The notes beneath the pieces are model-generated. The model saw nothing but the letters and a program-made list of their open reading frames with translations. It searched no databases and was not told where the DNA came from. A stretch of DNA of 64,000 nucleotides from Negativicutes bacterium (GTDB taxonomy: Bacteria; Bacillota; Negativicutes; UBA1444). Where the stretch lies: the NCBI GenBank assembly GCA_963665275.2, contig CAXXIN010000017.1, positions 32,001 to 96,000 of the forward strand, read 5' to 3'. Shown one piece after another: positions 1 to 64,000 of the stretch. The first letter of the stretch is position 1; each line of letters starts with the position of its first letter. Made by a program: the position numbers and the translations under genes.

Positions 1-1589
1 TCTACCCACCGCTCCTCTTTTTCTTCGGCTTTCGGGTCATGACGCACACGTTGGAGTACTTTATAGCCCAGCCAAGGGCTCACTACGAATGCCACCAGCA
101 GTGAAAACAGCATGGCAGCAGAGGCTCCGACTGGAATGGGACGCATGTAGGGACCCATCAGCCCGGACACAAACGCCATGGGTAATAATGCCGCGATAAC
201 TGCAAATGTGGCCAAAATGGTCGGATTGCCTACTTCGTCGACTGCTTCGACAGCATTCTCAGGCGACACCCCATGAAGAGCGAATCGCCGGTGGATGTTT
301 TCCACCACCACGATAGCGTCATCCACGAGAATCCCGATAGAAAAAATCAAAGCAAACAACGTTACCCGGTTCAGCGTGTATCCATATAAATAATTGACGA
401 GCAACGTCAGTGATAGCGTTACAGGCACCGCCACAGCGACCACAATCGCTTCGCGCCACCCCAGAGCCCACGCGATCAGGAACACGACCGACACTGTGGC
501 CAGAAACATGTGAAACAACAGTTCGTCCGATTTTTCTTTGGCTGTCTCCCCATAGTTGCGCGTGATCGTGTATTCGACTTCCGATGGCAAGATGCCGCCG
601 CGCAGTGACTCGACCCTATGCATCAAATCCTCGGTAAACCGGGTCGCATTGGTCCCCTTCTTTTTGGCAAAACTGAGGGTTACCGCTTCATGTAGGCCGG
701 TGCCGCCTGCACGCACACCCTTGGACTGTGCAGCCGGTCCTACGCCGAACATTACATGATTCGCCGGCTCTTCCGGGCCATCCCGGATTTCTGCCACATC
801 CCGCAAGTATACGGGACGTCCATTATTCACGCTGACGATCACAGACCCGACTTCAGCCGCAGTCCGCAAGAAACCGCCCGCTTCCACCCGGTACTCCTTA
901 TTTCCCTTGGCAAAAGACCCAGCCGGCACCAAAACATTGGATTGCTCCAATGCGTTGACGGCCTGAAAAGCCGAGGATCCATAGGCAGCCAACCGCAATG
1001 AATCCAGAATAACACGCACCTGTCTGTGCTGACCGCCGATAATATTGATTTCAGATGCATCATTCAGACGCTTCAATTCTTCCGAGATATCCTGTGCCAC
1101 CCGACGCAATTCATAGCCGCTCCATCGATCCTGCCGGCTCCATAGTGTCAACGCCAATACAGGGACATCATCAATCGAGCGTGATTTCACAATGGGTTGA
1201 GATACTCCGGGCGGAATCCGGTCATAATTCGATGCCAGTTTGGTCTGCAAACGAACCAGGCTGGCTTCAACATTCTGTCCGACCAGGAATCGGACAATCG
1301 TCATATTCATTCCCGGCTGAGCAATGGAATAGACATATTCGACGCCTTCCACTTCCCACAGCAACGCTTCCATCGGGCGGCTGACCCGGTCTTCCACTTC
1401 TGTTGCCGAGGCCCCGGGATAGGAAACCATCACGTCAATCATCGGCACAATAATCTGCGGTTCTTCTTCCCGCGGCGTCACCATCGTGGCGAACACGCCG
1501 AGCAGTAACGCAAAAGCAACAAACAGCGGTGTCAGTTTCGAATGCAGGAAAGAACGGGCAATTCGACCAGAAATACCAACGCCGGTCAT
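1..1589 (-). CDS. RND efflux transporter permease (AcrB/AcrD/AcrF family), 5' part; runs off the window edge
   Basis: Manual translation from ATG 1589: [23 protein letters not shown]...[11 protein letters not shown]...[27 protein letters not shown] (RND TM4 signature). ATGA overlap with the upstream MFP stop. Confidence 0.93.
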
Positions 1590-2659
1590 GGTTTTTTCAC
1601 CTCAGCCAGCTTGCCTCCGTCGATGGCTTTCTCGATGCCGTTCACCACGATCTGCTCTCCGTCGCCCAACCCGGACAGGATTTCAGTATCACCAGCGAAA
1701 ACGCGTCCGACCTTCACCGGACGAAACGCCACTACTCCGTCGGAAGCCACTGCGTATACCCCGTCGAGTTGTCCCTTGCGGATCAGTGCTTTGGTCGAAA
1801 CGAGCAACAACCGCTCCCTTATTCCGGGGAATGACACTCGGGCGTAAAGTCCGCTGCGCAAATTCGGTCCCATGGCAGAAACTTTGACATAAAAAGTTCG
1901 GGATGATGAATCAATTGAGGGGGAAATCTCCAACACTTTTCCGCTGCCGCTGACGTCTAGCGATGGCAAACTGACAGTGACCGCTTCTCCAATAGATAGT
2001 CGGGATGCCCAACGTTCTTCCAGGTTGGTTTCCACTACAAAGGTCGATGGATCATCCACTGCCAGCAATGTTTGTCCAGGGGACACCATCGTGCCAACAT
2101 CAACGCGACGATCGGATACTACGCCGTCCACGGGAGCTGTTACACGGGAAAATGCCAGAGTTGCGGCGGCTCTGTCATAGTCCGATTCGGCTATCTTCCT
2201 TTGTGCTGCCGCGATATCGAAATCCTGCCGTGAAATAGCACCGGAGTCAGCCAACCTCTTGTAACGTTCAAAAGTGGCCTGAGCCAAACTTCGCTGCGCG
2301 GCCGCTGCACTTGACTGCGCCGCCACATCGCGGGCTTCAATTTCCAATAACAATTGCCCGGCATGGACAGCTTCGCCCTGCCGAACATGAACCGCCAGAA
2401 CGGTTCCCATAAGTTTACTTGACAATACACTGACGGTACCTGCTTTTACAGTACCCACGCTCTCATGGGGCGCATCCACCTCGCGGAATTGAACCGTCCC
2501 CACCTCGACACCTGATACCAAAGGACGCTTCGGCTCCGTTGTCCCTGGTGTTTTGCCGCAGCCGGAAATCAAAACTACGATCCAGAGCGACGCCACCACC
2601 ACGCCGATCATTGTCCGTCGCATGTTGACCCAGCGAATATCTCGAGTGCTTTGTTTCAT
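1586..2659 (-). CDS. RND efflux periplasmic adaptor (membrane fusion protein), lipoprotein
   Basis: Lipobox LISGC, lipoyl half-motifs ([13 protein letters not shown]; APVDGVV), alpha-hairpin; adjacent to RND permease. Confidence 0.92.
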
Positions 2660-2824
2660 TCTTTCGCCCCGCCATCCCCCCCGGAGGGGGTATATTTGTT
2701 TTCATGATACACTATGCGCAGGCTTATTGCAATTATTTGGGTGAAATGCTACGAAGGAATAAAACAGTTGCCCCCCCTTGCGTTCATCGGAAGTGTATTT
2801 CCACAGAATACTGACTTGCGAAGA

Positions 2825-4195
2825 TCATTCATTCCTGCCGTTTTTATGAACAATCCCATATTCATATAGTTTTTTGTACAATTGCTTGCGATCCACGCCG
2901 GTCTGACGGGAAAGCTCCGCCACATTTCCCTCGTATGCCTCATACTGTGATTGAAAGTAATTTCTCTCAAAAATCCGCCGTGCTTCTGCAAAACCTATTC
3001 CGGCTGATGAGTGGCAAACACCCGTCCCATCCAACCTCAGCGCATCCACATCGATTTTGTCACCTCGGACTAAGGCAACTGCCGCCTCCATGGCATTTTT
3101 CAATTCCCTGACATTCCCTGGCCAATCGTAGCCGCGCAGTCTGCGTTCCGCCGCAGAAGAAATTTTTAGCACGGAACGCTTTTGCTCAACTGCGAAGTGT
3201 CGCAAAAAATGTCCGGCAAGGGGCAGAATGTCCTCCCGCCGCTCCCGCAATGGCGGCACCTGAAGTCGTATGGTATTAAGGCGATAATATAAATCATCAC
3301 GAAACTGTTTCGTCGCAATTTTCTTCGTTAAATCTTGATTTGTGGCTGAAATCAGGCGAAAATCTACCGGGACCGCCGTTGATCCACCAACTGGTTCAAT
3401 AACATGAGTTTCCAATACGCGCAGCATTTTTACCTGAGTTGGCAGCTCCAAATCACCAATCTCGTCCATAAACAGGGTTCCGCCGGCAACCATCTGTATT
3501 TTCCCCACCTTACCGGTAGTCCGTGCCCCCGTAAAAGCACCTCCCCTGTATCCGAACAACTCGCTCTCTATCAACGTCGTTGCATACGCCTGACAGTTAA
3601 TCGCCACAAATGGCCGGGTAGTCCGATGACTTCTGTCATGGATGAAGCGGGCGACGACTTCTTTGCCGACACCGCTTTCTCCTGTTATCAACACATTCAC
3701 GTCGCTTTTTGCCAAAACAGCCGCTTCTTCAAATATATGACGCATGCGCAGGCTTTCTCCGACAAAAAGCCCCCCCTTGATCTCCTGAATCTCTTCACGC
3801 AACAGAATATTATCATTCTTCAAACGGCGCATCTCTATGGCTTTTTCGATCGTCAGGCAGATTTCATCTTGATTCACCGGTTTCAAGAAATAGCCAAATG
3901 CGCCAGCTTTCATAGCTTCCACCGCTTCGGCCACGCTACCATACCCTGTAAGCATGATGACCGGGGTATCCTGCCCATATTTTTCCCGAAAACTCCGAAA
4001 AAATTCAAGCCCGCTGATTCCCGGCATCAACATGTCGGTGATCACCACATCAAAGGTTTTTTCAGTCACTACACGCAAAGCCTGCTCGCCCGAGTTCACG
4101 AGCTGCACGGTGAATCCCTTACGTTTCAAAATCAGCGCGAAACTGTGTCCGAACTCTTCATCGTCTTCCACTAACAGTATTCTGCCTGTCCCCAT
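2825..4195 (-). CDS. Sigma54-dependent response regulator (NtrC/AtoC family)
   Basis: Receiver domain (LLVEDD, TDMLMP), Walker A GESGVGKE, ESELFG..GAFTGA, WPGNVREL, C-terminal Fis-type HTH. Confidence 0.95.
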   Translation of the reverse strand: MGTGRILLVEDDEEFGHSFALILKRKGFTVQLVNSGEQALRVVTEKTFDVVITDMLMPGISGLEFFRSFREKYGQDTPVIMLTGYGSVAEAVEAMKAGAFGYFLKPVNQDEICLTIEKAIEMRRLKNDNILLREEIQEIKGGLFVGESLRMRHIFEEAAVLAKSDVNVLITGESGVGKEVVARFIHDRSHRTTRPFVAINCQAYATTLIESELFGYRGGAFTGARTTGKVGKIQMVAGGTLFMDEIGDLELPTQVKMLRVLETHVIEPVGGSTAVPVDFRLISATNQDLTKKIATKQFRDDLYYRLNTIRLQVPPLRERREDILPLAGHFLRHFAVEQKRSVLKISSAAERRLRGYDWPGNVRELKNAMEAAVALVRGDKIDVDALRLDGTGVCHSSAGIGFAEARRIFERNYFQSQYEAYEGNVAELSRQTGVDRKQLYKKLYEYGIVHKNGRNE

Positions 4196-4207
4196 CCCAT
4201 TGCCCCC

Positions 4208-6208
4208 TTAATGCGCCAAAAAACTTATCGTGAAACGCGTTGGCCCTCCGGGTGCGGAATCTACCGTCACGGAACCACCCAATCGTTTCACTTCATTGTA
4301 CACGAGATACAGTCCAAGTCCGGTTCCCCGATCCGGCCCCTTGGTAGTAAAAAACGGATTAAATATTTTCTCCATATGCTCGGGCTGAATTCCGCTGCCG
4401 GTATCTTCCACGATTATGGAAAACCCATTTGAAGTCGTACCGTAGCCAACATTTATGGCACCCTTCTTGTCAATCGCATCGATTCCGTTCAACACCAGAT
4501 TGAACAAAATATGTTGCATCGCCCCGATGTCGGATTGTACTTGAAAGTCTGCTTCACCGCTTACCGTAATCGAAACTTTCTTTTTTTGCGCAGTCTTGCC
4601 CACGAGCAACAGAATTTGGTCCACTACTTCTCTCATACGAAAAACCGAAATATCCGGCGTACGATCCCGCGAAAAATCCAATAGGTTTCGTATTACGGCT
4701 TCACTTCGCTCAACGAGTTTTCGGATGCCACGCAGCGCATCCTCAACATCCGCTTCCGCATCGGACCTGATACCTGCAGCAAAACGTTCTTCCAAAATAT
4801 AAACATAATTTGAAATTGCGCCCAGAGGATTCCTAATTTCATGAGCAACGCCAGCAGCCAATGTTCCCACTGCCTGCATTTTTTGCGATTGGATCAGCTC
4901 TGCGCCCTTTTTGCGAACAATGGTGATATCACGCAAAGCGCAAACCACTTGGCTTGCCTTGCCGATTTCATCAAAAACGGGATAGGCGGTAACCGTGTAT
5001 AACCGGTCGTCCACATCAATCTCTACTGACTGCGGCGAGCCCGCATTGATGGTCTGTCTCAGATAGCATTGCTCACAATCATGCCGCCGTCCAACTACAT
5101 CACAGTAGGACTTTCCCAACAATCCGACATTGCTTGAAACGCCGGCAAATTCCAGTCCGGATTGGTTCACTTCCAATATGGTAAAGTTGCCGTCCATAAC
5201 AAACAAAGCATCCGTGATTGCGTCAAAAACCGCTGCCAGTTCATTGGATTTGCGGATCAACGCTCGCTCCGACAAACGCAGTTGACTTGACTTGAGGCCC
5301 AATTCACGTTCCAGATCGTTCGTATTGCTACGCATATCACTATAGGTTTGGGCATTAAGAACCGCAATGGCCATTTGATTTGAAATCATCTGCAGCAGCA
5401 TCAGATGTCGATCGCCAAATTGCAGCGGTTCGCGATGAAACAAAGCCAGCACCCCAACCAAACGCTCACCGACATACAGGGGATAGAGAATGAAAGATTC
5501 AAAGCCAAGCGCCTCATAGATCTCCTGAATCCAGTCTGGGTGGATGCTATATAGAGGAACCAATACCGGAGCCCGATGTTTCAGGCAATTTTTGATGATC
5601 CCGTGCTGAAAATCCACCATACAGAACAAAGCACGCTGCGCATCCGTCATATTCCAAGTAGCAAATACACCAATTTCTTTATCGGTAACATTGTAGAGCA
5701 AGCTGCGATCTGCACCGACCAATTCCGCCGCTTTCATCGTGACATCGATGCAAATTGAATGAAAATCAAGGTTGGAGTTGATACTGGCCGAAATTTCGTA
5801 TACCTTGCGCAGCTGTTCCGGTCGAAGCGCCAACATGCCTGAATCGCTGCCGGCAAAAGGAATAGATGGGCAGTCTTCCGTATGGGGCAACAGTTCCCCT
5901 TCCAATACAATCTGGTTGAAAACGCATAGTTCGTCAGTAACCCAACTGGCCCGGCCGCAAAACACACTTTGTATACTGCCGGGAGTCCTCACAGGCAAGC
6001 GTCCAATCCATCTGTAATTGAAAGATTCCCTCTCAATGCGGCTGTAAAGCGGCGACGCCCCAAACACGCTTCGTACGGCATCGGCATCTCCCTGCGCCGG
6101 AAGCCCCAACAAGTCCTGCGCTGCTTGATCAGACCAGACAAGATGATTTCGACTATCGATAATCAGGCTCAGTGCCATAACTGTATGCCTCTTTTCGTTA
6201 CGCTTCAT
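4208..6208 (-). CDS. Soluble GAF-PAS sensor histidine kinase
   Basis: H-box GVAHEIRNPL, N-box NLVLNGIDA, G1/F/G2 DTGSGI..FNPFFTTK..GTGLGL; upstream GAF and PAS regions; no TM segment. Confidence 0.93.
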   Translation of the reverse strand: MKRNEKRHTVMALSLIIDSRNHLVWSDQAAQDLLGLPAQGDADAVRSVFGASPLYSRIERESFNYRWIGRLPVRTPGSIQSVFCGRASWVTDELCVFNQIVLEGELLPHTEDCPSIPFAGSDSGMLALRPEQLRKVYEISASINSNLDFHSICIDVTMKAAELVGADRSLLYNVTDKEIGVFATWNMTDAQRALFCMVDFQHGIIKNCLKHRAPVLVPLYSIHPDWIQEIYEALGFESFILYPLYVGERLVGVLALFHREPLQFGDRHLMLLQMISNQMAIAVLNAQTYSDMRSNTNDLERELGLKSSQLRLSERALIRKSNELAAVFDAITDALFVMDGNFTILEVNQSGLEFAGVSSNVGLLGKSYCDVVGRRHDCEQCYLRQTINAGSPQSVEIDVDDRLYTVTAYPVFDEIGKASQVVCALRDITIVRKKGAELIQSQKMQAVGTLAAGVAHEIRNPLGAISNYVYILEERFAAGIRSDAEADVEDALRGIRKLVERSEAVIRNLLDFSRDRTPDISVFRMREVVDQILLLVGKTAQKKKVSITVSGEADFQVQSDIGAMQHILFNLVLNGIDAIDKKGAINVGYGTTSNGFSIIVEDTGSGIQPEHMEKIFNPFFTTKGPDRGTGLGLYLVYNEVKRLGGSVTVDSAPGGPTRFTISFLAH

Positions 6209-6225
6209 ACTATGATATTTCGCTA

Positions 6226-6260
6226 CAAAAGGAGAGCATCCTGCTGAACGCTCTCCTTTG
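6226..6260 (-). terminator. Intrinsic terminator after the membrane-protein gene
   Basis: Minus strand aaaggagagc-gttcagcaggat-gctctcctttt. Confidence 0.65.
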
Positions 6261-6294
6261 CCATATCATTGATTAAAATTCCTCGTAAAGGATT

Positions 6295-7536
6295 TTATTG
6301 TTTTTTTGTGATGCGTTTGCCGGGCCAACCATCCATAAACCAGTTGTGATAGAGCATCACGATAATAAACAAAATTACCGGCGCCATCGGGAACTGCTGT
6401 GGATGTGAATAGCCTGCCTGTGTTCCGAGCAATCCGGGGCTCACAGCATAGTAACCATAGTGGACTACAAAAGTTGACACGATTACGATCACGGTCCTGA
6501 CCAGCAAATTTACTTCGGTACTAAATTTGCGCGGCCAATTGTCGAAATAGAAATAAAGAACCAATGCCACCGCCAGCATCATCACCGCCAATTCACCGGT
6601 GTGGAGGTAACGCCAATCCGGGGCCATGATTCGCTTTGCGCCTTCTATGGAAGCGCCCCAGACCAAGTCTTGCATGAAAACGAAAGTGACGAACAACAAT
6701 AGCGCGACGAACAGTATCCAAAAGAAGCCGGCAATGCCGCGCAACGGCTGTGTCTTTATCAGACAGAACGGATATTTTTCCCAAATGGTTTCGACCATCC
6801 AGACGGCGGCGGTTCCGCACATGATCCAGCCTACATTGAAATTACCGCTCAACGTATGCGCAAACTCATACCACCAGGGAAATGCCGCTGTATAAACCTG
6901 CCACGGATAGAACAGCACGTCATAATGCGGGTGCATAAAGACCAGAAATGCATAGGTCGTTAATAAGAAGGTAAAGGCAAACACTGTGAAGCCCTTTGCC
7001 GGTTGTTGCAACCCATGCCAGGGATAGTTTTCAAAAGCCGCAGGCCATATCGGGCTGAGCCAGGAAGCAATCGCGGCGAACATCAGGACTGCCAGAGAAG
7101 AATATTCACGGGCAAAGAAGTCTGTCATGCCAAGCTTTTGAAGCTCCGGCCAACTTAAATACGGCATTGATAATTTTCCCATGAAAGCATAGAAAAAGCC
7201 CCAAATTACGAGTCCTGTAATTGCAAAATTAATTCCTGTTAAAATGATCCCTTTTTTCGCGGGATGTGTGTTTTCCATCCATTTCGGACTAAACGGCCAA
7301 AAATCAAAGATATAGGCTTGCCAGATGGCGACAATCAATAACCATCGAATATACATATAGCCGTATTGCGGTGTGTACCAACGCAATATTCCCCTTGGAT
7401 CCATGAATATCCACCACAGCCCCAAAAAAACGCCAAAGGAGAGTAGTACGCCAAGAATTCCTCTAAAAGGTTGTGTTAATAAATTTGCGATGTTGCGTTT
7501 TTCAAGCCATAATGTATCCAAATTTTCGTTTTTCAC
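6295..7536 (-). CDS. Multipass membrane protein, putative transporter (resembles proteins loosely annotated as AAT-family amino acid transporter)
   Basis: About 10 hydrophobic segments, Trp/Tyr rich, repeated (D/N)xWP/YP motifs, WWIFMDPRG; GTG start with GAGG RBS. Confidence 0.7.
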   Translation of the reverse strand: MKNENLDTLWLEKRNIANLLTQPFRGILGVLLSFGVFLGLWWIFMDPRGILRWYTPQYGYMYIRWLLIVAIWQAYIFDFWPFSPKWMENTHPAKKGIILTGINFAITGLVIWGFFYAFMGKLSMPYLSWPELQKLGMTDFFAREYSSLAVLMFAAIASWLSPIWPAAFENYPWHGLQQPAKGFTVFAFTFLLTTYAFLVFMHPHYDVLFYPWQVYTAAFPWWYEFAHTLSGNFNVGWIMCGTAAVWMVETIWEKYPFCLIKTQPLRGIAGFFWILFVALLLFVTFVFMQDLVWGASIEGAKRIMAPDWRYLHTGELAVMMLAVALVLYFYFDNWPRKFSTEVNLLVRTVIVIVSTFVVHYGYYAVSPGLLGTQAGYSHPQQFPMAPVILFIIVMLYHNWFMDGWPGKRITKKQ

Positions 7537-7557
7537 AGTCCAACCCTCCTATCAGTA

Positions 7558-8649
7558 TCAGGCAAATATCAGTTCGTCTCCATTGCCAAGGTATATGTCA
7601 CGTTTGCTGCCGTTTTTCGCGGTCCCTTTGATAAGCGGCAAGCCTGCAGCGACCATTTTTTCCGCCGTAACGTAGCCAGTACAATGGTTCGGCCCCAATT
7701 TTTCGATGCCATACCTATGCAACGCCAGCACAAGGTCATCGTATTGCGGATCCCAGTCTTCAAACGGAGAAATATGCAATCCGCCTTGAACTCCATATAT
7801 TTTCTCGCCACCGGCTATGTGATGTTTCACATATTCCATATATGTGATGATTCCCATGTGGCAACAGCCGGTAACAAGGACAATTCCTTTGTCCTTCACA
7901 TTAAACACGAAGGCCTGCTCACCGAATACACGCGTGATAATAGGAACATCAAACGTGAGCAACGCCACGCCGGGATAGATCAGATTCGGTTTGCTCGAAT
8001 CCAAAACGGTAAGCTTGCCGGTATGGGGATAATCGTTTTTCACCTTTGCTTTGGGAAATGCTTTTCCATGCAGCAAATCAAACCCGTCCTGATAAAACCC
8101 TTTAGGAACATAAATCGGCAATTTCGTATTAAATTTGGTCATGGCCTCAATGCCCCAATAATGGTCGAAGTGCTCATGACTGCTGACGAAGCAGTCAATT
8201 TCGTTATTGGCTAGCATTTTATCAATGCCTTCTTCTCGATAGCGTTTTTCCATCCAGACGGGGTTCCATCCGGTGTCCAGGAGAATCTTTTTCTTGCTGC
8301 CATCCATAAGTTCGACATCGATCAGAGTAGAAAATCCCCCTGCATTATTGCCCTGGAAGCCTTCTTTTACACCTTCTGACGTCCAGGGGATCTCATATTG
8401 GTTGACCAGCAATCCACCAGCTTTTTTCAGATCGTCAAGCAGGACCTTGTTGCTGAACCAGCTGGTCTCGGAAATCACCTTGACTTTCAATGACTTAACC
8501 ATCCCGATATCAACTTTGGACGGCTCGTTGACAACCAGCATTTTGTCTTTGAAAACAGTGGATGACAAGCCGGCACTGGCAAAATAGCCTGCAACAGTTC
8601 CTACCGCCATGCCTTTGATGAATGAACGTCTCGTTACATCATTTCCCAT
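7558..8649 (-). CDS. Tat-exported metallo-beta-lactamase-fold hydrolase (MJ0301/DHPS-like family)
   Basis: Start ATG 8649 with AGGAGG RBS; twin-arginine signal TRRSFIKGMAVGTVAG; motifs LLDTG, SHEHFDH, GCCH, GGLH, HCTG. Confidence 0.85.
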   Translation of the reverse strand: MGNDVTRRSFIKGMAVGTVAGYFASAGLSSTVFKDKMLVVNEPSKVDIGMVKSLKVKVISETSWFSNKVLLDDLKKAGGLLVNQYEIPWTSEGVKEGFQGNNAGGFSTLIDVELMDGSKKKILLDTGWNPVWMEKRYREEGIDKMLANNEIDCFVSSHEHFDHYWGIEAMTKFNTKLPIYVPKGFYQDGFDLLHGKAFPKAKVKNDYPHTGKLTVLDSSKPNLIYPGVALLTFDVPIITRVFGEQAFVFNVKDKGIVLVTGCCHMGIITYMEYVKHHIAGGEKIYGVQGGLHISPFEDWDPQYDDLVLALHRYGIEKLGPNHCTGYVTAEKMVAAGLPLIKGTAKNGSKRDIYLGNGDELIFA

Positions 8650-8666
8650 GGATATCGCCTCCTTCC

Positions 8667-8783
8667 TCATGCAGCCAGTATCAGCATTTTCCAGGTAAAA
8701 AGCCACAATGCCAATCCGATGATCACCCCGACCAATGTTCCGACCAGATATTTGCTTTTACTCTCCCCACGTTCTTCCTCCAC
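8667..8783 (-). CDS. 38-aa single-TM membrane peptide (not in ORF track)
   Basis: AAGGAGG RBS, GTG start; MEEERGESKSKYLVGTLVGVIIGLALWLFTWKMLILAA*; stop abuts the RBS of the Tat-MBL gene. Confidence 0.7.
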   Translation of the reverse strand: MEEERGESKSKYLVGTLVGVIIGLALWLFTWKMLILAA

Positions 8784-8882
8784 AATGCTCCTCCTTTTTC
8801 GGAGATTTGCTTGCAACTGCTCAAATCTCCACTTTATCTATCTCAGGCAAGAATCCTTGCTCCCTGGCAAGCGTTCTTCCCA

Positions 8883-9707
8883 TTACGACTGCATCCGCCT
8901 GCAGACTGACAAGTGACGGGTCGTTGAAGATACAACTGCGTTCAAGGTTCGTCCGTCACTGGTGAATTCTAGCCCATCCCGCTCCCCGGTAGACTCATCG
9001 ACGCGCGCAAATCCATGTAGTTCCTGCCACCCATCAGCAAATCGACGCGCGACAAAATCAGTCAACATCCACCCGGGAAACTCCCTGTCGATGTCGCCCC
9101 GTCGCAGAACTTTCATCGTATTCCCCTCTTGATTGGGAATGTAGTAATTCTCCGTCATTTGAACCCGCCACCAGTCTTGACTCTCCCAAGACACTTCACA
9201 ATGTTGTCCCTCCCGATGGGATAGCGTCATCTGGCCCGCCAGGAAAAAATCCGCCGGAATCTCTGAAGACCATTCAATATTGGGTGCGCCGGTACTGCCC
9301 TGCAAGTCTTCAAACCGAACACCATGATGGTGAGCTTCGCCATGGCAGGCGCAACCGGTTTCACCCTCGTTCCAGGCCGCAGGCACCGTTTGGAACACCG
9401 CGCTCATCCGGCAAACCTGCTCCAGTACGGATAACCCTGCAAACACCTTTTCCTGCGGCTGGGGGTAGTATTTTATCTGAAATAACGCCTGCCAGTCCCA
9501 TTCAGATGTGTTCCTGCACTCGACCATGCCCAACTTAAAAACCCCTGGCCAATCAGCAAACCACAGATACCAATAGGGGTGCGTATCATGCATCTGGCTG
9601 ATGTATCGCAGCCCCAGGCGCTGCCGCAACGCCTCGTCGGCAAAACAAAGCGTCCAATAATGGTTGAGCGAACCTTCGCCGAGAATTAACCGGTCTGTAT
9701 CCATCAT
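8883..9707 (-). CDS. Hypothetical protein with Cys/His patch (CACHGEAHHH); true end may be 8821 via a frameshift
   Basis: 274-aa ORF with ATGA overlap to the upstream gene; an alternative frame from ~8940 runs to TGA at 8821. Confidence 0.7.
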   Translation of the reverse strand: MMDTDRLILGEGSLNHYWTLCFADEALRQRLGLRYISQMHDTHPYWYLWFADWPGVFKLGMVECRNTSEWDWQALFQIKYYPQPQEKVFAGLSVLEQVCRMSAVFQTVPAAWNEGETGCACHGEAHHHGVRFEDLQGSTGAPNIEWSSEIPADFFLAGQMTLSHREGQHCEVSWESQDWWRVQMTENYYIPNQEGNTMKVLRRGDIDREFPGWMLTDFVARRFADGWQELHGFARVDESTGERDGLEFTSDGRTLNAVVSSTTRHLSVCRRMQS

Positions 9708-10045
9708 CGTGATTCCGCCTCCTTTTGATCTTTCCCCAGAAAGATATCCCGTATGACATCCATCTTGCTTCGCCCTTCATAATCAATACCCAATCGAATG
9801 GCTTCATCGACCGTCATATCCCAAGGCATTTCTGACAACAGAGCATAACTATAAATCGGCGAAGAAAAATAACCCTCCATCACCGTTCTGTCAGCGACAA
9901 GTTCTGCATTATCTATTACAGAACTGACGGACAAGGGTGTTGTTGCCGCTTCATCCAGCATTCCCATCAGGGGCGCCACCTTATTCAGCAACTTTCCCAT
10001 TCCCTTGCATGACAAAAAATCGCGTCGGCTCATCTGTTGAGGCAT
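9704..10045 (-). CDS. Hypothetical protein with N-terminal SRRDFL motif
   Basis: 113-aa ORF, first gene after the sigma54 promoter; RR motif not followed by a clear hydrophobic h-region. Confidence 0.7.
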   Translation of the reverse strand: MPQQMSRRDFLSCKGMGKLLNKVAPLMGMLDEAATTPLSVSSVIDNAELVADRTVMEGYFSSPIYSYALLSEMPWDMTVDEAIRLGIDYEGRSKMDVIRDIFLGKDQKEAESR

Positions 10046-10097
10046 CCCATTTCACCATCCAAACTTATTGAAATCTTCAGTATACTTTCCTTATATA

Positions 10098-10113
10098 TGC
10101 AACATTCATGCCA
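10098..10113 (-). promoter_or_regulatory. Sigma54 (-24/-12) promoter
   Basis: Minus strand TGGCATGAATGTTGCA matches TGGCA-N6-TTGCA with exact GG-N10-GC spacing, ~50 nt upstream of ATG 10045. Confidence 0.8.
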
Positions 10114-10240
10114 CTTGATGGAAACCTCGACCAATCCCATATTTCCGCCATTTCATTTGGCAAGGGCTTATTCAATCTGTTGATGTTTCGTATGCTTTTT
10201 ACTACATCCCCGGTCTTTCGCGTGGTAGTTTTCCTACAAT

Positions 10241-10275
10241 AAAAAAACCTCTGGCGGCATGGCAACCACCAGAGG
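10241..10275 (-). terminator. Intrinsic terminator after the cytoplasmic MBL gene
   Basis: Minus strand cctctggtgg-ttgccatg-ccgccagagg followed by a U tract. Confidence 0.75.
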
Positions 10276-10313
10276 AACTTGCTTCATTTAGTTTTTGTTT
10301 TAAGTTCTTAGTT

Positions 10314-11147
10314 TCAGCACTCGATTACGGTCCCGACAAATGCGGAAATATACTTAGTCCCAAACCGTGCGTAGAGAGCCGCCATCATGGGAAAACCTGT
10401 ACAATGATTCGCCGCCACAAAATCAGGATTCCAGTCCGCCAGCGCTTTAATTGTCTGCTCTTGCTGTTCGGCGGAAACCGGACCGAGATGAGTTCCACCG
10501 ATCCATCCTGCCAAGCGTGTGGCGCCTGTAACTGCGAATCCGTGCCGCGCTGTATTCACCAATCCCGAATGAGCGCAACCACCGATAACGATCAAATCCT
10601 TACCCTTTAAATAGTAAAGACTCATGTCATCTTCGATTTCATCCTGGCAATCACAACCGTCATGCTCCAGAACGAGTCGTGCGTCACCTTTTTCATATTG
10701 CGTTACATGCGGTACTTGGCCGCTAAGCCATAGGTTATCGGCAAGCTGAACTGGTTTGTCACTCAAATGCCACTCGGCACCAAGTCCTGACAGTTGCTCC
10801 TGCGTGTATGGGACTCCAATGTATTGCCGCAATCCTCCCGCCGTCGAAAAACGCGAGGAAAAAATGTTCGGGTGAGCATAAACCGGCATATTTTTTCGCG
10901 CGTGCGACAAAACATGATACAAACCACCGACGTGATCATAATGCCCATGGCTGACAACGGTCATATCGATAGAGTCCGCCTGCGCACCAAGCAAACTCAA
11001 GTTGTTTAAAATTGCCGCTGACTGACCGGAATCCAACAAGATACGTTTGCCTGCATGCTCGATTAATAACGAAAAACCATGTTCCCCCAGAAACGGTCGT
11101 TTGGCGCTGATTGGAACAGTGTTATCCATTGCTACGGTAATTTTCAT
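10314..11147 (-). CDS. Cytoplasmic metallo-beta-lactamase-fold hydrolase (MJ0301/DHPS-like family)
   Basis: GEHGFSLLIE, LLDSG, SHGHYDHVGG, GCAHSG, GGTHL, HCTG. Confidence 0.88.
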   Translation of the reverse strand: MKITVAMDNTVPISAKRPFLGEHGFSLLIEHAGKRILLDSGQSAAILNNLSLLGAQADSIDMTVVSHGHYDHVGGLYHVLSHARKNMPVYAHPNIFSSRFSTAGGLRQYIGVPYTQEQLSGLGAEWHLSDKPVQLADNLWLSGQVPHVTQYEKGDARLVLEHDGCDCQDEIEDDMSLYYLKGKDLIVIGGCAHSGLVNTARHGFAVTGATRLAGWIGGTHLGPVSAEQQEQTIKALADWNPDFVAANHCTGFPMMAALYARFGTKYISAFVGTVIEC

Positions 11148-11203
11148 GGTCTATAACCTCCTCATTCCCCAATCGCCAGTGTAGTTTATCGTTCTGCGCT
11201 GCT

Positions 11204-12541
11204 CTATCCTACGATCATGCTGAGCGCCAAAACCGCAAACAGCCCAACAACCGAGGCAATGGTCGTTGATAAGGTATACGTTTTGAACAATTCGCCCATG
11301 GACATGCCAAAGTACTCCTTCACGAACCAGAACCCCGGGTCATTGACATGTGACAGTCCGATCGCGCCTGCACCGATAGCAACAGCAATCATCGCCGGAT
11401 CAACGCCCGGATACATCGGCAACACCGGTGTCACCAATCCTACCGCAGTAATCATGGCTATGGTGGCGCCACCTACCGCGAATCGCATCACCAAGGCAAC
11501 GGTCCAGGCCAAGATCAACGGATTGATTCGCCACGCCATCAGGATTTCTTTAATGGCCCCGCCGATCCCACTGTCCATCAGAATCTTGTTGAATGCGCCG
11601 CTGGCGCCGATGATGAGCAAAATAGCGGCCATCGGACCGATTGCGATTTCACTGTATTTCTGCAATTTCGCCATATCCATGCCTCGATTAAGCCCCAGTG
11701 TCCAATATGATAGAAACACCGAAAGGAACAACGCAGTAACCGGGTCGCCGATGAAATTGATGTACACCATTGCCGGATGCGCTTTTCCCAGGACAAACTC
11801 CAGCGCGGTTTTCGAAATCATCAATAGCAGCGGGAATAAAATCGTAAACAAGGTAATGCCAAAGGGTGGCAACTTGTCTTCCGGCGTCGGCTCCGCATTG
11901 CACAAATGCGCAGGCGGGTTCAGAACAAACCGATTGCCGAGAGCTTTGGCAAAAATCGGACCGGCGACCGCCGCTGCAGGCAAGCCGACAAGGAGGCCAT
12001 AGAAGATCACTTTCCCCAGATCTGCTTTGAGGCCGACCGCGACAGCTGTGGCTGCCGGATGCGGCGGCACGATGCAGTGAACCGTCAGCAGACCGATGAT
12101 CATTGGAATACCGATGGTGACCAGCGACATGCCTGCCTCAATGGCAACGCAATATAGCAGTGGCATTAGCAAAACAATTCCCACCTGAAAAAAGACCGGG
12201 ATTCCGCAAATGAATCCGACAATCATCAATGCCCAGTGGGCATTCTTCTTGCCCAGTTTGTCGATCAGGGTACGAGCCAACCGTTCTGCGCCGCCGGATA
12301 CTTCCATCATTTTTCCGACGATAGCGCCGAGGGCGAGGATCGGAGCCAACATGCCCAAGAAACCGCCCATGCCGCCTTCAATGGACCCCAGTATCTTCGC
12401 GAATGGCATGCCTGTGGTGAAACCGATGAAAAAACAGGCTGTTAAAAGAGCCACGAATGCGTGAAGCTTGATGCGAACCGTTAAAAAGATAATCAGAGCG
12501 ATTGCCAGAAATAGAATTACCAACATTCCAGTGGTACCCAT
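11204..12541 (-). CDS. GntP-family permease, DsdX-like
   Basis: GKMMEVSGGAER, HCIVPPHPAA, SHVNDPGFW; 12+ TM segments. Confidence 0.9.
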   Translation of the reverse strand: MGTTGMLVILFLAIALIIFLTVRIKLHAFVALLTACFFIGFTTGMPFAKILGSIEGGMGGFLGMLAPILALGAIVGKMMEVSGGAERLARTLIDKLGKKNAHWALMIVGFICGIPVFFQVGIVLLMPLLYCVAIEAGMSLVTIGIPMIIGLLTVHCIVPPHPAATAVAVGLKADLGKVIFYGLLVGLPAAAVAGPIFAKALGNRFVLNPPAHLCNAEPTPEDKLPPFGITLFTILFPLLLMISKTALEFVLGKAHPAMVYINFIGDPVTALFLSVFLSYWTLGLNRGMDMAKLQKYSEIAIGPMAAILLIIGASGAFNKILMDSGIGGAIKEILMAWRINPLILAWTVALVMRFAVGGATIAMITAVGLVTPVLPMYPGVDPAMIAVAIGAGAIGLSHVNDPGFWFVKEYFGMSMGELFKTYTLSTTIASVVGLFAVLALSMIVG

Positions 12542-12760
12542 CTTGTCGCCTCCATTTCTTTGTACAACATGCTGTCAACTTACCTTCTGAGAAACAGTGC
12601 CTCCTTATTGCCAAACTTTCTTCTGTGTACCATAATATAAGCAATAACGAATTATCGCAATTGACGCATTATACCAGATTATTCTTCGTTGGCTCTGTTT
12701 TTATGTGCAATATGCTGAACAATTGCAAAATCCATCTGGAATTTGTTTGGAGGATACCGT

Positions 12761-13957
12761 ATGATCATCAGTGAAGAGCTGGCGCAACGCATTGTGGATT
12801 CAGCCATGCTGCTCGTTCATCGCAACGTCAACATCATGAACCGCGATGGAGTAATCATCGCTACCGGACATCCCCATCGCCGCCGCACCTTCCACAAAGG
12901 CGCCAAAGATGTCATCGAAACAGGTATGGTCATCGAAATATACCCCAACCAACTCGATTTATATCCCGGAGCTCTGCAGGGAATCAATCTCCCCATCGTT
13001 TTCGACGAACAGGTAGTTGGCGTCATCGGCGTCTTCGGTGTTCCTGACGAAGTTCGTGATACGGGGCGATTGGTCAAAGCCATAACGGAACTGATTCTTG
13101 AACGCGAATTGCTGCAGGAAGAAACCCGCTCACGCTATAAACTACGCGAACAGTTCCTGGAAACCGCACTCTCCAAAGAGGCGCCAGTAGCATTGCCTAA
13201 ACTTAAACGACTGGCAAAGGCGATGAACTTCAACCTTTCCCTGACTCGTGCAGTATCCATAACCAATGTTGCCCCTTTCATGCAAAATGCCGTTTCAAGC
13301 TATGGCTCCTCAGAGCTTGTACTGGAACGATCCACGGAGGCTATTTTAAAGCACATTGAACAAACCGGTCTTGTAAGCGAGCAAGATATCGCCGTTATTT
13401 GGGATGAAAAGCTGATTGTGCTGAAAACATTTTCGGCAACCGGCCAACCAGAGCAAGTCAGAGATTGGGGAAGCTCTCTCCTGAACAGCCTGCACTCTCT
13501 CAACCCTGAAATCATCTGCTGCGGCATTGGCGGCAGCCTAGACTCCGTCTGTTCCTATGAGGCTTCCTATCAGCAGGCGCGTTATTGCCTTCACGCTTGT
13601 TGTTCGTCGCATCCGCTGCGGATAATTTCCGACCGAAAACTATTGCTTGGCTATACCCTGATTGAGTCGATGGGGGTACCAGTTATCGCAGCACTCGCTT
13701 CTTTAACCTGCAAGTTCCGCGATTTTCTCGATAAAAAAATTGATGGACGAAAAACGTTGGAAGCCTTATTGGTTGCCAATTTAAACCTTAGCAGCGCTTC
13801 AAACACGCTTCATATCCATCGAAATACCCTGATGTTTCGCCTGGAGCAATTTCAGTCGATTACCGGTCTTGATCCGGCTCACAATTTTGAGGATGCCGTG
13901 TTGTGCCGAATTATGCTGGAACAAACTGAACAAAGAGAAAAAGGATCCCTGTCATAA
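12761..13957 (+). CDS. CdaR-family sugar-diacid recognition transcriptional regulator
   Basis: LAQRIV..NVNIMNRDGVIIA..GINLPI N-terminal domain; C-terminal LHIHRNTLMFRL HTH; GGAGG RBS before ATG 12761; divergent from the permease. Confidence 0.9.
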   Translation: MIISEELAQRIVDSAMLLVHRNVNIMNRDGVIIATGHPHRRRTFHKGAKDVIETGMVIEIYPNQLDLYPGALQGINLPIVFDEQVVGVIGVFGVPDEVRDTGRLVKAITELILERELLQEETRSRYKLREQFLETALSKEAPVALPKLKRLAKAMNFNLSLTRAVSITNVAPFMQNAVSSYGSSELVLERSTEAILKHIEQTGLVSEQDIAVIWDEKLIVLKTFSATGQPEQVRDWGSSLLNSLHSLNPEIICCGIGGSLDSVCSYEASYQQARYCLHACCSSHPLRIISDRKLLLGYTLIESMGVPVIAALASLTCKFRDFLDKKIDGRKTLEALLVANLNLSSASNTLHIHRNTLMFRLEQFQSITGLDPAHNFEDAVLCRIMLEQTEQREKGSLS

Positions 13958-14180
13958 TTTGCTACGACGGAACCCCTCTTTGATCGGCCTTTTTTTAGAT
14001 AAATTATGAAAACTTATGCCCGGGACAGCTTGACGGGATTATATTCACATTCAAAAAAGCCAGACGAAAATTGAAGTTCATACTCTAATGGCGGCAACAA
14101 CGACATAGCCATTTTTAGCGGTTACCTGCGGCATTCGTGCCTAAAGCCAGGTGCGAAAGTTAAGTTATGAAGTTCCAGCG

Positions 14181-15860
14181 TTAGACTAACTCAGATCTCC
14201 GTTGGCAATCGCGCAGTCGTGGCGCCGAATCGACTAATAGGCGTGTATAGGGATGAGTAGGATTTGAAAATACCACACTCGACAACCCCATTTCCACAAT
14301 ACGCCCGTCTTTGAGCACAATAGCCCGGTCACTTATTTTACGCGCCAGGGCAATATCATGTGTGATAAATAGCAGCGCCAGTCCCCGCATATCCTGCAGC
14401 CGCATCAGCAACCTGACAACTCTCGCCTGTACTCCGGCGTCCAGCGCCGCCGTGATCTCATCGGCAATCAGCAGTTTCGGTTCCAGGATTAGGGCCCGTG
14501 CGATTGCGACTCGCTGCGCTTCGCCGCCACTAAGCTGATGGGGGTAACGACGCAGAAAAGCATCGGTGGCAGGCAGATCCACCTCGTTCAGGGCTCGCCG
14601 AACCTTCTCCTCCCGCTCTGCGTATGATCCCCGTTCATGAATGTCTAGCGGTTCCCTTACAATTTCACCGACACTCAATCTATGACTGAAAGCATCCTGT
14701 GGATTTTGAAACACGAGTTGAATCCGTTCATAAAACTGATGCCGTTCCCAGCCGTCTTTCCCATCAATCCGAAATGCTCCACCGTCCGCCGGCCACAATC
14801 CCATCAGCGTTTTAGCCAACGTCGTCTTGCCGGAGCCGCTCTCCCCGACAAGCGCCAAGGTTTCTCCTTCATACAGAGTCAGCGAAATATCTTCCAGAAT
14901 CGTCCGGCCCTCCAACTTTTTTTGCAAACCCGCGACTTCAAGCATCGGCACAATCCCGCTGCGGTGGCAAGCTATGGCGCGCCCATCCGATATGGTTTCC
15001 AGTGCCGGAACCTCCGTATCACACCTCGCAATCCGCTGGCTGCAGCGTGGATGAAATGCACAGCCGCCAACATTGCTCGCGGCATGCCCGGGAATGCACT
15101 GAAGATCTTTGAAGGTCGTCATATCGGGATATGCCCGCAGCAAAGCACGAGTATAGGGATGTTTCGGCGCATCGAACACTTCAGTGCTCGATCCCATCTC
15201 CACGATACGCCCGGAATACATGACCGCCACCGTATCCGCAACTGTCGCCGCCGTCGCCAGATCGTGAGTAATTAAGAGATTGGTCCGTCCTTTCAACGCC
15301 GTTCCCAATACTTGAAGAACCTGCGCTTTACTGAGCGGGTCCAACGAAGACGTCGGCTCATCCAAAATCAGCAATGAGGGTTCGTTCACCAGCGCCATCG
15401 CAAGTAATACCCGCTGCTGCTCACCGCCACTCAGCCGATGCGGGTGCAGTTCATGCCGCTCCACAGGCAGCCCCACTGCTATGAGCATCTCCACAGCCTT
15501 CTTCCCGGCCGTCTCCTTCGCCACCGGAAAGTGAACCGTCACGCTTTCTGCCACTTGATCGACTGCCGTGTACAGGGGATGCAGCACTTCTCCGCCATTC
15601 TGATGAACCATGGCTACACCCCGGCCTCGGATATCCCGCAGTTCTTTTTCGGTTAGGCTGAGTAAATCCTTGCCCTGCCAGTGCGCCGTCCCTGTCACCG
15701 TATCTCCGGCAAGTCGTAGCAAACTACGTCCCAGCGTCGTTTTTCCGGCGCCGGATTCGCCAATAACCGCAAGGGTCTCCCCTTGTTTGACCGTCAGGGA
15801 AATCCCGTGCAAAATCTCTTCCGTTCCATAGGCGACCTTTAAATTTTCAATCTGAAGCAT
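14181..15860 (-). CDS. Peptide/nickel ABC transporter, fused double ATP-binding subunit
   Basis: Two Walker A motifs (GESGAGKT, GESGSGKT), two LSGG, HPYT, and the Cys motif GCAFHPRC...C...ACH. Confidence 0.93.
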   Translation of the reverse strand: MLQIENLKVAYGTEEILHGISLTVKQGETLAVIGESGAGKTTLGRSLLRLAGDTVTGTAHWQGKDLLSLTEKELRDIRGRGVAMVHQNGGEVLHPLYTAVDQVAESVTVHFPVAKETAGKKAVEMLIAVGLPVERHELHPHRLSGGEQQRVLLAMALVNEPSLLILDEPTSSLDPLSKAQVLQVLGTALKGRTNLLITHDLATAATVADTVAVMYSGRIVEMGSSTEVFDAPKHPYTRALLRAYPDMTTFKDLQCIPGHAASNVGGCAFHPRCSQRIARCDTEVPALETISDGRAIACHRSGIVPMLEVAGLQKKLEGRTILEDISLTLYEGETLALVGESGSGKTTLAKTLMGLWPADGGAFRIDGKDGWERHQFYERIQLVFQNPQDAFSHRLSVGEIVREPLDIHERGSYAEREEKVRRALNEVDLPATDAFLRRYPHQLSGGEAQRVAIARALILEPKLLIADEITAALDAGVQARVVRLLMRLQDMRGLALLFITHDIALARKISDRAIVLKDGRIVEMGLSSVVFSNPTHPYTRLLVDSAPRLRDCQRRSELV

Positions 15861-16669
15861 GCGTTCCCTCCAGTCCTGTCCCTATCAGTGCAAACGCGAG
15901 CACCAGCGATGTCACGGCAATCCCAGGCGGAAGCAGCCACCAGCCCCATACGTCTAGATAGGTGAACGTCAACGCTTGCTGAATCATCCGACCCCAACTC
16001 TGCGCTGTCGGGTCGCTAATGCCGAGGAAAGCGAGCCCCGCCTCCAAAAAAAACGGCCCTCCGGGCGTCATGAATCATCGCCGCCGACAACACCGGGGCC
16101 AAATCCGGCAAAACATGCCGCCTGAGCAAGTACCAACGCCCCGCGCCAAAAGTGCGCGCAGCCGTCACCGGCCCGGATTCCCTGAGCAATAGCGTCTGGG
16201 ACCGCAGCAATCGTCCCGTTCCCGGCCAGAAGAAAAACGCAAGGATTCCAATCAAGGTGACCGACCCCGGTTGCAGATAGGCGGCAGCAAGCATCGCGGC
16301 CAGAATCGGCGGAATGACCAGTCCGACATCCATCATTCGGACAGTCACCCGCTCCACCCATCCGCCGAGAAATGTTCCACCCGCGCCGAGCAGCGCGCCG
16401 AGAAAAGCCGAAGTCAAGGCGGCCCCCATCGCCACCCCGAGAGAGGTCTTCGCTCCTGCCATGAGTTGGGATAGCAGATCCTGTCCCACATCATTCGTCC
16501 CAAGCCAATGAGTCGCCGATGGTGGCGAAAAAGCCGTCCCCACGTACGCATCCGGGGCATACGGCGTAACAAAAAAACCGGCCAGCGCAACCGCTGCCCA
16601 AAAACAAAAGAGATATAAGCCCAATCGTCCGGGTCCCGCTCTCAGCCTTTTTCCGTATTGGATATGCAT
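15847..16669 (-). CDS. Peptide/nickel ABC permease (OppC/NikC-like), split by a frameshift at the A-run ~16046-16053
   Basis: HWLGTNDVGQD, ARTFGA..RHVLP in one frame; EAGLAFLG..SWG..WW.LPPG in the next. Confidence 0.85.
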
Positions 16670-17634
16670 ACAGTCTTTACCCTCGGATCCAGAATAGGAT
16701 ACAGCAGTTCCGCCAAAAAATTTACAACCAGCACTGTCACTGAACTCAACAGCAAAATCCCCTGCAGCAGGGGATAATCCCTGGCGGCGAGCGCCCGTTG
16801 CAACAAGGTTCCCATGCCGGGGTAGCCAAAAACGACCTCGATCATCAAAATGCCTGCGAACAAATGGGACAGGTGCAATCCCGTCGACGTAGCTGCCGGC
16901 AGCAGCACGCTCCGCCCCAGATGACGATAACGAATGGCGCTCTCATCACACCCCTTGCTCCGGGCTGTGCGAAGGAACGGCGCCCGCAGCAAGCTGGCGG
17001 CAGAGTTGCGGCAAAGCAGGTACATAGTCGTCATCCGTGCCAAAACCAATGAGGCCAGCGGCAACATTAAATGCCGCAGCACATCCAGCCCCCAGGCCAT
17101 GCCCGATAACCCCCCGTACACTGTGACCGCTCCTCCGAGCGGAAACAGCGGCCAGATCACTGCAAAGCCCAATAACAACAGCGCACCGACAAAAAAATCC
17201 GGCACGCCGCCGATCAGCATCAATCCGACGAACAGTCCCTTATCCCAACGGCTTCCTTTGCGCGATCCACTTTCCAGTCCGAGAACAAAACCACCCACGC
17301 TGGAGAGTAGCAACGAGGCTCCTGCCAATAGGATCGTCCATGGTAAAAACCCCACCATGACTTTGACAACTGGCGCGTTGAAAAAATACGACCACCCAAG
17401 GTCCGCCTGCAGCAAAGATCCGATATAGGCGCTAAACTGCTCTGCCCAGGACTGGTCCAGCGCAAAACGCCGATAGATCTCCGCTTTCATTTCCGGCGTC
17501 ATCTGCAGTAACGCTTCTTCGCCATAAATGGCCAGAAAGGGGTCACCCGGCAGCAAGCGCGGCAAAACAAACCCCAATGAGCAGAGGATGAATAACGCGA
17601 TCAAATAATCCGCCAGCAGCTTGGAAACCCTCAT
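16642..17634 (-). CDS. Peptide/nickel ABC permease (OppB/NikB-like)
   Basis: LPGDP, DLGWS, TARSKG, EVVFGYPGMG, RDYPLLQG, LDPRV; start MRVSKLL at 17634 with GGAGG RBS. Confidence 0.9.
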   Translation of the reverse strand: MRVSKLLADYLIALFILCSLGFVLPRLLPGDPFLAIYGEEALLQMTPEMKAEIYRRFALDQSWAEQFSAYIGSLLQADLGWSYFFNAPVVKVMVGFLPWTILLAGASLLLSSVGGFVLGLESGSRKGSRWDKGLFVGLMLIGGVPDFFVGALLLLGFAVIWPLFPLGGAVTVYGGLSGMAWGLDVLRHLMLPLASLVLARMTTMYLLCRNSAASLLRAPFLRTARSKGCDESAIRYRHLGRSVLLPAATSTGLHLSHLFAGILMIEVVFGYPGMGTLLQRALAARDYPLLQGILLLSSVTVLVVNFLAELLYPILDPRVKTVCISNTEKG

Positions 17635-17653
17635 CCCATCCTCCTGACCGAAA

Positions 17654-18268
17654 CTACCAGCCCCGGTGGTACGGATCGGCGCAGGAAAGACAGACCTTCC
17701 GGCCCTCGACGAGGCGTATCCGCGGTTCCATCGTAACTTCGCCGCAGGCTTCACAGGCAATGGAGTCAAAAATCCTGGCCCGTTCCGGCATGGCATAAGT
17801 CGGTTTTTTGCAGTCAAACATTTCCTCATCCGCAACTGTCAGCATCTGATTCATCCGCTGGTTCTTCTGCGCTTCGAACTGTGCGTTTTCTTCCGGTGTG
17901 GCATTTCCCTGCATGACTTTTTTTCTCAGCGCGATACCCTCTGGCGTATTCGCCCCAACTTGCCCTTTATATACCAGCCGTACTGATTTTTGCGTATCCC
18001 GGCGGAAAATAGTGAACGCATGCTTACCCTGGTCGCGAAAAATCAGATTGCCTTTGCCAATCGTGCAGCCGAGCATCCACTGAATCGCATCCACGCCGCA
18101 AGCGTCGTTCTCCACAACCGCCACCAGTTCCTCGTCTTTGTCCCTGCGGATGTCCAGTTCCTTCGCAGCCAATTTCGCCGCCCGATAGCCGATGATCAAA
18201 CCGGGGCAGATATGTCCGTGAAACCGGACCACCTCTTTTAATTCTTCAGGAACTTCAAATTTTTCCAT
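17654..18268 (-). CDS. FmdE/FwdE-family protein with C-terminal zinc finger
   Basis: FHGHICPGLIIG, ENDACGVDAIQ..GCTIGKGNL, C-terminal CEACGE...CLSC. Confidence 0.9.
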   Translation of the reverse strand: MEKFEVPEELKEVVRFHGHICPGLIIGYRAAKLAAKELDIRRDKDEELVAVVENDACGVDAIQWMLGCTIGKGNLIFRDQGKHAFTIFRRDTQKSVRLVYKGQVGANTPEGIALRKKVMQGNATPEENAQFEAQKNQRMNQMLTVADEEMFDCKKPTYAMPERARIFDSIACEACGEVTMEPRIRLVEGRKVCLSCADPYHRGW

Positions 18269-18286
18269 AGTACTAGCCTCCTTCGA

Positions 18287-19915
18287 TTATTTTCCTTGAA
18301 TAAAAATCAGCTTGTTCTGCGGTATCGGCGCTCCGTTGCCGACGCCCTGAAAGGTGTACCACAAACGAACCTTGTCATTGAATGCCCAATAAGAACGAGG
18401 ATAGTACAGCGGCAGAAATGGCAAATCACGCGCCGCCAATTCCTGCACTTGATATACCCAGTTGCGACGAAGCGTTGGGTCCATTTCTGTGCGGCTCTTA
18501 CTCACTGCTTCTTTCCAGTCTTCGCCCCCTTGCCAGCGGGCGCCAAAGAATATCTCCCGCGTCAGCAGACGACTGAAGGCTTCGGGGTCGCAACCAAGTC
18601 CGCCGCTGCCGGTCAGCGCCAATTGAAATTGCCAGGACTCCTGGCGGCTGTCCACCGTTTTGGGGTCCATCACCCGCAGATCGACGGCAATTCCCTCTTT
18701 AGCCAATTGGTTCTTGATAAATTCGCCCTGTCGCTCTGACGGCGCACCGGTCATCGCCAGCCCGCCCGATCCTACGAGCAGCTCAAATTTCAGAGGCTGC
18801 CCCTCTTTAATCCATTGGCTGTTTTCTTTGCGATACCCCGCTTTGGCGAGCAGGGTTGCCGCCTGAACCGGATCATAAGAATATTTCCCCACAACTTGCG
18901 GATTGGCCCATGGGCTGACGGGTGGAGCCAGACCCGGACTCCCTGCCGCTCCATGACCACGCAGGGTAGTTTTTACCATCTCCGGTCGGTCAATCAGGAA
19001 AGCCAGCGCCTGACGAACTTCGACTTGATTCAGCGGAGCCTGTCGATGATTCATGAGCAGGACGGCGATCCAATCGCCTTCCTGAGAGATCAGGTGAAAG
19101 CCATCTTTTTTCAGCGGCTCCGCCATATCCGGCGGCACTTGCGCGGCATCCACTTCGCCGCGTTTGAGTGCAGCGACCGACATATCCCAGCTCAATTTGA
19201 TGAATCGCAGCTCTTTCACTCTCGCCTCACCCAGATAGTGCCCCGGCGCGGCAGTGAAGCGGTAAGTCCCGTGTTCTTTACTATATTCCGTTAAACGGTA
19301 TGGGCCGGTACCCACCACGGCCGCAGGGCCGGTAAACCTTTTGGGATCTGTCACGTCTTTCCAAATATGTTCCGGCAAAATAGGCACAGAGGAAGCGATG
19401 TAATCCAAAAATGGCGCGTATGGTTCAGTCAAGAAAATTTTTACCGTCGTGTCATCAACAGCTTCCGCCCGAATCACTTGCGGCGTCGAAATGTAGGGAT
19501 AGGGGTTCTTTTTGTAGTACTCAAAGGTAAATACTACATCCTTGGCGCTAAAGGGTGCGCCATCATGCCACTTCGCACCATTTTGCAACGTCATCTTCCA
19601 CGCTTTTTCGTTCGACAGCCATTCCCATGTTTTAGCAAGGCCGGGTCCGTATCCCGTTTCGTTTTTCCAAACCAATGTGTCAAACACAAGGGTCATACGG
19701 ATATAGCCGGGACCCCGGAGATAATGTCCGTAAGGATTGGGCAGCCCCCAGTCACCTGTCGTATCGGCGATGGTCATGATCCAGGAATCACTCTTGGACT
19801 GTGGCACAGCAGACTTCTTATCTGTTGCTGCCCCACCGCACCCTACAGCGAGCAGCAGTATAAGAGCCGTCACCCAAAGGTATAGTACGCGAATTTTATT
19901 TCCCCTGTCGTGCAT
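18287..19915 (-). CDS. Peptide/nickel ABC substrate-binding lipoprotein (family 5)
   Basis: Lipobox LAVGC, KWHDGAPFSAKDVVFTF, VGTGPY, VRQALAFLIDR. Confidence 0.92.
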   Translation of the reverse strand: MHDRGNKIRVLYLWVTALILLLAVGCGGAATDKKSAVPQSKSDSWIMTIADTTGDWGLPNPYGHYLRGPGYIRMTLVFDTLVWKNETGYGPGLAKTWEWLSNEKAWKMTLQNGAKWHDGAPFSAKDVVFTFEYYKKNPYPYISTPQVIRAEAVDDTTVKIFLTEPYAPFLDYIASSVPILPEHIWKDVTDPKRFTGPAAVVGTGPYRLTEYSKEHGTYRFTAAPGHYLGEARVKELRFIKLSWDMSVAALKRGEVDAAQVPPDMAEPLKKDGFHLISQEGDWIAVLLMNHRQAPLNQVEVRQALAFLIDRPEMVKTTLRGHGAAGSPGLAPPVSPWANPQVVGKYSYDPVQAATLLAKAGYRKENSQWIKEGQPLKFELLVGSGGLAMTGAPSERQGEFIKNQLAKEGIAVDLRVMDPKTVDSRQESWQFQLALTGSGGLGCDPEAFSRLLTREIFFGARWQGGEDWKEAVSKSRTEMDPTLRRNWVYQVQELAARDLPFLPLYYPRSYWAFNDKVRLWYTFQGVGNGAPIPQNKLIFIQGK

Positions 19916-19942
19916 GCAAAAACCTTCCCCCCTTCAGCATAG

Positions 19943-20050
19943 AAAAAAGCCATAAAGAAATAGGCTCCTAGTGAACCCGATAATCCTTCATGGCTTATCA
20001 CGTATTCTCTATTCCCTGCTTCAGCAAGGTCTGCGGTGCATCCCGCTTTA
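19943..20050 (-). promoter_or_regulatory. Structured 5' leader with intrinsic terminator (attenuator or orphan riboswitch candidate)
   Basis: Hairpins GCGG-gatgca-CCGC and CCTTGC-tgaa-GCAGGG, then a long stem aagccatgaagga...ttctttatggctt plus U run just before the RBS. Confidence 0.55.
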
Positions 20051-20054
20051 ATTA

Positions 20055-20083
20055 ATAATATAAGGTTGCAGCGGCGAAGTCAA
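20055..20083 (-). promoter_or_regulatory. SigmaA promoter for the ABC/FmdE operon
   Basis: TTGACT-17 nt-TATTAT on the minus strand. Confidence 0.6.
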
Positions 20084-20113
20084 TCGCGAAGGCAACACTT
20101 GGGCGATTCGGGA

Positions 20114-21073
20114 TTACAAATGAATCGAGTCTAACACGGCGCGAACTGTTTTGGCGCAATTCTTCATCTGGAGAATTTCAGTTTCCGGCAGTGGCAGGGG
20201 AAGCCTTTTTTCCACACCATTTTTACCAATAACACAAGGTATGCTCAGGGAGACCTTTTCATCAATCCCATATTCTCCATTCATCGTCACAGAAACCGGC
20301 CCTACAAAACGTTCGTCAAACAAAACGGCTTTAGCCAGTCGAACCGCCCCCATCGCGATCCCTGTATTCGTCCAGCCTTTTCCATTCAAAACATCATAAG
20401 CGACTTGAACGACTTGCTTGCCGATCGCAGCTCTGTCAATCGGGGAAGCGACTTCAAAGTAATCATCCAGTTGATCTGCAGGAACTCCACCGATATTTAC
20501 CATGCTCCAGGCGGGGAAGGCGGAGTTGCCGTGCTCACCCAGCATGAAGGCTTGCACACTGCCCGGCGCAACATTATAGCGGTCTGCAAGAATTCGCTTG
20601 AGTCGGGCGGTTTCCAGCGTCGTCCCCGTACCAAACAGTTTCCCTTGCGGATAGCCAAAATAATTGGCTGCATAATATGTCGTAATGTCCAGAGGATTGG
20701 TGATAAAAATGATTACAGCGTCTTGGGTGTATTGAACGATTTGACTCATAACCTCTTTAACCGTTTCAGCATTACGGCCCGCTAAGACAAGACGATCCAA
20801 ATTTTCACCGCGAAGAACGCTGGGGCCGGCGCACATAATGATTACCTTGGCGTCCGCGCAATCTTGGTAAGTTCCTTTATGAACATAAATATTCGCATTG
20901 TAGTCGAATGGCGTGGCATGATCAGCGTCCAAGGCTTCGCCCATGGCTTTTTCTTCGTCAATATCAATCAAAGCAATTTCTGAAGCGATTTGGTGAGCGA
21001 TGGCGGTAGACAGAACCTGTGAACCGACATGTCCCACTCCAATGATTACCAACTTATTTGATACTTGACTCAT
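20114..21073 (-). CDS. ldh: L-lactate dehydrogenase (LDH/MDH family)
   Basis: IIGVGHVG Rossmann motif, TNPLD, GTGTTLETARL, GEHGNS; substrate specificity not certain. Confidence 0.8.
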   Translation of the reverse strand: MSQVSNKLVIIGVGHVGSQVLSTAIAHQIASEIALIDIDEEKAMGEALDADHATPFDYNANIYVHKGTYQDCADAKVIIMCAGPSVLRGENLDRLVLAGRNAETVKEVMSQIVQYTQDAVIIFITNPLDITTYYAANYFGYPQGKLFGTGTTLETARLKRILADRYNVAPGSVQAFMLGEHGNSAFPAWSMVNIGGVPADQLDDYFEVASPIDRAAIGKQVVQVAYDVLNGKGWTNTGIAMGAVRLAKAVLFDERFVGPVSVTMNGEYGIDEKVSLSIPCVIGKNGVEKRLPLPLPETEILQMKNCAKTVRAVLDSIHL

Positions 21074-21233
21074 AAACATCCCTCCATGCATTCTAGGCAG
21101 ATCAGCCCTGTCATTGAGCTGTTTTCCAACAGTAACTATTACTATTAGTTCGCTTTTTAATATTATTCTTTCTCTTCCCTTAGGTCAACTGAAAACATAA
21201 ATTTTTCTACCCAACTCCTGTGTCAAGCCATCA

Positions 21234-21597
21234 CTAGGCCCTCTGACGGCAATAGTCACGGAAATTATTGACAGCAGTAAAGAACTCCCGCAACATAATC
21301 ACTCCGAGATAAGGTTTCGTCGTTATGAAAACACCATCCTTCGTGCCTTTTCCAACTCCGCCACTCAGTCGAAAAAACAGCAAAAATGGACCAAAGGCTG
21401 AGTGAAGCACACCAACCATATTTCTGCCGCAAATGTTTAGAATCAACCCTCAATCCAAACAACTGCATCATAAAATCATACAACATCATTGAGAAACGGC
21501 TAAATTTTCGCCGCGCTGCGATCGGGAAATTCACCGCTTCGATCTGTTGAATATATTCAGGGATGTTGAACGTGTTCGCATAAACGCACCCGCTTAA
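21234..21597 (-). pseudogene. 3' remnant of the MenK-like radical SAM gene
   Basis: Nucleotide-level match to ~43270-43634; encodes ...NTFNIPEYIQQI...REFFTAVNNFRDYCRQ; no 5' part. Confidence 0.88.
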
Positions 21598-21644
21598 ATT
21601 ATGTAACCCAATATTATTCTAATCATACTGCACTTTCAATCATA

Positions 21645-21685
21645 AAATGAAACTCCCGGCAAAATATGCCGGGAATTTCATTTTA
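21645..21685 (-). terminator. Intrinsic terminator
   Basis: Core tcccggcaaaatatgccggga extended by cataaaatgaaa/tttcattttatg; the same core occurs at ~58486. Confidence 0.7.
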
Positions 21686-21688
21686 TGG

Positions 21689-21925
21689 CTACTCATGATA
21701 AATTTCGAACAGCGCATCCGGTGGTGAAGCTACGATTGCAGCAGCCATAAATTCTTTCACTTTCTGCAATCGAACCCTTTCATCTTTCGTGATTACTTCC
21801 GCATGAATTTTGCGGGATAGATCCATGAACTCCTCTGGGATGACACCTTCCTTTACTGCCAGCCCAATTTGGGACTCTCCATAGCACACTTCAAAATAAT
21901 ATTTTCCGATTGGTATTTTTTTCAT
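21689..21925 (-). CDS. 78-aa protein, probably the C-terminal part of an FmdE-like hypothetical family
   Basis: GKYYFEVCYG..LAVKEGVIPEEFMDLSRK..RLQKVKE..ALF; family recalled from memory only. Confidence 0.45.
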   Translation of the reverse strand: MKKIPIGKYYFEVCYGESQIGLAVKEGVIPEEFMDLSRKIHAEVITKDERVRLQKVKEFMAAAIVASPPDALFEIYHE

Positions 21926-21940
21926 TATTCATCAAAATCA

Positions 21941-22081
21941 TTATCCATCATTTCGTTCTTCCAGTTCTCCTTCAATCGACAAATAGCGTTTTTTCAATTC
22001 ATTCGCCACACCTTCATCCGGGCACCACATTCCACGTTTCACTGCCTCCAGCAATTTTTCCGCGATACGCTGCCTTGTCAA
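21941..22081 (-). pseudogene. 46-codon remnant of the CobN C-terminus
   Basis: LTRQRIAEKLLEAVKRGMWCPDEGVANELKKRYLSIEGELEERNDG* aligns with CobN end RRIAEKLLEAQQRGMWEAKENTLDELRKLYLSIEGELEERSDG. Confidence 0.85.
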
Positions 22082-23385
22082 CCATCATTACTCCGCCGCT
22101 GCTTCTCCGCCGCAAAATTATTCCACAGGCGTTCCAATAGATTGGCTGCGCCACGCAGACCCATGAAAGGCCTCCCCGTGAGAATCACTTCGTCGTAAAC
22201 CGGCAAGGCAATGTTGCAACACACAGTCCCTGCTATCGATTGTTGACGCAAAAATGCTTTTTCACTGCCGCTCCCCAACAACAGGCCACCTGATAAGTTT
22301 TTCAGGCGGTTCTCGATTTCTTTACTGCTTGCCGCTCCATCCAAGATCGAATCCACATAGGATGGCATAGGACCGGCCATTGGCCCGTCATGCGCCACTA
22401 CCGTCAGTGCTCCAATGTCCGCCCACTCCAACCGTAAAGCCCGCGCCAGTCCTATCGCCACGGATCCCGGCGCTGCGACAACCGCTTGCTCGAACCAAAG
22501 ATCACCCCAGAACCGTTCCATATCCGCAATTGCCGTCCGAAATTCCTGTTGCCTGGAATTCGCTTCTTTCCGAAGAAAATTGCCTGCGGCGACCGGGTTG
22601 GAAGGGACATGAATTTTCAGCGTATCAATCCACGATACGGTTTGTTCGATTCCATACGGCGGCAACAGGGACACATAAGGCATATCGTATTGCTTCTGCA
22701 GTTGGCGCGCCAGTTCGCCTCCCAGTTCTTCATGCACAACGAGATTGATCGCAGCTCGTCGCATGAAAGCCATCTCGCCAACCGACGATCCCAATCCCGG
22801 CGAAACATGCAGCCGGTATCCAGCCATCAATAGTACCCGCCGCAGTTCCTCCAGATCAGTCACCGCATTGTAATAGCCAACCGAAAGCCCCAATAAATTA
22901 ACGGCCCTGGGATCTATCGCCGAGCAAGAGGGTAACTCCAGCATTTCAAAATACTTTTGAGTCGCTGCGCGATAACCTTCCCAAAACCCGCCGACAAGAC
23001 CGCCGCCATCCATGCATACTACCGGGCAGCCCAAATTCGCCTGACGTGCAATTCCTGCCAAATCATCACCAATAAGCCCCACCGAGCAATTATTAATAAT
23101 GAGAATCACCGAAGGTGAACACTTCTCTTTCAGCGTGTCCAGCGTCTCCAGCAAACAAGCCTCTGTGCCATACACAACCGCCTCATTATCCGCCTGCGAA
23201 CAAAAGAAACGTTCAGGTAACGAGGGACACTGTTTTTCCAAATATCTGCGAGCGTAAAAAGAGCACCATAGAGGCCCGTTGACCACCACCGCCGCATCGG
23301 GAATTCCCGCAAAAAAAGCTGTAGCTCCTGTTAGAGCGCAAGCGCTTACTTGCGTGCAAGCGTTATCCCATTCCGACTTAGCCAT
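22078..23385 (-). CDS. Nitrogenase-like component 1 oxidoreductase subunit (second subunit)
   Basis: SACALTGA, NGPLWC, VVYGTE..L, NNCSVGLIGDDL, VNLLG, PYGIEQT..W, PFMGLRGA. Confidence 0.9.
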   Translation of the reverse strand: MAKSEWDNACTQVSACALTGATAFFAGIPDAAVVVNGPLWCSFYARRYLEKQCPSLPERFFCSQADNEAVVYGTEACLLETLDTLKEKCSPSVILIINNCSVGLIGDDLAGIARQANLGCPVVCMDGGGLVGGFWEGYRAATQKYFEMLELPSCSAIDPRAVNLLGLSVGYYNAVTDLEELRRVLLMAGYRLHVSPGLGSSVGEMAFMRRAAINLVVHEELGGELARQLQKQYDMPYVSLLPPYGIEQTVSWIDTLKIHVPSNPVAAGNFLRKEANSRQQEFRTAIADMERFWGDLWFEQAVVAAPGSVAIGLARALRLEWADIGALTVVAHDGPMAGPMPSYVDSILDGAASSKEIENRLKNLSGGLLLGSGSEKAFLRQQSIAGTVCCNIALPVYDEVILTGRPFMGLRGAANLLERLWNNFAAEKQRRSNDG

Positions 23386-24676
23386 AAATGATTCCTCCCC
23401 TGTTGCCCCGCCGCTCTGCCAAGCGCACCATTAATTCCAGCAAATAAACGACTCCCCGCACCCCGACCAAGGGCTGCATTGGCAATAATAATTGGGGTTT
23501 CAACGGCTCCTCCAGCTCATGGGTTGATATGATGAAATCGGCTCCGCGCATGACATCCGACGTTTCCGTCGAACCAAGGATCGGGGCAATCGTCTGCCGA
23601 GGCAATTGCTCTCGCAAAGCCGTTTGCTGAGTAGTTGTCAGCGAATCCTCCAACAACACCACGCCACTCAGTCTAGCGCCGGACAGTTCGATCAGCTCGA
23701 ATACCCACGCCGGATCGAACAGCAGCAGGGAGCGACCAATGCAAAAAACAAGTTTTTTCCCCTGTAACCGAAGCGTTACTATTTGTAGTTGCTCATTAAG
23801 TTCCAATGTTTGTTCATTGATCGCTTCTAGCGCTACTGTTTTTTGATTCAACTGTTCACCCATGGCGAATAGCCAATCTCTCGTCCGACTCCAGCCAACG
23901 GGGTAATCTTCTTTCAGCCAAGCAGTTCCGAACATAGTCTGCAAATCGCCTGCAAGTTTTTCCATCCATGGTCTGGCCTGTGGTGAACCGCCTACCGGAA
24001 TATTGATCGCAGCGGCCGGAACGAGTTGCATTTCTTCGATGGATGCATTCGCCGGAAACAAACTGAATTCTTCAAACCCGAAATAGCTCGACAAACGCTT
24101 AATTTCGATAATATCCCGGGTATTGTATCCACCGCGGTCTCCTAAAATCGTAATTCGTTTTTCTTGACGTGGCCGTGGTGTCATAAAGCGCTCCGCCAAT
24201 ATGCGGGCAGAGTGATAAAATCCGGCGTAAAAATCGCCATCCAAAAAACTGTGACAAGGAATTGAAAGAATCGGAACTTGCCAATCTTTCTCGGCCTGCG
24301 AGGCCATCGCATCGACATCGTCGCCAATCACACCCGCCACGCAGGAATTGGCAATGACCACATAGCGAGGATGATATTTTTCCACAACCCAATCAATGCA
24401 TTTGCGCAGTTGTTCACTGCCGCCAAAGATCGAATGTTCTTCCCGCAGTGCGCTGCACACCAGCGGCGCCGTGTATTGTCCCGGTGTAAAATAGTCACGC
24501 CCTATGGACCGGTACTGTATCCCCAAATCCATCTCATGGGTGACGTGGGCGCAGGATCGAGGGCTATGATAGATAACCGCGGCGCCCTCATTGCGCGAAA
24601 CTGCGCGCCAAACGCCGGACATACTGCAACTGTGGCTTTTGTTGCGCAACCGGATTGCCCGTCTACTCGATACCAT
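23378..24676 (-). CDS. Nitrogenase-like component 1 oxidoreductase subunit (first subunit)
   Basis: HSCSMSG, HSPRSCAH, SIFGGSEQL, NSCVAGVIGDDV, PVGWSRT..WL; no Cys at the NifD FeMoco-ligand position. Confidence 0.9.
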   Translation of the reverse strand: MVSSRRAIRLRNKSHSCSMSGVWRAVSRNEGAAVIYHSPRSCAHVTHEMDLGIQYRSIGRDYFTPGQYTAPLVCSALREEHSIFGGSEQLRKCIDWVVEKYHPRYVVIANSCVAGVIGDDVDAMASQAEKDWQVPILSIPCHSFLDGDFYAGFYHSARILAERFMTPRPRQEKRITILGDRGGYNTRDIIEIKRLSSYFGFEEFSLFPANASIEEMQLVPAAAINIPVGGSPQARPWMEKLAGDLQTMFGTAWLKEDYPVGWSRTRDWLFAMGEQLNQKTVALEAINEQTLELNEQLQIVTLRLQGKKLVFCIGRSLLLFDPAWVFELIELSGARLSGVVLLEDSLTTTQQTALREQLPRQTIAPILGSTETSDVMRGADFIISTHELEEPLKPQLLLPMQPLVGVRGVVYLLELMVRLAERRGNRGGIIYG

Positions 24677-25475
24677 AGTCCAGCACCAACTTTTCCAATT
24701 CATCAAAACTTAAGGGTGCCGGTATATTCAAAACCTCATTTTCCATAATGAAGCTTGCCAATTGGCGATATATCTGCGCCTGGTTGGCTTCAGCATTCCA
24801 CTGAATCACCGTTTGCTTATGAATCTCCGCCTGATGCACCACCTTGTCCCGAGGAATGAACGCAACCAACCGGGTATTCAGCCGAGATGCAAAATCGCTC
24901 AACAATTCCCGTTCATTATCGATAGCACGGCTGTTGCCGATGATTCCACCGATGCGCACTTTCCCCCGTCCCGCAAAACGGGCAATTCCTTTGGCAATAT
25001 TATTGGCTGCATACAGCGACATCAATTCACCGGAAGACACGATATATATCTCTGTCGCGTACCCTTCCCGAATCGGTACGGCAAACCCGCCGCATACCAC
25101 ATCGCCCAATACATCGTAAAGAACCAGCTTCTCATCGGTAATGACATTTAGTGCCCGCAGTTTTTCCAGCGCCACAATAATCCCGCGACCGGCGCAGCCC
25201 ACACCAGGTTCCGGCCCACCCGCCTCCACACATTGCACCCCATTGAATCCGTTATGCACGATTTGCTCGACAGTAATATCGTCGCCTTCAGCACGAACCG
25301 TATCCAGAACCGTATGCGGACACACCCTGCCAAGCAGCAGTCGGGTTGAATCGTTCTTGGGATCGCAACCGATTTGGCAGACCGGATATCCCTTCTCTGC
25401 CAGCGCTGCCGAAACATTAGCCGCTGTCGTCGATTTTCCAATCCCGCCCTTGCCATAAAACGCAATTTTCTTCAT
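24663..25475 (-). CDS. NifH-family iron protein (group IV, nitrogenase-like reductase component)
   Basis: YGKGGIGKSTT, GCDPKNDST, EAGGPEPGVGCAGRG, DVLGDVVCGGFAVPIREG. Confidence 0.95.
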   Translation of the reverse strand: MKKIAFYGKGGIGKSTTAANVSAALAEKGYPVCQIGCDPKNDSTRLLLGRVCPHTVLDTVRAEGDDITVEQIVHNGFNGVQCVEAGGPEPGVGCAGRGIIVALEKLRALNVITDEKLVLYDVLGDVVCGGFAVPIREGYATEIYIVSSGELMSLYAANNIAKGIARFAGRGKVRIGGIIGNSRAIDNERELLSDFASRLNTRLVAFIPRDKVVHQAEIHKQTVIQWNAEANQAQIYRQLASFIMENEVLNIPAPLSFDELEKLVLDYGIE

Positions 25476-25884
25476 GCCAAACTTATTCCTTTCTTCCCTA
25501 TCCCCTGAATTTATGGTTGAAATCAGCAGGTGCGCATTAGTCCGTATATAGGAATAACGACGAGTTAATTCCCGTCGCTGACAATCTTCCCTATTCTCTT
25601 CAATGTCGCCATCAGGTGCGCCATTTTATTTCGCCGCTGTCCAAATACGAAATTCCTTCCCCAGGGCTCATTATTTTTTCTTTAGGCTTGGGCTTGGAGG
25701 GATACGCCCTGCAGCGCTTATATCATCCCTCCGTTATTTCCCATTCACGGGAAAACTCCCAAGTTCCGCGGGGCAAATCATCGGTGAACGCGTCCACCAT
25801 CCGCAATTCATCCCGCCGAATTGCACGGGTGTATTCGACTGCGCTCCTGCTGCAGTATGATTTGACATTGAAAAGGCAATGGTT

Positions 25885-26223
25885 CTATGCCTGACTGATA
25901 ATTTGGACGCCAGCAACGCCAAACGCCTGCTTAAGCGGCGTAATGAAATTTCTCTCCAACAGAGACCGGTGGAACTCTTTATCGGTTACGATGCGCAAAA
26001 ACGCACCATCTCGGCGCATTCCGACCAATGTTTCAATGTACTTGCCGAAATCCTCTTCACCAATCAGCCCTTTCAGAGCTTCCAGTTCCGGTTGCAATTC
26101 CTGTCGGGCTGCCACCAGCCGGGAAGATAACGGAGTAAATGCTTCCATGTGCAGTCCCGGTGAATTCATGACCGACAAATTTTCTTCAAACTCTTCAGGT
26201 TGCATTTCGCGATGAAGTAACAT
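25885..26223 (-). CDS. Hypothetical protein
   Basis: ORF with AAGGAGG RBS before MLLHREM; directly follows the 93-aa ORF. Confidence 0.7.
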   Translation of the reverse strand: MLLHREMQPEEFEENLSVMNSPGLHMEAFTPLSSRLVAARQELQPELEALKGLIGEEDFGKYIETLVGMRRDGAFLRIVTDKEFHRSLLERNFITPLKQAFGVAGVQIISQA

Positions 26224-26257
26224 AACTCGACCTCCTTCGCACATAATTGAAGTGTTT

Positions 26258-26539
26258 TTATTTCACTGTATCCAGCAGAAGCAAAATATTGTTGCCGACT
26301 TCCGCATGAAATCTGATCTTGTCCTGATAGTAACTCCAGGACACATGCATCGCGTCATTCTTCGCTCCATATGTTTCTTGAAATTTAGCCGCCATTGCTT
26401 CAGACAGTTTCACTTCCAGCATCAAATTGTAGATGTCATACTTGTCATCTACTTTGACGTATTGCGAATCAATGACTGTCAGCTGGTAACGCTTTTCAAT
26501 CAGTTCAATGAGCCCCGCCAACACATTTTTCTCAGTCAT
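26258..26539 (-). CDS. Hypothetical protein
   Basis: 93-aa ORF with GGAGG RBS just after meaB. Confidence 0.7.
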   Translation of the reverse strand: MTEKNVLAGLIELIEKRYQLTVIDSQYVKVDDKYDIYNLMLEVKLSEAMAAKFQETYGAKNDAMHVSWSYYQDKIRFHAEVGNNILLLLDTVK

Positions 26540-26557
26540 CGCCCACGAACCTCCACA

Positions 26558-27733
26558 CTATTTGATTTCAAATGGAGATATCCCTTCCATGCTCTGGGAC
26601 CGAACCTTGGCAAATTCGTCGATATACCGCTGCACCGCCATCGTGGCCGACAATCTTCCGCCAATCACATCGCTTTCCAATGTTTTACGGCAGGTAATGA
26701 TCTCCGGCGCGCGATAAAACAGATTATGCAAATGCTCCTCGACCATGGCGTACACCCAGGAAAGGGTCTGTTGTTTGCGGCGCTCCGCCAAAACGTCATT
26801 AGCCTGCCCCTGCGCCATGAATTTCATGATCACATCGTTCCACAATTCTTTGATCCCGTCGCCAGTCATCGCCGAGCAGGCAAACGCTTTCGTTTCCCAT
26901 TGATCGGTAGCCTGGCGGATAAAATATAAAATTCGTTCATATTCGGCGCGGGTGACTAGCGCTCTGCGCCGGTTGTCCCCATCGGCTTTGTTGACCACAA
27001 CGGCGTCGGCAAGTTCCATCACGCCTTTTTTCATGCCTTGCAGCTCATCGCCGGCCCCGGTAATGACAACAAGCAGGAAAAAATCGACCATGGATCGCAC
27101 GGTGGTTTCGCTTTGGCCGACCCCTACTGTTTCTACCAGGATTGTGTCATAACCGGCTGCTTCGCATAAAAGCAAAGTTTCCCGGCTTTTTCGCGTCAAT
27201 CCGCCCAAGGTTCCCCCTGACGGGGAGGGCCGGATGAACGCATTTTTTTCGCGCGACAGTTGTTCCATACGTGTTTTGTCGCCCAGGATACTACCTTTGG
27301 TGACAGTGCTGGACGGATCAACCGCCAGCACTGCTACCCGATGGCCACTTTGACACAGATAGGTTCCCATCGCTTCAATGAATGTACTTTTACCAGCACC
27401 AGGAAAACCGGTAATACCCACCCGAGTCGATTTTCCAGTGTAAGGCAAGAGCTTTTGAATGACTTGTTGCGCCACTTCAAAATGAGCCGCTGCATTACTT
27501 TCGACCAGCGTAATCGCCCGGGAAAGGATCATGCGGTCGCCGCCGAGCACGCCCGCAACATAATCCTCCACAGTCAATTTACGCCTTTTGATTACTGGAG
27601 CCGTATTTTTTATCGGCTCAGTCCGGCTATTCGGCATTCCATCATGGCCGCCATTGACGCCGCACATTACCCGGCACGCAAATTTATCGTCGTCATTTTT
27701 CGGCGCCCATTCCGGCTTGTAAATTTCAGTCAT
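26558..27733 (-). CDS. meaB: Methylmalonyl-CoA mutase-associated GTPase MeaB
   Basis: LSRAITLVES, GITGFPGAGKST, AVDPSS..GSILGDKTRM, ETVGVGQSE, GDELQGMKKG. Confidence 0.95.
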   Translation of the reverse strand: MTEIYKPEWAPKNDDDKFACRVMCGVNGGHDGMPNSRTEPIKNTAPVIKRRKLTVEDYVAGVLGGDRMILSRAITLVESNAAAHFEVAQQVIQKLLPYTGKSTRVGITGFPGAGKSTFIEAMGTYLCQSGHRVAVLAVDPSSTVTKGSILGDKTRMEQLSREKNAFIRPSPSGGTLGGLTRKSRETLLLCEAAGYDTILVETVGVGQSETTVRSMVDFFLLVVITGAGDELQGMKKGVMELADAVVVNKADGDNRRRALVTRAEYERILYFIRQATDQWETKAFACSAMTGDGIKELWNDVIMKFMAQGQANDVLAERRKQQTLSWVYAMVEEHLHNLFYRAPEIITCRKTLESDVIGGRLSATMAVQRYIDEFAKVRSQSMEGISPFEIK

Positions 27734-27737
27734 ATCA

Positions 27738-29927
27738 TTACTCCGCGAGTCTCTTGGACAATTCTTCAAGCACTTTCTTGGCGCAAACCGGAATGATGGT
27801 GCCAGGTCCAAAAATTGCCGCTGCGCCGTGTTCTTTGAGGAACGCGTAATCCTGCGCCGGAATAACGCCGCCGATCACGACCATGATATCTTCGCGACCG
27901 CGCTTCTTCAGTTCTTCGATCAACTGCGGCATCAACGTTTTATGACCGGCAGCAAGTGAACTCATCCCGACAATGTGCACGTCGTTGTCCACAGCATCCT
28001 GTGCCGCTTCTTCCGGTGTCTGGAACAAAGGACCGATATCAACGTCGTATCCCATATCCGCGAAAGCGGTCGCGATGACCTTCGCTCCGCGATCATGTCC
28101 ATCCTGGCCCCATTTTTGCGATCATGATACGAGGCCGGCGACCTTCGTGTTTTTCGAACTCATTCGCCAAGTCCCGCACTTCTTTGATGACGTCTTCATC
28201 TGCGAATTCACTGCTGTAAACGCCGGAAATAGAGCGAATGATCGCTTTATGACGACCGCAGACTTTCTCCACCGCATCGGAGATCTCGCCCTTGCTGGCG
28301 CGAGCCCGCGCTGCGTTAACAGCCAGTTCCAGCAAGTTGCCTTCGCCGGTTTCCATGGAATGAGTGATGGCATTCAACCAGTGTTCTACATCCTCTTGGT
28401 TTCGATTTGCGCGCAATTTTCGAAGTCGTTCGATTTGCGACAGCCGCACGGCGGTATTGTCGACTTCGAGAATATCCAGCGGATCTTCTTTTTCCAGCCG
28501 GTAATCATTCACGCCGACGATTTTTTCGGCGCCGGAATCGATATGAGCCTGCCGACGGGCGGAAGCTTCTTCGATTCTCATCTTCGGCAATCCGGTATCG
28601 ATGGCTTTGGACATACCGCCCAGCGCTTCGACTTCCTGTATATGCGCCCCAGGCGCTTCGGATCAGCTGGTTGGTCAGGGCTTCCACATAGTAGGAACCG
28701 CCCCAGGGATCGATGACTTTGCATACCTTGGTTTCATCCTGAATGTAGAGCTGCGTATTACGCGCAATACGGGCGGAAAAGTCGGTCGGCAAAGCGATCG
28801 CTTCATCCAGCGCGTTGGTATGCAATGACTGTGTGTGACCCAGCGCCGCCGCCATGGCTTCGACGCAGGTACGGGTAATGTTGTTGAACGGATCTTGCTC
28901 GGTCAGGCTCCAGCCGGAAGTCTGCGAGTGGGTACGCAGCGACATGGATTTTGTTTTCTTCGGGCCGAACGAATTGACGATTTTTGCCCAAAATCACGCG
29001 AGCGGCACGCATTTTTGCCACTTCCATGAAATAGTTTTTTCCAATCGCCCAGAAGAATGACAGCCGGGGAGCAAATTGGTCAATCTGCAGACCGTGTTCT
29101 GTACCGGTTCGCAGATATTCGAGACCGTCGGCCAACGTGTAGCCCAGCTCGATATCCGCAGTGGCTCCGGCTTCCTGCATGTGATAGCCGGAAATACTGA
29201 TGCTGTTGAATTTTGGCATATAGGCCGATGTATACTCGAAAATATCGCCGATGATACGCATGGAAGCAACGGGAGGATAAATATACGTATTTCGCACCAT
29301 GAACTCTTTCAGGATATCGTTCTGAATCGTACCGGCCATGATTTTTTTATCCACGCCCTGCTCTTCGCCCGCCAAAATATAGAAGGCCAGGATAGGAAGC
29401 ACTGCGCCGTTCATGGTCATTGACACCGACATTTGATCCAGTGGGATACCGGAGAACAGGATTTCCATGTCCAGGATCGAATCCACAGCCACGCCTGCCT
29501 TGCCAACATCGCCGACAACACGAGGATGATCGGAGTCATAACCCCTGTGAGTGGCAAGGTCAAAAGCGATGGACAGACCTTTTTGCCCGGCAGCCAGATT
29601 CCGGCGATAGAAAGCGTTACTTTCTTCGGCTGTGGAAAAGCCTGCATATTGACGGACCGTCCAAGGCTTCGTGACATACATCGTAGGATACGGCCCGCGC
29701 AGATACGGCGGCACACCCGCCATATACATCAAATGCTTGCAATCTTTGTAGGCTCTTTCGTCATACAACGGATCGAGGTTGATTTGCTCCATCGTCCGAA
29801 AAATATTTGCCTCGAACGATTTACCGGTTTCCCTTTCCAGATTGGCCTTCCATGCGTCATAACCTGATTGTCCGGGATTCGCCGCCTTGTGAAAGGGAAT
29901 TGCGCCAAAATCAGGAAATTTAGCCAT
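27738..29927 (-). CDS. mutB: Methylmalonyl-CoA mutase large (catalytic) subunit, about 3 single-base frameshifts
   Basis: [55 protein letters not shown](Q)[18 protein letters not shown] spread across consecutive frames. Confidence 0.92.
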
Positions 29928-29928
29928 C

Positions 29929-32097
29929 TTAGAACATCCCCCTTTCCTGCTGCATCTTGACCAAGGTTTCATTAGCAATTGGATCTGACGCTGATATAGT
30001 CGTCCATACCTGCTGCATCGCAGATTTCTTTTAGTTCTTTGGAAGGTGCGCCAGCCAGGAACACTTTCATTTTCGGCTTCTTTTCCTTGATGAGCTGGGT
30101 TACTGCCGGAGCCAGCTCGGGATATGTCGCATCCGTCGAGCAGACAATCGTGACATCAGCTCCCGAATTCATTGCGGCATCGACAGCTTCTTCCACCGTT
30201 GGGAAACCGTCGTTCGGCATGACTTCAAAATTCGCAACCTGCATAAAGGAAGTTACGAACTCCGCTCTGGCCTTATGCTGCGGAATCGGTCCCATGTTCG
30301 CCAGGAAAATCTTCACGTTTTCTCCTGTGCGAGCCTTAAACGCTTCGGTGCGTTGGCGCATTTCCTCATAGCGTTCCGTCCAACGATGCGGCAGTATGGG
30401 TTCAATCGTCAGCGCTGTCGCGTCGGTTGTCAGGGCGGCGGCAATTTCGCCCATAGTTGCGCCTGCCGTCATGGCCCATTTTGCTACATCAACAAGCACG
30501 CCAGCTTCGCTGCCGTCGCACTCATCCAGCGCTTTCAGCAAACCCTGCACCTGTTTTCCGTCTCGTTTTTTCGCATTCTCCGCCAAGGCTGCCATCCGCT
30601 GCGCTTTGATGGCGACGAAATCAATCGCAGGCACTTCCACCGGAACTTCGGTTACATTGGGATACATGTTGTTGCCAACGGCTCGGTCTGCACGGGTAGC
30701 CAGCTTTTTAAACCGATCATCCAGTACGGTTTTTACAGCCGCCTGAACTTTTTCCGTTTTCAAGGCAAGCGATAATCCCGCCCGCTTTTTCGATTTCCTG
30801 CATTTTCGCCCAGACTTTTTCCGCGAATTCATCAGTAAGTGATTCAATGTACCAAGAGCCACCGGCAGGATCGACCGGCTGCAAGAAGTTGAATTCGCTT
30901 TGCATCATGATTTGAATATTACGCGAGATTCGACGTGAAAATTCGTCGCTGGGGCGAATCACCGAATCAAAGGGTTTGACTGTCATGCCGTCGATCCCGC
31001 CCACCACTGCCGAAAACGACTGGGAAGCCGCCCGCAGCAGGTTGACATAGGGATCATAGGTTGTCTGGGTAAAGGAAGAGGTGCTGACAAACAAGTTGAT
31101 TTTTTTCGCCGCCTGATCTCCGCCAAACGCTTCGACCACTTGCGCCCAGATCATCTTGGCGGCGCGCAGTTTGGCGATTTCCATGAAGAAATTCGCGCCG
31201 ACGCTAAAATGGAAGCGAACATGCTGGGCGAAGCTATTGATATCGATATTTCGAAGTTGCATTGCTTTGATGTAAGTAATTGCCTCGCTCATCGCATACG
31301 CGACTTTCCTGCACATCATTGGCGCCACCGTTATGATAGGTATCCGCGTCAATCATTACGGTTCGGAGCTGTGGCGCATTCGCCCTGGCCCAGGCAATGC
31401 CATGCGCCATTTCATCGTAATACTCGTCCAAAGACCGCGGCAATTTCCCGTCAGCAACCAGCTCGCCAATCGGGTCCATGGTCACTGCACCCTGCAAGTT
31501 TTTTGTCCCAACACCACGTTTCTCCGCCAGCGCTGCAATATTGCCCAGCATCGCGACATTGGAAGCTCCTGCGTGCAGAGCCATTTCATGCTTATCCAGT
31601 TCAATGCCGTCCAATACGGTTTCCAGATCGGACAACGTAGAGAGTGATGCGCCCTGTTTTGCAAACTCGTCATCCGGGGCGTCCTGCACGTCCAGCCCCT
31701 TCATCGTTGCTTTATCCAAACGGAAACTGACAGCGGTCGTACCTTTTAGCAATTCTCGTTTTTCGACCGCATTTGCATCCGCCGGGGTCATGGAATCGCT
31801 TTGTTGGGCGATAGTCCACGGCTTGGACATATACCCTCCCGCATGGAACGCCACGCAAGTTGCTTTCGAGGCCGGGATACGTTTTGCAGTGGGTCAATTT
31901 TTCCGTATCCCGACATGATGTAAATCGGCTTTAACGTAATCCCCTCGTATGTCTTGGTAAACATACTTTTTTCGAAATCGGCGCCCTTGAGGGCCAGAAA
32001 TCGTTTCTTCCTTCCATGTATCATATGAAGTGGGTTCGAATTCGTCGAAGCTAATCTCCGGGAATTCTTTTTCGCCCAACTCTTTCTCTTGTTCCAT
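29929..32097 (-). CDS. mutA: Methylmalonyl-CoA mutase small subunit, several frameshifts
   Basis: [56 protein letters not shown]-like [17 protein letters not shown]. Confidence 0.88.
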
Positions 32098-32262
32098 ATA
32101 GTTAGCCTCTCTCTTTTCAAAAGTTGTAGTTTTGAAAAACAACTATTCGCTTAAAAATTCTCCCAATCGCTTGGTTCAACAGAGTTTACATCCCCCCAAT
32201 CTTCCTTTTCAGACTTTCTACTTGATATTTATGTGGAAAATGGCTTGGATTAACTCATCTCA

Positions 32263-32296
32263 GGTCTGTAACAGACCAATATCGTATAGATGTCAA
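32263..32296 (-). promoter_or_regulatory. Putative mutAB promoter region with palindromic operator
   Basis: TTGACA at 32296-32291 and palindrome GGTCTGT-N-ACAGACC at 32263-32277; -10 element not clearly identified. Confidence 0.45.
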
Positions 32297-32324
32297 TTTC
32301 CACCTCAAATCTTCATCCTGAAGC

Positions 32325-32366
32325 AAAATAAAAGATCCCTCTCCGCCAAAAACAGAAAGGGATCCT
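32325..32366 (-). terminator. Riboswitch-associated intrinsic terminator
   Basis: ggatccctttctg-tttttgg-cggagagggatct followed by tttattt. Confidence 0.7.
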
Positions 32367-32444
32367 TACTTCGCAAAACTTAAGCAACGCCGTCGCCTTA
32401 CGCGAGTCCCCTCCCCCATCGCTCGCGGGTAAAAACGGTGACTC

Positions 32445-32617
32445 TCAAACAGGCAGTTCTCCTGACTTCGGATCATCGCTCGCCGCCCACGCCTTCCCAA
32501 GACCTTGAGTCTCAGTGGCATACTATGGGTTTGCTCCCCGTTACAGTGGCGGGACCGTGCCGGCATTTCACCGGTCTTCCCTATTAAGCCCCGAAGGGCA
32601 CCTGTTCAGCATTATTC
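32445..32617 (-). ncRNA. Cobalamin riboswitch 1 (upstream of mutA)
   Basis: AGGTGC...AATAGGGAA.ACCGGTGAAATGCCGG.ACGGTCCCGCCACTGTAA...GCCACTG...GGGAAGG...AGTCAGGAGAACTGCCT. Confidence 0.95.
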
Positions 32618-32658
32618 AGTTGTCAAACATCATATCCAACTACGCAACCATTTAAAGC

Positions 32659-32956
32659 TCAGTAATGCTCTCGCTGACGCCCGGAAGCACTCGCGACAAA
32701 GGATGGGGCGCCCATCTTTCGGCTCAAATGGCACTTCCGTTTCCGCGCCGCATTCGCTGCAAATCGCCGGATACATTTTTCGGGGGTCCGGATGCGCCGC
32801 CGTTCATCTGCTGTTTGCGCTGCGCCCGGCACGACCGGGCAACGCGCCGGTTCGTTCGCGAAGCCTTTCTCGGCGTAAAACGCCTGTTCACCCGCCGTGA
32901 AGATAAAATCCGCGCCGCATTCCTTGCATTTGAGTGTTTTGTCTTGATACTCCCAT
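32659..32956 (-). CDS. Zinc-ribbon (CxxC-x17-CxxC) protein, frameshifted
   Basis: DKTLKCKECGADFIFTAGEQAFYAEKGFANEPARC; second half AICSECGAETEVPFEPKDGRPILCREC in another frame. Confidence 0.8.
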
Positions 32957-33075
32957 GTTCTCATCTCCTGATTTCTATTTCCTACTGTGATAGGATTAGA
33001 AGTTAATAGTAACAATTCCTATTAACTTCATCTTTATAATATTCCTTCACATCGCGTAGGTCAACCAGGGCAAAC

Positions 33076-33110
33076 AAAATAAAAACTCTTCCCGTTGGTA
33101 CAGGAAGAGT
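33076..33110 (-). terminator. Riboswitch-associated intrinsic terminator
   Basis: actcttcc-tgtaccaacg-ggaagagt followed by ttttattttg. Confidence 0.7.
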
Positions 33111-33202
33111 CGTAATGGAAAATTCAGCCGTGGACAAACGTGTCAAAGCCGCGTTCTTTCCAATAATCTCCTCCCCATCGCTCGTGGGTAAAACGGTGAT
33201 TG

Positions 33203-33372
33203 TCAAACAGGCAGTTCTCCTGACTTCGGATCGTCGCGCGCCCATTCCTTCCCAAGACCTTAAGTCCCAGTGGCATACTATGGGTTTGCTCCCCGTTACA
33301 GTGGCGGGACCGTGCCGGCATTTCACCGGTCTTCCCTATTAAGCCCCGAAGGGCACCTGTTTCGGCTTCATT
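33203..33372 (-). ncRNA. Cobalamin riboswitch 2 (upstream of the zinc-ribbon gene)
   Basis: Same core as riboswitch 1, near-identical sequence. Confidence 0.95.
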
Positions 33373-33395
33373 AGGCCTATGCAATTTACGGTCTT

Positions 33396-33424
33396 ATTCT
33401 ACCCGCTTCACGGAAGGATGTCAA
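33396..33424 (-). promoter_or_regulatory. SigmaA promoter for riboswitch 2 transcript
   Basis: TTGACA-17 nt-TAGAAT. Confidence 0.75.
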
Positions 33425-33559
33425 ATGTTTGAAGTAATGTCGATAGAGACAAGTTTAAGTGCTTAAGAATATCATTTTCAAAAAGTTGACGGAATTTAAA
33501 AACCGGATTTACAATGACGTTATAACAAGACACTACATTGTAACGCTACAATACAAGCA

Positions 33560-34666
33560 CTAGTGGTGATGTCCAGCGCCGGCGCCCACTGATGGCAATC
33601 CCATCATTCCACCGCCCTTTGCACTCGGCGGCAACAAAACCTGCTCACCTTCCTGCAGCCCGGCTCTCAACCTCCACCCGGTCCGGCCCCACTAATCCTT
33701 TGATAATCGGCATTTCCCGGATCTGCCCGTTGTCCAGTACATTTACATAAAAATTGCCTTGGCGGGAGTTTATCGCAATGGCAGGAACCCGTCACCACAT
33801 CTTTCTTTTGAGCCGTTACCACCGTAATCCGAACCGTCATACCCGGCTTGAAAAAAATCAGGTAATGATTCCAAGGATATAGTCACCGGATAATAAACCA
33901 CATTTTGTTGCACCGTGGCTTTTTCAGAAATCATGGCAACCTTGCCGACAAACATCTTATTGACAACGGCATCCAGTGTAAATCCGACTTTTTGTGCAGC
34001 GCGAATCGCCCCGATATCCGACTCGTCGACCAGCACTTGCAACTCCAGCTTGGACACGTCGGCAATGGTCATCAGCACCATCGGGCTGGACAAGCCTGAA
34101 GAGACCGTTTGCCCGGCAGGAACAGGCTTGCCGATTACGGTACCGTCGATGGGTGAACGGATTACCGTATCTTCCAACTGCGCCACCGCATTGGTGAATT
34201 CGCTTTCGGCAACCAAGAGCGCCATGTCGGCCTGGTCCAATTCTTTGGCGGCAATGGCGCCGGCGCTCGCCAGTTTTTTCGCCCGGTCGAATTTTTGCCG
34301 CGCAACCGTCAATCGGGAACGGGTCTCCTCCACCAAGGCCTGATAGTGGCTGCCATCCAGCACCACCAAGACCTGTCCTGCTCTTACTACATCATTTTCC
34401 GCGACCAAAACCTCGACAATCCGCCCGGTAAGTCGGGAAGTTATATCCACCGAATGAACCGCCGCCACCGAACCGGTTGCCTGTACCAACGAACGAATCG
34501 TCCCCCGCGCTATCGTCACAGTCTTCCCGAGCGATGCGGGTTTCTTAGCTTTCTGCCAATAATAAAAAACCGCGCCTGCTGTCACTGCCACGAGCGTCGC
34601 TGCAACAATAACCTTCCAATGACAGTGCAGCATGGATACCATATTGTTTATCCGCAGTTTTTTCAC
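33560..34666 (-). CDS. MacA/HlyD-type periplasmic adaptor, frameshifted near the C-terminus
   Basis: N-terminal TM, ATGSV, IRSPIDGTV, VDESDIG, NVVYYPV; tail ...KGGGMMGLPSVGAGAGHHH* ending at 33560. Confidence 0.8.
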
Positions 34667-34682
34667 CGATTCATCCCAGCCT

Positions 34683-35423
34683 TTATCTTCTTACCCGTTC
34701 CATCGTCCACGCACTTACGCCGATAAGCACCAGCACATACGCGGTGAGATTAATCCAGGAGGCGAGTGGCGCGTCGCCGCCCGCGCCGATGGCTCGCAGC
34801 GCATAGGTACAGTGTGTAAGCGGCAACAATTCAATGATAGTGCGAACTAGATCAGGTAATTTGCTGATGTTGAAAAAAGTTGCGCATAGGAACGACATCG
34901 GCAGCAACACATAGGTGCTGAAGTTCCCCATGTCTTCATGTGAGTTGATCAACATTGCCGCTACGAAACCCAGCCCGGAAAACGCCATACAGTTCAGCGT
35001 CAAAATCAATGCGAATTGTAAATTGACGTGAAAGCGCGCCCCAAATAGATAGGACAAAGCCACGATAATGACGGAAGAAATCAGTCCCCTAGTGGTTCCT
35101 GACAGAACTTTCCCGATTACGAAAGCTATCGGACTAATCGGCGCCACCAGATATTCTTCCAGTGTTTTATGGTACAGACGGCTCATATTTAGAGGCGACC
35201 CCACGGAATTGAAGCTGATATTCATGGAATTCAGCGCCAAGATACCGGGCACAATGAAATCCAGATAGCTGCCACCCTCCACCTGCACGTTGCGCCCAAG
35301 TCCCCACCCAAACGCCACCAGATAAAGTATCGGCGTCACCATGCGGGAGAAAATGAACGTTTTCATACGTTGCCTGAGAACGACCCAATCCCGCCAATAA
35401 ACTGTCGAAATATCCTGAAGCAT
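34683..35423 (-). CDS. ABC-2 type exporter permease
   Basis: YLDFIVPGIL, EEYLVAPIS, LPMSFLCATFF, LLPLTH. Confidence 0.92.
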   Translation of the reverse strand: MLQDISTVYWRDWVVLRQRMKTFIFSRMVTPILYLVAFGWGLGRNVQVEGGSYLDFIVPGILALNSMNISFNSVGSPLNMSRLYHKTLEEYLVAPISPIAFVIGKVLSGTTRGLISSVIIVALSYLFGARFHVNLQFALILTLNCMAFSGLGFVAAMLINSHEDMGNFSTYVLLPMSFLCATFFNISKLPDLVRTIIELLPLTHCTYALRAIGAGGDAPLASWINLTAYVLVLIGVSAWTMERVRR

Positions 35424-36262
35424 TAATCGATCACCTTTCTTCCCGTCATCTCCACAAAGACATCTTCCAGATTGGAGCGCCGGATGGTCGCTGTCAGCGT
35501 CAGAGTTCCGGCAAAATTGCCTGCTTCACTACGATCATGGAAGAAACGAGTCTCGCGTCCGTCTCCCTCCGTCCATTCCACCACATACTCACCGGTGCGC
35601 CGCCGTAGTTCTTCCGGGCTATCGAGAGCGATCAACTTCCCCTTTTCCAGAATCGCGACTCGCCCGCAGAGAGCTTCGGCCTCTTCGATATAGTGCGTCG
35701 TCAGCAATACAGTGAAATTTTCATTTTGCAAACGCCGAATCAAATCCCACAACTTTCTTCGTACTTGGGGGTCAAGTCCTACCGTCGGTTCGTCAAGAAA
35801 AAGAATACGGGGACGATGAAACAAAGCCCGAGCGATCATCAGCCGCCGCTTCATCCCGCCGGATAAGTTTTGCACCTTATCATGGACACGTTCCTGCAGT
35901 TCGACATATTCAAGCAATTCCGCTATTCGCAGCTTTCGGTCATTCGCTTCCATATGGTGTAGCCGCCCATGCAGATCGAGATTTTCTCCCACCGTCAGAT
36001 CCGGGTCCAGGTTGAAATGCTGCGGCACAATCCCCAGTATGGCCTTGACCTTCTCTTCGTCTGCCGGCAACGTACAGTCGTTGATATGAATCTCGCCGGA
36101 GGTCGGTCGCGTCAGCATGGTCAGCATGCGGATGATCGTCGTTTTTCCTGCCCCGTTGGGGCCAAGCAGGCCGAACACTTCCCCCGAACCGATCTCCAAA
36201 TCGAGATGATCCACCGCCACCCGGTCACCGAATTTTTTCACCAGTCCCTTGATCTGTATCAT
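35423..36262 (-). CDS. ABC exporter ATP-binding protein (DrrA/NodI-like)
   Basis: GPNGAGKTT, LSGGMKRR, LDEPTVGLDP, TTHYIEEAE. Confidence 0.93.
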   Translation of the reverse strand: MIQIKGLVKKFGDRVAVDHLDLEIGSGEVFGLLGPNGAGKTTIIRMLTMLTRPTSGEIHINDCTLPADEEKVKAILGIVPQHFNLDPDLTVGENLDLHGRLHHMEANDRKLRIAELLEYVELQERVHDKVQNLSGGMKRRLMIARALFHRPRILFLDEPTVGLDPQVRRKLWDLIRRLQNENFTVLLTTHYIEEAEALCGRVAILEKGKLIALDSPEELRRRTGEYVVEWTEGDGRETRFFHDRSEAGNFAGTLTLTATIRRSNLEDVFVEMTGRKVID

Positions 36263-36284
36263 CGTGCAACCTCTTTTCCTGTTT

Positions 36285-38169
36285 TCAAGATGAAAGTGCG
36301 TTTTGGACAATATGCACCACTGCCGCCTCCGACAGTTCTTGCAGCCGATAATAGGTCGAGCCCATGGAACGTGCCACTTGACGCGCCACAGCCAGCGAGA
36401 TGAAATCGTTTTCCGTGTCGATCACTACACTGGGAATTCCGGTCCGGCCAATTTTTTCAGCAGCGCTTATTGCTGCGGCGATCGGATCACCGCCGTCGTT
36501 GCTGTTGGCCCGTCCATCGGTTATCAGTACCATAATTGGCCCGTGAATTCTTATCTTTCTTCCGCAAGGTTTGCAGCAACGCTAAAGCGCTGCCCAACCC
36601 CTCCGCCAGAGGCGTCTTTCCGCCAGTCGGCAGATCCGCCAGGCATTTCTGAGCCAAATCCACGCTGCGGGTCACCGGCAACAGCACTTCCGCCGTCTTG
36701 CGCCGAAAAGCGATCAAGCCGACCTGATCCCGTTTCTGGTAAACGTCCTGCAGCATAGTGAAAACTGCCCTTTTGACCGTTTTCATCCGTTCCCGCGCCC
36801 CCATCGAACCGCTGGCATCCACCACAAATAAGAATATATTACCGATTCGCTTTTCCCGAACCTTTTGCCGCAAATCTGCTTTTCGAATCGCGATGGCGCA
36901 GCGACCTTTGGGCCGCGAGGATTGATACGGGGCCGCAGCTCGGAGCGTCGCGTCAAAAGCCAGATCCGTTAGTATTCCGGGCGGCAATATGGCGCGAACG
37001 TAGCGTCCCTGCTTCAAGTCGGTACGAGTCAGACTGCGTTTGCCGCTGCCTTGCCGCACTTGTCGATCCTGCGGCAGGTTCACCTGCAATTTCGCCCCCG
37101 AAAAACTCCGGTCAATCTCCGCCGTTCTCTCCTGCCCCTCTCCATTGTCCGGCGGCGGCGGTTCCTCCGATTCGTCCGGTTTATCCGGTGGCGAATCGGA
37201 TGCTTGTTGATCGTCAGTTGGCGGTGGCTGCTCTTGCGCTGAGTCCTCATCCTGCGGCGGCTCTTGATCTTCCGGTGGTTCCGGCGGCTCTTCCGGCGGC
37301 GGGGGCGGGGGCGCATCTTCCTGACGCATCCGGTGAGGCAAAACAAAATAAGCCGCACGCTCCATATCGGCAGGCAGCAGATACTCCCGCTCCGCCAGCG
37401 CCGCAATCGTTCGGGCGACCTCCAGCAAATATAATTCAGCCCGGTGGCCTGCAGAATGGGCCTGGGCGCAATATTGAGCCGCCAACTGCATCATGGCCGG
37501 ATCTATTTCAATCCGTACCAGTCGTTGATGCGCCTCCCGGCATCGTCGCACCAGCTGCTCCGTCTCATCATGGTATTGCGCAACGAAACCTACAGCATCC
37601 TGCTCGTATGCCAGAACACGGCGCAAAATATCAGCCCGCACCTTCGTATCCATTTCCCGCTGCACCGCCGCAAACATGCCGAACCGATCCAGTATGGCCG
37701 GCGTCAGCGTTCCTTCCTCGGGATTCATGGTTCCGATCAAGGTAAGCCGCACTTCGTGCCGGTGGGAAATCCCTTCCCGTTCCACAGCATTGACGCCCCG
37801 ATCCGCCGCTTCCAGTATGCCTGTCAATATTTCCCGGCGGAGCAGGTTGATTTCATCGACATACAGCACTTGATCATGCGCCAGCGCCAACAAGCCTGGA
37901 GAAAACACCTTTCGCCCGCTGGTCATCGCCTGTTCCAGATCGATAGCGCCGAATACCTGATCCTCCGTTGCATTGAGCGGCAGCTCAACAATCTTCCGCA
38001 GCGGGTCGACCTGCGCCAATGCGCGTACCAGCACTGATTTGGCCGACCCTTTCTCTCCCGCGACCAACAGCCCGCCTGCCTTGGGATTCACCACCGCGAT
38101 CAGTAGGGCCTCTTTCACATCGGATTGCCCAACCACTGCCGCAAACGGAAATAATAGCCGCCTACCCAT
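36285..38169 (-). CDS. ChlD/BchD-like chelatase subunit (AAA+, Pro/acidic linker, vWA), frameshift ~36530
   Basis: [18 protein letters not shown], poly-Pro/Glu linker, vWA MIDAS FVVDASGSM, GGKTPLA, LITDGRAN. Confidence 0.9.
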
Positions 38170-38181
38170 GTTGCGCCTCCA

Positions 38182-39210
38182 TCATGCCGGATCAGCGAAC
38201 ATCGCTTCAACAGCGGTCCAGTCCAGAACACCTTCCTCAAAAGGACGGCGACGCATCCGGTGCGGCAATGCCAGTCGAGCCGCGGTCTTCACATCTTCGG
38301 CCAGGATTTGCTCCCGGCCGGCAAACGCCGCCAGCGTCAACGCCGCCTTGATCACCGTGATATCCGCTCGATGCCCATCTACATCCAGTTGGATCGACAG
38401 ATTCGCCACCAACATCAACAGTGCATCATCCACCTGAACTTTCGGCAACAGCTGCCGGGCCCGCAGAATCGACTGCCCCAGTTCCTTTTGCTCCTCTTTA
38501 TAGGTCTCGGCAAAAACATCTGAATCCGCTTCATAGGCCAACCGCCGCTTGATGACTTCTACCCGTCGATCCGCTTCATGCTCCCCGGTCACCGTTACCG
38601 ACAAGCCGAACCGATCCAAAAGTTGCGGCCGTATATCCCCTTCTTCCGGGTTCATGGTCCCCACCAGCACGAACCGGGCCGGGTGCGAATACGATACACC
38701 TTCGCGCTCCACCGTATTGACGCCCATTGCGGCCGCATCCAGCAGCACGTCGACCACATGGTCATCCAGCAGATTGATTTCATCCACATATAAAATATTT
38801 CGATTGGCCTGGGCCAAAATCCCCGGTTCAAACTTTTTTTCACCGAATTGAATGGCGTGTTCGATATCCAGCGTACCCACCACCCGATCTTCGGTGGCGC
38901 TGACCGGCAGTTCTATTACCTTCATCTTGACCGATTGAGTGGGCAACGTTTCTTGCGCCTGAACCCGATCCGCGCATCGCTCGCACAGATGATGCACCTC
39001 CGCCGGGTCGCAGCGAAACGTACAGTCCTTTACCGCCTCCATAGCCGGCAGCAAATCGGCAATCGCCCGCACCGCCGTCGATTTGGCAGTACCCTTTTCC
39101 CCTTTAATCAAAACCCCACCGAGGCCCGGATTGATTACATTCAGGATCAGCGCCAGTTTCATGTCTTCCTGCCCAACAATGGCGGTAAATGGATAAACTC
39201 CTGTTCGCAT
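38182..39210 (-). CDS. ChlI/BchI-like chelatase AAA+ ATPase
   Basis: [58 protein letters not shown]. Confidence 0.95.
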
Positions 39211-39222
39211 GTCAAACCCCCT

Positions 39223-40284
39223 TTACTTACTTTCTTGCGTCGTGCTTTTTTGGCGCATTTGATGCTCCCGGATAAAAGCCTGCTTCAAGGTACATTCCGG
39301 CGGATACGGCTCCGAAGCGCAACCGGCGCCATACCAACGGGCAAAACATGCGCCGCCGCACAAGGAAAACGAATCGCAGACCGGGCAAAACGCCATGCTT
39401 CCTCGGATCATTTCGCTGATGTTCCGCAACGCCTTCGGATCTATCCCCGTATCCACATGCCCCAATCGAAAGGCCGGAAATCCCGATAGAGAAGCGCAGG
39501 CGTATATTTCGCCCACTGCATTGACGAAGGCCGCTTCACCGTTCATGGCATGGCAATGGGCGAATCCGCCGCTACACTGAGTGCAGAGGGACTCCACCCG
39601 CTCACGGTGCGAAAAAATCAAAGCCCGCCCCGTCTGGCGTTCAAGTTTGGCTGCTGTCACTAATACTTGATCCAATGCCACCTGCAAATCAGCGGCTGCT
39701 GCCGCCTTCACTCCGACGCCGCGCCCCTGCGCCCGCAGCAAATCAAAGCCGATTTTGCGGACATTGCCCAGATAGTAGGCAATCTCAACGATGCCGCTAA
39801 GATGCTGCACATTGCTATCAGCAACTACGCAAGTAATTCCCGTTTCCACACCCACCGACGCCAAGGTAGCAGCTCCAGTCAAAATTAAGCGACTCGTACC
39901 GCTGCCATCGGGTAATTTCCGCAACGCGTCATTTTGATTGGGCCGTCCATCAAGGCTGATCCCGACGCCGATTTGGTGATCACGCAAAAATATCGCTTTC
40001 GCGTGATCAATCAGCGAGGCATTCGTTTGGATTTGCAGGATGGCAGGAAGTTTTTTCTCCTTGACATAAGCAGCAATCTCTACGATCACGTCAAACGCCA
40101 GTAGCGGCTCCCCGCCGCTAAGTTGCAACACAAAGGGTTTCCCGCCTGCCGCCGCCAAATCTATAGCTTGGCGCGCCGTCGCAAAACTCATGCGTGCCTG
40201 CGGATGCTCATGGGCATAGCAATACACGCAGGCAAAATTGCATTGCCCGGTTAGCCCGAGAATTATCATTCGGATTGGCGGCAA
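39223..40284 (-). CDS. Radical SAM protein with SPASM-type C-terminal Cys cluster
   Basis: CNFACVYC, GGEPLL, QTNA, ISLDG; C-terminal C...YAC...CPVC....CGGAC...C. Start uncertain (TTG 40284 or ATG 40269). Confidence 0.88.
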   Translation of the reverse strand: MPPIRMIILGLTGQCNFACVYCYAHEHPQARMSFATARQAIDLAAAGGKPFVLQLSGGEPLLAFDVIVEIAAYVKEKKLPAILQIQTNASLIDHAKAIFLRDHQIGVGISLDGRPNQNDALRKLPDGSGTSRLILTGAATLASVGVETGITCVVADSNVQHLSGIVEIAYYLGNVRKIGFDLLRAQGRGVGVKAAAAADLQVALDQVLVTAAKLERQTGRALIFSHRERVESLCTQCSGGFAHCHAMNGEAAFVNAVGEIYACASLSGFPAFRLGHVDTGIDPKALRNISEMIRGSMAFCPVCDSFSLCGGACFARWYGAGCASEPYPPECTLKQAFIREHQMRQKSTTQESK

Positions 40285-40300
40285 CGCTCCTTGTCTTAAC

Positions 40301-40336
40301 AAAATAAAAAATCCTTCAGCCTGCAGCTGAAAGATT
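40301..40336 (-). terminator. Riboswitch-associated intrinsic terminator
   Basis: aatctttcagc-tgcag-gctgaaggatt followed by tttt. Confidence 0.65.
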
Positions 40337-40426
40337 CGTGATGCCCTGAAATTTTCGCATGAAAAATTCGCATGGAAAAATCCGGACAGCCTCCTCCCCA
40401 TCGCTCGCAGGTAATAACGGTGACTC

Positions 40427-40598
40427 TAAAACAGGCAGTTCTCCTGACTTCCGGATCTTCACTCGCCCAAACCTTCCCAAGACCTTAAGTCCCAGTGGCA
40501 TATCATGGGTTTGCTCCCCGTTACAGTGGCGGGACCGTGTCGGCATTTCACCGAACTTCCCTATTAAGCCCCGAAGGGCACCTGTCTCTTCTATATTC
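40427..40598 (-). ncRNA. Cobalamin riboswitch 3 (upstream of rSAM-chlI-chlD operon)
   Basis: AGGTGCCC..AATAGGGAAGTTCGGTGAAATGCCGA.ACGGTCCCGCCACTGTAA...AGTCAGGAGAACTGCCT. Confidence 0.95.
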
Positions 40599-40652
40599 AA
40601 TTATCATAGGTTATTTTACTCTTATTAGCAGCCACGAGTCAAGGCAACGCTC

Positions 40653-40763
40653 CTACGCCCGAGAACGGCAATAATCACGATATTTATTAACGGCAGTGAA
40701 AGAACGCACCCTTCCAATGCCCTCATATTCTTCATAGTTGACCACGTACTCATCATTTAGCAA
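40653..40763 (-). pseudogene. Internally deleted remnant of the MenK-like gene
   Basis: LLNDEYVVNYEEYEGIGRVRSFTAVNKYRDYCRSRA* joins two non-adjacent MenK segments (IDEYVVNYEEYAGIG and FFTAVNNFRDYCRQ). Confidence 0.8.
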
Positions 40764-40780
40764 CGCGATCCATTTTAAAT

Positions 40781-40862
40781 GAAGGCTTCCCCCCTAAAAA
40801 AGAAGCCTCCGGATAATGAATCCCACGCCCAAACCAATAGAGCGTGTAATTCAGGGAACGCA
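40781..40862 (-). repeat. Two-hairpin element, copy A
   Basis: Similar to 58341-58418 with stem-preserving substitutions. Confidence 0.6.
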
Positions 40863-40893
40863 TAACACTGGCGTGATCACGCCGACTTTACAA

Positions 40894-41850
40894 TCAGAAA
40901 GTATATTTGAGAGTTGTTTCGAATTTTGTGTTTTTGCTGTCATCCAGCAAGGAATACTGGTCCTTATAGACCACTTCCAATGAAAGTGAATCACTGAACG
41001 AATGGGTCAAACCGTAGTGAAATCCACGATTATTGTTATTGAATTCGCTTTGCCCGCCCATATCACCGTTGGCTTCCACTCGAAAATCGGTAATGTAAAA
41101 TGCAGTCTTATCTGTGAAGTCATATTTTGCCGTCACGGCATAGGCTGTATTTTCCGCACTGCGATCAGATTGGGCGTATTCGGCGGTCAGGCTTCCTTTG
41201 CCGAATTTTAGGGTAGTATCAATATCCCAGTGATTTGTAGTATCGGCGTTGTTGTAATGGTATTGCGCCCAAGTTGCTCCGACATTGACGTTTTTTGATA
41301 AATTGCAACCGACTCGTAAAGCGTACAGTTGATTGTTGCTTGTCCAGAGGGAATTTTCCTGCGCCAGCACCCCACTGAGTTCGACGCTTCCTATCCCGCC
41401 GTTGAAAGATAGTCCTTCAACCAAAGCATCCTTGCCGATATTGGTATCCGCACGATTGTACAACAGGGTAGTTACCCCGATGCCGTAATCCTGTCGACCC
41501 AATTTGTAGGTCCAGTTGTTTTTTTGATAAATGAGGCCGTATTGATCCAGCGCCACCACGGTTTTGGTATCCGGGCCATAGACATCCATGTTGTAATCGG
41601 AAGCTCCAAGTAGCGGTTGTGTGACATATTGAGCGGCAAAACGAGTGTATAGCGAAAGACCGGGAGCAATCTTCTTTTCCGCCCGCAATGTCAACGTAGT
41701 CATCAAACTTGATTCCAATGGCGAATCGGGGGCGTTGATCGCTTCGTATTTTGACGAGAGGGACCCGGTTACTTCCACCGGCGCTGCGAAAGCTACCGAA
41801 GAGAACGCGAAGATAATGCCGGCCAATGCACCGGCCATAACTTGTCTCAT
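40894..41850 (-). CDS. Putative outer-membrane beta-barrel porin
   Basis: Signal peptide ending AFA-A, alternating amphipathic strands, C-terminal LKYTF. Confidence 0.75.
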   Translation of the reverse strand: MRQVMAGALAGIIFAFSSVAFAAPVEVTGSLSSKYEAINAPDSPLESSLMTTLTLRAEKKIAPGLSLYTRFAAQYVTQPLLGASDYNMDVYGPDTKTVVALDQYGLIYQKNNWTYKLGRQDYGIGVTTLLYNRADTNIGKDALVEGLSFNGGIGSVELSGVLAQENSLWTSNNQLYALRVGCNLSKNVNVGATWAQYHYNNADTTNHWDIDTTLKFGKGSLTAEYAQSDRSAENTAYAVTAKYDFTDKTAFYITDFRVEANGDMGGQSEFNNNNRGFHYGLTHSFSDSLSLEVVYKDQYSLLDDSKNTKFETTLKYTF

Positions 41851-41868
41851 ACAACGCCTCCTTCGCGT

Positions 41869-42822
41869 TTATTCAATCACAGGAATGACCGGTTTATCTT
41901 TGCCGCGTTCCTGATATTTATTTTCGATGGCGTCTTTCACATGTTGCACGTAAATATTCTGGATTCCAGCATTTTCTCCCAGCCCATGTAGATACGCATC
42001 AGCCTTGATGCCTGCTTGGAGCAGAATTGATTTTGCGGAATCTTTTTCATCGCCAGCCATATCATTGTTGGCGTGATCGCCGGCCACCACCATAAACGGC
42101 ATCAGCGTAACTTTCTTGATTTTGTTTTGTTTTAGTTTCTCAACAACATTTTCCAGAGTCGGATATCCTTCCACTGTAAATATAAAATTGTTTTTCAGTC
42201 CGGCGTCTTCCATTTTCATTTGCAGCAACGCATATGCGGCATTAGAAGGATTGACGCCGCCATGTCCCATCCAGACGACGGCCTCATCGCTTTTGGGTTT
42301 GGGCAATTGAGTTTGCACCGCTTGAATCGCTGTCAAGTAATCATCGGGCTTTTCTTCCTGACCCATATAATACAAAATCGGTCGCCCTATTTTCAGTTTA
42401 GCAAAAACATTACTTTGGATATAGGGCTCTGCCGCGCGGCGCACCTTCTCATATTCATCACCGGGCTCAATGTGAAGAGGCTGTATGATAACTTCCGTGA
42501 ACCCGTCTACTTTCAGTTTATCCAGCGCCTGCTTTTCTGTGTCAAACTTTATTCCATCACGGTCCGCCACTTTTTTAATAATAATGCGGGATGTAAAAGC
42601 GCTCCTTACGGCATACTCTGGAAACGCAGCGCGAATCTTTTCTTCCACCGCTTCAATCGTTACTTTACGGGTATCCGCGTATGTAGTACCGAAACTAACC
42701 ACTAAAATAGCCTTTTTCCCTGTCTCTGCTTCAGCCGCATAGGCTTTTTCTCCGCCGGTGATTACGCCAAGAGATAACACAGCTAATAATGCCGTCATGA
42801 TCAACCAGATGTTTGTTTTCAA
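41869..42822 (-). CDS. cbiK: Sirohydrochlorin cobaltochelatase CbiK with N-terminal signal peptide
   Basis: ILVVSFGTTY, AFTSRII, QPLHIEPGDEY, MGHG, TVEGYP, PFMVVAGDHANNDMAG, GLGEN; signal ending AYA-A. Confidence 0.92.
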   Translation of the reverse strand: MKTNIWLIMTALLAVLSLGVITGGEKAYAAEAETGKKAILVVSFGTTYADTRKVTIEAVEEKIRAAFPEYAVRSAFTSRIIIKKVADRDGIKFDTEKQALDKLKVDGFTEVIIQPLHIEPGDEYEKVRRAAEPYIQSNVFAKLKIGRPILYYMGQEEKPDDYLTAIQAVQTQLPKPKSDEAVVWMGHGGVNPSNAAYALLQMKMEDAGLKNNFIFTVEGYPTLENVVEKLKQNKIKKVTLMPFMVVAGDHANNDMAGDEKDSAKSILLQAGIKADAYLHGLGENAGIQNIYVQHVKDAIENKYQERGKDKPVIPVIE

Positions 42823-42892
42823 TAAAATTCACTCCTTCATTTTAATAATTTGGGCTATATAGTTAGGGCATAACATGGAGTTACGCTCGGAT

Positions 42893-42976
42893 AAAAAAAT
42901 AGCCTCCCACATCGTGAGAAGCTATTTTGGCACAGACAGCGTCTTGATAAAAAATCCCGGCAAAAAATTGCCGGGA
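42893..42976 (-). terminator. Two tandem terminator hairpins after riboswitch 4
   Basis: tcccggca..tgccggga+U run and aaaatagcttctcac..gtgggaggctatttttt. Confidence 0.65.
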
Positions 42977-43042
42977 AGAAATCTAACACAGGAGTCGCGT
43001 CAAAATCCCCTCCCCATCGCGCGTGGGTAAAAACGGTGATTG

Positions 43043-43212
43043 TCAGACAGGCAGTTCTCCTGGCTCTGGATCATAGCTCGCCCAAACCTTCCCAAGACTC
43101 TCGTCCCAGTGGCATTTGATGGGTTCACTCCCCAATACAGTGGCGGGACCGCGCCGGCATTACACCGGACTTCCCTATTAAGCCCTCGCGGGCACCTATC
43201 CCGATATGAAAT
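43043..43212 (-). ncRNA. Cobalamin riboswitch 4 (upstream of cbiK)
   Basis: AGGTGCCC..AATAGGGAAGTCCGGTGTAATGCCGG.GCGGTCCCGCCACTGT...AGCCAGGAGAACTGCCT. Confidence 0.95.
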
Positions 43213-43268
43213 TTTCAATTAGTTCAGGATTATATCCATGAGTATTTTGTCACGGTTTCCGTTTTTTG

Positions 43269-44522
43269 TCAACCTAAAGCCTGGCGGCAATAATCACGAA
43301 AATTATTTACGGCAGTGAAGAACTCCCGCATCATAATCACCCCGAAGTAAGGCTTCGTCGTTACGAAAACACCTTCCTTCGGGCCTTTATCGATTCCGCC
43401 GCTCAGGCGAAAAAACAGCAGCATCGGCCAAAGAACGATTGAAGCGCTCCAGCCATATTTCTGCCGCAAATGGTTGGCATCGATCCTCAGCCCGAACAGC
43501 TGCATCATAAAATCATACAACATCATCGACAAACGGCTAAAATTGCGCCGCGCCGTAATCGGGAACTTCCCTGCGTCGATCTGTTGTATATACTCAGGGA
43601 TGTTGAACGTGTTCGCATAAACACACCCGCTTAAGTAGCCAAAAGCTCCGCTGCCAATCCCTGCATATTCCTCGTAATTGACAACATATTCATCAATAAG
43701 CGAAGCATCCCGTGAAAAGCACCAAGCCGTGCTGAGCCGGTACTCTTTCTGCAAAGTTGCCTTAATCATCTCATACAGGACTTGCCCGCGTTCGTCACAA
43801 ATAATCCCCATCGTTTTTTCAATCTTGTTGCGCGTAGTTGACGCCATCATCAAAGGGTAAAACGTCACCTGATCCACTTTCAGTTTTAAGAGAACATCCA
43901 AATCCCGTTGCAACTCCGCCTCTGTTTGCCCCGGAAAATTATAAATCATATCGGCGTTAAGCGTTGTAAAGATTCCTTGCGTCTCTTGAAGTCGCCGGGC
44001 AATTTCGTCGCCGCTACCGTACTTATGGAAACGGTCTGTTGCGCGCAAAATCGCGTCGTCAAAAGACTGAATACCCACAGATAACCGGCTTACCCCCGCC
44101 GCTTTCAGCGCCAGCATTCTATCCCGATCCAAATGATTCGGGTTCGTTTCCACCGATATTTCTTGGATATCGAAGTATTTTTTGACCCATGCAATCGTCG
44201 CTATCAATTCATCCATCAACACCGTCGGAGTTCCGCCGCCGATATACAGCGACTTGAAATTATAGCCGCCCCGCTCGTGATACATCAGAATTTCTTTGCG
44301 CAGTGCGGCAAAGTAACTACGAGCCAATTCTTCTTGAAACTTGACCCGATGAAAAGAACAATATGTACAGAGTTCTTCACAAAAAGGGATGTGTATATAC
44401 AGCATTAACGGAGCACGGGGTTCTGTCGGATGCGGCGGCTCACCAGAGGTATTATCATCAAACTGAATATAGCGGTTCGACATATTGCGTGCAACATAGC
44501 CAACAAAGCGTTCCAAAAACAT
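43269..44522 (-). CDS. HemN-like class C radical SAM enzyme, most similar to menaquinone methyltransferase MenK/MqnK
   Basis: LYIHIPFCEELCTYCSF, GGGTPT, ETNPNHL, KYGSG, DMIYNFP, QVTFYPLM, IDEYVV.YEEY.GIGSG, MREFF..VNNFRD; MenK similarity recalled from memory. Confidence 0.75.
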   Translation of the reverse strand: MFLERFVGYVARNMSNRYIQFDDNTSGEPPHPTEPRAPLMLYIHIPFCEELCTYCSFHRVKFQEELARSYFAALRKEILMYHERGGYNFKSLYIGGGTPTVLMDELIATIAWVKKYFDIQEISVETNPNHLDRDRMLALKAAGVSRLSVGIQSFDDAILRATDRFHKYGSGDEIARRLQETQGIFTTLNADMIYNFPGQTEAELQRDLDVLLKLKVDQVTFYPLMMASTTRNKIEKTMGIICDERGQVLYEMIKATLQKEYRLSTAWCFSRDASLIDEYVVNYEEYAGIGSGAFGYLSGCVYANTFNIPEYIQQIDAGKFPITARRNFSRLSMMLYDFMMQLFGLRIDANHLRQKYGWSASIVLWPMLLFFRLSGGIDKGPKEGVFVTTKPYFGVIMMREFFTAVNNFRDYCRQALG

Positions 44523-44629
44523 AGGCTCCCCACATTTTCTGAAATTCATCAAACAAAATCATTTATATTATACCTCATTGGGGCAAAATCAGTCGAACAC
44601 AGAAATAACCGGCTTGCCCTTGTTCCACG

Positions 44630-44750
44630 CGATATACATTAACCTTGAATCCTGCTTTCGTTAGACAGTTTCCGCCGAATCCTCCTCATCGCCGGCCATA
44701 TCATTTTGGGCATGATCGCCGGCTACCAGCATAAACGGCATTAAGTCAAT
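44630..44750 (-). pseudogene. Degenerate 3' remnant of a second cbiK
   Basis: IDLMPFMLVAGDHAQNDMAGDEEDSA matches CbiK TLMPFMVVAGDHANNDMAGDEKDSA, then frameshift/stop. Confidence 0.82.
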
Positions 44751-44789
44751 TCCAGTTCTGGTTTGCCAAGCTTTCAAAATTGCGCTCCA

Positions 44790-47700
44790 CTACCCGTCCT
44801 CGTTTCCGTCGCTCCGCTCCTCCAGTTCCCCCTCAATCGACAGATACAATTTGCGCAGTTCATCCAATGTATTTTCTTTGGCCTCCCACATACCCCGTTG
44901 TTGCGCTTCCAGCAGTTTTTCGGCAATGCGTCGCAACGCCCATGGATTGACTTCATTCATCCATTCTTGTATCGCAGGATCGAGCGCATACTTTGCAGCC
45001 AGCGTCTCATACATCCAGTTTTCCATCACCAGACTCGTGGCATCCCAATCATAGCAATGCGCCGCTACCGCCGCCAAATCGGCCGCGCCTTTATAACCAT
45101 GCTTTTTCATTCCCTCGATGTATTTTGGATTCATCGCCTCGCCGCGAAAAACCCGCGTGAACTCTTCTTCCAGGCTCCGAACCACGACTCGTCCACGATC
45201 CGAACTATCGCCGCAATATGATCGGGGAGCGCTGCCCCGCAGACTACGCACCGCCGCGACCATACCGCCATGGTAAGCGTTAAAATCATCCGAGTGCAAT
45301 AAATTGACTTCCCGGTTGTCTTCATTCTTTACCGTTACTTCCATCGTCGCCAAGCGTCGACTGAACCGCTCCGGTAAAAAATCTCCCTTGGCCTTCGCCC
45401 CGTAAGCATAAGCACCCCAACGCACGTACACTTTGCCAAGATCATCAACGCTTTCCCAGTTTTTTGCTTCCAATAATGCACCGACCCCGGCTCCATAGCT
45501 GCCAGGCGGACAGCCGAAAATGCGGTAGCCTGCCTGCTCGCGTGCTTCCTTGCCACGTAATCCCGTCTGCTCCAATTCCGTCGTTTCCGCTTCAATATGC
45601 TTGCGCACATAGTTTTCTTCCGCTGATTCAACCTGCGCCGCAGCCATCGCCACCGCCCGATCCATCCACTGCACCGCAAACGGCATGGAGTCTCGGAACA
45701 AGCCACTGATACGGGCCGTCACATCGATACGGGGACGCTTGAGTTCAGCAAGTGGGATCACTTCCAGCCCCGTCACACGTCCGCTGCCTTTCTGCCACAC
45801 TGGCCGAATTCCCAGGAAATATAGAAATTGGGCAATGCACTGCCCCCGGCTGCGCATATTGGCCCCGCTCCAGAGAATGACCCCGATGCTTTCCGGGTAA
45901 TGTCCTTCTTCGGCAACAAACCGTTCGATGAGCAAATCGCCCAATTGTTTGCCGCATTCCCAGGCCACCGACGACGGCAATGTTCGAGGGTCGACGCCGT
46001 AAAAGTTGCGTCCGGTCGGCAAAATATCGGCCATGCCGCTTGTTGGCGCACCCGCCGGTCCCGGTTCCACAAACCGCCCGCTCAAAGCGGCAAGGGAGTT
46101 GTCCATTTCTTGCGCCGTCAAGGCCAGATTTCGTTGCAACGGCCCGCAGAGATATTCCAACACCTGTCGCAATGCCGACAACTTTTCCGTTGCCGCGTTC
46201 TGCAGCCATTCGATTTCGCATTGGAGTGCGGGCCAGGTGTTCGCCAACTGAAATTCCGTTTCCACTAGTCGCAGCACAAGGCTTCGACAGTCCTCGCGAA
46301 CCTCGTCCAGCACAGCCCCGTAAGTCTTTGCTGTTTCGGTTATCCGCTCGCCCTGGCGATCCTGCAATTCTTCGTAACCATATCCTTTAAGTGCCGCGAC
46401 AGAAGTGAACAGCGACGGAATCTCCCCGTTTTGCAGTCGTGTCATCGCCAGCAGATATTCCACCAGCGAGTCCCCTATTGGAGCATGTCCGAGGATATGC
46501 AATCCAACGCGGATTTGCATATTCTTCAGATCGCTGACATAGGCATGCAGCCGTTCCAGATAGCTCTCGATATTCTCGCCGCCCTCCGGCGGGTTCACTG
46601 TATCATTCAGATTGGCGGCTGTAGCTGCCGCGAGAATTTGCACTGCGGTTTGATCCAATTTTTCCGGTTGGTTCAGTTTATAGTGCCAATACTCATCCAC
46701 CAACCGCTCCACATCCACCAGTTCATCATAAACTCCCGCATGGCTCATGGGCGGCGTCTGGTGACCGATGAGGCAGGCCGCGCCACGTCTTTTGGCCTGC
46801 ATCCCTTCGCCGACGATGGTGATCAGATACGGATAAATATTAGGCAGATCACCGAGCGCCAATTCCGGGTAACACTCGCCGGACAACCCCGTCGCTTTCC
46901 CCGGCAGCCACTCCAGCGAGCCATGGGTACCGATATGCATCACCGCGTCAGCACCGAAATCGTCCCGCAGCCATTCATAAAAAGCCAGATAATGGTGCGT
47001 GGGCGCGCAGTCAGGCGAGTGGTATATTTTCGCCGGGTCTTCACCGAATCCGCGCGGCGGCTGTACACTCACCACGATATTCCCCAACCGCATTCCCGGT
47101 ACAAGGAGGGCATCCCCGCGAACAAAAACCTTTCCCGGCGGAATTCCCCAGTCGCGGGTCAATTGCGTGGCCGGTTTGGACGGCAATCGGTCAAACCATT
47201 TCTGATAATCCGCAGCAGCCAAGTGGCCCAAAAATCCACCGGTTGCTTTTTCATCCGAGAACTCCCGATCATTCGTCCCGCACGCAATCAGGGAGTTCAT
47301 CAGGGTTTGGCTATCTTCCGGCAACGTCCCGACATCATAGCCTTCTTGCTGCATCCGGCGCAACAATTCCAGTACACTCGCCGGCGAATCCAACCCTGCC
47401 GCATTACCGATCGCGGCATTGGTCGGCGGGTAATTATGAAAAATAATAGCGACTTTTTTCTCCGAATTTGGCTTATGGCGCAACCTTGCCCATTTTTCAG
47501 CCTTGCGCGCCAACAGATCCATGCGTTCGGCTATCGGTGGATGGTGGATATCACCACCTCCCCGATCTTCTTTGCTGGCAAAAGGAACACTATGAATCAC
47601 GCCATCAAACTCCGGCAAGGAAACACTAAACGACAAATCCAACGGGGTCAACCCCTCAAGATTATCCCGCCACATTGTTTCGCTCTGAAGCAACGTATAG

Positions 47701-48524
47701 GCCTGCAAAATCGGCCGGCCCAAGTGTTGAAAGAAAGAAATGTCGATAGGACGCCCCACTGTCAAGGAAAACTTCAACGTGTTGATTACCACATCAACAA
47801 TCCAGCCGGATTCATCCCGAAAATAAGTTTCGATCGCCGTATCCACACCGGTACTTTGCTGAAGGGGATCAGCCGCCCAATGGCTAAATACGGGAATCAC
47901 GTTCAGCTCACGCTCCACCAGCGTTTTTACCAAAAGACTCTGATGTTTCAGATCCCCCCAGATCCACTCGTCCCGTGGAATCAAAAGACCGACTGTAAGC
48001 CTCCCTGGTTTTAACCACCCCTGCCTCTTATAGTCGTCTAATGATGCTATCCGCTGGTTATCACGCGGGTTTATAATCCCGCTCCAGGGGAGTTCCTGCG
48101 GCTCCCCGGTTTTCTCTTCATGGCCGCAAAAACGTCCGGCCAGCCAGCGCCACAAATTGCGGTAATTATGCTGCCCGCTAAACAACAGATAGCGATTCAC
48201 CGTCTCAATATTGGCCACGGTAAAACCTTGCGACGTATCTTCCTGATCAACACCGGATCCCATCAACAAATAAGGTTTGCCGCTCTCGCGCAGGAGCTTC
48301 AATGATTGTTGAATCAGCTTACTGTCGGAAGAACTTCCCATCCACGAAATCAACGTAACCGTCGCATTCGATAACTGGGTTTTCCATTCATCGCTCCACG
48401 ATGCACGTGGATCCGCCATAACCGCATCCCCTGCCGGAAAATCCGCCGACAGGGCCAGTTGCTTCAGAGTCTTGTCCATCATACTGGCTTGCCGGGTCAA
48501 GTTGGTAATGAATAAGATCCGCAT
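44790..48524 (-). CDS. cobN: Cobaltochelatase large subunit CobN (CobN/ChlH family)
   Basis: LPEFDGVI, HNYPP, GLDSPAS, QPPRGFG, HIGTHGSLEWLPGK, QAKRRG, GLHILG, LPTGRNFY, RPRIDV..RISGLFRD, HGYKGA. Confidence 0.95.
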   Translation of the reverse strand: MRILFITNLTRQASMMDKTLKQLALSADFPAGDAVMADPRASWSDEWKTQLSNATVTLISWMGSSSDSKLIQQSLKLLRESGKPYLLMGSGVDQEDTSQGFTVANIETVNRYLLFSGQHNYRNLWRWLAGRFCGHEEKTGEPQELPWSGIINPRDNQRIASLDDYKRQGWLKPGRLTVGLLIPRDEWIWGDLKHQSLLVKTLVERELNVIPVFSHWAADPLQQSTGVDTAIETYFRDESGWIVDVVINTLKFSLTVGRPIDISFFQHLGRPILQAYTLLQSETMWRDNLEGLTPLDLSFSVSLPEFDGVIHSVPFASKEDRGGGDIHHPPIAERMDLLARKAEKWARLRHKPNSEKKVAIIFHNYPPTNAAIGNAAGLDSPASVLELLRRMQQEGYDVGTLPEDSQTLMNSLIACGTNDREFSDEKATGGFLGHLAAADYQKWFDRLPSKPATQLTRDWGIPPGKVFVRGDALLVPGMRLGNIVVSVQPPRGFGEDPAKIYHSPDCAPTHHYLAFYEWLRDDFGADAVMHIGTHGSLEWLPGKATGLSGECYPELALGDLPNIYPYLITIVGEGMQAKRRGAACLIGHQTPPMSHAGVYDELVDVERLVDEYWHYKLNQPEKLDQTAVQILAAATAANLNDTVNPPEGGENIESYLERLHAYVSDLKNMQIRVGLHILGHAPIGDSLVEYLLAMTRLQNGEIPSLFTSVAALKGYGYEELQDRQGERITETAKTYGAVLDEVREDCRSLVLRLVETEFQLANTWPALQCEIEWLQNAATEKLSALRQVLEYLCGPLQRNLALTAQEMDNSLAALSGRFVEPGPAGAPTSGMADILPTGRNFYGVDPRTLPSSVAWECGKQLGDLLIERFVAEEGHYPESIGVILWSGANMRSRGQCIAQFLYFLGIRPVWQKGSGRVTGLEVIPLAELKRPRIDVTARISGLFRDSMPFAVQWMDRAVAMAAAQVESAEENYVRKHIEAETTELEQTGLRGKEAREQAGYRIFGCPPGSYGAGVGALLEAKNWESVDDLGKVYVRWGAYAYGAKAKGDFLPERFSRRLATMEVTVKNEDNREVNLLHSDDFNAYHGGMVAAVRSLRGSAPRSYCGDSSDRGRVVVRSLEEEFTRVFRGEAMNPKYIEGMKKHGYKGAADLAAVAAHCYDWDATSLVMENWMYETLAAKYALDPAIQEWMNEVNPWALRRIAEKLLEAQQRGMWEAKENTLDELRKLYLSIEGELEERSDGNEDG

Positions 48525-48526
48525 AA

Positions 48527-48829
48527 TCAGCGCTCCTCCACCGAATCCGTGTAGTCACTTTCATAACGAACAAAATGCTCAAAATCATCCCGCCGGGGAA
48601 AACTAATCGCGGCAGACGGGCACTTTGGCACACATCCGCTGCATAACACCACGCATTCATATGGATGGGAAACGATTGGCTTGCCTGTTGATTCATCCAA
48701 GGTATAAACCCTTTTCGGGCAGAATTCGAAACATACTTTGCAGCCGATGCACCGAGTAGCATCAAGCGTCGGGTACCATTCAATCTGATCCCGGTCTACC
48801 AACAACGTCCGTTTTCGACGCACCTGCAT
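48527..48829 (-). CDS. 2[4Fe-4S] ferredoxin
   Basis: CIGCKVCFEFCP and CVVLCSGCVPKCP. Confidence 0.88.
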   Translation of the reverse strand: MQVRRKRTLLVDRDQIEWYPTLDATRCIGCKVCFEFCPKRVYTLDESTGKPIVSHPYECVVLCSGCVPKCPSAAISFPRRDDFEHFVRYESDYTDSVEER

Positions 48830-48842
48830 TTTTTCACCCGCC

Positions 48843-50279
48843 TTACAATCCAATCTTTTTCCATACATGAATCCGATAGGCCCCGATGATCGCACCGCTA
48901 TCCAGCTGAAGCGGCGCTTCCATCCCCACCATGTGCGTAGCATTGGCGGCAACCGCAACACAGGGACCTTCTGTCGGCAAAAAATCCACGATATCCAGTT
49001 CCGGCGTCGACAACATCACCATGCCATGGATGGATGTGTCTTTGGTTCGAATGTTTCGCCCGATCGCTACCGCCAACTGATTGCCCGTGCTTTTGAATTC
49101 TTCCACCATGCCGCCCAGCTTGCGACGTTTCAGCAAACTTCCCTCATGATCAAATAGAAATACACTGTTGCTCTGGGGATGCTCCACCGGTGTCGGCAAT
49201 TGCCAATTCGCCCTGTTATACGTATTCCCTGTGGAAAACGCCACATATTCGCCGACATGCTGGACATGCAGTCCGGTAGCATTCAGAAACACCCCCTGGA
49301 TTTTCTGTGGGGCACTCAGCGTCCGCGTCCACAACAGTTTTCCTGTAGCAACCAGCAAAAACGCGCGCCCATCAGCCGAGACTCCGCCGAGATATTTGCC
49401 ATCATCGGAAATCGTCGGCCCAAAACGCATGTTCGTGCGGTCATAGGGGGGAACTGTCGCCAGCGCTTGACTCCAACGAAACTCGCCCGTCTTGGCGTCA
49501 AAAACATATACATTATCTTTATATTTTCGTTCCGGACCCGGCGTATAGTCCGAAGTTCCAAAGGTCAGCGTCGTTCCTGCCTCATCCACATCGCACCAGC
49601 TGACCCACACGTCCAGATTGTGGTCGCGAGGAAACTGCATCACAACCCCTTTGTCATCGAACTTATAGATCCGGGCAAAATACTCCGTCTTTCCGCTGGA
49701 AAAGCGGATGGAGCGCAACGCCACCGCATAGGCATTGCCGACTCCATCCACAGTGATGGACATTATGCCAGGAAACGTCTTTTGGCGAATATCCACGCCC
49801 AGCTCATCGACACTGGACTTGCGCCAGAGCTCGGAACCAGTAGTCGCGTCAATACAGATCACGGCGCCCTGTTGACTGTTTTCACCGACATAAATTAGGC
49901 GTGCGTCCTTGGAAAATTCCAATGCGCTGATTTTCCCCATGCCGATCTTACGACTCCATTGCCGGTTTCCCTGCAAGTCCAGCAGCATCACTTCGCCGCT
50001 CTCTGTACCTACAACCAGACGCGAACCCTCCGGTGAGAGCCGGATCAGTCCGGGAGTCGATCCCATCTGCTTGAACCCGCGAATTTCTACCTTGCCCAGC
50101 GGAATCTCGCTGATTTTTTCATACCGCCCCACGCGGCTGACATTTTTTTTGGCAGTCGCCACCCCTTCAATCGGTTGTAATTCAGGAAAAATATGCAGCG
50201 CCAGCCCCACCAGACTGCCAAGAAACAACAGGAATATCCCAGCTGTAATTATTTTACTTTTTATCTCACTCACAACCAC
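48843..50279 (-). CDS. Membrane-anchored PQQ/WD40-like beta-propeller protein
   Basis: N-terminal TM; repeated D..TG...W blades (IDATTGSELW, FDAKTGEFRW, VATGKLLW). Confidence 0.78.
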   Translation of the reverse strand: MVVSEIKSKIITAGIFLLFLGSLVGLALHIFPELQPIEGVATAKKNVSRVGRYEKISEIPLGKVEIRGFKQMGSTPGLIRLSPEGSRLVVGTESGEVMLLDLQGNRQWSRKIGMGKISALEFSKDARLIYVGENSQQGAVICIDATTGSELWRKSSVDELGVDIRQKTFPGIMSITVDGVGNAYAVALRSIRFSSGKTEYFARIYKFDDKGVVMQFPRDHNLDVWVSWCDVDEAGTTLTFGTSDYTPGPERKYKDNVYVFDAKTGEFRWSQALATVPPYDRTNMRFGPTISDDGKYLGGVSADGRAFLLVATGKLLWTRTLSAPQKIQGVFLNATGLHVQHVGEYVAFSTGNTYNRANWQLPTPVEHPQSNSVFLFDHEGSLLKRRKLGGMVEEFKSTGNQLAVAIGRNIRTKDTSIHGMVMLSTPELDIVDFLPTEGPCVAVAANATHMVGMEAPLQLDSGAIIGAYRIHVWKKIGL

Positions 50280-51157
50280 ACCGCCATGAAGTCATATACG
50301 CCGCGCAACTCAGGGAAATAAGCAAGTCCGTTAAACTGCAATACATATAGCATTTTCAAGGTGGTGCCTGTCGCAATTCCGGCGAATACCATCAGGCAAG
50401 CAAGCCTTTCCACAACGGGCCACGCAGTCAACCCTGCCCGCTGCCCACAGCGACCAAATCCCCGGCTTTCCACCGACAATGCCAATGTCGCAGCCCGACG
50501 CAAGGCACGCGCCAAAATTGGGAACAAAACATAAAATGCAGTCCGCACCCATCGCAACGGAGAGAGCGTCCGCATCGGTTCAAATCCGCGCAGACGTTGC
50601 GCCGTAAGCACAATCGCCGTTTCTTCAAAAATCACCGGCAGAAACCGCAAGCTGGTAATCAGCATAAAGGCAATGGGATAGGGCATCTTCCAATGCAAAA
50701 AACACTGCAACAATTGCCGGGGATCGGTGGTCCAGCAAATGAGCAACCCGCAGGCAAGCATGATTCCTGAGCGCAGGGCTTGCACCGCCCCATGTTCCAG
50801 TCCTTCACGATAAACAAAGATACCCCCTGTCGCCTCACCGATCCAGGGCACGGTCGGGGATACCAGGCAGGCAATCATCGTACGCGGTTCCTGATTATAA
50901 AAAAGAGCCTGACTGAGCATCGCACCCCAAATTCCAACGAGCAAAAAGATAATCAGGATCTTCCAACGCTCAACCGAAGAGCGGGCAACAACATGAAAGC
51001 CCAACGACAACAAAAATACCAAGAATAATGGTCGCGGCCCTTCCAGGCCCACAGCAAATAGCACAATCGCCGCCAACAATACGAGCTTTGTTCGAACGTC
51101 CAAGTTGTGAACCGGCGTATCAGCAGGCGTTGCTTCCCAGACTTGTCTGTTGTACAT
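50270..51157 (-). CDS. ECF transporter T component
   Basis: LDVRTK, LRFLP, AQRLRG, SVESRGFG. Confidence 0.9.
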   Translation of the reverse strand: MYNRQVWEATPADTPVHNLDVRTKLVLLAAIVLFAVGLEGPRPLFLVFLLSLGFHVVARSSVERWKILIIFLLVGIWGAMLSQALFYNQEPRTMIACLVSPTVPWIGEATGGIFVYREGLEHGAVQALRSGIMLACGLLICWTTDPRQLLQCFLHWKMPYPIAFMLITSLRFLPVIFEETAIVLTAQRLRGFEPMRTLSPLRWVRTAFYVLFPILARALRRAATLALSVESRGFGRCGQRAGLTAWPVVERLACLMVFAGIATGTTLKMLYVLQFNGLAYFPELRGVYDFMAVWL

Positions 51158-52811
51158 ACTGGACCACCTCCTCCACGCAGAGGGCGCATCCGCCGTATAA
51201 TTCACGGGAAACCCGCAGCGCAGCCGGAGCCCGCAGCCCTGCCAGACGCAAAACCTCTTCGCTGGAAAACACGTCTCGCGGTGGAGCGTCAGCAACAATT
51301 CGTCCAGCCGTCATGACCACCACTCTCTCGGCGTAGCGGGCCGCGACCTCCGTATCATGCGTGCAGAAGATGACAGTCCCGCCTGAGGCGGTATATTCCT
51401 GCAACAGCGCAATAATATCGTCAATGTGTCCCAAATCCTGTCCGGTCGTCGGTTCGTCCAGCAACATGATATCCGGCTTATACGCCAATAGCGCAGCAAT
51501 AGCCACCCGTACCCGCTGCCCTTGGCTTAGCGCCAACGGGAATCGTTCTCCCATGCCGGCCAGACCTATTTTTGCCAGTAATAAACGCCATTCGCCATGA
51601 TCGGGCGCATTTTGGCCGCCATGATGCAAGCCGAATGTGATTTCTTTCTCTACAGTAGAATTAAACAGCATTAAATCCGGATTCTGCATAACCATTCCGA
51701 CCCGCCGGTCCAGCGACTTGACTACCTGTCCATCCACTATCACTTTTCCAGCCTGTGCCTGCTGCAACCCGCAAATATGATGCAACAAGGTTGACTTGCC
51801 TGCTCCATTGTTGCCCATAAGTGCGACAAATTGCCCGCAGGGGACAGTCAAATGGATGCCGTCAAGAATTTTTCGTCCCCGAGGATCGTATCGGAAGTCC
51901 AATCCTTGGATCTCTATCGCGATATTTTCCGTCGGAACCGGAATCGTTTTCACAGGCACTCGCACAGCCACCTCACACTTTGGATAAGCCTTGCGAATAT
52001 CGTGAACCGCATCCTCAACCGAAGCGCTCTGCGACAAAACACCCAGTCCGTGGCAAATATGGACTGGCTGAGGAATTCTCAGGCCCATATCCAGAAATAC
52101 TCCGGGGCTGCGGAACGCCTCCTGTCGCTTTCCCTGCCAAGAAATCCCTCCATTTTCCATTACCAGCACATGTTTGCAAAGAGGCATCACCTCATGCAAA
52201 CGATGTTCAACAATAATCAGGGTTATTCCAAGCTCCTGATTCAGTTTCTGCAAAACCTGCAACAATTCCATTGCACCGCGTGGGTCCATCTGGCTGATTG
52301 GCTCGTCCAACGCCAACATCTTCGGCCGGACGGCGAGTACTGCCGCCAACGCCAATCGTTGCCGCTCCCCGCCGGACAAGGCGTGCACACTGCCCTGCTC
52401 TCGCCCCGACAAGCCAACCCAACCCAGTGTTTCCTCCACCCGCTCTCGAATTGCCTGCCGTTCCATGCCCATGTTTTCCAGCGCGAATCCGACTTCATCC
52501 GCAACCGTTGTCGAAAATATCTGATCGTCGGGGTTTTGGAACATCAAGCCCACCGTACGGCTCAATTCTGCTACGGAGGATTGCAACGAATCCACCCCGT
52601 CCACCAGTACGCTTCCGCGTAGCGTTCCGCTGATTTCGTGGGGAATCAGCCCATTAAATGCTTTTAACAATGTACTCTTCCCACAACCGGTCGGCCCGGT
52701 GCACAAAATAAAATCGCCTGCTTCGATTGTCAAATTAATATTGGCAATGCTGGGAATTGATCGAGTCTTATAAGTAAAAAACAGGTTTTTGCATTCCACA
52801 ATCCCGGTCAT
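51120..52811 (-). CDS. ECF transporter fused double ATPase
   Basis: GPTGCGKST and GNNGAGKST, FQNPDDQIF, LSGGERQR, LDEPTTGQD. Confidence 0.92.
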   Translation of the reverse strand: MTGIVECKNLFFTYKTRSIPSIANINLTIEAGDFILCTGPTGCGKSTLLKAFNGLIPHEISGTLRGSVLVDGVDSLQSSVAELSRTVGLMFQNPDDQIFSTTVADEVGFALENMGMERQAIRERVEETLGWVGLSGREQGSVHALSGGERQRLALAAVLAVRPKMLALDEPISQMDPRGAMELLQVLQKLNQELGITLIIVEHRLHEVMPLCKHVLVMENGGISWQGKRQEAFRSPGVFLDMGLRIPQPVHICHGLGVLSQSASVEDAVHDIRKAYPKCEVAVRVPVKTIPVPTENIAIEIQGLDFRYDPRGRKILDGIHLTVPCGQFVALMGNNGAGKSTLLHHICGLQQAQAGKVIVDGQVVKSLDRRVGMVMQNPDLMLFNSTVEKEITFGLHHGGQNAPDHGEWRLLLAKIGLAGMGERFPLALSQGQRVRVAIAALLAYKPDIMLLDEPTTGQDLGHIDDIIALLQEYTASGGTVIFCTHDTEVAARYAERVVVMTAGRIVADAPPRDVFSSEEVLRLAGLRAPAALRVSRELYGGCALCVEEVVQYVQQTSLGSNAC

Positions 52812-52814
52812 TGT

Positions 52815-54485
52815 TCAATCACTCCCCACGTCGGCCAAGCGACTGCCGAGCAATAACCCGCACCCCGCTCCAATCATCGTATAGAAAAAACCGTTGACCG
52901 CCATCACCATGTAGATATACCAATCCGCATAATAAAGTCGATATAGTACAGCCATCCCCTGCATTGTGACATAGGTGGCTGCTGTGTCCGCCAGTGCGCA
53001 GGCCAGCGCCAGTATAACCATCCTGCGAAGTGTAAAGCGTATTGGTTCCGCCTCCTCCATCCGGGCCGATGTAAAACCGGTGGCAGCCAACGCCAATTCA
53101 AGCAGAAAAGCATTCACACCATAAGACAGCAATACAATCGGCGACATGTGTCCAAACGCGACCATGCCGAGCAGCATACGGATCGCCGCCATCAATGTAA
53201 CTACGCCGTGAAGCGGGATCAGGGTAATCAACGCACCGGTCAGCATATACAGCATGACGCCGCTAAACATCCCTGTAAGCAAGAAGCCGAACGGGCCGAG
53301 AAAAATATGAAAAAAATCATTCAATAACGTTGAAGGAACGTTCACCACCGCAAAAGCGCAGGTTCCAAACAAGGCGATCGTAATCAGGCGACGCGTTTTC
53401 ATGCCGGCCAGTACGAACGGCAATCGCTTGGCAATCAACACCAGAAACGCCAGAAGCATCAGCAAGGCAATTCCGAGGGTAAACAAGCCCCGCATGTTTT
53501 TCTTGACTACCACGATAGGCGTCTCTCGGGACCACACTTGAGTCTCGCCATCCTCAACCGTGACCCGCAGCAAATATTTTCCCTCGGTCAATAGCGATTC
53601 ATCGGCATAAATCGGCAATAACAACCGTTGCCGCGCCTCGCCGGTCAAAGCGACAAACGCTGTCAATCGCTCCTGATTTGCCGCCATCGCGCCTGCCCCG
53701 TCGTTATCGGAATTACTACCGGGAGTGTATAAGCCGGGGACTTTTCGATGAGTGTTTTTATCGAGAAGTTCCGCTTCCACTATCACCAGTTTTTGCTGCC
53801 CTGCAGGATTGCTGAAATCCAGTCCCATATGGCTTACTGGATGGATGGCCTCTATTTCCAGATTCGAAACGCCCTTGCCGCGCAGTATGTTTTTGAAATA
53901 GTCCAGCGAACGGTCGCGCAGCACCAAAGCACTGCCATTTTGTTTCTCATCACGTTTTCCATCTTTGTCCAGCGGCAAAACAATTTGTTCAAAAACCGGA
54001 GCTTGTCGAGGTGAAACACCTGAAGCCGGAGGTGCTACCGTCAAGGCAATACTCTTTGACATTCCATCAACAACAAGCCGAATCGGCTGTGCGCCAATTA
54101 CCATATTTTCATCGACAGTCAGCGTCAGAAAATCAAACCACTGACCATAGCCGCCAGCTAGTACAACAGTTTTTGTAATCGCCTGCCCACTCTGCCGAGA
54201 TGCCATCTGCCAGTTTTCCTGTCGCTCCGACAAAGTAATCCCTGCAGGAAAAAGGATTTCGACTGGAACGATGCGTTCTTGCGAGGCGGTGTTCTCAATG
54301 CTGAAAACCGCATGAATGGTTTCCCCCGGCGCCGCTGTCATTTGGTTCCGCCCCAGTGAATAGGGAATCTCCAGCGTTGCGTTGATCCCTGGCGCTTCTG
54401 CGGCCAGGCAAGGCAATGTTCCCCATAAAACTAGGCCTGCCACATATAGCAGGTTGAAATGTTTCAGCCATTGGTAAATCCGCAT
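52815..54485 (-). CDS. Putative ECF substrate-specificity component fused to a large extracytoplasmic domain
   Basis: Signal peptide, ~320-aa beta-rich soluble region, then ~7 TM helices; lies directly before ecfA/ecfT. Confidence 0.65.
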   Translation of the reverse strand: MRIYQWLKHFNLLYVAGLVLWGTLPCLAAEAPGINATLEIPYSLGRNQMTAAPGETIHAVFSIENTASQERIVPVEILFPAGITLSERQENWQMASRQSGQAITKTVVLAGGYGQWFDFLTLTVDENMVIGAQPIRLVVDGMSKSIALTVAPPASGVSPRQAPVFEQIVLPLDKDGKRDEKQNGSALVLRDRSLDYFKNILRGKGVSNLEIEAIHPVSHMGLDFSNPAGQQKLVIVEAELLDKNTHRKVPGLYTPGSNSDNDGAGAMAANQERLTAFVALTGEARQRLLLPIYADESLLTEGKYLLRVTVEDGETQVWSRETPIVVVKKNMRGLFTLGIALLMLLAFLVLIAKRLPFVLAGMKTRRLITIALFGTCAFAVVNVPSTLLNDFFHIFLGPFGFLLTGMFSGVMLYMLTGALITLIPLHGVVTLMAAIRMLLGMVAFGHMSPIVLLSYGVNAFLLELALAATGFTSARMEEAEPIRFTLRRMVILALACALADTAATYVTMQGMAVLYRLYYADWYIYMVMAVNGFFYTMIGAGCGLLLGSRLADVGSD

Positions 54486-54498
54486 GACTTCTCCCCTA

Positions 54499-55188
54499 CT
54501 ATCGCAAATCAAAGACCACAGGCAATGTAGCCCAGGCTGCCACCGGCGCCCCTTTTTGCAACGCCGGGCTAAAGCGCCAGGACCGAACTGTGCGTTGCGC
54601 CGCCGCATCCAGTTCCCCATAACCTGAACTACTCACTACCCGGACGTCTTCCACCCGTCCTTCCGTATTGACTAGTATCTGAAGTTTGACCGTTCCTTCC
54701 CAGCCTTTAACCCGCGCATTTTCCGGATACTCCGGTCGCCCGCCCTCAACGATTCGCGGCCCCCGTGTCGGTCCGGATCCGCTTCCTGTGCCCGGTCCCA
54801 TTCCCGTTCCTTGCCCAGCGCCGGTTCCGCCACCCGTCCCGCCGCCGCTCCCCCCCGAGCCGCCTGCGCCGCCGCGGCCTCCCGCCGGTGCAGCCGGAGT
54901 GGAAGTTGCTGCCGATCGAAGATCCGTCACTCCAGCGAAGCTATTATGGGATTGTGGCGCAGTTTGATTATCCGCTGGCCTTGGCGCGCCCATTGGCGTA
55001 CCGCCTCCCCCGGCAGCTCCATCCACCGGCGAAAGCAATTCGGCCATTGTCACTTCCACATAGATCGGCTGGCGTGACTGAACAGCTTCCCAACTCCAGA
55101 ACGCGCCCGCCGCCGCAACCAAAATGACATGAAGAAGCAGCGAGCCGACCAGTGCCGCCCGCCACCGCTTTTGATCGTCCATCATCAA
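54499..55188 (-). CDS. tonB: Energy transducer TonB
   Basis: TM SLLLH, Gly-rich linker, PEYPENAR..GWEGTV..SSG..LD.AA..WRFSPA. Confidence 0.92.
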   Translation of the reverse strand: MMMDDQKRWRAALVGSLLLHVILVAAAGAFWSWEAVQSRQPIYVEVTMAELLSPVDGAAGGGGTPMGAPRPADNQTAPQSHNSFAGVTDLRSAATSTPAAPAGGRGGAGGSGGSGGGTGGGTGAGQGTGMGPGTGSGSGPTRGPRIVEGGRPEYPENARVKGWEGTVKLQILVNTEGRVEDVRVVSSSGYGELDAAAQRTVRSWRFSPALQKGAPVAAWATLPVVFDLR

Positions 55189-55586
55189 CCTTTTGGGTCC
55201 ACGGCAAGCGAAATTTTTCCCGCACCGGCGCGTTTCACGGCGTCAATGACTTCCACCACTTTGCCGTGATGGGAGTCTTTATCTGCCTTGATGAAAACCA
55301 GCGGGTGGCTGTGAACTTTCGCCGCCACAGTTGCCGCCAGTTCACCGACCGAAACCTGTTGATCGCCCACCGCGATTTTCCCGTCCTTGTTTACCAGAAC
55401 CGTGATGTGTTCCGGCGGCTGTGGCGTACCGCTTGCTGCCTGTGGCGGCGTGATGTTGAAGCCGGGGTGGGCCGCCAAAAAGGTCGTAGACATCATGAAA
55501 AAAATCAGCAGCAGCATCATGACATCGACCATCGGTGTCATATCAACATGTACCGGCGCATGGGGTGATTCCCTTCGATAACGCAT
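55185..55586 (-). CDS. exbD: Biopolymer transporter ExbD
   Basis: DMTPMVDVMMLLLIFFM, IKADK, VVEVIDAVKRAG. Confidence 0.92.
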   Translation of the reverse strand: MRYRRESPHAPVHVDMTPMVDVMMLLLIFFMMSTTFLAAHPGFNITPPQAASGTPQPPEHITVLVNKDGKIAVGDQQVSVGELAATVAAKVHSHPLVFIKADKDSHHGKVVEVIDAVKRAGAGKISLAVDPKG

Positions 55587-55603
55587 GGAAAGCTCTCCTT
55601 CCT

Positions 55604-56194
55604 CTAGGCGCCGGCGCGTCGGACGATCTCGCCGACGCAGCCTTCGGTCCAGTGCAGCAGCCGTTCTACCCGGTTGCGAAAATGATTGTTGGCAATGATG
55701 CACGGGATAGCGACCAATAGCCCACCCGCTGTATTGTACAGGGCTTCGGAAATCCCTTCCGCCAGCATTTGCGGATTTCCGAGGCCAGTCATTGATGCGG
55801 CCTGAAAAGTTTTGATCATGCCCAGCACTGTGCCAAGAAGTCCGAGCAACGGCGCCACCGTGGCAGCTGTGGTGAGCATATACAAGTTGCGCTCCAGCAC
55901 GGGGATTTCCGCCCGAACGGCATCATCCACCGCGTTCTGGCGAGCTTCCCTTTCGGCCGGAGGAATCACGGCAGCTGCTTCCCACATTTTAGCGAACACC
56001 GCGTTCTCCGACCCACGATACAGAACTCCGGCGCTGCCTGACGCCGATTCTTTCAGCCAATCCCGGAAGGTCTTGGCGGCCGCATCGGCTGATCGGTAAA
56101 ATAATCCTCGTTCGATAATGACCGCGCAGGCCACCAGAGAACAGGCCATGATAACGACAATGACGTAGCCGCCTTTGGCGATGATTTCTAACAT
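55604..56194 (-). CDS. exbB: ExbB/MotA/TolQ proton channel
   Basis: APLLGLLGTVLGMI..F, GISEALYNTAGGL.VAIP. Confidence 0.93.
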   Translation of the reverse strand: MLEIIAKGGYVIVVIMACSLVACAVIIERGLFYRSADAAAKTFRDWLKESASGSAGVLYRGSENAVFAKMWEAAAVIPPAEREARQNAVDDAVRAEIPVLERNLYMLTTAATVAPLLGLLGTVLGMIKTFQAASMTGLGNPQMLAEGISEALYNTAGGLLVAIPCIIANNHFRNRVERLLHWTEGCVGEIVRRAGA

Positions 56195-56203
56195 GAGCTC
56201 CTC

Positions 56204-58259
56204 CTAAAAATTCTGGGTCAGTTTCAGGTAAAATGCCCGTTCCGGCGTAATATATCCGCCATCATTCGTATAATCAATGCGGTTGAAAAGATTTTCGACG
56301 CGTAGCGTCAATTGCGTATTTTTTGTAACATCATAATTGAGCATCAGGTTCGCTTGCAGGGATGGGGGTATCGCACCTGAGCTGACGGTAGCTGGAGCGA
56401 TCGGAGACAACAACTGTCGCATCCCGACATAGGTCGCCGCCAGACTTCCCGACCATTTCCCCTTGCGGTAATTCAGACCGGCATTCAATTGCAAGTTTGC
56501 CTCCGACTGTTCCCATTCCGCAGCGTTCTGTGTCTTCGCTTCCGGGTTGCCATACATAGCACCCAGGGAAAACCCCCAGCCGCCTTTTAGCGACCGTGCA
56601 TATTCAACTTCCATGCCCAGGTTGCGGAATTGGGCGTTTTGCGATTGGTAATTTTTCACGGTCGAGGTTCCCAAATTCACCCATTGGTGCAGGTTGGAAA
56701 AATCCAGCTTATAGACGGCCACTTTTAAAGAATCCGATTCGCGGATTTTTTTCCAGCCGATTTCATATGTCCAGCCCGTATCCGGTTCCAAACTCGGATT
56801 AGGAATTGTTAATGTTGAACTGGAAAACATCGCCGTCCAATTTGGCGCCCGGAATGATTTGCCCACATTCAGATATAACGACTGATCTCGGTTTAGTTTG
56901 TGCAGTATTTGAAACTGCGGACTGACTTGCCCATAATTATCCAAATTATTTTGTTGCGCGATGATATCCTGTCGCAATCCAAGGATGAAATTCGTCTTGG
57001 CCGACAGCGGATGATCGATTTGTCCGAAGAACGAAAACAGGTCGCGCTGTTTCAGTGGTATTGCAGTAGTACTGCCTAAAAACACATTGGTTGAATAGGT
57101 GTCTTTTTGCCAGGACAATCCGGCGGTGTAGGATCCAAACCCGGTTTTCCAGGTGCTTTGACTATCCGTGCCATACGTCTGCATATATTGCCTTGAATTC
57201 GATGCAGTCAACTTGGCTCCATTTGTGCTTAAACTGGCGATCGGGGCTGTGTTGGCTTGGTTTCGCACCAGCCCGTTGTAGTAAAGTTTATGTGTCCAGG
57301 AGCCGGAGCGGATTTGCAACGAAGTGATATCGTTGGCGTCCTGTTGCCACATGGTTCCCAGGCTATCGTCCTGTTTCCAGGCCTTGCCCGCCAATCCACC
57401 TGTGGACGCAACCAGTTTTGACAATTGAAAGGTATCGTCGATATGTCGATAATTCCACGTAATTGCATCTGTAATCGCCCATGTAAAGTCAAAGGTTTGC
57501 TTCGACTCATAATCGAAGTTCGTATAATAAGGCGCATAAGCAGTGGTCGTGGTCGTTGTCTTGCCTTTTGTTGTCGTCGTCGTAGAAGTGCTGTAGCCCG
57601 GTCGCGTCGTTTGCATCGCTCCCATGTTTCCGGTATAGTCGCGATTATAGGATACATAGAACTTCCCTGCCTGCAGTGAAAGGCTTTCCCGATTCGTGCC
57701 AAAGCTGCCGACTTCTACGGAAGCACTGCTTTGTCCAGATTTCTTCGTAATGACATTGATAACTCCGCCCATGGCCGCGCTACCATATAACGTCGATGCG
57801 GCTCCTTTGACAATCTCAATACGCTCTATGCTGTCGGTGGGTATATTCTGCAGTTCATACTTTCCATTCCAATTGATGGGGATTCCGTTAAGCAACACTA
57901 ATGCACTTAGATCTTTCCCCATGCCCCGGATGGAAACACCGCCGGTCATACCGCTGTAAAGCGATCCACGCGCGCCATAGGTATCAATCGTGACCCCAGT
58001 GGAAAACTTCAGCGCTTCCAGAACATTGGTCGCGCCGGTCTCCTTTATTTTTTCGCGGGTCAGCACCTCCACGGCGGCCGGCGTCGTCAGTTCTTTTGAT
58101 TCACGCCGCAAAGCAGTCACCAACACCGGATCAAAACTGTATTCCTGATTTTCCTCCGCCATCGCCAGGCCCGATGTCACGAGGCACAATACTCCCTGCC
58201 ATCAACCCCGCTACAGTTCTCCGCGACCAATTCCGGGCCCACTTCTTGCTCAGCTTCAT
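56204..58259 (-). CDS. TonB-dependent receptor (frameshift in signal-peptide region ~58195)
   Basis: VLVTA TonB box, plug IERIEIVKGAASTLYGS.AMGGVINVITK, NPSLEPD, VENLFN, C-terminal F; start MKLSKK at 58259 with AGGAG RBS. Confidence 0.92.
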
Positions 58260-58340
58260 TCTCGCAACTCCTTCAAAAATCATATGCCCAAAGTCTCTAT
58301 TTCTAACCATTCCAAAAGATTGGAACGTTGATTTTTTTAT

Positions 58341-58418
58341 GGAGGCCTCCCCCTGAAAAGAGACCTCCGGCTAATGAATCCACGCCCTAGCTAAAAAGAC
58401 GTGAAATTCGGGTAACGC
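58341..58418 (-). repeat. Two-hairpin element, copy B
   Basis: Similar to 40781-40862; ~80 nt upstream of the receptor start. Confidence 0.6.
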
Positions 58419-58571
58419 TATAAAAAAAGAATAGCTCCCTGGTGTGGGAGCTATTCCGGACAGCTGGCTGTCTTTTGATAAAAAATCCCGGCAAAATATG
58501 CCGGGAAGAAGTTCAACACAGGAGCTGCGCCAAAATCCCCTCCCCATCGCGCGTGGGTAAAACGGTGATTG

Positions 58572-58742
58572 TCAGACAGGCAGTTCTCCTGGCTCTGGAT
58601 CATAGCTCGCCCAAACCTTCCCAAGATTTTTCATCCCAGTGGCATTTGATGGGTTTGCTCCCCAATACAGTGGCGGGACCGCGCCGGCATTACAACGGAC
58701 TTCCCTATTAAGCCCCTCAGGGCACCTATCCCGATATGAAAT
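58572..58742 (-). ncRNA. Cobalamin riboswitch 5 (upstream of TonB receptor-ECF-cobN operon)
   Basis: Near-identical to riboswitch 4, including the downstream tandem terminators at ~58422-58507. Confidence 0.95.
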
Positions 58743-58880
58743 TGTCAAAAGAATTTATACTACGTACTGAATATTATCACAGAGGTTTTGGAGTGTCAAT
58801 CGCATTTTCACCTGCGCAAAACATAGTACACACTTAGGCAGGAAAGTTAATCAATAAAGGAATAGTAATTCCTTTATTGA

Positions 58881-59587
58881 TCATCTAATACTCCCACCGT
58901 CTTCAACCGGTCCTGTTTGAATCGTTCGCAGTAAGAATCGTAAGTATAAATTGCCGCCTAACGGATTGTGCCCCATCACCCTGTCCTTGACTGCAAACAC
59001 TCGTGATCTAAGGCTTGAGAGTGTATTGATGAACATGGAGTCATGCCCAACACACAGCCCTAACAGAATGTTGAAATTCTGTATGGGCTGCGTTGAGCAC
59101 TTCCGCCTGCGCAATTGGATTGCACATCGACTCCGGCTGTCCGACCTGGACCCGTTCGTTTGCCGCAATATCGATGGCGTCTTTATCTACCCCGCCAACC
59201 TTGCACATGACGGAAACAACTTCAAATCCATGGTCTTCCAAAATTTTTGCAAAACACATTGGCTTCTTTGTGCAAGCCGCCGCAAAAAGCCACTCCCAGT
59301 TTCTGATACCCCATTTTGCGGGAAAACTCGATGATTTCCTGTACTCTCGGTTTGACAGGGAATTTATAGGCAGGATTTGCGCCACGGTCAATATAACATT
59401 CCGCTTCCTGCACCGAAGCGTTGTGCGCGAATTTTCGAATGTCAGGTTTCTCATATTCCGCCGCTGCTTTTTCAATCGCTTCCGGATACAGCTTGGTGGA
59501 GCAAAATGCGGGAGCAATCCCGTCTTTACTCCGGCAATACCTTGTTTTCCCCATGCACTGGGCACATTTCCCATCTGTTTGCGTCAT
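58881..59587 (-). CDS. DUF1847-like Cys-rich metal-binding protein, frameshifted
   Basis: KPRVQEIIEF..MGYQKLGVAFC, VSVMCKVGG, MCNPIAQA, LGLCVGHDS, AVKDRVMGHNP across frames. Confidence 0.8.
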
Positions 59588-59690
59588 ATCCAATATCTCC
59601 CCTCCTGTTCTTGAGTCAGTCACTTTTCTCCCCACCCAAATGTCCCATCAATCATATCTCAATCGAGTTTCTTCATCAACCAGCAATGTA

Positions 59691-60101
59691 TCAATATAAT
59701 CCGGGCAACCGGGCGGCGTCCAGCTTCCCAGCGGGGTTATGAACTTTATAGTATTTTTCCGGAATCGGATGAGTCCCTACGACCACTTCCAGCCCGAACC
59801 TTTGTTGAATAAATTCGCGAAAATATTCGATATGCGGACACGGTGGATAACCTACCACCATTCCTGTCGCCAGATGAATCACCTGCGCTCCGTTCTTTTT
59901 CATTTCTTCCGGAGAATATTCTATATTGCCGCCTGGACAGCCACCACAACTTGTAAATCCGACGACTTCGACTTTCTTTCCCTGATAACGCGTAAACGCA
60001 CCTTCCCGCTCTTGAACCGCGCGGAAACACTTGCCGCCGGCGCACGTTTTGTAGCGATCGCATATTATGATCGCTACTTTAACAGCTGCTGAATCATCCA
60101 T
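59691..60101 (-). CDS. CGGC domain protein
   Basis: IIICDRYKTCAGGKCFRA..REGAF, TSCGGCPG, HLATG, PPCP, VGTHPIP. Confidence 0.88.
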   Translation of the reverse strand: MDDSAAVKVAIIICDRYKTCAGGKCFRAVQEREGAFTRYQGKKVEVVGFTSCGGCPGGNIEYSPEEMKKNGAQVIHLATGMVVGYPPCPHIEYFREFIQQRFGLEVVVGTHPIPEKYYKVHNPAGKLDAARLPGLY

Positions 60102-60136
60102 ATCACAAACCTCCCCTTTCATTTCCGTACCGATTC

Positions 60137-60165
60137 AAAAAAAGAGGGGCGTTCGCCGCCCCTGA
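60137..60165 (-). terminator. Intrinsic terminator
   Basis: aggggcg-gcgaa-cgcccct followed by cttttttt. Confidence 0.6.
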
Positions 60166-60240
60166 CTGATGTCACTTGTTGACCTGTTACCCCTTTGTCG
60201 CAGGCAAACGGCCAAGCCAGCAGCACCGCCTTCAATAACT

Positions 60241-61893
60241 TTAACATCGGTTAAACCCTTCGCCTTCCAGGATGCATTCCGCTTCATACCCGCGCAGGCT
60301 GATCTTGCAGAAGGCAACGATTTCATCCCCTTTGCCCAGCTCCGCCATACGGTTGCGCAGCTGGCCCAGCGGAATATATTTGACATTCTTGCAGTCAGCC
60401 AAACGGACCGTCTTGCACTCGTCAGGCGTGCGTACATCCAGAAATACCGTATTCGGCGATGCGAGCTTTTCTTTGGCTTCCAGCGGGGAAATCCCTTTGA
60501 ACTTGCCCTCAATTTTATTCATGAGGGTATTGGCTGCCACTGCCGCATTATCGATCGGACTGTTATATGGCGGCGCATAGGACAAGTCTGCGTCGAACAA
60601 ATCGTCGATGGTTCCGCCAATGGTCATCAAAGACGCCACCACATCAACCCTTTTTGCCACTTCGCCTTCGCCGAAGGCTTGCATCCCTAAAATTTTTCGC
60701 GTTTTCACTTCGGCAATCAGCTTGATGGTGATCGGCTTGGCGCCAGGCATGTAGTGGGCCCGGTCATGCCCGGTTGTCATCGTGGTGATATATTCGTAGC
60801 CTGCTTCTTTAGCCTCCCGCTCGGTCAGACCACTTTTCCCGATATTCAGCTCCAGCAGCTTGACGACTCCTGTGCCGAGAATTCCCCGGAAACGGACATT
60901 GCTGCCACACAGATTCTCACCGATCACACGGCCATGTTTATTCGCTGTCGATCCCATAGCCGTAAACATTTTTTTGTGAGTGATCATATGCGTATTTTCA
61001 GCACAGTCTCCACCGGCATAGATATCCGGATCATTCGTTTGCATCTGCTCATTTACGGCAATAGCGCCACTTGGGCCAATGCTCAGACCGGCCATTTTGG
61101 CCAGTGCCACATTGGGACGTACGCCGACCGCCTGAATCACCACATCGGCTGCCAAGCTTCCCTTATCAGTCACGACTGAATGAACTACACCATTCCCGAT
61201 GAACTGCGTCACTTTTTCATTGGTCCGGACTTCAATGCCTTTTTCCACAGCATATTTTTCCACGGCCAACGCGATTTCCAGATCCAACATGGCGGGGAAA
61301 AGTTGGGGTTGCATTTCGATGACGACCGTATGAACTCCCCGACGTTGGAACGCTTCCGCCATCTCGATTCCTACGAGTCCTGCGCCCATCACGACGGCAT
61401 TTTTCACTTTGCCTGTTTCGAGCAGTTCACTTACAGCCTTTGCATCATTCGGGTGCCACATCTGAAAGATATTTCCGAGTTCAACGCCCGGCAATGAAAG
61501 TTGAATCGGCGATGCTCCGGTGGCCAGCACCAGCTGGTCATAGGGCATTTCCGATTGTTCTCCTGTACTCAGGTCTTTAACGGTGACTTTCTTTTGGTCA
61601 CGGTCGATGGAGAGCGCCTCGGAACGGGTGCGAATATCGATGTTTTTCGTGTTCTTAAAAAACGCCGGCGTCCGTACCACCCCAACGGGGGTCATCAACA
61701 GGTGCTGGATTGACTCAACATCGCCGGAAACGACATAGGGCATGCCGCAAGCTCCATAGGAAATCATCTCGCCTCTTTCCAACACAGTAATTTGCGCATC
61801 TGGATCACCTCGTCGCGCTTTGGCTGCAGATTTAAGCCCCGCAGCCACAGCACCGATGACCAGGATCTTTTTAGGTTTGCTTTCAGGCACCAT
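60241..61893 (-). CDS. CoA-disulfide/persulfide reductase family flavoprotein with C-terminal rhodanese domain (C-terminus frameshifted)
   Basis: IGAVAAG, SYGACGMPY, GAGLVGIE, YAGGDC, DLSYAPPY, LDVRT..FCKISLRG. Confidence 0.9.
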   Translation of the reverse strand: MVPESKPKKILVIGAVAAGLKSAAKARRGDPDAQITVLERGEMISYGACGMPYVVSGDVESIQHLLMTPVGVVRTPAFFKNTKNIDIRTRSEALSIDRDQKKVTVKDLSTGEQSEMPYDQLVLATGASPIQLSLPGVELGNIFQMWHPNDAKAVSELLETGKVKNAVVMGAGLVGIEMAEAFQRRGVHTVVIEMQPQLFPAMLDLEIALAVEKYAVEKGIEVRTNEKVTQFIGNGVVHSVVTDKGSLAADVVIQAVGVRPNVALAKMAGLSIGPSGAIAVNEQMQTNDPDIYAGGDCAENTHMITHKKMFTAMGSTANKHGRVIGENLCGSNVRFRGILGTGVVKLLELNIGKSGLTEREAKEAGYEYITTMTTGHDRAHYMPGAKPITIKLIAEVKTRKILGMQAFGEGEVAKRVDVVASLMTIGGTIDDLFDADLSYAPPYNSPIDNAAVAANTLMNKIEGKFKGISPLEAKEKLASPNTVFLDVRTPDECKTVRLADCKNVKYIPLGQLRNRMAELGKGDEIVAFCKISLRGYEAECILEGEGFNRC

Positions 61894-61918
61894 GCTGACA
61901 GCTCACACTCCTCTCAAT

Positions 61919-62449
61919 TTACAAACCTTTTTTCTCAAACCAGCGAAACAAGAAGACACTCCCAATCGCAAAAGGAAGTATCACCAACCAGTGGTTTACT
62001 CCCAGAATTTGCGGCAGTGTAATTTTGCCAAAATCCCCCCATTGAAGGACCGTCGCTTTCATCAACGGATACGCCTCAGCGTAAATCGCCGCGCCCGCCA
62101 GCATGCCGGCAATTCCCCAAAGTCCGTCCAAACGTCCTTCACCAACCGCGCCTAGCGAAGTTCCGGGACAATAGCCAAACAGGCCCCAGCCCACCCCGAA
62201 AACCAGGCCACCGATAACCACGGCGCCGACAATCATTGGTTTAACAGAAAGTTTGGCGAGTCCTAGATCGAGAAGAGCATATGTCCCGATCATCCCAACA
62301 ACAATAGCCGTAAGCATGAATTTTACGATGGTCATGTCCAGTAACCGCAGAGCACCAATTTGTTTGTCATAACGGATGACTCGCCCTTTTTGCAGCAGAA
62401 AGCCGAACAAAATGCCTGTCACCAGACCATACATAAGGTCTGTGGTCAT
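61919..62449 (-). CDS. YeeE/YedE sulfur-compound transporter half
   Basis: GILFGFLL, GGLVFGVGWGLFGYCPGTS. Confidence 0.88.
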   Translation of the reverse strand: MTTDLMYGLVTGILFGFLLQKGRVIRYDKQIGALRLLDMTIVKFMLTAIVVGMIGTYALLDLGLAKLSVKPMIVGAVVIGGLVFGVGWGLFGYCPGTSLGAVGEGRLDGLWGIAGMLAGAAIYAEAYPLMKATVLQWGDFGKITLPQILGVNHWLVILPFAIGSVFLFRWFEKKGL

Positions 62450-62974
62450 TTTCGTCCACCTCCCCCATAAAGCAAACGGGTTACAACGATGCCACCGATG
62501 AAGAAACAGGTCAACGCTACAAAGCCGCTCACCGCCAACTGGATTGAACCGCTAAGGCCATGTCCGCTGGGACAACCATCAGCCAATCGCGCCCCAAACA
62601 TCGCAATCGTTCCGCCAACAAACGCAACGACGCCCCGCTTGACCACGCTGCTGCCCAAACCGGTCATTCCACATGTCGGGTACCGCCTGCAGACGAAAAC
62701 TGCCGGATGAAGCCGCTGCAATGAACGCCCCGATCAAGATGCCGACGACGAACATCCACTGCCAGTCGATGATTGGTTTTTCCTTGATAAAGTATTCCAT
62801 CTTGGCGACCTTGGCCGGATCGAAAAATTTTTCCAGGAAGCCTGTGCCTCTGACGAAAGTAGTAGATGCGCCGAAATATTTCCCTGCCACCCACACGGAC
62901 CCGATCGAAACCAAACCAGTTAGTGCCCCTGCTACATAAGGGTTCCAGGCTCCAGGGTCATTGGACTTGCGCAT
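62446..62974 (-). CDS. YeeE/YedE sulfur-compound transporter half, frameshifted
   Basis: WNPYVAG, FGASTTF, IDWQWMFVVG, then GARLADGCPSGHGLSG in the next frame. Confidence 0.85.
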
Positions 62975-62996
62975 AAGCTCGCCTCCTTCGTACTGT

Positions 62997-63222
62997 TTAC
63001 TGATGGCCTCCGTGGTGGCGGCAACCGCAGCCATTACCGTTGCCGTGACCGTGAACACTCCCACCGCAGGCAGATCTCGTCCCATCTTCCATTACTTTTA
63101 GCTTAGAAACACCACCGCACTTCGGACAGGGAATCTCATAACCGTGCCTCCCACCCTCAGAGCAAGGTTCGACTTGCCAAACATGACCACAGCCCTGCAC
63201 ATTCAAAAGTTCTTTCTCCCAT
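62997..63222 (-). CDS. Small Cys/His-rich zinc-ribbon protein, frameshift near start
   Basis: MGERTFEC(A)GCGHVW..CPKCG..ACGG..HGHG..GCGCRHHGGH. Confidence 0.65.
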
Positions 63223-63286
63223 TATTAAACACTCCTCATTTTATTATAGTTAGAACTATATTTCATAACCAGCTTAAAAAACCTTC

Positions 63287-63715
63287 CTATTTGCTTCTCA
63301 CCGCCTCTTGTGCACCACAAACAGGGCAGTGCATCCGGCACCCGCGTTCTCCTGTTCCTTTGGGAACTGTCCAGATATGTCCACAAGCGCCGCAACGGAA
63401 TTCTCGCTCTCCCCTCACAATACTTCACCCTGAACGTGCCGCCTTCCACCCTTAGCGATTTACCCCTGCCAGAGGGCTTGCGCAATTTTGGTATGCGCTT
63501 TGGTCAGAATGCGATGAAAAGTCGGCCGTGAAATCCCCATCCGCAACGAGGCCGGTCCCTGATCCAATTCCTCCACGTCGGCGAGACGGATTGCTTCCAT
63601 TTCTTCGACTGTGATCACCATTTCATCGACTGCAAAAAGTGGAACGCCGGGCAGGCTTTAAACAGGGTCTACTGGTGGCATTTTTGTCGATGTGACGTTC
63701 TTTAATCGGACGCAT
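63287..63715 (-). CDS. DUF134 HTH protein with C-terminal zinc ribbon, frameshifted
   Basis: FKPAGVP, EEMEAIRLAD, ISRPTFHRIL..A..KIA.AL, LRVEGG, CGACGHIW..CPVCG. Confidence 0.78.
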
Positions 63716-63847
63716 TCATTCTCGACCTCATTACGAAATATTGTTCATTTTCATTATAGGAAAATTACCAACTCAAGTCAATCGCGCTATACGAACAAAA
63801 AACTGACGAATTCAGCATTTTGGTCATAAGCACCTACATTGGACAAA

Positions 63848-64000
63848 TTAATCTTTAACAACCACTACAGGCACATGCGCCAGACTTACCAATTTTCGGG
63901 CCACACTTCCGATCAACAACGCTTCAAGTTGGCCATGCCCTTTGGCGCCTGTAACGATCATGTCAACCTGGTGCTGCTCAGGCGTATGAAAGAATTTCCC
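63848..64000 (-). CDS. Universal stress protein, 3' end (partial)
   Basis: VDMIVTGAKGHGQLEALLIGSVARKLVSLAHVPVVVVKD*. Confidence 0.85.
   Translation of the reverse strand, partial: GKFFHTPEQHQVDMIVTGAKGHGQLEALLIGSVARKLVSLAHVPVVVVKD

Follow-up and report, generated by a model that had tools for sequence, protein, structure and literature searches.

A recurrent partnership between a CobN-type chelatase and a nitrogenase-like enzyme across many related bacteria provides a testable clue to the role of the latter. In the 64,000-nucleotide stretch of Negativicutes DNA analyzed here (the window), minus-strand operons join these two components to uptake machinery, with five cobalamin riboswitches ahead; the named genes, gene remnants and riboswitches located below all lie on the minus strand. 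With somewhat better than even confidence, this island is read as a B12-starvation system that imports and processes a corrinoid, with CobN-ChlID and NflHDK at work in the cytoplasm. All of the elements listed in a preliminary description of this DNA were recovered at or near where it had placed them by riboswitch, Pfam and NCBIfam matches. Its designation of the system as undescribed holds for the link between the nitrogenase-like trio and the B12/CobN island, of which the literature searched contains no description, but not for the exported CbiK, which is already known, nor for the pairing of CobN with ChlI/ChlD. Both B12-regulated CobN with ChlI/ChlD and "BtuS", a class of salvage proteins resembling CobN, were proposed in 2003 (as cited in PMC6460266).

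The five riboswitches match RF00174 over its full length (model positions 1-189) at 101-115 bits (E 4e-24 to 5e-28; gathering score, 31.5), and the window thus holds five of the seven above-threshold cobalamin riboswitches of the entire 3.97 Mb assembly. The first (58562..58744; 101.2 bits, E 3.9e-24) heads the uptake/CobN operon; the second and third lie at 43033..43214 (108.7 bits) and 40417..40600 (114.6 bits); the fourth (33193..33375; 111.8 bits) heads only a small zinc-ribbon ORF (32659-33015, minus strand; zf_Tbcl, 71.9 bits). The fifth (32435..32620; 112.8 bits) heads an operon encoding the two subunits of methylmalonyl-CoA mutase and its MeaB chaperone (26558..32120, with MeaB at 26558-27811; MM_CoA_mutase, B12-binding and MeaB families) that continues into the nitrogenase-like genes. 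In the RF00174 scan of the window, the trio lacks a riboswitch to itself. A pattern scan of the MeaB to nifH-like interval finds no terminator-like site, and on this evidence transcription of the trio appears to start at riboswitch 5 and to pass through the mutase and MeaB genes. Among 21 distinct loci compared for synteny in relatives, 16 place a cobalamin riboswitch immediately 5' of the operon that opens with (orf119/cbiK)/nifH-like, which makes the trio a member of the B12 regulon. Five loci have none directly upstream: L072, L074, L075 and L078 have no riboswitch near the nifH-like gene, and the nearest one in L059 is 6.8 kb upstream.

The trio itself is intact. Its NifH-like ATP-dependent reductase component (24663..25475; PF00142, 360 bits) has 60% identity to the nifH product of the source genome and scores below cut-off on both the nifH (382 bits; cut-off 394) and CfbC (376 bits; cut-off 402) models. 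The NflD-like (23378..24706; PF00148, 161 bits) and NflK-like (22078..23385; PF00148, 175 bits) catalytic subunits find their best solved relatives at only E 1.5e-17 and E 4.8e-18, respectively. NflDK keep all six P-cluster cysteines, three each at the NifD and NifK positions (20/20 and 22/22 sequences). The FeMo-co position holds a cysteine in none of 20 NflD sequences. Upstream of the NifH-like gene lies a small conserved ORF of 119 aa (orf119; 25885..26244, minus strand), over cut-off for no family, whose homologues also precede the trio in L027 (74%), L059 (54%), L076 (40%) and L077 (31%).

Relatives lend support to the reading of one system. In a sample of 401 genomes of the class, NflK-like genes occur in 124 (37 of 110 genera) and CobN in 172; 114 genomes have both, 10 NflK only, 58 CobN only and 219 neither. 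CobN thus accompanies 114/124 NflK-positive and 58/277 NflK-negative genomes, a cross-tabulation that overstates the association since related genomes are not independent. The co-occurrence anticipated in the preliminary description is accompanied by synteny in the 21 loci, where the partners found within 20 kb of the trio are BtuF-like (16), cobN (13), CbiZ (11), PF01261 CbiR-like (8), CbiK (8), SPASM (7), chlI/chlD (6), carbon-nitrogen hydrolase (6) and CobA adenosyltransferase (4). L073, L075, L077 and L078 share the co-directional run nifH-nflD-nflK-btuF-(fecCD)-cobN-SPASM-(chlI-chlD). Orthologues of the carbon-nitrogen hydrolase occur in 68/401 genomes, 66 of these 68 with CobN and 64 with NflK, and by our own reading of coordinates the gene lies less than 2 kb from a cobN in 27 genomes. 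Lipoprotein signals are found on the BtuF-like neighbors, and none on CobN and most CbiZ. It is the presence beside the set of CbiZ, CbiR-like PF01261 proteins, BtuFCD- or BacA-type importers and CobA adenosyltransferase that ties it to imported corrinoids. In the source genome, tblastn does not find CbiZ, CbiR-like, carbon-nitrogen hydrolase or BtuF.

The same sample speaks against the island as a replacement for a missing cbi pathway: CbiD is present in 121 of the 124 NflK-positive genomes, so that the module normally coexists with a complete anaerobic pathway and is no substitute for it. CbiD, CbiC, CbiB and CobS are not found in the source genome. As had been noted, the window is devoid of corrin-ring methylase, amidase and nucleotide-loop genes: Pfam finds none among minus-strand ORFs of at least 100 aa in 20114-58189 and none among 21 flanking ORFs, and the four TP_methylase matches genome-wide are all on contigs other than the window's.

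CobN, the class I chelatase large subunit (44790..48524; 1244 aa), scores 1279.6 bits on PF02514 and 991.7 bits on the CobN equivalog TIGR02257 (cut-off 822), is cytoplasmic (it has neither signal nor membrane segment), and is the only full-length copy in the genome. It is of the CobN rather than the HmuS dechelatase type: it comes closest to true cobaltochelatase CobN, with 7c6o the nearest solved chain (767 bits). CobN-type proteins recognize the cobyrinic-acid a,c-diamide level. The putative motor subunits are a ChlI-like AAA+ ATPase (38182..39210; TIGR02030, 438.8 bits, cut-off 467; TIGR02442, 511 bits) and a ChlD-like subunit (36487..38169; TIGR02031, 373.7 bits; TIGR02442, 581 bits) laid out as AAA+, proline-rich linker and VWA domain (VWA_2).

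A cobN 3' remnant (21941..22084) begins at the nflK stop codon and retains 43 C-terminal residues, 30/43 identical to CobN residues 1198-1240 (E 3e-16), with an 84% nucleotide match over 32 nt. It had been taken for the trace of a former cobN beside the trio, and the nflK-cobN neighborhood common among relatives indeed marks it as what is left of a lost second cobN. Farther on lies a hemN-like 3' remnant (21243..21597; 84.5% over 355 nt to 43281-43634; 77% and 84% at the protein level, in two frames), separated from the cobN remnant by a 79 aa ORF (orf79, 21689-21928) and, after it in a pattern scan, a terminator-like hairpin (21654-21674). The HemN-like radical SAM protein (43269..44552) belongs to the PRK08629 family (NF006385, 471.4 bits, cut-off 355) and scores 169 bits on the HutW model, under its cut-off of 400. 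The cobN-hemN spacer contains a cbiK fragment (44664..44756; PF06180 positions 198-228, E 2.6e-9); across 29 aa it matches the exported CbiK at 72% identity.

The uptake genes open with a TonB-dependent outer-membrane receptor (56204..58189; Plug and TonB_dep_Rec_b-barrel domains), its 5' end probably distorted by an assembly indel, with a signal-peptide-like stretch upstream in another frame; used as query, it finds no second copy in the genome. Its scores on the models for siderophore, hemin and B12 are alike, and each falls short of cut-off; neither for the receptor nor for the binding proteins does sequence separate corrinoid from heme as ligand. A corrinoid is the most likely substrate of the system. 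Next come ExbB (55604..56194; PF01618, 106.9 bits), ExbD (55185..55703; PF02472, 108.6 bits; probably translated from a start inside the ORF) and TonB (54499..55188; TonB_C, 91.9 bits; TIGR01352, 83.4 bits, above cut-off). The inner-membrane importer is here an ECF transporter, whereas relatives have BtuFCD- or BacA-type importers. It comprises a double ATPase (51120..52811; TIGR04520, 401.8 bits, cut-off 315; TIGR04521, 400.6 bits, also above cut-off), a CbiQ-family T component (50270..51298; PF02361, 100.6 bits) and, as candidate substrate-capture (S) component, a membrane protein (52815..54620) matching no Pfam or NCBIfam family. The latter reads as a signal-like N-terminus, a ~330 aa extracytoplasmic domain and a C-terminal multi-helix domain; a weak atlas lead (match score 0.87) points to PF09819, and the protein is kept alongside ECF genes in L061 (48% identity). 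A membrane-anchored beta-propeller protein (48843..50279; PQQ_2, 49.3 bits; N-terminal hydrophobic helix) also adjoins ECF genes in L061 and L065, and a 2x[4Fe-4S] ferredoxin (48527..48961; Fer4 families) is kept in L061 (64% identity).

The exported CbiK-type class II chelatase (41869..42822; PF06180, 329.7 bits) has a signal-like N-terminal extension and, aligned to 1qgo, retains both catalytic histidines. It is followed by a predicted 318 aa outer-membrane beta-barrel protein (40894..41850; signal-like N-terminus, C-terminal Phe) with no family match and two paralogues on contig C13. The SPASM-type radical SAM enzyme (39223..40401; Radical_SAM and Fer4_12 domains; true start probably near residue 44) finds its best NCBIfam matches, none of which reaches cut-off, among SPASM maturases and AhbC/AhbD/NirJ; its orthologue adjoins cobN in 7/21 loci. 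An ABC-2 type exporter (33770..36310; ABC_tran, ABC2_membrane and HlyD families; TIGR01730, 124.7 bits, above cut-off) consists of ATPase (35423-36310), permease (34683-35423) and membrane-fusion protein (33770-34666).

These components suggest the following scheme. Scarcity of adenosylcobalamin would release the island operons through their riboswitches. A cobalt tetrapyrrole would cross the outer membrane by way of the TonB receptor, ExbBD, TonB, exported CbiK and the beta-barrel protein, and the inner membrane via the ECF transporter. In the cytoplasm it would meet CobN with its ChlI/ChlD motors, the SPASM enzyme and the NifH-like/NflD/NflK reductase, to which relatives would add loop- and amide-stripping by CbiZ, CbiR-like phosphodiesterase and carbon-nitrogen hydrolase, as well as corrinoid adenosyltransferase and a cytoplasmic CbiK. 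Trimmed to the a,c-diamide level, the corrinoid might then have its cobalt inserted or removed by CobN-ChlID, with NflHDK supplying low-potential, ATP-driven electrons to metal or ring; the chemistry may be insertion of cobalt, its retrieval, or reduction of the ring. The net gain would be cobalt or corrin core for B12 supply, with the ABC-2 pump possibly expelling products. A shared location in a B12 island is not proof that these enzymes have one common substrate. In the source genome, deletion has removed a second copy of cobN-hemN that lay behind nflK.

Comparison with short-read contigs identifies homopolymer insertion errors in the window, at least across 28000-33100; five single-base differences garble the zinc-ribbon ORF. 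The apparent frameshifts in the mutase genes are likewise assembly errors: the extra bases are absent from the short-read contigs, their removal restores a 735 aa frame, and L059, of the same genus, has intact mutase ORFs of 728 and 759 aa.

The five cobalamin riboswitches of the window are full-length copies of RF00174 (model positions 1-189), all on the minus strand, which an Rfam scan finds at 101-115 bits against a gathering score of 31.5. The whole assembly (3.97 Mb in 20 contigs, 92.6% complete) holds seven above-threshold cobalamin riboswitches, and five of the seven lie within one 26 kb stretch of the window. The gene layout behind them comes from Pfam and NCBIfam scans of minus-strand ORFs, together with reading of the translations. 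Riboswitch 1 (58562-58744) is followed by a TonB-dependent receptor, ExbB, ExbD, TonB, a 601-residue membrane protein with a big outside domain and a multi-helix tail, a double ECF ATPase and a CbiQ-type T component, and then by a membrane-anchored beta-propeller, a ferredoxin, CobN and a HemN-like radical SAM protein. Behind riboswitch 2 (43033-43214) lie the genes of a CbiK with a signal peptide and of an outer-membrane barrel protein; behind riboswitch 3 (40417-40600), those of a SPASM-type radical SAM enzyme (39223-40401), ChlI-like and ChlD-like ATPases and an ABC-2 exporter with a membrane-fusion protein; behind riboswitch 4 (33193-33375), a small zinc-ribbon ORF; and behind riboswitch 5 (32435-32620), both subunits of methylmalonyl-CoA mutase and MeaB, then orf119 (a conserved ORF of 119 residues), and then the intact nitrogenase-like trio of NifH-like, NflD and NflK genes (~22078-25475). 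The scans thus uphold the preliminary description, which had placed five cobalamin riboswitches ahead of these operons and had remarked on the absence of corrin methylase, amidase and nucleotide-loop genes from the window; the latter was confirmed by Pfam. The receptor and TonB encoded at 54499-58189 are the sole copies that tblastn finds in the assembly with the window's proteins as queries, and ExbB has one weak second match.

A pattern scan of the strand between MeaB and the trio yielded no terminator-like site, and the same interval has no RNA family match; no decayed riboswitch turns up ahead of the window's nifH-like gene at E values up to 1. The control of the trio was followed in relatives, in a set comprising 20 kb around 20 matches from ~15 families and one named contig (L027), onto which the window's proteins were mapped; L066 duplicates L028, and the distinct loci counted are 21. 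A cobalamin riboswitch at the Rfam gathering score stands directly upstream of an operon that starts with the nifH-like gene, or with orf119 or cbiK just before it, in 16 of these 21 loci. In this class, then, the trio regularly belongs to the B12 regulon. In L059, from the window's genus, the nearest riboswitch is the one heading the mutase operon, as in the window, and four loci (L072, L074, L075 and L078) have no cobalamin riboswitch near the trio at that score.

The neighbors of the trio in these loci include corrinoid enzymes and importers. A BtuF-like binding protein is encoded nearby in 16 of the 21, cobN in 13, CbiZ in 11, a PF01261 TIM-barrel protein (the superfamily of the remodelling enzyme CbiR) in eight, CbiK likewise in eight, the SPASM gene in seven and chlI/chlD in six. 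Four loci (L073, L075, L077 and L078) contain single co-directional runs of the form nifH-nflD-nflK-btuF-(fecCD)-cobN-SPASM-(chlI-chlD), and L061 carries the same ECF/beta-propeller/ferredoxin cassette as the window. A further Pfam scan, covering 65 of 94 unassigned ORFs (the omitted ones lie mostly at locus edges or had been scanned earlier), adds a carbon-nitrogen hydrolase in six loci, where its neighbor is always CbiZ, cobN, chlI or the SPASM gene, a CobA/BtuR adenosyltransferase in four, and a BacA-type ABC transporter in two, with a third located by tblastn.

Co-occurrence across Negativicutes, which the preliminary description had put forward as a check, was scored in 401 genomes of the class representing 110 genera. 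With NflK-like genes called at E 1e-30 or better, 124 genomes and 37 genera are positive; CobN is encoded in 172 genomes, comprising 114 of the 124 that are NflK-positive and 58 of the 277 that are NflK-negative, counts that overstate the link because related genomes are not independent. The carbon-nitrogen hydrolase has an orthologue in 68 of the 401 genomes, 66 of which also have CobN and 64 NflK, and in 27 genomes it lies less than 2 kb from a cobN (coordinates read by hand). This degree of association, the co-directional operons in which trio, cobN and importer genes are mixed, and the riboswitch directly upstream of most trio operons all argue against mere co-location, that is, against a trio with an unrelated job, such as the organosulfur reduction of other group IV enzymes, that travels with a mobile B12 island. 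Such an arrangement would accommodate the patchiness of the trio even within its genus (3 of 11 other genomes), the gene remnants that betoken frequent rearrangement, and the action of characterised P-cluster-type nitrogenase-like enzymes on sulfur compounds, as reported in the accessible text of a 2026 review (PMC13474568); it is nevertheless quite improbable.

The NifH-like protein is a near relative of true NifH: it matches the solved chain 6nzj at E 7e-97 and is 60% identical to the NifH of its own genome (on contig C18); it falls under the cut-offs of TIGR01287 (382.1 vs 394.35 bits) and of the CfbC model (376.2 vs 402 bits). The best solved relatives of NflD and NflK are found at E 1.5e-17 and E 4.8e-18, respectively, and both proteins stay far under every NCBIfam cut-off (CfbD, 35 vs 268; BchB, 57-83 vs 490; BchN, 44-45 vs 324-420; BchZ, 60 vs 529). 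Their cysteines were aligned across NflD and NflK orthologues together with NifD/E and NifK/N of the same genome. C27, C52 and C122 of NflD are kept in 20 of 20 orthologues and fall in the columns of the genome's own NifD cysteines; C16, C41 and C100 of NflK are kept in 22 of 22, in the columns of the NifK cysteines. We take these conserved columns, by the Azotobacter numbering, to be the P-cluster ligands. The column of the FeMo-co cysteine (Cys265 of the genome's own NifD, Cys247 of its NifE) holds a cysteine in none of the 20 NflD sequences, and a true nitrogenase NifDK or NifEN, with its FeMo-co or precursor ligand, is ruled out. Judged by its sequence, NflDK has the group IV-type pattern, in which P-cluster cysteines are kept and FeMo-co ligands lost, a description that the accessible part of the review applies to most members of that group (PMC13474568).

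The retention of all six cysteines and the 60% identity to NifH also rule out membership in group VI, for which the same text gives at most four of six P-cluster cysteines and an NflH ~40% identical to NifH (PMC13474568). Group VI, of the Elusimicrobia, nonetheless offers a likeness: it too has an uncharacterised nitrogenase-like trio near radical SAM genes, and tetrapyrrole cofactor synthesis has been proposed for it (accessible portions of 10.1101/765248 and PMC13474568). In those portions, the tetrapyrrole context of the review is confined to group VI and the word 'cobN' has 0 occurrences in the preprint. NflDK belongs neither to CfbCD nor to DPOR/COR, by its sub-cut-off scores and by its cysteines; the six-cysteine cluster ligand pattern differs from that of DPOR (group V) as the review's accessible text gives it (PMC13474568). 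The F430 system CfbA/CfbB/CfbCD (group IV-B) is comparable in bringing a CbiK/CbiX-family chelatase and an ATP-dependent nitrogenase-like reductase to bear on one metallated tetrapyrrole, and several relatives co-transcribe cbiK with the trio. However, CfbD works without a K subunit, whereas here D and K are separate and each has three P-cluster-type cysteines; moreover, the present system is bacterial, riboswitch-controlled and associated with a class I chelatase, and the loci examined contain no homologue of CfbB or CfbE.

That chelatase is of the CobN type. CobN (1244 residues) scores 991.7 bits on TIGR02257 against an equivalog cut-off of 822.05, and just reaches the cut-off of the BchH model (829.3 vs 829 bits). 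Among solved chains, CobN proteins come first (767 and 724 bits), followed by ChlH (517 bits) and HmuS (395.5 bits, best stretch residues 799-1230), and inspection of the N-terminus discloses neither a signal peptide nor a hydrophobic segment. The cut-off passed, the nearest chains and the absence of membrane anchors together identify a CobN-type class I chelatase with ChlI/ChlD-type motors. The motors themselves lie below their model cut-offs (ChlI-like, 438.8 vs 466.95 bits for BchI; ChlD-like, 373.7 vs 499.55 bits for BchD) and have the domain make-up of the Mg-chelatase family (AAA+, lid, VWA).

Each of the known systems that this chelatase calls to mind resembles it in part. CobNST shares a CobN over the NCBIfam equivalog cut-off. 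There is, however, no CobS and no CobT here, and CobNST lacks the close association with a nitrogenase-like enzyme, an amidase and a SPASM enzyme; because the relatives use the early-insertion pathway with CbiK, they are also not expected to make hydrogenobyrinic acid a,c-diamide, the classical CobNST substrate. The pairing of CobN with ChlI/ChlD that was predicted in 2003 as the cobaltochelatase of anaerobes (Rodionov, as cited in PMC6460266) has the same B12 control and adjoining ChlI/ChlD-type ATPases. Bacteriochlorophyll synthesis likewise joins a class I chelatase with ChlI/ChlD-type AAA+ subunits (BchHID) and a three-subunit nitrogenase-like reductase (DPOR, BchLNB) in one tetrapyrrole pathway, which also has a radical SAM enzyme; the large subunit here is nevertheless nearer CobN than ChlH (767 vs 517 bits), and no other pigment genes are present beside the chelatase and reductase set. 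Finally, HmuS and BtuS of Bacteroidota are CobN-superfamily proteins encoded with a TonB-dependent receptor for an imported tetrapyrrole. The accessible text on these proteins gives them more than 1400 residues, transmembrane segments at both ends and a periplasmic body (PMC12583661, PMC6460266), and 'BtuS' has been proposed for metalloporphyrin salvage (PMC6460266, in its accessible text). HmuS is membrane-anchored, periplasmic and iron-linked and works with NADH and a membrane fraction; CobN here has ATPase partners, is B12-controlled and matches HmuS weakly. A dechelatase of the HmuS/BtuS type was rejected on the length of CobN, its N-terminus and its HmuS score.

The exported CbiK (PF06180, 329.7 bits) misses the NCBIfam equivalog cut-off (275 vs 400 bits). 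Its MGHG and AGDHA motifs align with residues 145 and 207 of 1qgo, so that both catalytic histidines are kept (His145 and His207 of Salmonella CbiK, according to the accessible text of PMC7689651). In fold family, signal peptide and both histidines it is like the exported CbiK^P of Desulfovibrio vulgaris (2xvx) and FetB (9b86). Yet it is nearer the cytoplasmic Salmonella CbiK (E 9e-55) than 2xvx (E 4e-42), and it differs from CbiK^P and FetB in being riboswitch-controlled and paired with an outer-membrane barrel gene. In relatives, the CbiK encoded just upstream of the trio is mostly without a signal peptide; BtuF-like proteins there have lipoprotein signals, and CobN has none. The SPASM enzyme falls under the cut-offs of AhbC (76.8 vs 650 bits), AhbD (65.2 vs 500) and NirJ (61.7 vs 515); its best match is PapB, at 128.9 vs 340 bits, which leaves it SPASM-type and in no named family. 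An ECF ATPase and a T component are both recognised by their families, and a candidate S component, itself without a family, has a weak atlas lead (score 0.87); two atlas look-ups returned generic names only.

With an outer-membrane receptor, CobN and an exported CbiK in one island, the harvest of heme or porphyrin in the manner of the Bacteroidota Hmu/BtuS systems comes up for consideration: the receptor would import heme, CobN and the exported CbiK would remove iron, and the HemN-like protein would open the ring. CobN-like proteins of TonB loci do strip iron from heme in Bacteroides, to go by the accessible text of PMC12583661 and PMC6460266, an exported relative of CbiK is titled 'Heme-binding protein FetB' (9b86, E 4e-39) in keeping with heme binding by this group, and the HemN-like gene matches the HutW model below threshold. 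Against this, the genes are controlled by cobalamin riboswitches and not by iron, CobN is cytoplasmic, 1244 residues long, furnished with ChlI/ChlD partners and nearest true CobN, the neighbors in relatives are corrinoid enzymes (CbiZ, the PF01261 protein, CobA), and none of the 21 related loci yielded a HemN-like gene. Heme-iron harvest thus fits poorly, and we consider it highly improbable.

The background of B12 synthesis bears on what the set may do. CbiD, a marker of the anaerobic pathway, is encoded in 358 of the 401 genomes and in 121 of the 124 that are NflK-positive, which answers the suggestion that the gene set be scored against cbi pathways: the module normally exists beside a complete early-insertion pathway and does not substitute for it. 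In the window's own genome, CbiD, CbiC, CbiB and CobS were not found in the 3.97 Mb (92.6% complete). Its two remaining riboswitches head a cbiL-cbiK-cbiM-cbiQ-cbiO operon (C3:87900-92400) and two CobT-like genes, the second of which matches only the C-terminal part of the model (C5:55000-57200; loci L023 and L025); no other part of the cbi pathway turned up. Two genomes of the same genus have a ~14 kb cbi cluster flanked by homologues of C13:70850-73547 and C4:160334-161377; the end of contig C4, at 161386, coincides with the flank of the cluster, and the C13 flank runs on into other genes. The absence of the cbi cluster may be a real rearrangement, or a gap of assembly or binning. Likenesses to the cobamide remodelling enzymes are CbiZ (PF01955) and the PF01261 protein, a candidate counterpart of CbiR, which lie inside the same operons in relatives; CbiR belongs to PF01261 (bioRxiv 10.1101/2020.09.02.280537, in its accessible text). 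By tblastn, neither of the two was found in the window's own genome, nor were BtuF and the carbon-nitrogen hydrolase.

Since nearly all carriers have CbiD, the set might serve to boost synthesis de novo. CobN-ChlID would then be a forward, ATP-driven cobaltochelatase deployed under shortage of B12 and cobalt, the nitrogenase-like enzyme would, by analogy with CfbCD after CfbA in F430 synthesis, reduce an endogenous cobalt isobacteriochlorin (from the factor to the precorrin level), and transporters and hydrolases would merely be co-regulated neighbors. The CobN-type score and nearest chains of the chelatase speak for such a scheme, as does, in L062, L063, L067 and L076, a riboswitch-led gene for a cytoplasmic CbiK that immediately precedes the nitrogenase-like genes and is co-transcribed with them, and the analogy to CfbA/CfbCD would suit it. 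It is rather unlikely, however. Importer genes (btuF/fecCD) are placed between nflK and cobN inside single operons, and the tightest partners of cobN are the carbon-nitrogen hydrolase and CbiZ, which are degradative or remodelling enzymes. At most 124 of the 358 CbiD-positive genomes carry the trio, so the cbi pathway does not need it, and one genome (G108, 99% complete) keeps NflK, two cobN and the hydrolase, though searches of it found no CbiD, CbiC or CbiB.

A gene set under B12 switches, conserved among relatives, and the ligand pattern of NflDK are observations from which a scheme can be composed. At low B12, imported corrinoids are probably processed in the cytoplasm by the CobN-ChlID and NflHDK set. 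Import would come first; hydrolases of the kind seen in relatives would then trim the cobamide towards cobyrinic acid a,c-diamide, on which CobN-type proteins work. CobN-ChlID would act on cobalt, NflHDK would use ATP to deliver low-potential electrons to metal or ring, the SPASM enzyme would modify the product, and the ABC-2 pump may clear leftovers.

A more specific version, which we advance tentatively, has the processing end in retrieval of cobalt. Foreign corrinoids would be imported and stripped of loop and amides, the nucleotide loop falling to CbiZ and CbiR-like enzymes and the side-chain amides to the carbon-nitrogen hydrolase; from the resulting cobyrinic acid a,c-diamide, CobN-ChlID running in reverse would take the cobalt out in an ATP-driven chelation enabled by super-reducing electrons from NflHDK and assisted by the radical SAM enzyme; cobalt would pass to CbiK for the cell's own synthesis, and the remains of the ring would be exported. 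Several features are consistent with retrieval: hydrolases able to return a cobamide to the a,c-diamide level adjoin cobN, B12 regulons normally include cobalt uptake, de novo B12 synthesis is present in nearly all carriers, cbiK and the trio are transcribed together, and an ABC-2 exporter gene follows chlD in the window and nflK in L059 and L074. HmuS provides, by analogy, a precedent for a reverse chelatase in the same superfamily (accessible text of PMC12583661). On the other side, CobN is much nearer the forward enzyme than HmuS (767 vs 395 bits), and the role given to the carbon-nitrogen hydrolase is a guess from its superfamily alone. Removal of cobalt from a corrin is also chemically hard, and we know of no enzyme that accomplishes it. 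That the island constitutes the first anaerobic pathway for dismantling foreign corrinoids to regain cobalt is accordingly a possibility to be held loosely. Were it true, an orphan nitrogenase-like clade would gain a function, and the presence of CobN in anaerobes with early cobalt insertion would be explained.

B12-regulated CobN-ChlID, exported CbiK, CbiZ and CbiR are already known. In the open-access and bioRxiv literature searched (subscription journals lay outside the search), no paper was found that ties a nitrogenase-like enzyme to cobN or corrinoid salvage, nor was a tie between a P-cluster-type nitrogenase-like clade and the chelatase/corrinoid set. The accessible text of the 2026 review regards the lack of known function for most nitrogenase-like clades as a main challenge of the field, and remarks that gene context has been of little help and that the carriers are often uncultured (PMC13474568). 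The clade described here retains all P-cluster ligands and has a well-defined gene context in about one third of the sampled genomes of its class: it is under B12-riboswitch control and tightly coupled with corrinoid importers, a CobN-ChlID chelatase, a SPASM enzyme and an amidase. The open question of what such a clade does is thereby brought within reach of direct experiments. The association bears equally on an old puzzle, that anaerobes inserting cobalt early with CbiK still keep a late-type CobN, and on the contest for cobalt and corrinoids in anoxic communities.

The direct succession of the nitrogenase-like genes and a cobN 3' stub, as originally read from the sequence, has been verified. 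The stub (21941-22084) encodes 43 residues of the CobN C-terminus, starts at the NflK stop codon and is identical to the intact protein at 30 of 43 positions (E 3e-16). It is followed by a 79-residue ORF, a terminator-like hairpin and the last 355 nt of a hemN-like gene (21243-21597), 84.5% identical to the intact copy. The two remnants behind nflK indicate that a second cobN-hemN unit was once there and has been mostly deleted. The spacer that separates the intact cobN from the hemN-like gene holds a cbiK fragment of 31 residues (44664-44756), which also bears witness to earlier rearrangement of the island. In a wastewater relative (run X5), the sequence over 22073-26353 of the window shows many substitutions and a skip of 392 bases, the orf119 region being absent; a riboswitch-like sequence lies directly behind nflK, where the window has the cobN remnant.

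The broken frames of the mutase genes have another origin. In the window these genes are split into six or seven frames, and in a relative of the same genus they are intact at 728 and 759 residues. Short-read contigs of two public runs (X1 and X2) have zero substitutions against window positions 21000-33500, and in them at least 29 homopolymers are each a single base shorter (12 listed, at ~28000-33100); deletion of the 12 listed bases by script restores a single mutase frame of 735 residues. Decay to pseudogenes is thereby ruled out, and the breaks are assembly errors. The zinc-ribbon ORF behind riboswitch 4 is also hit by homopolymer insertions, the 5' end of the TonB receptor gene (~58190-58290) is probably distorted by them too, and gene boundaries in the rest of this genome may be similarly affected. 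The part of the sequence with the trio and the remnants has at most four single-base differences from X1 and X2.

Some arrangements stand by themselves. Riboswitch 5 (32435-32620) heads an operon of a B12-dependent enzyme, mutase with MeaB (26558-32120), in the window and likewise in L059 of the same genus; this is an unusual target, in that a cobalamin switch normally shuts genes off when B12 is present. Two distant relatives (L027, 7062-8312; L075, 5915-7170) have, adjoining the trio, a MerR-family regulator with a possible GyrI-like effector domain and a small CMD-like ORF, and L075 is without a riboswitch there. A CarH-like B12-binding MerR regulator taking the place of the riboswitch was considered for both and rejected: no B12-binding domain is found at E 0.01. 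In L062, L063 and L070, all of one genus, nflD/nflK or a lone nflK-like gene stands behind riboswitches with no nifH-like gene nearby, and a second nflK-like copy has a riboswitch of its own. In L064 (genome G180; 5460-9284 and 13580-14918), the trio's neighbors encode a BcrAD/BadFG-type ATPase, an HgdD-like protein and a ferredoxin-like membrane protein, which make up another type of ATP-driven low-potential reductase; two cobN fragments in that locus look like a decayed copy. Within the window, at 14181-19915, an Opp/Nik-type ABC transporter operon (family 5 binding protein, two permeases, double ATPase) has no riboswitch nearby and includes the gene of an FmdE-domain zinc-finger protein; it could import metal or peptide.

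Follow-up and report, generated by a model that had tools for sequence, protein, structure and literature searches.

The nflHDK genes of Negativicutes, an uncharacterised nitrogenase relative in a gene context of cobalamin scavenging

The nflHDK genes and their products

The window, that is, the whole stretch of 64,000 nucleotides analysed here, carries on its minus strand a triplet of ORFs at exactly the coordinates of a preliminary description, which had recognised overlapping genes for a NifH-like protein and two divergent component-1 proteins; both the ORFs and their Pfam matches bear this out. The gene nflH (24663-25475, 270 amino acids) encodes a NifH-like ATPase, the putative [4Fe-4S] electron donor, with the Fer4_NifH domain (PF00142, 360 bits). 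It is followed by two genes for component-1 subunits with the Oxidored_nitro domain (PF00148), one nflD-like (23378-24676, 432 amino acids, 161 bits) and one nflK-like (22078-23385, 435 amino acids, 175 bits). The middle ORF is open to 24706 (23378-24706, 442 amino acids), and alignment with 72 homologues places the true start at Met11, the ATG at 24676. With this start, the H and D genes overlap by 14 nt and the D and K genes by 8 nt. The three genes are a translationally coupled trio, an anatomical feature counted towards the interpretation preferred below. Two different component-1 subunits beside a NifH-like ATPase agree with the earlier claim of a heteromeric enzyme, and the heteromer itself would follow from this set of genes.

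NflH shares 60% identity with the NifH of the same genome and possesses the P-loop and both cluster cysteine motifs. Its top PDB matches are NifH proteins (300-327 bits), against 275 bits for MarH and 163 for BchL, and it falls just under the NCBIfam cut-offs for nifH (TIGR01287, 382 against 394 bits) and CfbC (376 against 402). D and K are far under every NCBIfam equivalog cut-off. The component-1 subunits reach 74 bits on the nifD model (cut-off 654), 85 and 95 on nifE (505), 35 on CfbD (268) and 57 and 83 on BchB (490), and all matches to the DPOR and COR models are likewise below cut-off. The top PDB matches of NflK are the NifEN fusion 9i0g, 9d9u_C and BchB; 9d9u is the R. rubrum MAR complex, and its chain C is presumably the MAR K subunit, to judge from its length of 466 amino acids and the K-type match. 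The AF2 model of NflD (pLDDT 86.8) has a confident component-1 fold, to which MarD is nearest (9fmg_A, TM 0.68, 20% identity).

Phylogenetic position

In the tree, the D and K proteins each group on a long stem (SH-aLRT 100), and neither clade joins Nif/Anf/NifEN or any of 15 further group IV pairs from Negativicutes, which include MAR-like ones. The nflHDK genes represent a real, uncharacterised nitrogenase relative of a separate clade. HMM cut-offs, PDB scores and the tree all place them outside Nif, NifEN, MAR, CfbCD and DPOR/COR, as had been supposed, and neither D nor K lies inside a characterised clade of the tree (Nif/Anf/NifEN, MAR-like). The label 'group IV' given to the genes earlier is not established, the family lying outside the clade of MAR-like and other Negativicute group IV pairs in a tree from which references for groups IV-A, IV-B, IV-D, IV-E, IV-F, V and VI are absent. 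Neither a further PF00148 gene nor a NifB-type gene was found within the 64 kb window, and to this extent the claim that no nifB, nifE or nifN lies nearby holds; the genome does, however, possess a true nifHDKENB set on a different contig.

Cluster cysteines and cofactor ligands

The three N-terminal cysteines previously noticed in each catalytic subunit proved to belong to the invariant motifs of the family. In the D subunit, C27, C52 and C122 are present in 72, 73 and 73 of 73 sequences, and in the K subunit C16, C41 and C100 are present in 80/80. The motifs xxCAxxG, HxPxxC and xxCxxGxIGDD tie these residues to the P-cluster-type cysteines of NifD and NifK, which we take to be C62/C88/C154 and C70/C95/C153, respectively. 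Six cysteines would suit an 8Fe P-cluster, which counts against the tetrapyrrole reading preferred below: in passages of a 2026 review (PMC13474568) the solved clusters of DPOR and CfbD are [4Fe-4S], and COR is implicated in the same type.

The column of NifD Cys275 holds Gly, Ser, Ala or another non-Cys residue in all 15 sampled family D proteins, and Cys is retained at this position in the NifD and NifE of the same genome, in two AnfD-type proteins and in four group IV D proteins from outside the family. The loop bearing NifD His442 is deleted, and MarD Cys270 is also missing. The earlier statement that no NifD-type FeMoco ligand motif exists is thus right for Cys275 and the His442 loop, but H396 of NflD (His in 58/73, Asp in 11/73) shares an alignment column with MarD His429, which binds the [Fe8S9C] cluster of MAR, so that the cofactor pocket is not wholly ligand-free and, from this alignment, may bind a metallocofactor.

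This histidine bears on the possibility that Nfl cleaves carbon-sulfur bonds reductively, as MAR and ISR do, for sulfur acquisition. MarHDK (methylthio-alkane reductase, group IV-C, R. rubrum, PDB 9FMG) likewise combines a NifH-like reductase with a D/K heteromer, possesses six P-cluster cysteines as well as the aligned histidine, and supplies in MarD the nearest solved fold; most group IV systems, according to passages of the same review and of an mBio paper, lie beside sulfur metabolism genes. NflD, however, reaches only 66 bits (about 20% identity) against MarD of 9FMG, compared with 200, 356 and 492 bits for three Negativicute group IV D proteins from outside the family. Besides lacking Cys270 and standing in a separate clade, Nfl has no linked marB or nifB, and its setting is one of B12 scavenging, not of sulfur metabolism: no cysteine or methionine synthase was found when the 24 most widespread neighbour clusters in the 80 loci were annotated through representatives. 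Passages of PMC13753814 report MAR activity only from group IV-C. A sulfur-acquiring function is therefore considered very improbable.

The missing ligands also weigh on a role as a NifEN-like scaffold or maturase, which would build or carry a cluster or metal for another enzyme, with the linked transporters supplying the metal. Of the NCBIfam models nifE is the top match of both component-1 subunits, the NifEN fusion is the top PDB match of NflK, and in a passage on ABC-linked NifEN-like genes Dos Santos et al. (2012, PMC3464626) proposed a possible coupling of transport and cofactor assembly. A scaffold is nevertheless unlikely to a high degree, as the cluster cysteine common to NifE and NifD is replaced in 15/15 proteins, no NifB is linked, and the linked importers are of the siderophore, haem or B12 type rather than metal-ion pumps. 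Furthermore, in the carrier Phascolarctobacterium faecium (G001) no radical SAM gene of the NifB type was found; the nifB model gave only a 24-bit match, to its C-terminal part.

Gene neighbourhood in the window

A small conserved ORF (25885-26244, minus strand) that matched no Pfam or NCBIfam family lies upstream of nflH; it has homologues in 4 other loci, standing one or two genes upstream of nflH in L007, L065 and L080. Next come meaB (26558-27811, minus strand; PF03308, 351 bits), the G-protein chaperone of B12-dependent methylmalonyl-CoA mutase, 97.6% identical to the copy in L007, and two genes for mutase subunits (27741-32115, minus strand), which are frameshifted in this assembly. Five frame switches were located in the mutase region by tblastn with the L007 proteins as query. 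Compared with contigs of 3 public runs from 2 studies, the window has extra single bases at 12 listed places between 29972 and 33068 and at 11 more unlisted ones, so the frame breaks are most likely assembly indels.

Five cobalamin riboswitches (RF00174) were identified in the window. That at 32435-32620 (minus strand, 112.8 bits), followed by a terminator-like hairpin at 32367-32331, heads mcm-meaB-(nflHDK), the arrangement also seen in L007, the nearest relative. A second one stands in tandem at 33193-33375 (minus strand, 111.8 bits); a terminator hairpin follows it at 33111-33084, and a site resembling a promoter lies at 33424-33396. No riboswitch was detected with Rfam within 409 nt before nflH, and B12 control of the window's nfl genes would rest on read-through from the riboswitch 7 kb upstream.

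Genes for CobN, ChlI/ChlD and a radical SAM protein are located 11-23 kb upstream of nfl. The chlD-like (36487-38169) and chlI-like (38182-39210) genes for AAA+ chelatase motor subunits, both on the minus strand, were identified by Pfam, with NCBIfam matches (TIGR02442, TIGR02031, TIGR02030) below cut-off; they share BLAST clusters with their ChlI/ChlD counterparts adjoining nfl elsewhere in the family. The SPASM-type radical SAM gene (39223-40401, minus strand; Pfam Radical_SAM) has 33 homologues in 33 loci, and its family follows cobN in nfl operons. Its best NCBIfam models, PapB, AhbC, AhbD and NirJ-type, are all below cut-off; identity as NifB was rejected by NCBIfam. A riboswitch (40417-40600, minus strand, 114.6 bits) heads this radical SAM-chlI-chlD group, and another (43033-43214, 108.7 bits) precedes a cbiK-type chelatase gene (41869-42822, minus strand), whose product matches PF06180 (330 bits) over residues 37-300 after an N-terminal extension of 36 residues. 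The large subunit of a CobN-type class I chelatase (44790-48524, minus strand, 1244 amino acids; TIGR02257, 992 bits against a cut-off of 822) has 39 homologues in 80 loci. The last riboswitch (58562-58744, minus strand, 101.2 bits) heads a B12-controlled uptake module (48843-58744, minus strand), recognised by Pfam and the riboswitch, which encodes a TonB-dependent receptor, ExbB, ExbD, TonB, a 601-aa protein, a double ABC ATPase, CbiQ and a beta-propeller; genes for the 601-aa protein, ATPase, CbiQ and propeller directly follow nflK in L024. The direct downstream neighbours of nfl in the window are not cobN but an L-LDH-like gene and an Opp/Nik-type transporter with FmdE.

Gene context and regulation across the family

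The search for the family yielded 149 loci, almost all from Negativicutes, of which 80 were examined. Among the 58 loci with at least 6 kb of sequence after nflK, the downstream genes include a FecCD permease in 39, a CobN-type chelatase in 37, a SPASM radical SAM protein in 33 and a BtuF-like binding protein in 32, most commonly in the order nflHDK-PBP-FecCD-cobN-rSAM. CbiZ (18), a CbiR-like TIM barrel (15), CbiK (9) and BtuR (9) were also encountered in the 80 loci. Upstream of nfl, in 60 loci with at least 1.5 kb, the nhmmer profile found a cobalamin riboswitch within 2.6 kb in 19; a divergent MerR gene is present in 22, and neither is present in 19. Riboswitches identified by Rfam stand directly before nflH in L011 (two), L015 and L029, and before cbiK-nflH in L020. 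In a rumen group (L039, L052-L055, L059, L077) the nfl genes have no B12-linked neighbour.

This gene context is what is new about the family and gives a first testable clue, namely the reduction of a B12-like ring molecule; no paper describing a link between nfl and B12 was found in the literature. The tetrapyrrole substrate suggested in the preliminary description thereby gains support from evidence not available to it, the riboswitch-led operons with CobN, SPASM radical SAM, BtuFCD-like importers, CbiZ, CbiK and BtuR, and its interpretation is on the whole partly supported, the substrate being a matter of likelihood. Corrinoid, haem and other tetrapyrroles are not told apart by the gene linkage.

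Distribution among genomes

NflD is found in 8 of 31 relatives, and in all 8 it is accompanied by both CobN and the radical SAM gene. The 23 relatives without NflD include 3 with CobN and 3 with the radical SAM gene; two genomes (G015, G027) possess the CobN-radical SAM pair without Nfl, indicating that Nfl is dispensable for this module. Carriers of nflHDK that can be cultivated include Sporomusa ovata, Pelosinus and Phascolarctobacterium faecium.

The distribution speaks against Nfl as a non-orthologous replacement for a reductive step, such as that of CbiJ, in de novo anaerobic B12 synthesis. The riboswitch control would fit such a role, as would the own assembly, in which neither CbiJ nor CbiD was found, but P. 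faecium, P. succinatutens, S. ovata and Succiniclasticum ruminis possess the Nfl family together with both CbiJ and CbiD, and within the genus Nfl is patchy (3/11 other genomes) whereas CbiD is found in 10/11. This role can be regarded as extremely improbable.

Proposed function

We propose, with a probability of roughly 0.55, that the product of nflHDK is a two-component reductase, dependent on ATP, that acts on a scavenged corrinoid or some other tetrapyrrole, and that its so far unassigned nitrogenase-like clade is part of the cobalamin regulon of Negativicutes. An NflH dimer carrying [4Fe-4S] and MgATP would dock on an NflD-NflK heteromer and pass low-potential electrons to a P-cluster-type iron-sulfur cluster held by three cysteines from each subunit. 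Given that Cys275 and the His442 loop are missing and that nifB is unlinked, no FeMo-co or L-cluster would be inserted, and the interface cluster would then reduce an organic substrate, which may sit in the emptied NflD cofactor pocket as in DPOR, COR and CfbCD. The likely substrate is the corrinoid or other tetrapyrrole handled by CobN/ChlI/ChlD, the SPASM radical SAM protein and the BtuFCD-like import module, to which Nfl would be an optional add-on.

Reduction of the macrocycle is mildly preferred to reduction at the cobalt centre. The latter is a minority branch of the same proposal, treated apart since its product differs: ATP would drive the reduction of corrinoids from Co(III)/Co(II) to the Co(I) state, leaving the ring untouched, either for adenosylation by BtuR or so that CobN acts on the metal. 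BtuR/CobA adjoins nfl in L013, L014, L016, L023, L040 and L057, though BtuR occurs in only 9/80 loci, and in the window, L007, L021 and L080 nflHDK follows mcm-meaB, encoding an AdoCbl client and its loader. That Nfl is optional to the CobN-radical SAM module is as expected of an auxiliary reductant, and the Co(II)/Co(I) couple has a very low potential. Also in favour, the CobN relative HmuS, according to passages of PMC12583661, requires NADH and the membrane fraction for haem dechelation. Against this branch, such a reaction would seem to call for less than a large D/K catalytic component, and to our knowledge a metal centre is the target of no nitrogenase-like enzyme. Reduction at cobalt is on balance unlikely, yet deserves consideration.

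For reduction of the ring, Nfl probably works like CfbCD, in which ATP drives the reduction of a tetrapyrrole in a pathway that likewise includes a chelatase. NflH comes near the CfbC cut-off, whereas the component-1 subunits are remote from CfbD, a single subunit with [4Fe-4S] (passages of PMC13474568) in place of two different subunits with 3+3 cysteines. DPOR (BchLNB/ChlLNB) and COR (BchXYZ) of group V have a heteromeric N/B-type component and a tetrapyrrole in the pocket without heterometal cofactor. Their gene set also includes the class I chelatase BchHID and the radical SAM protein BchE, a likeness to the Nfl set. NflH is nevertheless much closer to NifH (327 bits) than to BchL, and the B subunit of DPOR gives Asp rather than three cysteines, as stated in a passage of PMC13474568.

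Two further groups are similar by description. Group VI paralogs of Elusimicrobia, Gracilibacteria and Myxococcales lack Cys275, His442 and NifB in the passages of Meheust et al. (2020); they have radical SAM genes nearby, and their substrate is predicted to be a tetrapyrrole (same source and PMC13474568). Set apart here by their published descriptions, they occur in other taxa, have an NflH about 40% identical to NifH and keep at most 4 of the 6 cysteines (PMC13474568), all of which are present in Nfl, and no CobN or riboswitch link is reported in these passages. The NifEN-like lineages that Dos Santos et al. (2012, PMC3464626) label 'Yellow', compared by description, share the 3+3 P-cluster cysteines, the absence of both FeMo-co ligands and the occurrence of nitrogenase-like genes beside ABC transporters, while the parts concerned propose no function and no B12 or CobN link for them.

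Precedent for the proposed function comes from two sides. Paralogs of groups IV and V each reduce a tetrapyrrole carbon-carbon double bond, as described in parts of Meheust et al. (2020, bioRxiv 10.1101/765248); DPOR and COR serve chlorophyll synthesis and CfbCD performs a 6-electron reduction (passages of PMC13474568). In Dehalobacter restrictus (Rupakula et al. 2015, PMC4285132), operon-2 combines a chelatase, a BtuFCD-like importer and CbiZ under a cobalamin riboswitch; it differs from the Nfl loci in that 'nitrogenase' has 0 occurrences in the passages of that paper. The operon, with CobN/ChlID/CbiZ and without Nfl, is induced by corrinoid starvation, its transcript rising 346-fold.

Gene structure and metal ligands of nflHDK

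The minus strand of the window between 22078 and 25475 is filled by three ORFs, nflH (24663-25475), a D-like gene (23378-24676) and a K-like gene (22078-23385), exactly at the coordinates of the preliminary description. NflH is a NifH-type protein of 270 amino acids (PF00142, 360 bits) that possesses the P-loop and both cluster-binding Cys motifs and shares 60% identity with the NifH of its own genome. The D-like and K-like proteins are divergent forms of nitrogenase component 1 (PF00148, 161 and 175 bits). Alignment with homologues places the start of the D-like gene at Met11 (ATG 24676), so that nflH overlaps the D-like gene by 14 nt and the D-like gene overlaps the K-like gene by 8 nt.

Cysteines were counted in 73 homologues of the D-like protein (family D) and 80 of the K-like protein (family K), taken from the best 80 of 149 loci. 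In family D, C27 is present in 72/73 sequences and both C52 and C122 in 73/73; in family K, C16, C41 and C100 are each present in 80/80. These are the residues of the SC..RSC..NSC and AC..LWC..NNC motifs read earlier from the window alone. Matched by motif, the six correspond to the six P-cluster ligands. Family D also shows a Cys two residues before C27 ('CxC', position 25) in 61/73 sequences, replaced by His in the window and in its nearest relative locus, and an additional Cys, C10, is found in 69/80 members of family K.

The cofactor ligands were compared in an alignment of 15 family D proteins with the NifD and NifE of the same genome, two AnfD-type proteins and four other group IV D proteins. 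The column of NifD Cys275 holds Cys in all eight comparison proteins and in none of the 15 family D proteins, and the loop carrying His442 is deleted in family D, in agreement with the claim that no NifD-type FeMoco ligand motif is present. That claim had overlooked one conserved residue, H396 of a 'TTHE' motif, which is His in 58/73 and Asp in 11/73 family D sequences and stands opposite MarD His429 in the MAFFT alignment and in a non-significant HMMER stretch. MarD Cys270 and His429 are reported to hold the [Fe8S9C] cluster of methylthio-alkane reductase (MAR) (PMC12552129).

Comparison with known nitrogenase-like enzymes

None of the NCBIfam equivalog cut-offs is reached by the D-like or K-like protein. 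Scores are 74 for nifD (cut-off 654), 28-33 for nifK (427), 85 and 95 for nifE (505), 25 for nifN (327) and 35 for the CfbD model TIGR03282 (268); for the DPOR and COR models they are 44 and 25 for BchN (420), 57 and 83 for BchB (490) and 60 for BchZ (529). NflH falls marginally under both the nifH (382 against 394) and the CfbC (NF033200, 376 against 402) cut-offs, and the BchL score is 217 (345).

Searches of PDB sequences gave only distant matches: MarD (9FMG/9D9U) and a NifD at 66 bits and a NifEN fusion at 62 bits for the D-like protein, and a NifEN fusion, 9d9u_C and BchB, all at 52-68 bits, for the K-like protein. 9FMG is the R. rubrum MarDK2H2 complex (PMC12552129), and 9d9u_C, a chain of an R. 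rubrum MAR entry, is taken to be MarK. An AlphaFold2 model of the D-like protein (pLDDT 86.8) resembles most closely the folds of MarD (TM 0.68), NifD and NifE, at 16-20% identity. The protein atlas gave PF00148 clusters only.

A phylogeny of 70 proteins was computed in IQ-TREE under LG+G4, by a short search and with SH-aLRT as the sole measure of support. It contains 15 family D and 16 family K proteins plus one lone K, drawn from the 73 D and 80 K sequences at loci picked to span taxa, together with NifD, NifK, NifE and NifN of the same genome, two AnfDK-type pairs and 15 other group IV pairs. Family D forms one clade (SH-aLRT 100, stem 1.16), as does family K (100, stem 1.24), and both are separate from Nif, Anf and NifEN and from the clade of the 15 other Negativicute group IV pairs. 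Model cut-offs, PDB scores and this tree together place the family outside Nif, NifEN, MAR, CfbCD and DPOR/COR. The preliminary description of an uncharacterised heteromeric reductase stands as far as the two distinct subunits are concerned, while its assignment to group IV is not established, as the family falls outside the group IV clade sampled.

Compared with NifDK, VnfDK and AnfDK, the nflDK family shares three P-cluster Cys per subunit but lacks Cys275 and His442, scores below the nifD and nifK cut-offs and forms a separate clade. From the NifEN maturase it differs in that NifE of the same genome keeps the L-cluster Cys, which family D does not possess, and in missing the nifE and nifN cut-offs. 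MAR (group IV-C) differs in three respects. Its Cys270, in the Cys275 column, is absent in 15/15 family D proteins but kept in the four group IV D proteins compared; the D-like protein scores 66 bits against R. rubrum MarD, for which three other Negativicute nitrogenase-like D proteins from related genomes score 200, 356 and 492 bits; and the MAR gene set includes marB/nifB, whereas the radical SAM gene linked to nfl is of the SPASM type. The catalytic part of CfbCD (IV-B) is a single-subunit homomer, unlike the two distinct subunits of nflDK, which together with CfbD and CfbC scores below cut-off bears out the earlier exclusion of CfbD; likewise DPOR and COR (group V) are set apart by scores below all BchN, BchB, BchY, BchZ, BchL and BchX cut-offs, as had been claimed for DPOR.

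The remaining groups were compared by their published descriptions. ISR (IV-F) is described as having divergent P-cluster Cys positions and a context of sulfonate and radical SAM genes (PMC13474568), and this description sets it apart from the nflDK family with its six Cys and B12-linked context. Group VI, in the account of the same review, has an NflH about 40% identical to NifH and at most 4/6 P-cluster Cys, as against 60% and 6/6 in the nfl family; by description the two are alike in having no linked NifB and neither Cys275 nor His442. Groups IV-A (Nfa), IV-D and IV-E are nearly all reported beside sulfur metabolism genes, the clusters tested being nflBHDK sets (PMC13753814). Judged by a tree whose references were Nif, Anf, NifEN and 15 Negativicute group IV pairs, nflHDK is a distinct and unassigned nitrogenase-like variant. 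A separate accumulation of such genes is found in one related genome (G022, contig C9, 77-125 kb, loci L125 and L126), where about 48 kb hold a dozen nitrogenase-like D/K pairs; some of these resemble MAR, with 492 bits to 9FMG.

Distribution of the family

Scanning a single genome for each species gave 149 loci. The best 80 belong almost wholly to Negativicutes, including Sporomusa, Pelosinus, Anaerospora, Phascolarctobacterium, Succiniclasticum, Schwartzia, Pectinatus and Megamonas, with the addition of Pelotomaculum propionicicum and a few bins labelled otherwise. Among 30 relatives of the genome under study, NflD is present in 3/11 of the same genus and in 4/19 outside it, and is an accessory trait. 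nflH is found in 65 of the best 80 loci. In 8 of the remaining 15 the contig offers less than 2.5 kb ahead of the first nfl gene, and the other 7 lack nflH with 5.9 kb or more of upstream sequence. Lone K-like genes with neither nflH nor a D-like partner occur at three loci (L057:9995-11323, L133:3023-4351 and L040 from 10671 onward), with their own cobalamin riboswitch in front and flanked by BtuR and a TonB-dependent receptor.

Gene context and B12 regulation across loci

The ORFs of the 80 loci (best of 149) were clustered and representatives of the 24 most widespread clusters annotated. The typical operon consists of nflH-nflD-nflK, in some cases with a divergent MerR gene, followed by genes for a binding protein of BtuF-like type and a FecCD permease, by cobN and the SPASM radical SAM gene, and lastly by chlI-chlD, a CN-hydrolase or cbiZ; a TonB-dependent receptor is often present. 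Where at least 6 kb follow nflK (58 loci), FecCD is found in 39, CobN in 37, the radical SAM gene in 33 and the binding protein in 32. Over the whole of the 80 loci, CbiZ is encoded in 18 and a TIM barrel of AP-endonuclease-2 type in 15, while CbiK and BtuR each occur in 9. The TIM barrel is related to the cobamide-remodelling CbiR at superfamily level (PMC7733943).

An Rfam cobalamin riboswitch lies immediately 5' of nflH at three loci (L011, which has two, L015 and L029) and 5' of cbiK-nflH at a fourth, L020. A profile trained on 15 Rfam-confirmed riboswitches was applied to the 60 loci that have 1.5 kb or more of upstream sequence and gave a match within 2.6 kb upstream in 19, four of them Rfam-confirmed; a divergent MerR gene is present in 22/60, and one or the other in 41/60. 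The nfl family belongs to the cobalamin regulon, a riboswitch lying upstream of the operon in 19/60 loci.

Co-occurrence was surveyed in 31 related genomes, the own genome included; as these are kin, the counts describe a pattern and do not amount to a statistical test. CobN and the radical SAM gene are both present in 8/8 NflD carriers, and each in 3 of the 23 relatives without NflD. In two relatives (G015 and G027) the two genes are adjacent without Nfl, so Nfl looks like an optional add-on to the CobN-radical SAM module.

The window's own B12 genes

The window contains five cobalamin riboswitches and homologues of the genes that accompany nfl at other loci. Three of them precede B12-type genes: that at 40417-40600 stands before chlI, chlD and the SPASM radical SAM gene (39223-40401), that at 43033-43214 before cbiK (41869-42822), and that at 58562-58744 before a TonB-dependent receptor and an ECF-type module. 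cobN lies at 44790-48524 (CobN equivalog, 992 against a cut-off of 822). The distance from nflHDK to the cobN, chlI, chlD, radical SAM, cbiK and TonB genes is 11-23 kb. The CbiK-type chelatase carries 36 residues N-terminal of its Pfam domain, an extension which suggests that it may be exported to the periplasm. The SPASM protein matches PapB, AhbC, AhbD and NirJ-like proteins, and the second radical SAM gene of the window is HemN/HutW-like. Neither was retained as a NifB or MarB, consistent with the earlier statement that no nifB is nearby.

The other two riboswitches (33193-33375 and 32435-32620), each with its own terminator hairpin, are in tandem 5' of nflHDK and are followed by two genes for the B12-dependent methylmalonyl-CoA mutase (mcm), meaB and two small ORFs, a gene order which is the same in the nearest relative locus, L007. 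A riboswitch 5' of mcm is also found in L007 and L021 and has been reported in Veillonella (PMC7160235). The 409 nt 5' of nflH (25476-25884) gave no Rfam riboswitch match at E values up to 1, and we therefore only infer B12 control of the window copy, through the riboswitches that head the upstream mcm-meaB genes.

Within 27741-33100 the two mcm genes show 5 frame changes relative to the L007 proteins. Contigs of three public runs, which come from two studies, are consistent among themselves and lack single bases that are present in the window, at 12 listed places between 29972 and 33068 and 11 further ones. The reading of the mcm genes as pseudogenes was therefore rejected in favour of assembly indels: the window assembly most likely carries 1-nt insertion errors in this stretch. 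The nflHDK ORFs are intact.

On the 3' side of nflK, 14181-21091 encodes an L-LDH-like gene, a NikA/Opp-type binding protein, an FmdE protein, two permeases and a double ATPase; the transporter may be a nickel or cobalt importer, and one of NikA/Opp type is also found 5' of nfl in L020. The FmdE domain protein carries a DksA/TraR zinc finger.

B12 synthesis in the own genome

The assembly comprises 20 contigs and is 92.6% complete. CbiD, E, T, G, H, J, C and A, CobU and CobQ were not found by tblastn with S. ovata proteins, nor were CbiJ, CbiD and CobS with Pfam, or CbiZ, BtuF-like and FecCD proteins with single queries. HemB, a SUMT-like methylase, a BtuR-like gene, MCM/MeaB and at least five cobalamin riboswitches (those of the window alone) are present. 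Since cbi and cob genes cluster, a single missing contig could explain all absences in an assembly of this completeness; the organism is either a cobamide auxotroph or the assembly lacks one contig.

Proposed function

No NifB-type gene is linked to nfl, and none was found in the genome of the nfl carrier Phascolarctobacterium faecium. This, with the loss of Cys275 and of the His442 loop, makes it unlikely that nflDK holds FeMo-co or an L-cluster, and nflDK is predicted to offer a naturally occurring P-cluster-type site that has no catalytic metallocofactor. nflHDK would then combine an ATPase of NifH type with an interface cluster and a vacant pocket, the design described for DPOR, COR and CfbCD, all of which act on tetrapyrroles. 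Genes that accompany nfl encode a class I chelatase together with the AAA+ motor that serves it, a SPASM radical SAM enzyme of AhbD/NirJ-like type, importers of siderophore/haem/B12 type and cobamide salvage enzymes, and B12 riboswitches occur with them. From this likeness of design and the B12 gene context, the most economical reading is that nflHDK would be an ATP-driven reductase of a scavenged corrinoid or other tetrapyrrole; the context thus lends support to the tetrapyrrole substrate of the preliminary description, whose observation is confirmed and whose interpretation holds in large part. The reduction could take place in the ring or at the cobalt; of the two, the ring is somewhat favoured.

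At a probability of roughly three in ten, NflHDK, CobN/ChlI/ChlD and the SPASM radical SAM protein would form an undescribed pathway, induced by B12 starvation, that makes a usable corrinoid from an unusable tetrapyrrole. The input would be a tetrapyrrole that cannot serve directly as a cobamide, for instance a corrinoid that is foreign, oxidised or carries another metal, or a ring intermediate from an earlier step; after uptake it would be re-metallated, trimmed and reduced. If this is true, NflDK is the fourth nitrogenase-like tetrapyrrole reducer known and the first in vitamin B12 metabolism.

Parts of this picture have precedents. Dos Santos et al. 2012 (PMC3464626) reported NifEN-like lineages in which the 3+3 Cys are present and both FeMo-co ligands missing, as well as nitrogenase-like genes beside ABC transporters, without giving a function. 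Groups IV-A to IV-F, V and VI are listed in a 2026 review (PMC13474568) and a 2026 mBio paper (PMC13753814), which tie group IV clades of no known function to sulfur genes and nflB; beyond sulfur (group IV) and tetrapyrrole (group VI) links, gene context is said in the review to be of 'little help'. In Dehalobacter a B12-repressed CobN/ChlID/CbiZ operon is described without nitrogenase-like genes (PMC4285132). The accessible text of the review makes no link between nitrogenase-like proteins and B12: 'corrinoid' and 'riboswitch' are absent from it and B12-type terms lead only to passages on F430 and chlorophyll, and 'cobalamin' is absent from that of the mBio paper. No paper joining nitrogenase-like genes with B12 riboswitches or CobN was found in a search confined to text outside subscription journals and supplements. 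Relative to that text, the link of nitrogenase-like genes to B12 riboswitches and CobN modules is new evidence.

For most nitrogenase-like clades the reaction is not known. The context of the nfl clade is specific, with operons that B12 sensors switch and that are embedded in modules of CobN, radical SAM and importer genes, and the clade is common in propionate-forming Negativicutes of gut and rumen (Phascolarctobacterium, Succiniclasticum and Schwartzia) as well as in Sporomusa and Pelosinus. An orphan enzyme has thereby become testable by experiment, with a bearing on the competition of gut anaerobes for B12. A role of nflHDK as a substitute for CbiJ was also considered and rejected: four carriers possess both CbiJ and CbiD, and within the genus NflD is confined to 3/11 genomes as against 10/11 for CbiD.

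Follow-up and report, generated by a model that had tools for sequence, protein, structure and literature searches.

A cobalamin riboswitch-controlled operon of a Negativicutes bacterium links a TonB system to an unusual ECF-type transporter and may serve corrinoid uptake

ORF calls within the window, the whole 64-kb stretch of Negativicutes DNA that was analysed, place ten abutting or overlapping open reading frames on the minus strand at 44790-58259. Gene identities were assigned from Pfam and NCBIfam profile matches, and the order from 5′ to 3′ is TonB-dependent receptor (TBDR), ExbB, ExbD, TonB, an S-component fusion protein (S-fusion), fused EcfA-A′, EcfT, beta-propeller, ferredoxin and CobN (Table 1). 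Coordinates and translations give junctions of 9, ~17, -4, 13, 3, -38, -10, 13 and 2 nt along the operon, and a scan of it revealed no strong terminator-like sites between the ten genes. A cobalamin riboswitch (RF00174) lies upstream on the coding strand, making the operon a member of the cobalamin riboswitch regulon; the window holds five RF00174 matches, every one on the minus strand. Of the two terminator-like hairpins that follow the aptamer, the first is probably the riboswitch expression platform, and its near-identical counterpart lies behind riboswitch 4 (42955-42976). The ORFs, the profile matches and the RF00174 match thus confirm the initial annotation in its description of ten abutting or overlapping genes behind riboswitch 5. 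Its statement that BtuF and BtuCD genes are absent is true of the operon and of the whole assembly (completeness 92.6%), where the BtuF family (PF01497) had 0 matches and PF01032 (FecCD) had weak matches only, of 29.7 and 22.2 bits.

Table 1 Features of the operon and its neighbourhood, listed from 5′ to 3′ along the minus strand (positions of the window).
Feature	Position	Strand	Evidence
Promoter-like site: TTGACA, 17 nt, TAATAT, TG ahead of second hexamer	58771..58799	-	consensus match only
Cobalamin riboswitch aptamer RF00174	58562..58744	-	101.2 bits vs gathering score 31.5; full model 1-189
Terminator-like hairpin + T-run	58486..58506	-	terminator scan
Second terminator-like hairpin, 12 pairs, upstream of first gene	58428..58457	-	
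TBDR, ~684 aa if read intact	56204..58259	-	Plug 90.9 bits, barrel 117.1 bits
ExbB	55604..56194	-	PF01618 106.9 bits
ExbD	55185..55586	-	PF02472 108.6 bits
TonB: N-terminal anchor, Gly/Pro-rich spacer, TonB_C domain	54499..55188	-	TonB_C 91.9 bits
S-fusion residues 1-28, signal peptide	54402..54485	-	sequence read directly; N-terminal hydrophobic stretch conserved in family
S-fusion residues 29-345, periplasmic ectodomain, two beta-sandwich domains, ~317 aa	53451..54401	-	model pLDDT 80.6
S-fusion residues 346-556, linker transmembrane helix + six-helix S-component domain (predicted)	52815..53450	-	AF2 pLDDT 88.5
Fused EcfA-EcfA′ ATPase, two ABC domains in one chain	51120..52811	-	NCBIfam
EcfT, CbiQ family	50270..51157	-	PF02361 100.6 bits (cut-off 25)
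Beta-propeller (PQQ_2/BamB-like), N-terminal membrane anchor	48843..50279	-	PQQ_2 49.3 bits
2x[4Fe-4S] ferredoxin, 100 aa	48527..48829	-	4Fe-4S dicluster families
CobN, class I (ATP-dependent) chelatase large subunit	44790..48524	-	TIGR02257 991.7 bits (cut-off 822.05)
CbiK-like fragment, 31 residues, in gap after CobN	44664..44756	-	PF06180 positions 198-228, 37.9 bits
HemN-family radical SAM gene	43269..44552	-	NF006385 471.4 bits
CbiK with signal peptide (periplasmic), behind riboswitch 43033-43214	41869..42822	-	
318-aa protein, signal peptide, C-terminal aromatic end	40894..41850	-	sequence reading
Radical SAM/SPASM gene, ChlI, ChlD, behind riboswitch 40417-40600	36487..40401	-	
ChlI	38182-39210	-	
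ChlD	36487-38169	-	

On the outer-membrane side, a genome profile search found a single Plug-domain gene in the assembly, the TBDR of this operon. Its reading frame is interrupted by a 1-base frameshift at ~58190, within the signal peptide, where the window carries one extra base; since this base is absent from the contigs of 4/4 public runs (3 studies), the frameshift is an indel of the assembly, and the previously proposed start at 58259 stands. The receptor falls short of the BtuB equivalog cut-offs, scoring 133.8 bits against the 599.7 of TIGR01779 and 101.2 against the 836 of NF007926. Siderophore and hemin subfamily models score it about equally to the BtuB models, and its PDB matches are confined to the plug domain. 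For ExbD, the translation of ORF 55185-55703 gives M40 as the likely start.

The S-fusion ORF (601 aa) has no family match in Pfam or NCBIfam. Its start is most likely the ATG at 54485, giving a protein of 556 aa. A structure search with the ectodomain returned only generic Ig/MG/CARDB/RhoGDI-like matches (Z 9-11.7), and 25 of its polar or aromatic positions are conserved in at least 90% of sequences. When the membrane-domain model was compared with 48,161 chains, ranks 1-15 were all ECF S-components or BtuM (Z 15.1-8.8), with unrelated chains at Z ≤7.3. YkoE (5edl) was the best match (Z 15.1, rmsd 2.9, 173 residues aligned), as it also was with Foldseek, of which the chain search is independent. 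The membrane domain, as modelled, is an S-component fold. An S component with a signal peptide and an extracytoplasmic domain of ~320 aa had been presumed, and lack of the S-component fold had been named as an outcome that would speak against it; the fold is predicted on the strength of those top 15 chains, the ectodomain measures ~317 aa, and the fusion is conserved in the family.

In S-components, an AxxxA motif in helix 1 is described as serving EcfT docking (PMC11109136). Helix 1 of the S-domain reads TIALFGT(C/A)AFAVV, with the small residues A371, T375 and A379 spaced i, i+4 and no strict AxxxA. This absence, together with the S-component fold that the same source describes in receptors and in MreD (PMC11109136), would suit a protein that is not an importer but a sensor or scaffold, like MreD and 5TMR receptors. 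We give that idea very little credence, as the S-fusion gene is invariably followed, with nothing in between, by those of a dedicated EcfAA′ and EcfT, the protein is without a cytoplasmic signalling domain, and in the fold search every S-component ranks above MreD and the other non-transporter chains.

The remaining transporter genes encode recognisable ECF parts. EcfA-A′ exceeds the cut-offs of both TIGR04520 (401.8 bits, cut-off 315) and TIGR04521 (400.6 bits, cut-off 330). EcfT scores 67 bits against TIGR02454, under the equivalog cut-off of 111.8, and its start is likely to be M48 of the ORF, relatives' alignments beginning at about residue 43-47. The propeller, whose only Pfam matches are PQQ_2/BamB-like, begins with a transmembrane anchor that has no lipobox cysteine. 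With an S gene ahead of the genes for a double-ATPase fusion and a T component, and with 5edl as best fold match, the module recalls dedicated (group I) ECF transporters such as YkoEDC, whose genes lie in the order ykoE-D-C. Compared with that group, the S-fusion adds a signal peptide, the periplasmic ectodomain of ~317 aa and one more transmembrane helix, the anchored propeller is a fixed fourth gene, and profile searches gave no S-component family match above cut-off. Typical S-components are ~20 kDa and membrane-only; the S-fusion, whose 556 aa take in a signal peptide, an ectodomain of two domains and an additional helix, is not, and it is therefore filed as an ECF variant rather than a typical member. 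The importer as a whole looks like an undescribed ECF variant, having a large domain that faces outward and a propeller as partner.

Precedent for additional periplasmic parts in ECF transporters exists in NikK/NikL of NikMNQO, which are separate metal-transporter proteins, apparently unrelated in sequence. BtuG of Bacteroides is likewise a beta-propeller, but it covers the outer-membrane receptor as a surface lipoprotein lid, whereas the propeller of the operon is transmembrane-anchored and travels with inner-membrane ECF genes. The likeness is that BtuG is reported as an accessory B12-capturing protein working with a transporter (PMC10404256). ECF-CbrT and BtuM, described as B12-uptake S-component proteins (PMC5997447, PMC6072759), share the fold and the link to B12 uptake; they differ in being small and membrane-only, with no ectodomain or propeller partner, and their fold matches to the S-domain (Z 6.2 and Z 8.8, respectively) fall below that of YkoE and are weaker than those of vitamin S-components in general.

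At the distal end of the operon, 48829 is the most likely start of the ferredoxin, and CobN is single copy in the genome. Against the PDB, CobN scores 766.8 bits to CobN 7c6o, 723.9 to CobN 9uk9, 517 to ChlH and 395.5 to HmuS 9d26, the last match covering mainly the C-terminal third. HmuS is described as a CobN homologue that takes iron out of heme, its gene lying next to that of a TonB-dependent receptor (PMC12583661). By analogy, the operon could harvest heme or iron like the Bacteroidota hmu system, with CobN as dechelatase, and a HemN/ChuW-related radical SAM gene does lie after CobN. This we hold to be most improbable: control is exerted by a cobalamin riboswitch, the solved CobN scores far above HmuS (767 vs 395 bits), no signal peptide or anchor was seen on reading the CobN N-terminus, and the presence of ChlI and ChlD points to an ATP-driven chelatase. 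An HmuS-type assignment, with neither a membrane nor a periplasmic signal to favour it, is not supported, and the dechelatase side of the (de)chelatase proposed earlier is not supported as put. With its score over the TIGR02257 cut-off and AAA+ partner subunits (ChlI, ChlD) in the neighbouring riboswitch operon, CobN resembles the CobNST/ChlHID enzymes; it differs from them in lying within a transport operon and in being supernumerary, since the host takes the CbiK (early insertion) route, and it differs from HmuS in location as well as score.

Downstream, the CbiK-like fragment after CobN corresponds to G000:C17:76664-76756 in assembly coordinates. There is no terminator-like site after CobN and a promoter-like site at 44567-44596, and the HemN-family gene is possibly the eleventh gene of the operon or under its own promoter. 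The 318-aa protein, which has no match in Pfam or NCBIfam, is judged from its sequence to be a probable outer-membrane beta-barrel; a homologue (48% identical) adjoins the TonB genes of locus L019.

Across genomes, the conserved unit is a four-gene cassette of S-fusion, EcfAA′, EcfT and propeller, and the suggestion that all ten genes form a functional unit was not borne out. The cassette was found in 41/151 Negativicutes genomes, usually behind a cobalamin riboswitch, and was complete in 7/7 genome loci (with the propeller upstream in L019) and in 22/23 genome_contigs loci, a count that took in only loci long enough (n = 23). The membrane-anchored propeller is an obligate partner and the fourth cassette member. 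Among type-1 loci, a riboswitch lies upstream of the cassette operon in 11 of the 14 scanned and directly before the S-fusion gene in five of these 11, including that of Sporomusa ovata. TBDR, CbiK, CobN and ChlI/ChlD recur beside the cassette but are not constant, and NikA-type binding-protein transporters adjoin the cassette in L013 and L058. The ferredoxin is restricted to the genus of the window, occurring in two (L025 and L036) of 33 loci compared. Corrin-ring synthesis is nearly universal in the class, with CbiD present in 129/151 genomes and in 38/41 cassette carriers, and producer status therefore cannot discriminate between cargoes.

A paralogous type 2 system has an S-fusion of ~630 aa and no riboswitch, and includes CobN and ChlD/ChlI within the operon. 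Its order, ExbB-ExbD-TonB-propeller-S-fusion-EcfAA′-EcfT-CobN-TBDR-ChlD-ChlI, is seen in L058, in L019 (ChlI/ChlD matches after the TBDR), in L059 (no TBDR match) and, as far as the locus extends, in L060, with a related form in L056/L057.

These neighbourhoods bear on whether transporter and chelatase constitute one pathway, in which a tetrapyrrole or corrinoid that lacks a metal or carries the wrong one would be imported and then metalated or demetalated in the cytoplasm by CobN-ChlI-ChlD with electrons from ferredoxin. CobN and/or ChlI/ChlD adjoin the cassette in distant loci (L015, L016, L038, L041, L030, L032, L034 and L036), the order in L015 being CobN-rSAM-ChlI-ChlD-TBDR-cassette and L016 having two CobN genes directly upstream of the cassette. 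Consistent with such a pathway, the type 2 system keeps its conserved order with CobN, ChlD and ChlI, up to four CobN paralogues per genome cluster near cassettes, and CobN occurs in 30/41 cassette genomes versus 23/110 without the cassette, although these genomes are related and the comparison is not independent. Conversely, CobN is absent from 11/41 cassette genomes, 9 of them at least 96% complete; two same-genus genomes (G007 and G010, 100% complete) have riboswitch-TBDR-ExbBD-TonB-cassette and no CobN anywhere, their operons stopping after the propeller. The Sporomusa CobN gene stands behind a riboswitch of its own, with an unrelated gene between it and the cassette; the ferredoxin occurs in a single genus, and no documentation of naturally available metal-free corrinoids was found in the literature consulted. 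We therefore consider a single pathway unlikely. With 11 of the 41 genomes lacking CobN, delivery to it cannot be the obligate purpose of the transporter; type 2, with CobN and ChlD/ChlI inside the operon, keeps the transporter-to-chelatase idea alive.

The system might instead import cobalt, either free or in complex with a small chelator, and so feed cobalt chelatases. By the usual context logic, its commonest neighbours, CbiK (directly upstream of the cassette in Sporomusa loci) and CobN, also fit a cobalt importer, and B12-riboswitch control is described as typical of such importers (PMC7689651). The seven-helix, N-terminus-out topology is like that of NikM and CbiM, which aligned from model residue 1 (Z 11.6 and 9.9), and there are weak links to PF09819 ‘ABC_cobalt’ (17.9 bits, below cut-off, and a score of 0.87). 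Set against this are the two CbiM genes of the genome, one in a separate riboswitch-controlled cbiL-cbiK-cbiMNQO operon, so that cobalt has its own importer. CbiM and NikM use a metal-binding N-terminus, an arrangement precluded here by the internal position of the S-domain in the S-fusion. Moreover, a free ion should not need a TBDR served by a dedicated TonB system and a pair of large periplasmic proteins, and cobalt import appears distinctly unlikely.

Our preferred reading, to which we assign a probability of roughly 0.5, is that the operon is a cobalamin-repressed two-membrane uptake route for corrinoids (cobamides, cobinamide and related B12-type tetrapyrroles), with ferredoxin and CobN as a lineage-specific add-on; we infer the cargo only from regulation and gene context. 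At low B12, the TBDR, powered by its own ExbB-ExbD-TonB, would bring cargo into the periplasm. The fused beta-sandwich domains and the anchored propeller would capture it at the inner membrane, much as BtuF does for BtuCD, and the S-domain, driven by its dedicated EcfAA′-T module, would carry it inward. The S-component fold, the conserved fusion, the obligate propeller and the absence of BtuF from the assembly make a relay from receptor to ectodomain and propeller to ECF module the natural reading, and to this extent the two-membrane relay of the initial annotation survives, while its onward delivery to CobN is not obligate. The wording that fused domain and propeller replace the periplasmic binding protein is unsupported as it stood; the CbiK of the adjacent operon carries a signal peptide. 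The enterobacterial BtuB-BtuF-BtuCD system similarly combines a TonB-dependent outer step, an ATP-driven inner step and a cobalamin riboswitch, but here the assembly has no BtuF/BtuC family member, the inner transporter is of ECF type and the TBDR falls far under BtuB cut-offs. Several points weigh against a corrinoid cargo, among them the generic ectodomain folds, an S-domain nearer to YkoE than to BtuM/CbrT, a TBDR below BtuB scores, cobalt chelatases as the most frequent neighbours, the NikA-type transporters in L013 and L058, and the lack of a strict AxxxA in helix 1.

Within the corrinoid-uptake reading, ferredoxin and CobN would be a lineage-specific extension dispensable for transport, and CobN may form an ATP-driven cobaltochelatase with ChlI/ChlD of the neighbouring riboswitch operon. 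The substrate of class I cobaltochelatase is described as hydrogenobyrinic acid a,c-diamide (PMC7689651), and our most specific guess is that the chelatase might let the cell use metal-free late corrinoids, with the ferredoxin supplying electrons for the later reduction of Co(II) to Co(I).

A broader and rather doubtful proposal, which we put forward tentatively, is that Negativicutes carry modular tetrapyrrole salvage machines, each combining a TBDR, a capture pair (S-ectodomain and anchored propeller), an ECF motor and CobN-ChlI-ChlD, type 1 being B12-switched and serving metal-free or mis-metalated corrinoids and type 2 serving another tetrapyrrole or a metal. If this were true, type 1 would let organisms with the anaerobic pathway take up metal-free or mis-metalated corrinoids that their neighbours release and complete them by late cobalt insertion, thereby linking the ‘aerobic’ with the ‘anaerobic’ B12 route across species.

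Downstream of cobalamin riboswitch 5, one of five cobalamin riboswitches in the window that all lie on the minus strand, ten minus-strand genes were identified by Pfam and NCBIfam. With the most likely start codons assumed, their coordinates and translations gave successive junctions of 9, about 17, -4, 13, 3, -38, -10, 13 and 2 nt, and no strong terminator-like sites were found between the ten genes. The initial annotation had described these genes as a single packed operon behind the riboswitch, and the short junctions, together with the lack of a strong internal terminator-like site and the gene identities, bear this description out. On the 3' side of CobN, a 238-nt gap precedes a radical SAM gene of the HemN family, which could be either part of the operon transcript or separate from it. 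A CbiK-like remnant of 31 residues (44664-44756, minus strand) between these two genes hints that a CbiK gene once occupied that spot.

Riboswitch 5, its neighbouring signals and the ten genes behind it (positions in the window)
Feature	Position	Strand	Assignment or score
Promoter-like site ahead of riboswitch 5	58771-58799		good match
Cobalamin riboswitch 5	58562-58744	minus	101.2 bits
Terminator-like hairpin after riboswitch 5	58486-58506		
Second hairpin after riboswitch 5	58428-58457		
Gene 1		minus	TonB-dependent receptor
Gene 2		minus	ExbB
Gene 3		minus	ExbD
Gene 4		minus	TonB
Gene 5		minus	S-fusion; no family match in Pfam or NCBIfam
Gene 6		minus	fused double ECF ATPase (EcfAA'); TIGR04520 and TIGR04521, both above cut-off
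Gene 7		minus	EcfT/CbiQ protein
Gene 8		minus	beta-propeller, PQQ_2/BamB-like
Gene 9		minus	ferredoxin, 2x[4Fe-4S]
Gene 10		minus	CobN; TIGR02257 991.7 bits, cut-off 822

In the window the signal peptide of the receptor is divided over two frames, whereas relatives read straight across the region. One base at 58190 was absent from public-run contigs in 4/4 runs from 3 studies; the receptor is thus intact from ATG 58259, the start originally assigned to it, and the frameshift is an assembly error in an otherwise sound gene. A second one-base difference from the public contigs lies at 58419. Elsewhere in the window, methylmalonyl-CoA mutase is broken into four successive ORFs (28803-31854, minus strand), which may reflect single-base assembly indels of the same kind. 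Upstream of the operon, a truncated DUF1847 match (59041-59574, minus strand) covers profile positions 67-133 only; the related locus L014 carries a full DUF1847 gene. When compared with the PDB, the receptor matched through its plug domain only (CirA 68.7 bits, PhuR 57.5, BtuB 53), which makes these matches uninformative on its ligand.

Translated from ATG 54485, the S-fusion is 556 aa long and comprises a signal peptide, an ectodomain of ~317 residues, one transmembrane helix and a six-helix bundle. S-components start on the cytoplasmic side, so that a domain in the periplasm calls for an additional passage through the membrane, which the extra helix provides. The model of the six-helix bundle (pLDDT 88.5) was compared with 48,161 solved chains by a Foldseek-independent search, and Foldseek was run separately. 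Ranks 1-15 were occupied by ECF S-components or by the solitary S-homologue BtuM, and by nothing else. The best match was YkoE (5edl; Z 15.1, rmsd 2.9, 173 aligned), with RibU at Z 12.7, NikM at 11.6, BioY at 10.5, FolT at 10.1, CbiM at 9.9, ThiT at 9.7, PanT at 9.1 and BtuM at 8.8, while unrelated chains appeared from Z 7.3; 5edl was also the top match in Foldseek. Since S-components rank first, the predicted model does possess the S-component fold that the initial annotation had presumed for this membrane domain. Within it, the positions kept in at least 90% of sequences are H393, E463, C496, D500, Y515, R516, W522, Y523 and C542, and at the helix 1 AxxxA docking motif there is only a small-residue stripe.

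The ectodomain is predicted to form two beta-sandwich domains (pLDDT 80.6). Its fold matches were confined to generic Ig/macroglobulin/CARDB/RhoGDI-like sandwiches, with YcnI (Z 10.4) and CARDB (Z 9.2) level with many unrelated rows, and the fold searches returned no standout corrinoid-, heme- or metal-binding fold. Invariant polar residues are densely placed in domain 2 (R190, D191, D195, K204, E212, H215, N226 and D242), a pattern of conservation that fits a putative binding or docking surface. By sequence, the S-fusion had no match in Pfam and NCBIfam and 0 matches in the PDB at E <= 10, and a scan of 10 distant family members yielded a single sub-threshold PF09819 match as its sole result.

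A word-indexed search returned 107 homologues of the S-fusion. Those that carry a name belong to Sporomusa, Methylomusa and other Negativicutes and are all annotated as hypothetical, and Pfam domains are on record for the weakest homologue only, a partial chimeric fragment with 35% query coverage. When 1.84 billion representatives were searched with a profile, 465 homologues were found at E <= 0.001, of which 206 reached E <= 1e-30; Candidatus Oleimmundimicrobium (actinomycete lineage) is the source of one homologue. The genes for the S-fusion, EcfAA', EcfT and the propeller follow one another in this order, as a cassette, in 7/7 genome loci, with L019 as an exception in having its propeller upstream, and in 22/23 sufficiently long genome_contigs loci, counts that are not independent because some loci share a genome. 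L020, L021 and L043 were too short for this count, and L025 is without an EcfAA' match. A hydrophobic N-terminal anchor was present in 20/20 propeller homologues examined. The S-fusion thus stands beside ECF ATPase and EcfT genes in these loci, and a role of this S-fold protein other than transport is highly improbable.

Receptor and ExbBD-TonB genes head the operon in the window's genus, and CbiK lies immediately upstream of the cassette in Sporomusa loci. CobN and/or ChlI/ChlD adjoin the cassette at L015, L016, L030, L032, L034, L036, L038 and L041; the ferredoxin is limited to L025 and L036, both from the window's genus. Of the 14 loci of the window's kind (type 1) that were scanned, 11 have a cobalamin riboswitch ahead of the operon, and in five loci, that of Sporomusa ovata among them, the riboswitch is immediately followed by the S-fusion gene. 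An ABC-2 ATPase and permease pair was observed directly 3' of the propeller gene at L017:5567-7149, and a similar ABC-2 exporter (ATPase, permease and HlyD-like adaptor) ends the rSAM-ChlI-ChlD riboswitch operon of the window (33770-36310, minus strand). NikA/Opp-type ABC importers (SBP family 5) adjoin the cassette at L013:1143-6903, accompanied by an FmdE-like zinc-finger protein, and at L058:1946-3616; these importers are possibly a metal supply line.

The window's own assembly (3.97 Mb, 20 contigs) is 92.6% complete, and within it no BtuF-family protein was found, while FecCD gave only 29.7- and 22.2-bit matches. It holds one CobN gene and one gene with a Plug domain, that of the operon's receptor. 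Seven cobalamin riboswitches scored above threshold, one of which regulates a canonical cbiL-cbiK-cbiMNQO operon, and the CbiK encoded there is without a signal peptide. A separate importer under B12 control is thus available for cobalt, and the cassette is the only visible candidate in this assembly for the passage of corrinoids over the inner membrane. Mainly for these two reasons, corrinoid is preferred to cobalt as the cargo, and uptake of cobalt by this system is unlikely. A comparison of producers with non-producers cannot tell the two cargoes apart, because CbiD occurs in 129/151 genomes surveyed. CbiD was not found in the window's assembly, where the site syntenic with the cbi genes of G007, a same-genus genome, falls at the very end of contig C4, so that its absence cannot be concluded. 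On contig C5 (55031-57207) of the same assembly, another of the seven riboswitches is followed by two adjacent ORFs, the first a weak CobT-family match over its first 60 residues; we take this pair to resemble the ArsAB phenolic-base activating pair of Sporomusa.

To relate the cassette to CobN, an even sample of 151 Negativicutes genomes was surveyed and overlaps were counted by hand from two lists. The cassette occurred in 41/151 genomes (21/67 genera) and CobN in 53/151, with 30 genomes carrying both, 11 the cassette only and 23 CobN only. Completeness is 96% or more in nine of the 11 genomes with the cassette only, including two of the window's genus (G007 and G010), in which the operon runs from riboswitch to propeller and ends there, except that in G007 it continues into a NikA-type ABC importer. 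Transport is therefore independent of CobN, and obligate coupling of the transporter to a chelatase is accordingly doubtful. The window's CobN, which is without an export signal, scored 767 and 724 bits against CobN structures, 517 against ChlH and 395 against HmuS; by the curated model and solved relatives it is assigned as a true CobN, and harvest of heme or iron is a very improbable function of the system. The AAA+ partners ChlI and ChlD are encoded in the next riboswitch operon.

The best evidence that there is substance in the idea of transporter-chelatase coupling is a chelatase inside the operon of a paralogous transporter (type 2), whose S-fusion is ~630 aa long and 29-35% identical to that of the window; several genomes carry both systems. 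The type 2 gene order is ExbB-ExbD-TonB-propeller-S-fusion-EcfAA'-EcfT-CobN-TBDR-ChlD-ChlI, where TBDR is the TonB-dependent receptor. This order is complete at L058, has ChlI and ChlD matches after the receptor at L019, is without a receptor match at L059 and extends to the locus limit at L060, with a related arrangement at L056 and L057. No cobalamin riboswitch was found in L019 or in 112 kb of L055-L060. The type 2 CobN passes the NCBIfam model NF004646, and as many as four CobN paralogues in one genome are clustered near the type 2 system. Next to a type 2 locus, at L057:11109-11183, lies the domain of a group II intron (RF00029, 67.9 bits). That receptor, transporter and chelatase recur together as paralogous sets suggests chelatases matched to their cargo. 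The coupling to CobN proposed in the initial annotation is partly supported: CobN is not needed for transport, but the chelatase does lie within the type 2 operon.

Riboswitch 4 of the window controls two genes, the first for a CbiK whose signal peptide is clear and the second for a 318-aa protein. The latter combines a signal peptide with an aromatic C-terminal end and is probably an outer-membrane barrel; a 48%-identical homologue adjoins the TonB genes of L019. The CbiK of Desulfovibrio is located in the periplasm, which the window's periplasmic CbiK beside B12 transport genes resembles. A B12-element ahead of cbiK-cbiL and btuCDF has been described in Desulfovibrio (PMC545781). The window's periplasmic CbiK could itself be a periplasmic carrier, and because it may carry cargo, replacement of the periplasmic binding protein by the S-fusion is a hypothesis. 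Two further cobalamin riboswitches, 570 nt apart (32435-32620 and 33193-33375, minus strand), lie upstream of B12-dependent mutase genes and downstream of ABC-2/HlyD genes. A nitrogenase-like trio (22078-25475, minus strand) in tetrapyrrole-rich surroundings consists of one NifH/CfbC-like member (382 and 376 bits, just under both cut-offs) and two NifD/NifE/BchB-like members.

Our preferred reading, to which we give a probability of roughly one half, is B12-repressed uptake of corrinoids across two membranes via the receptor, the ectodomain and propeller, and the ECF motor. At low B12 the operon would be read through. The receptor would bring corrinoids in, as the riboswitch and the lack of alternatives suggest, and the ectodomain and propeller, judging from conservation and topology, would pass the cargo to the S-domain. 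By family membership, the ECF motor would then topple the S-domain and free the cargo inside. CobN-ChlI-ChlD would be an add-on to transport; the product of the cobalt-insertion reaction of CobN is the point where the two B12 routes meet, so this add-on could let a CbiK-route organism finish the metal-free corrinoids of others. By analogy with flavodoxin and CobA in Salmonella, the ferredoxin may provide the electrons for the Co(II)/Co(I) reduction that comes afterwards.

The substrate-binding subunits of ECF transporters are described as small and membrane-only, with no need of a soluble binding protein. The S-fusion family departs from this picture in its large periplasmic domain and dedicated propeller partner. 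Searches of the open literature turned up no account of an ECF S-component that carries an extracytoplasmic domain or has a propeller partner; a 2024 survey of the S-component fold (PMC11109136) describes fusions on the cytoplasmic side, and neither 'periplasmic' nor 'extracellular domain' occurs in it. The recurrent linkage to CobN provides a testable lead on why CbiK-bearing anaerobes keep one to four CobN paralogues, a question posed explicitly in the HmuS paper (PMC12583661). The S-fusion may show how outer-membrane bacteria adapted a Gram-positive type of importer. For the B12 importer still missing from the inner membrane of Sporomusa-like bacteria, this family is a candidate; in sludge, sediments and guts, these bacteria are important producers and consumers of cobamides.
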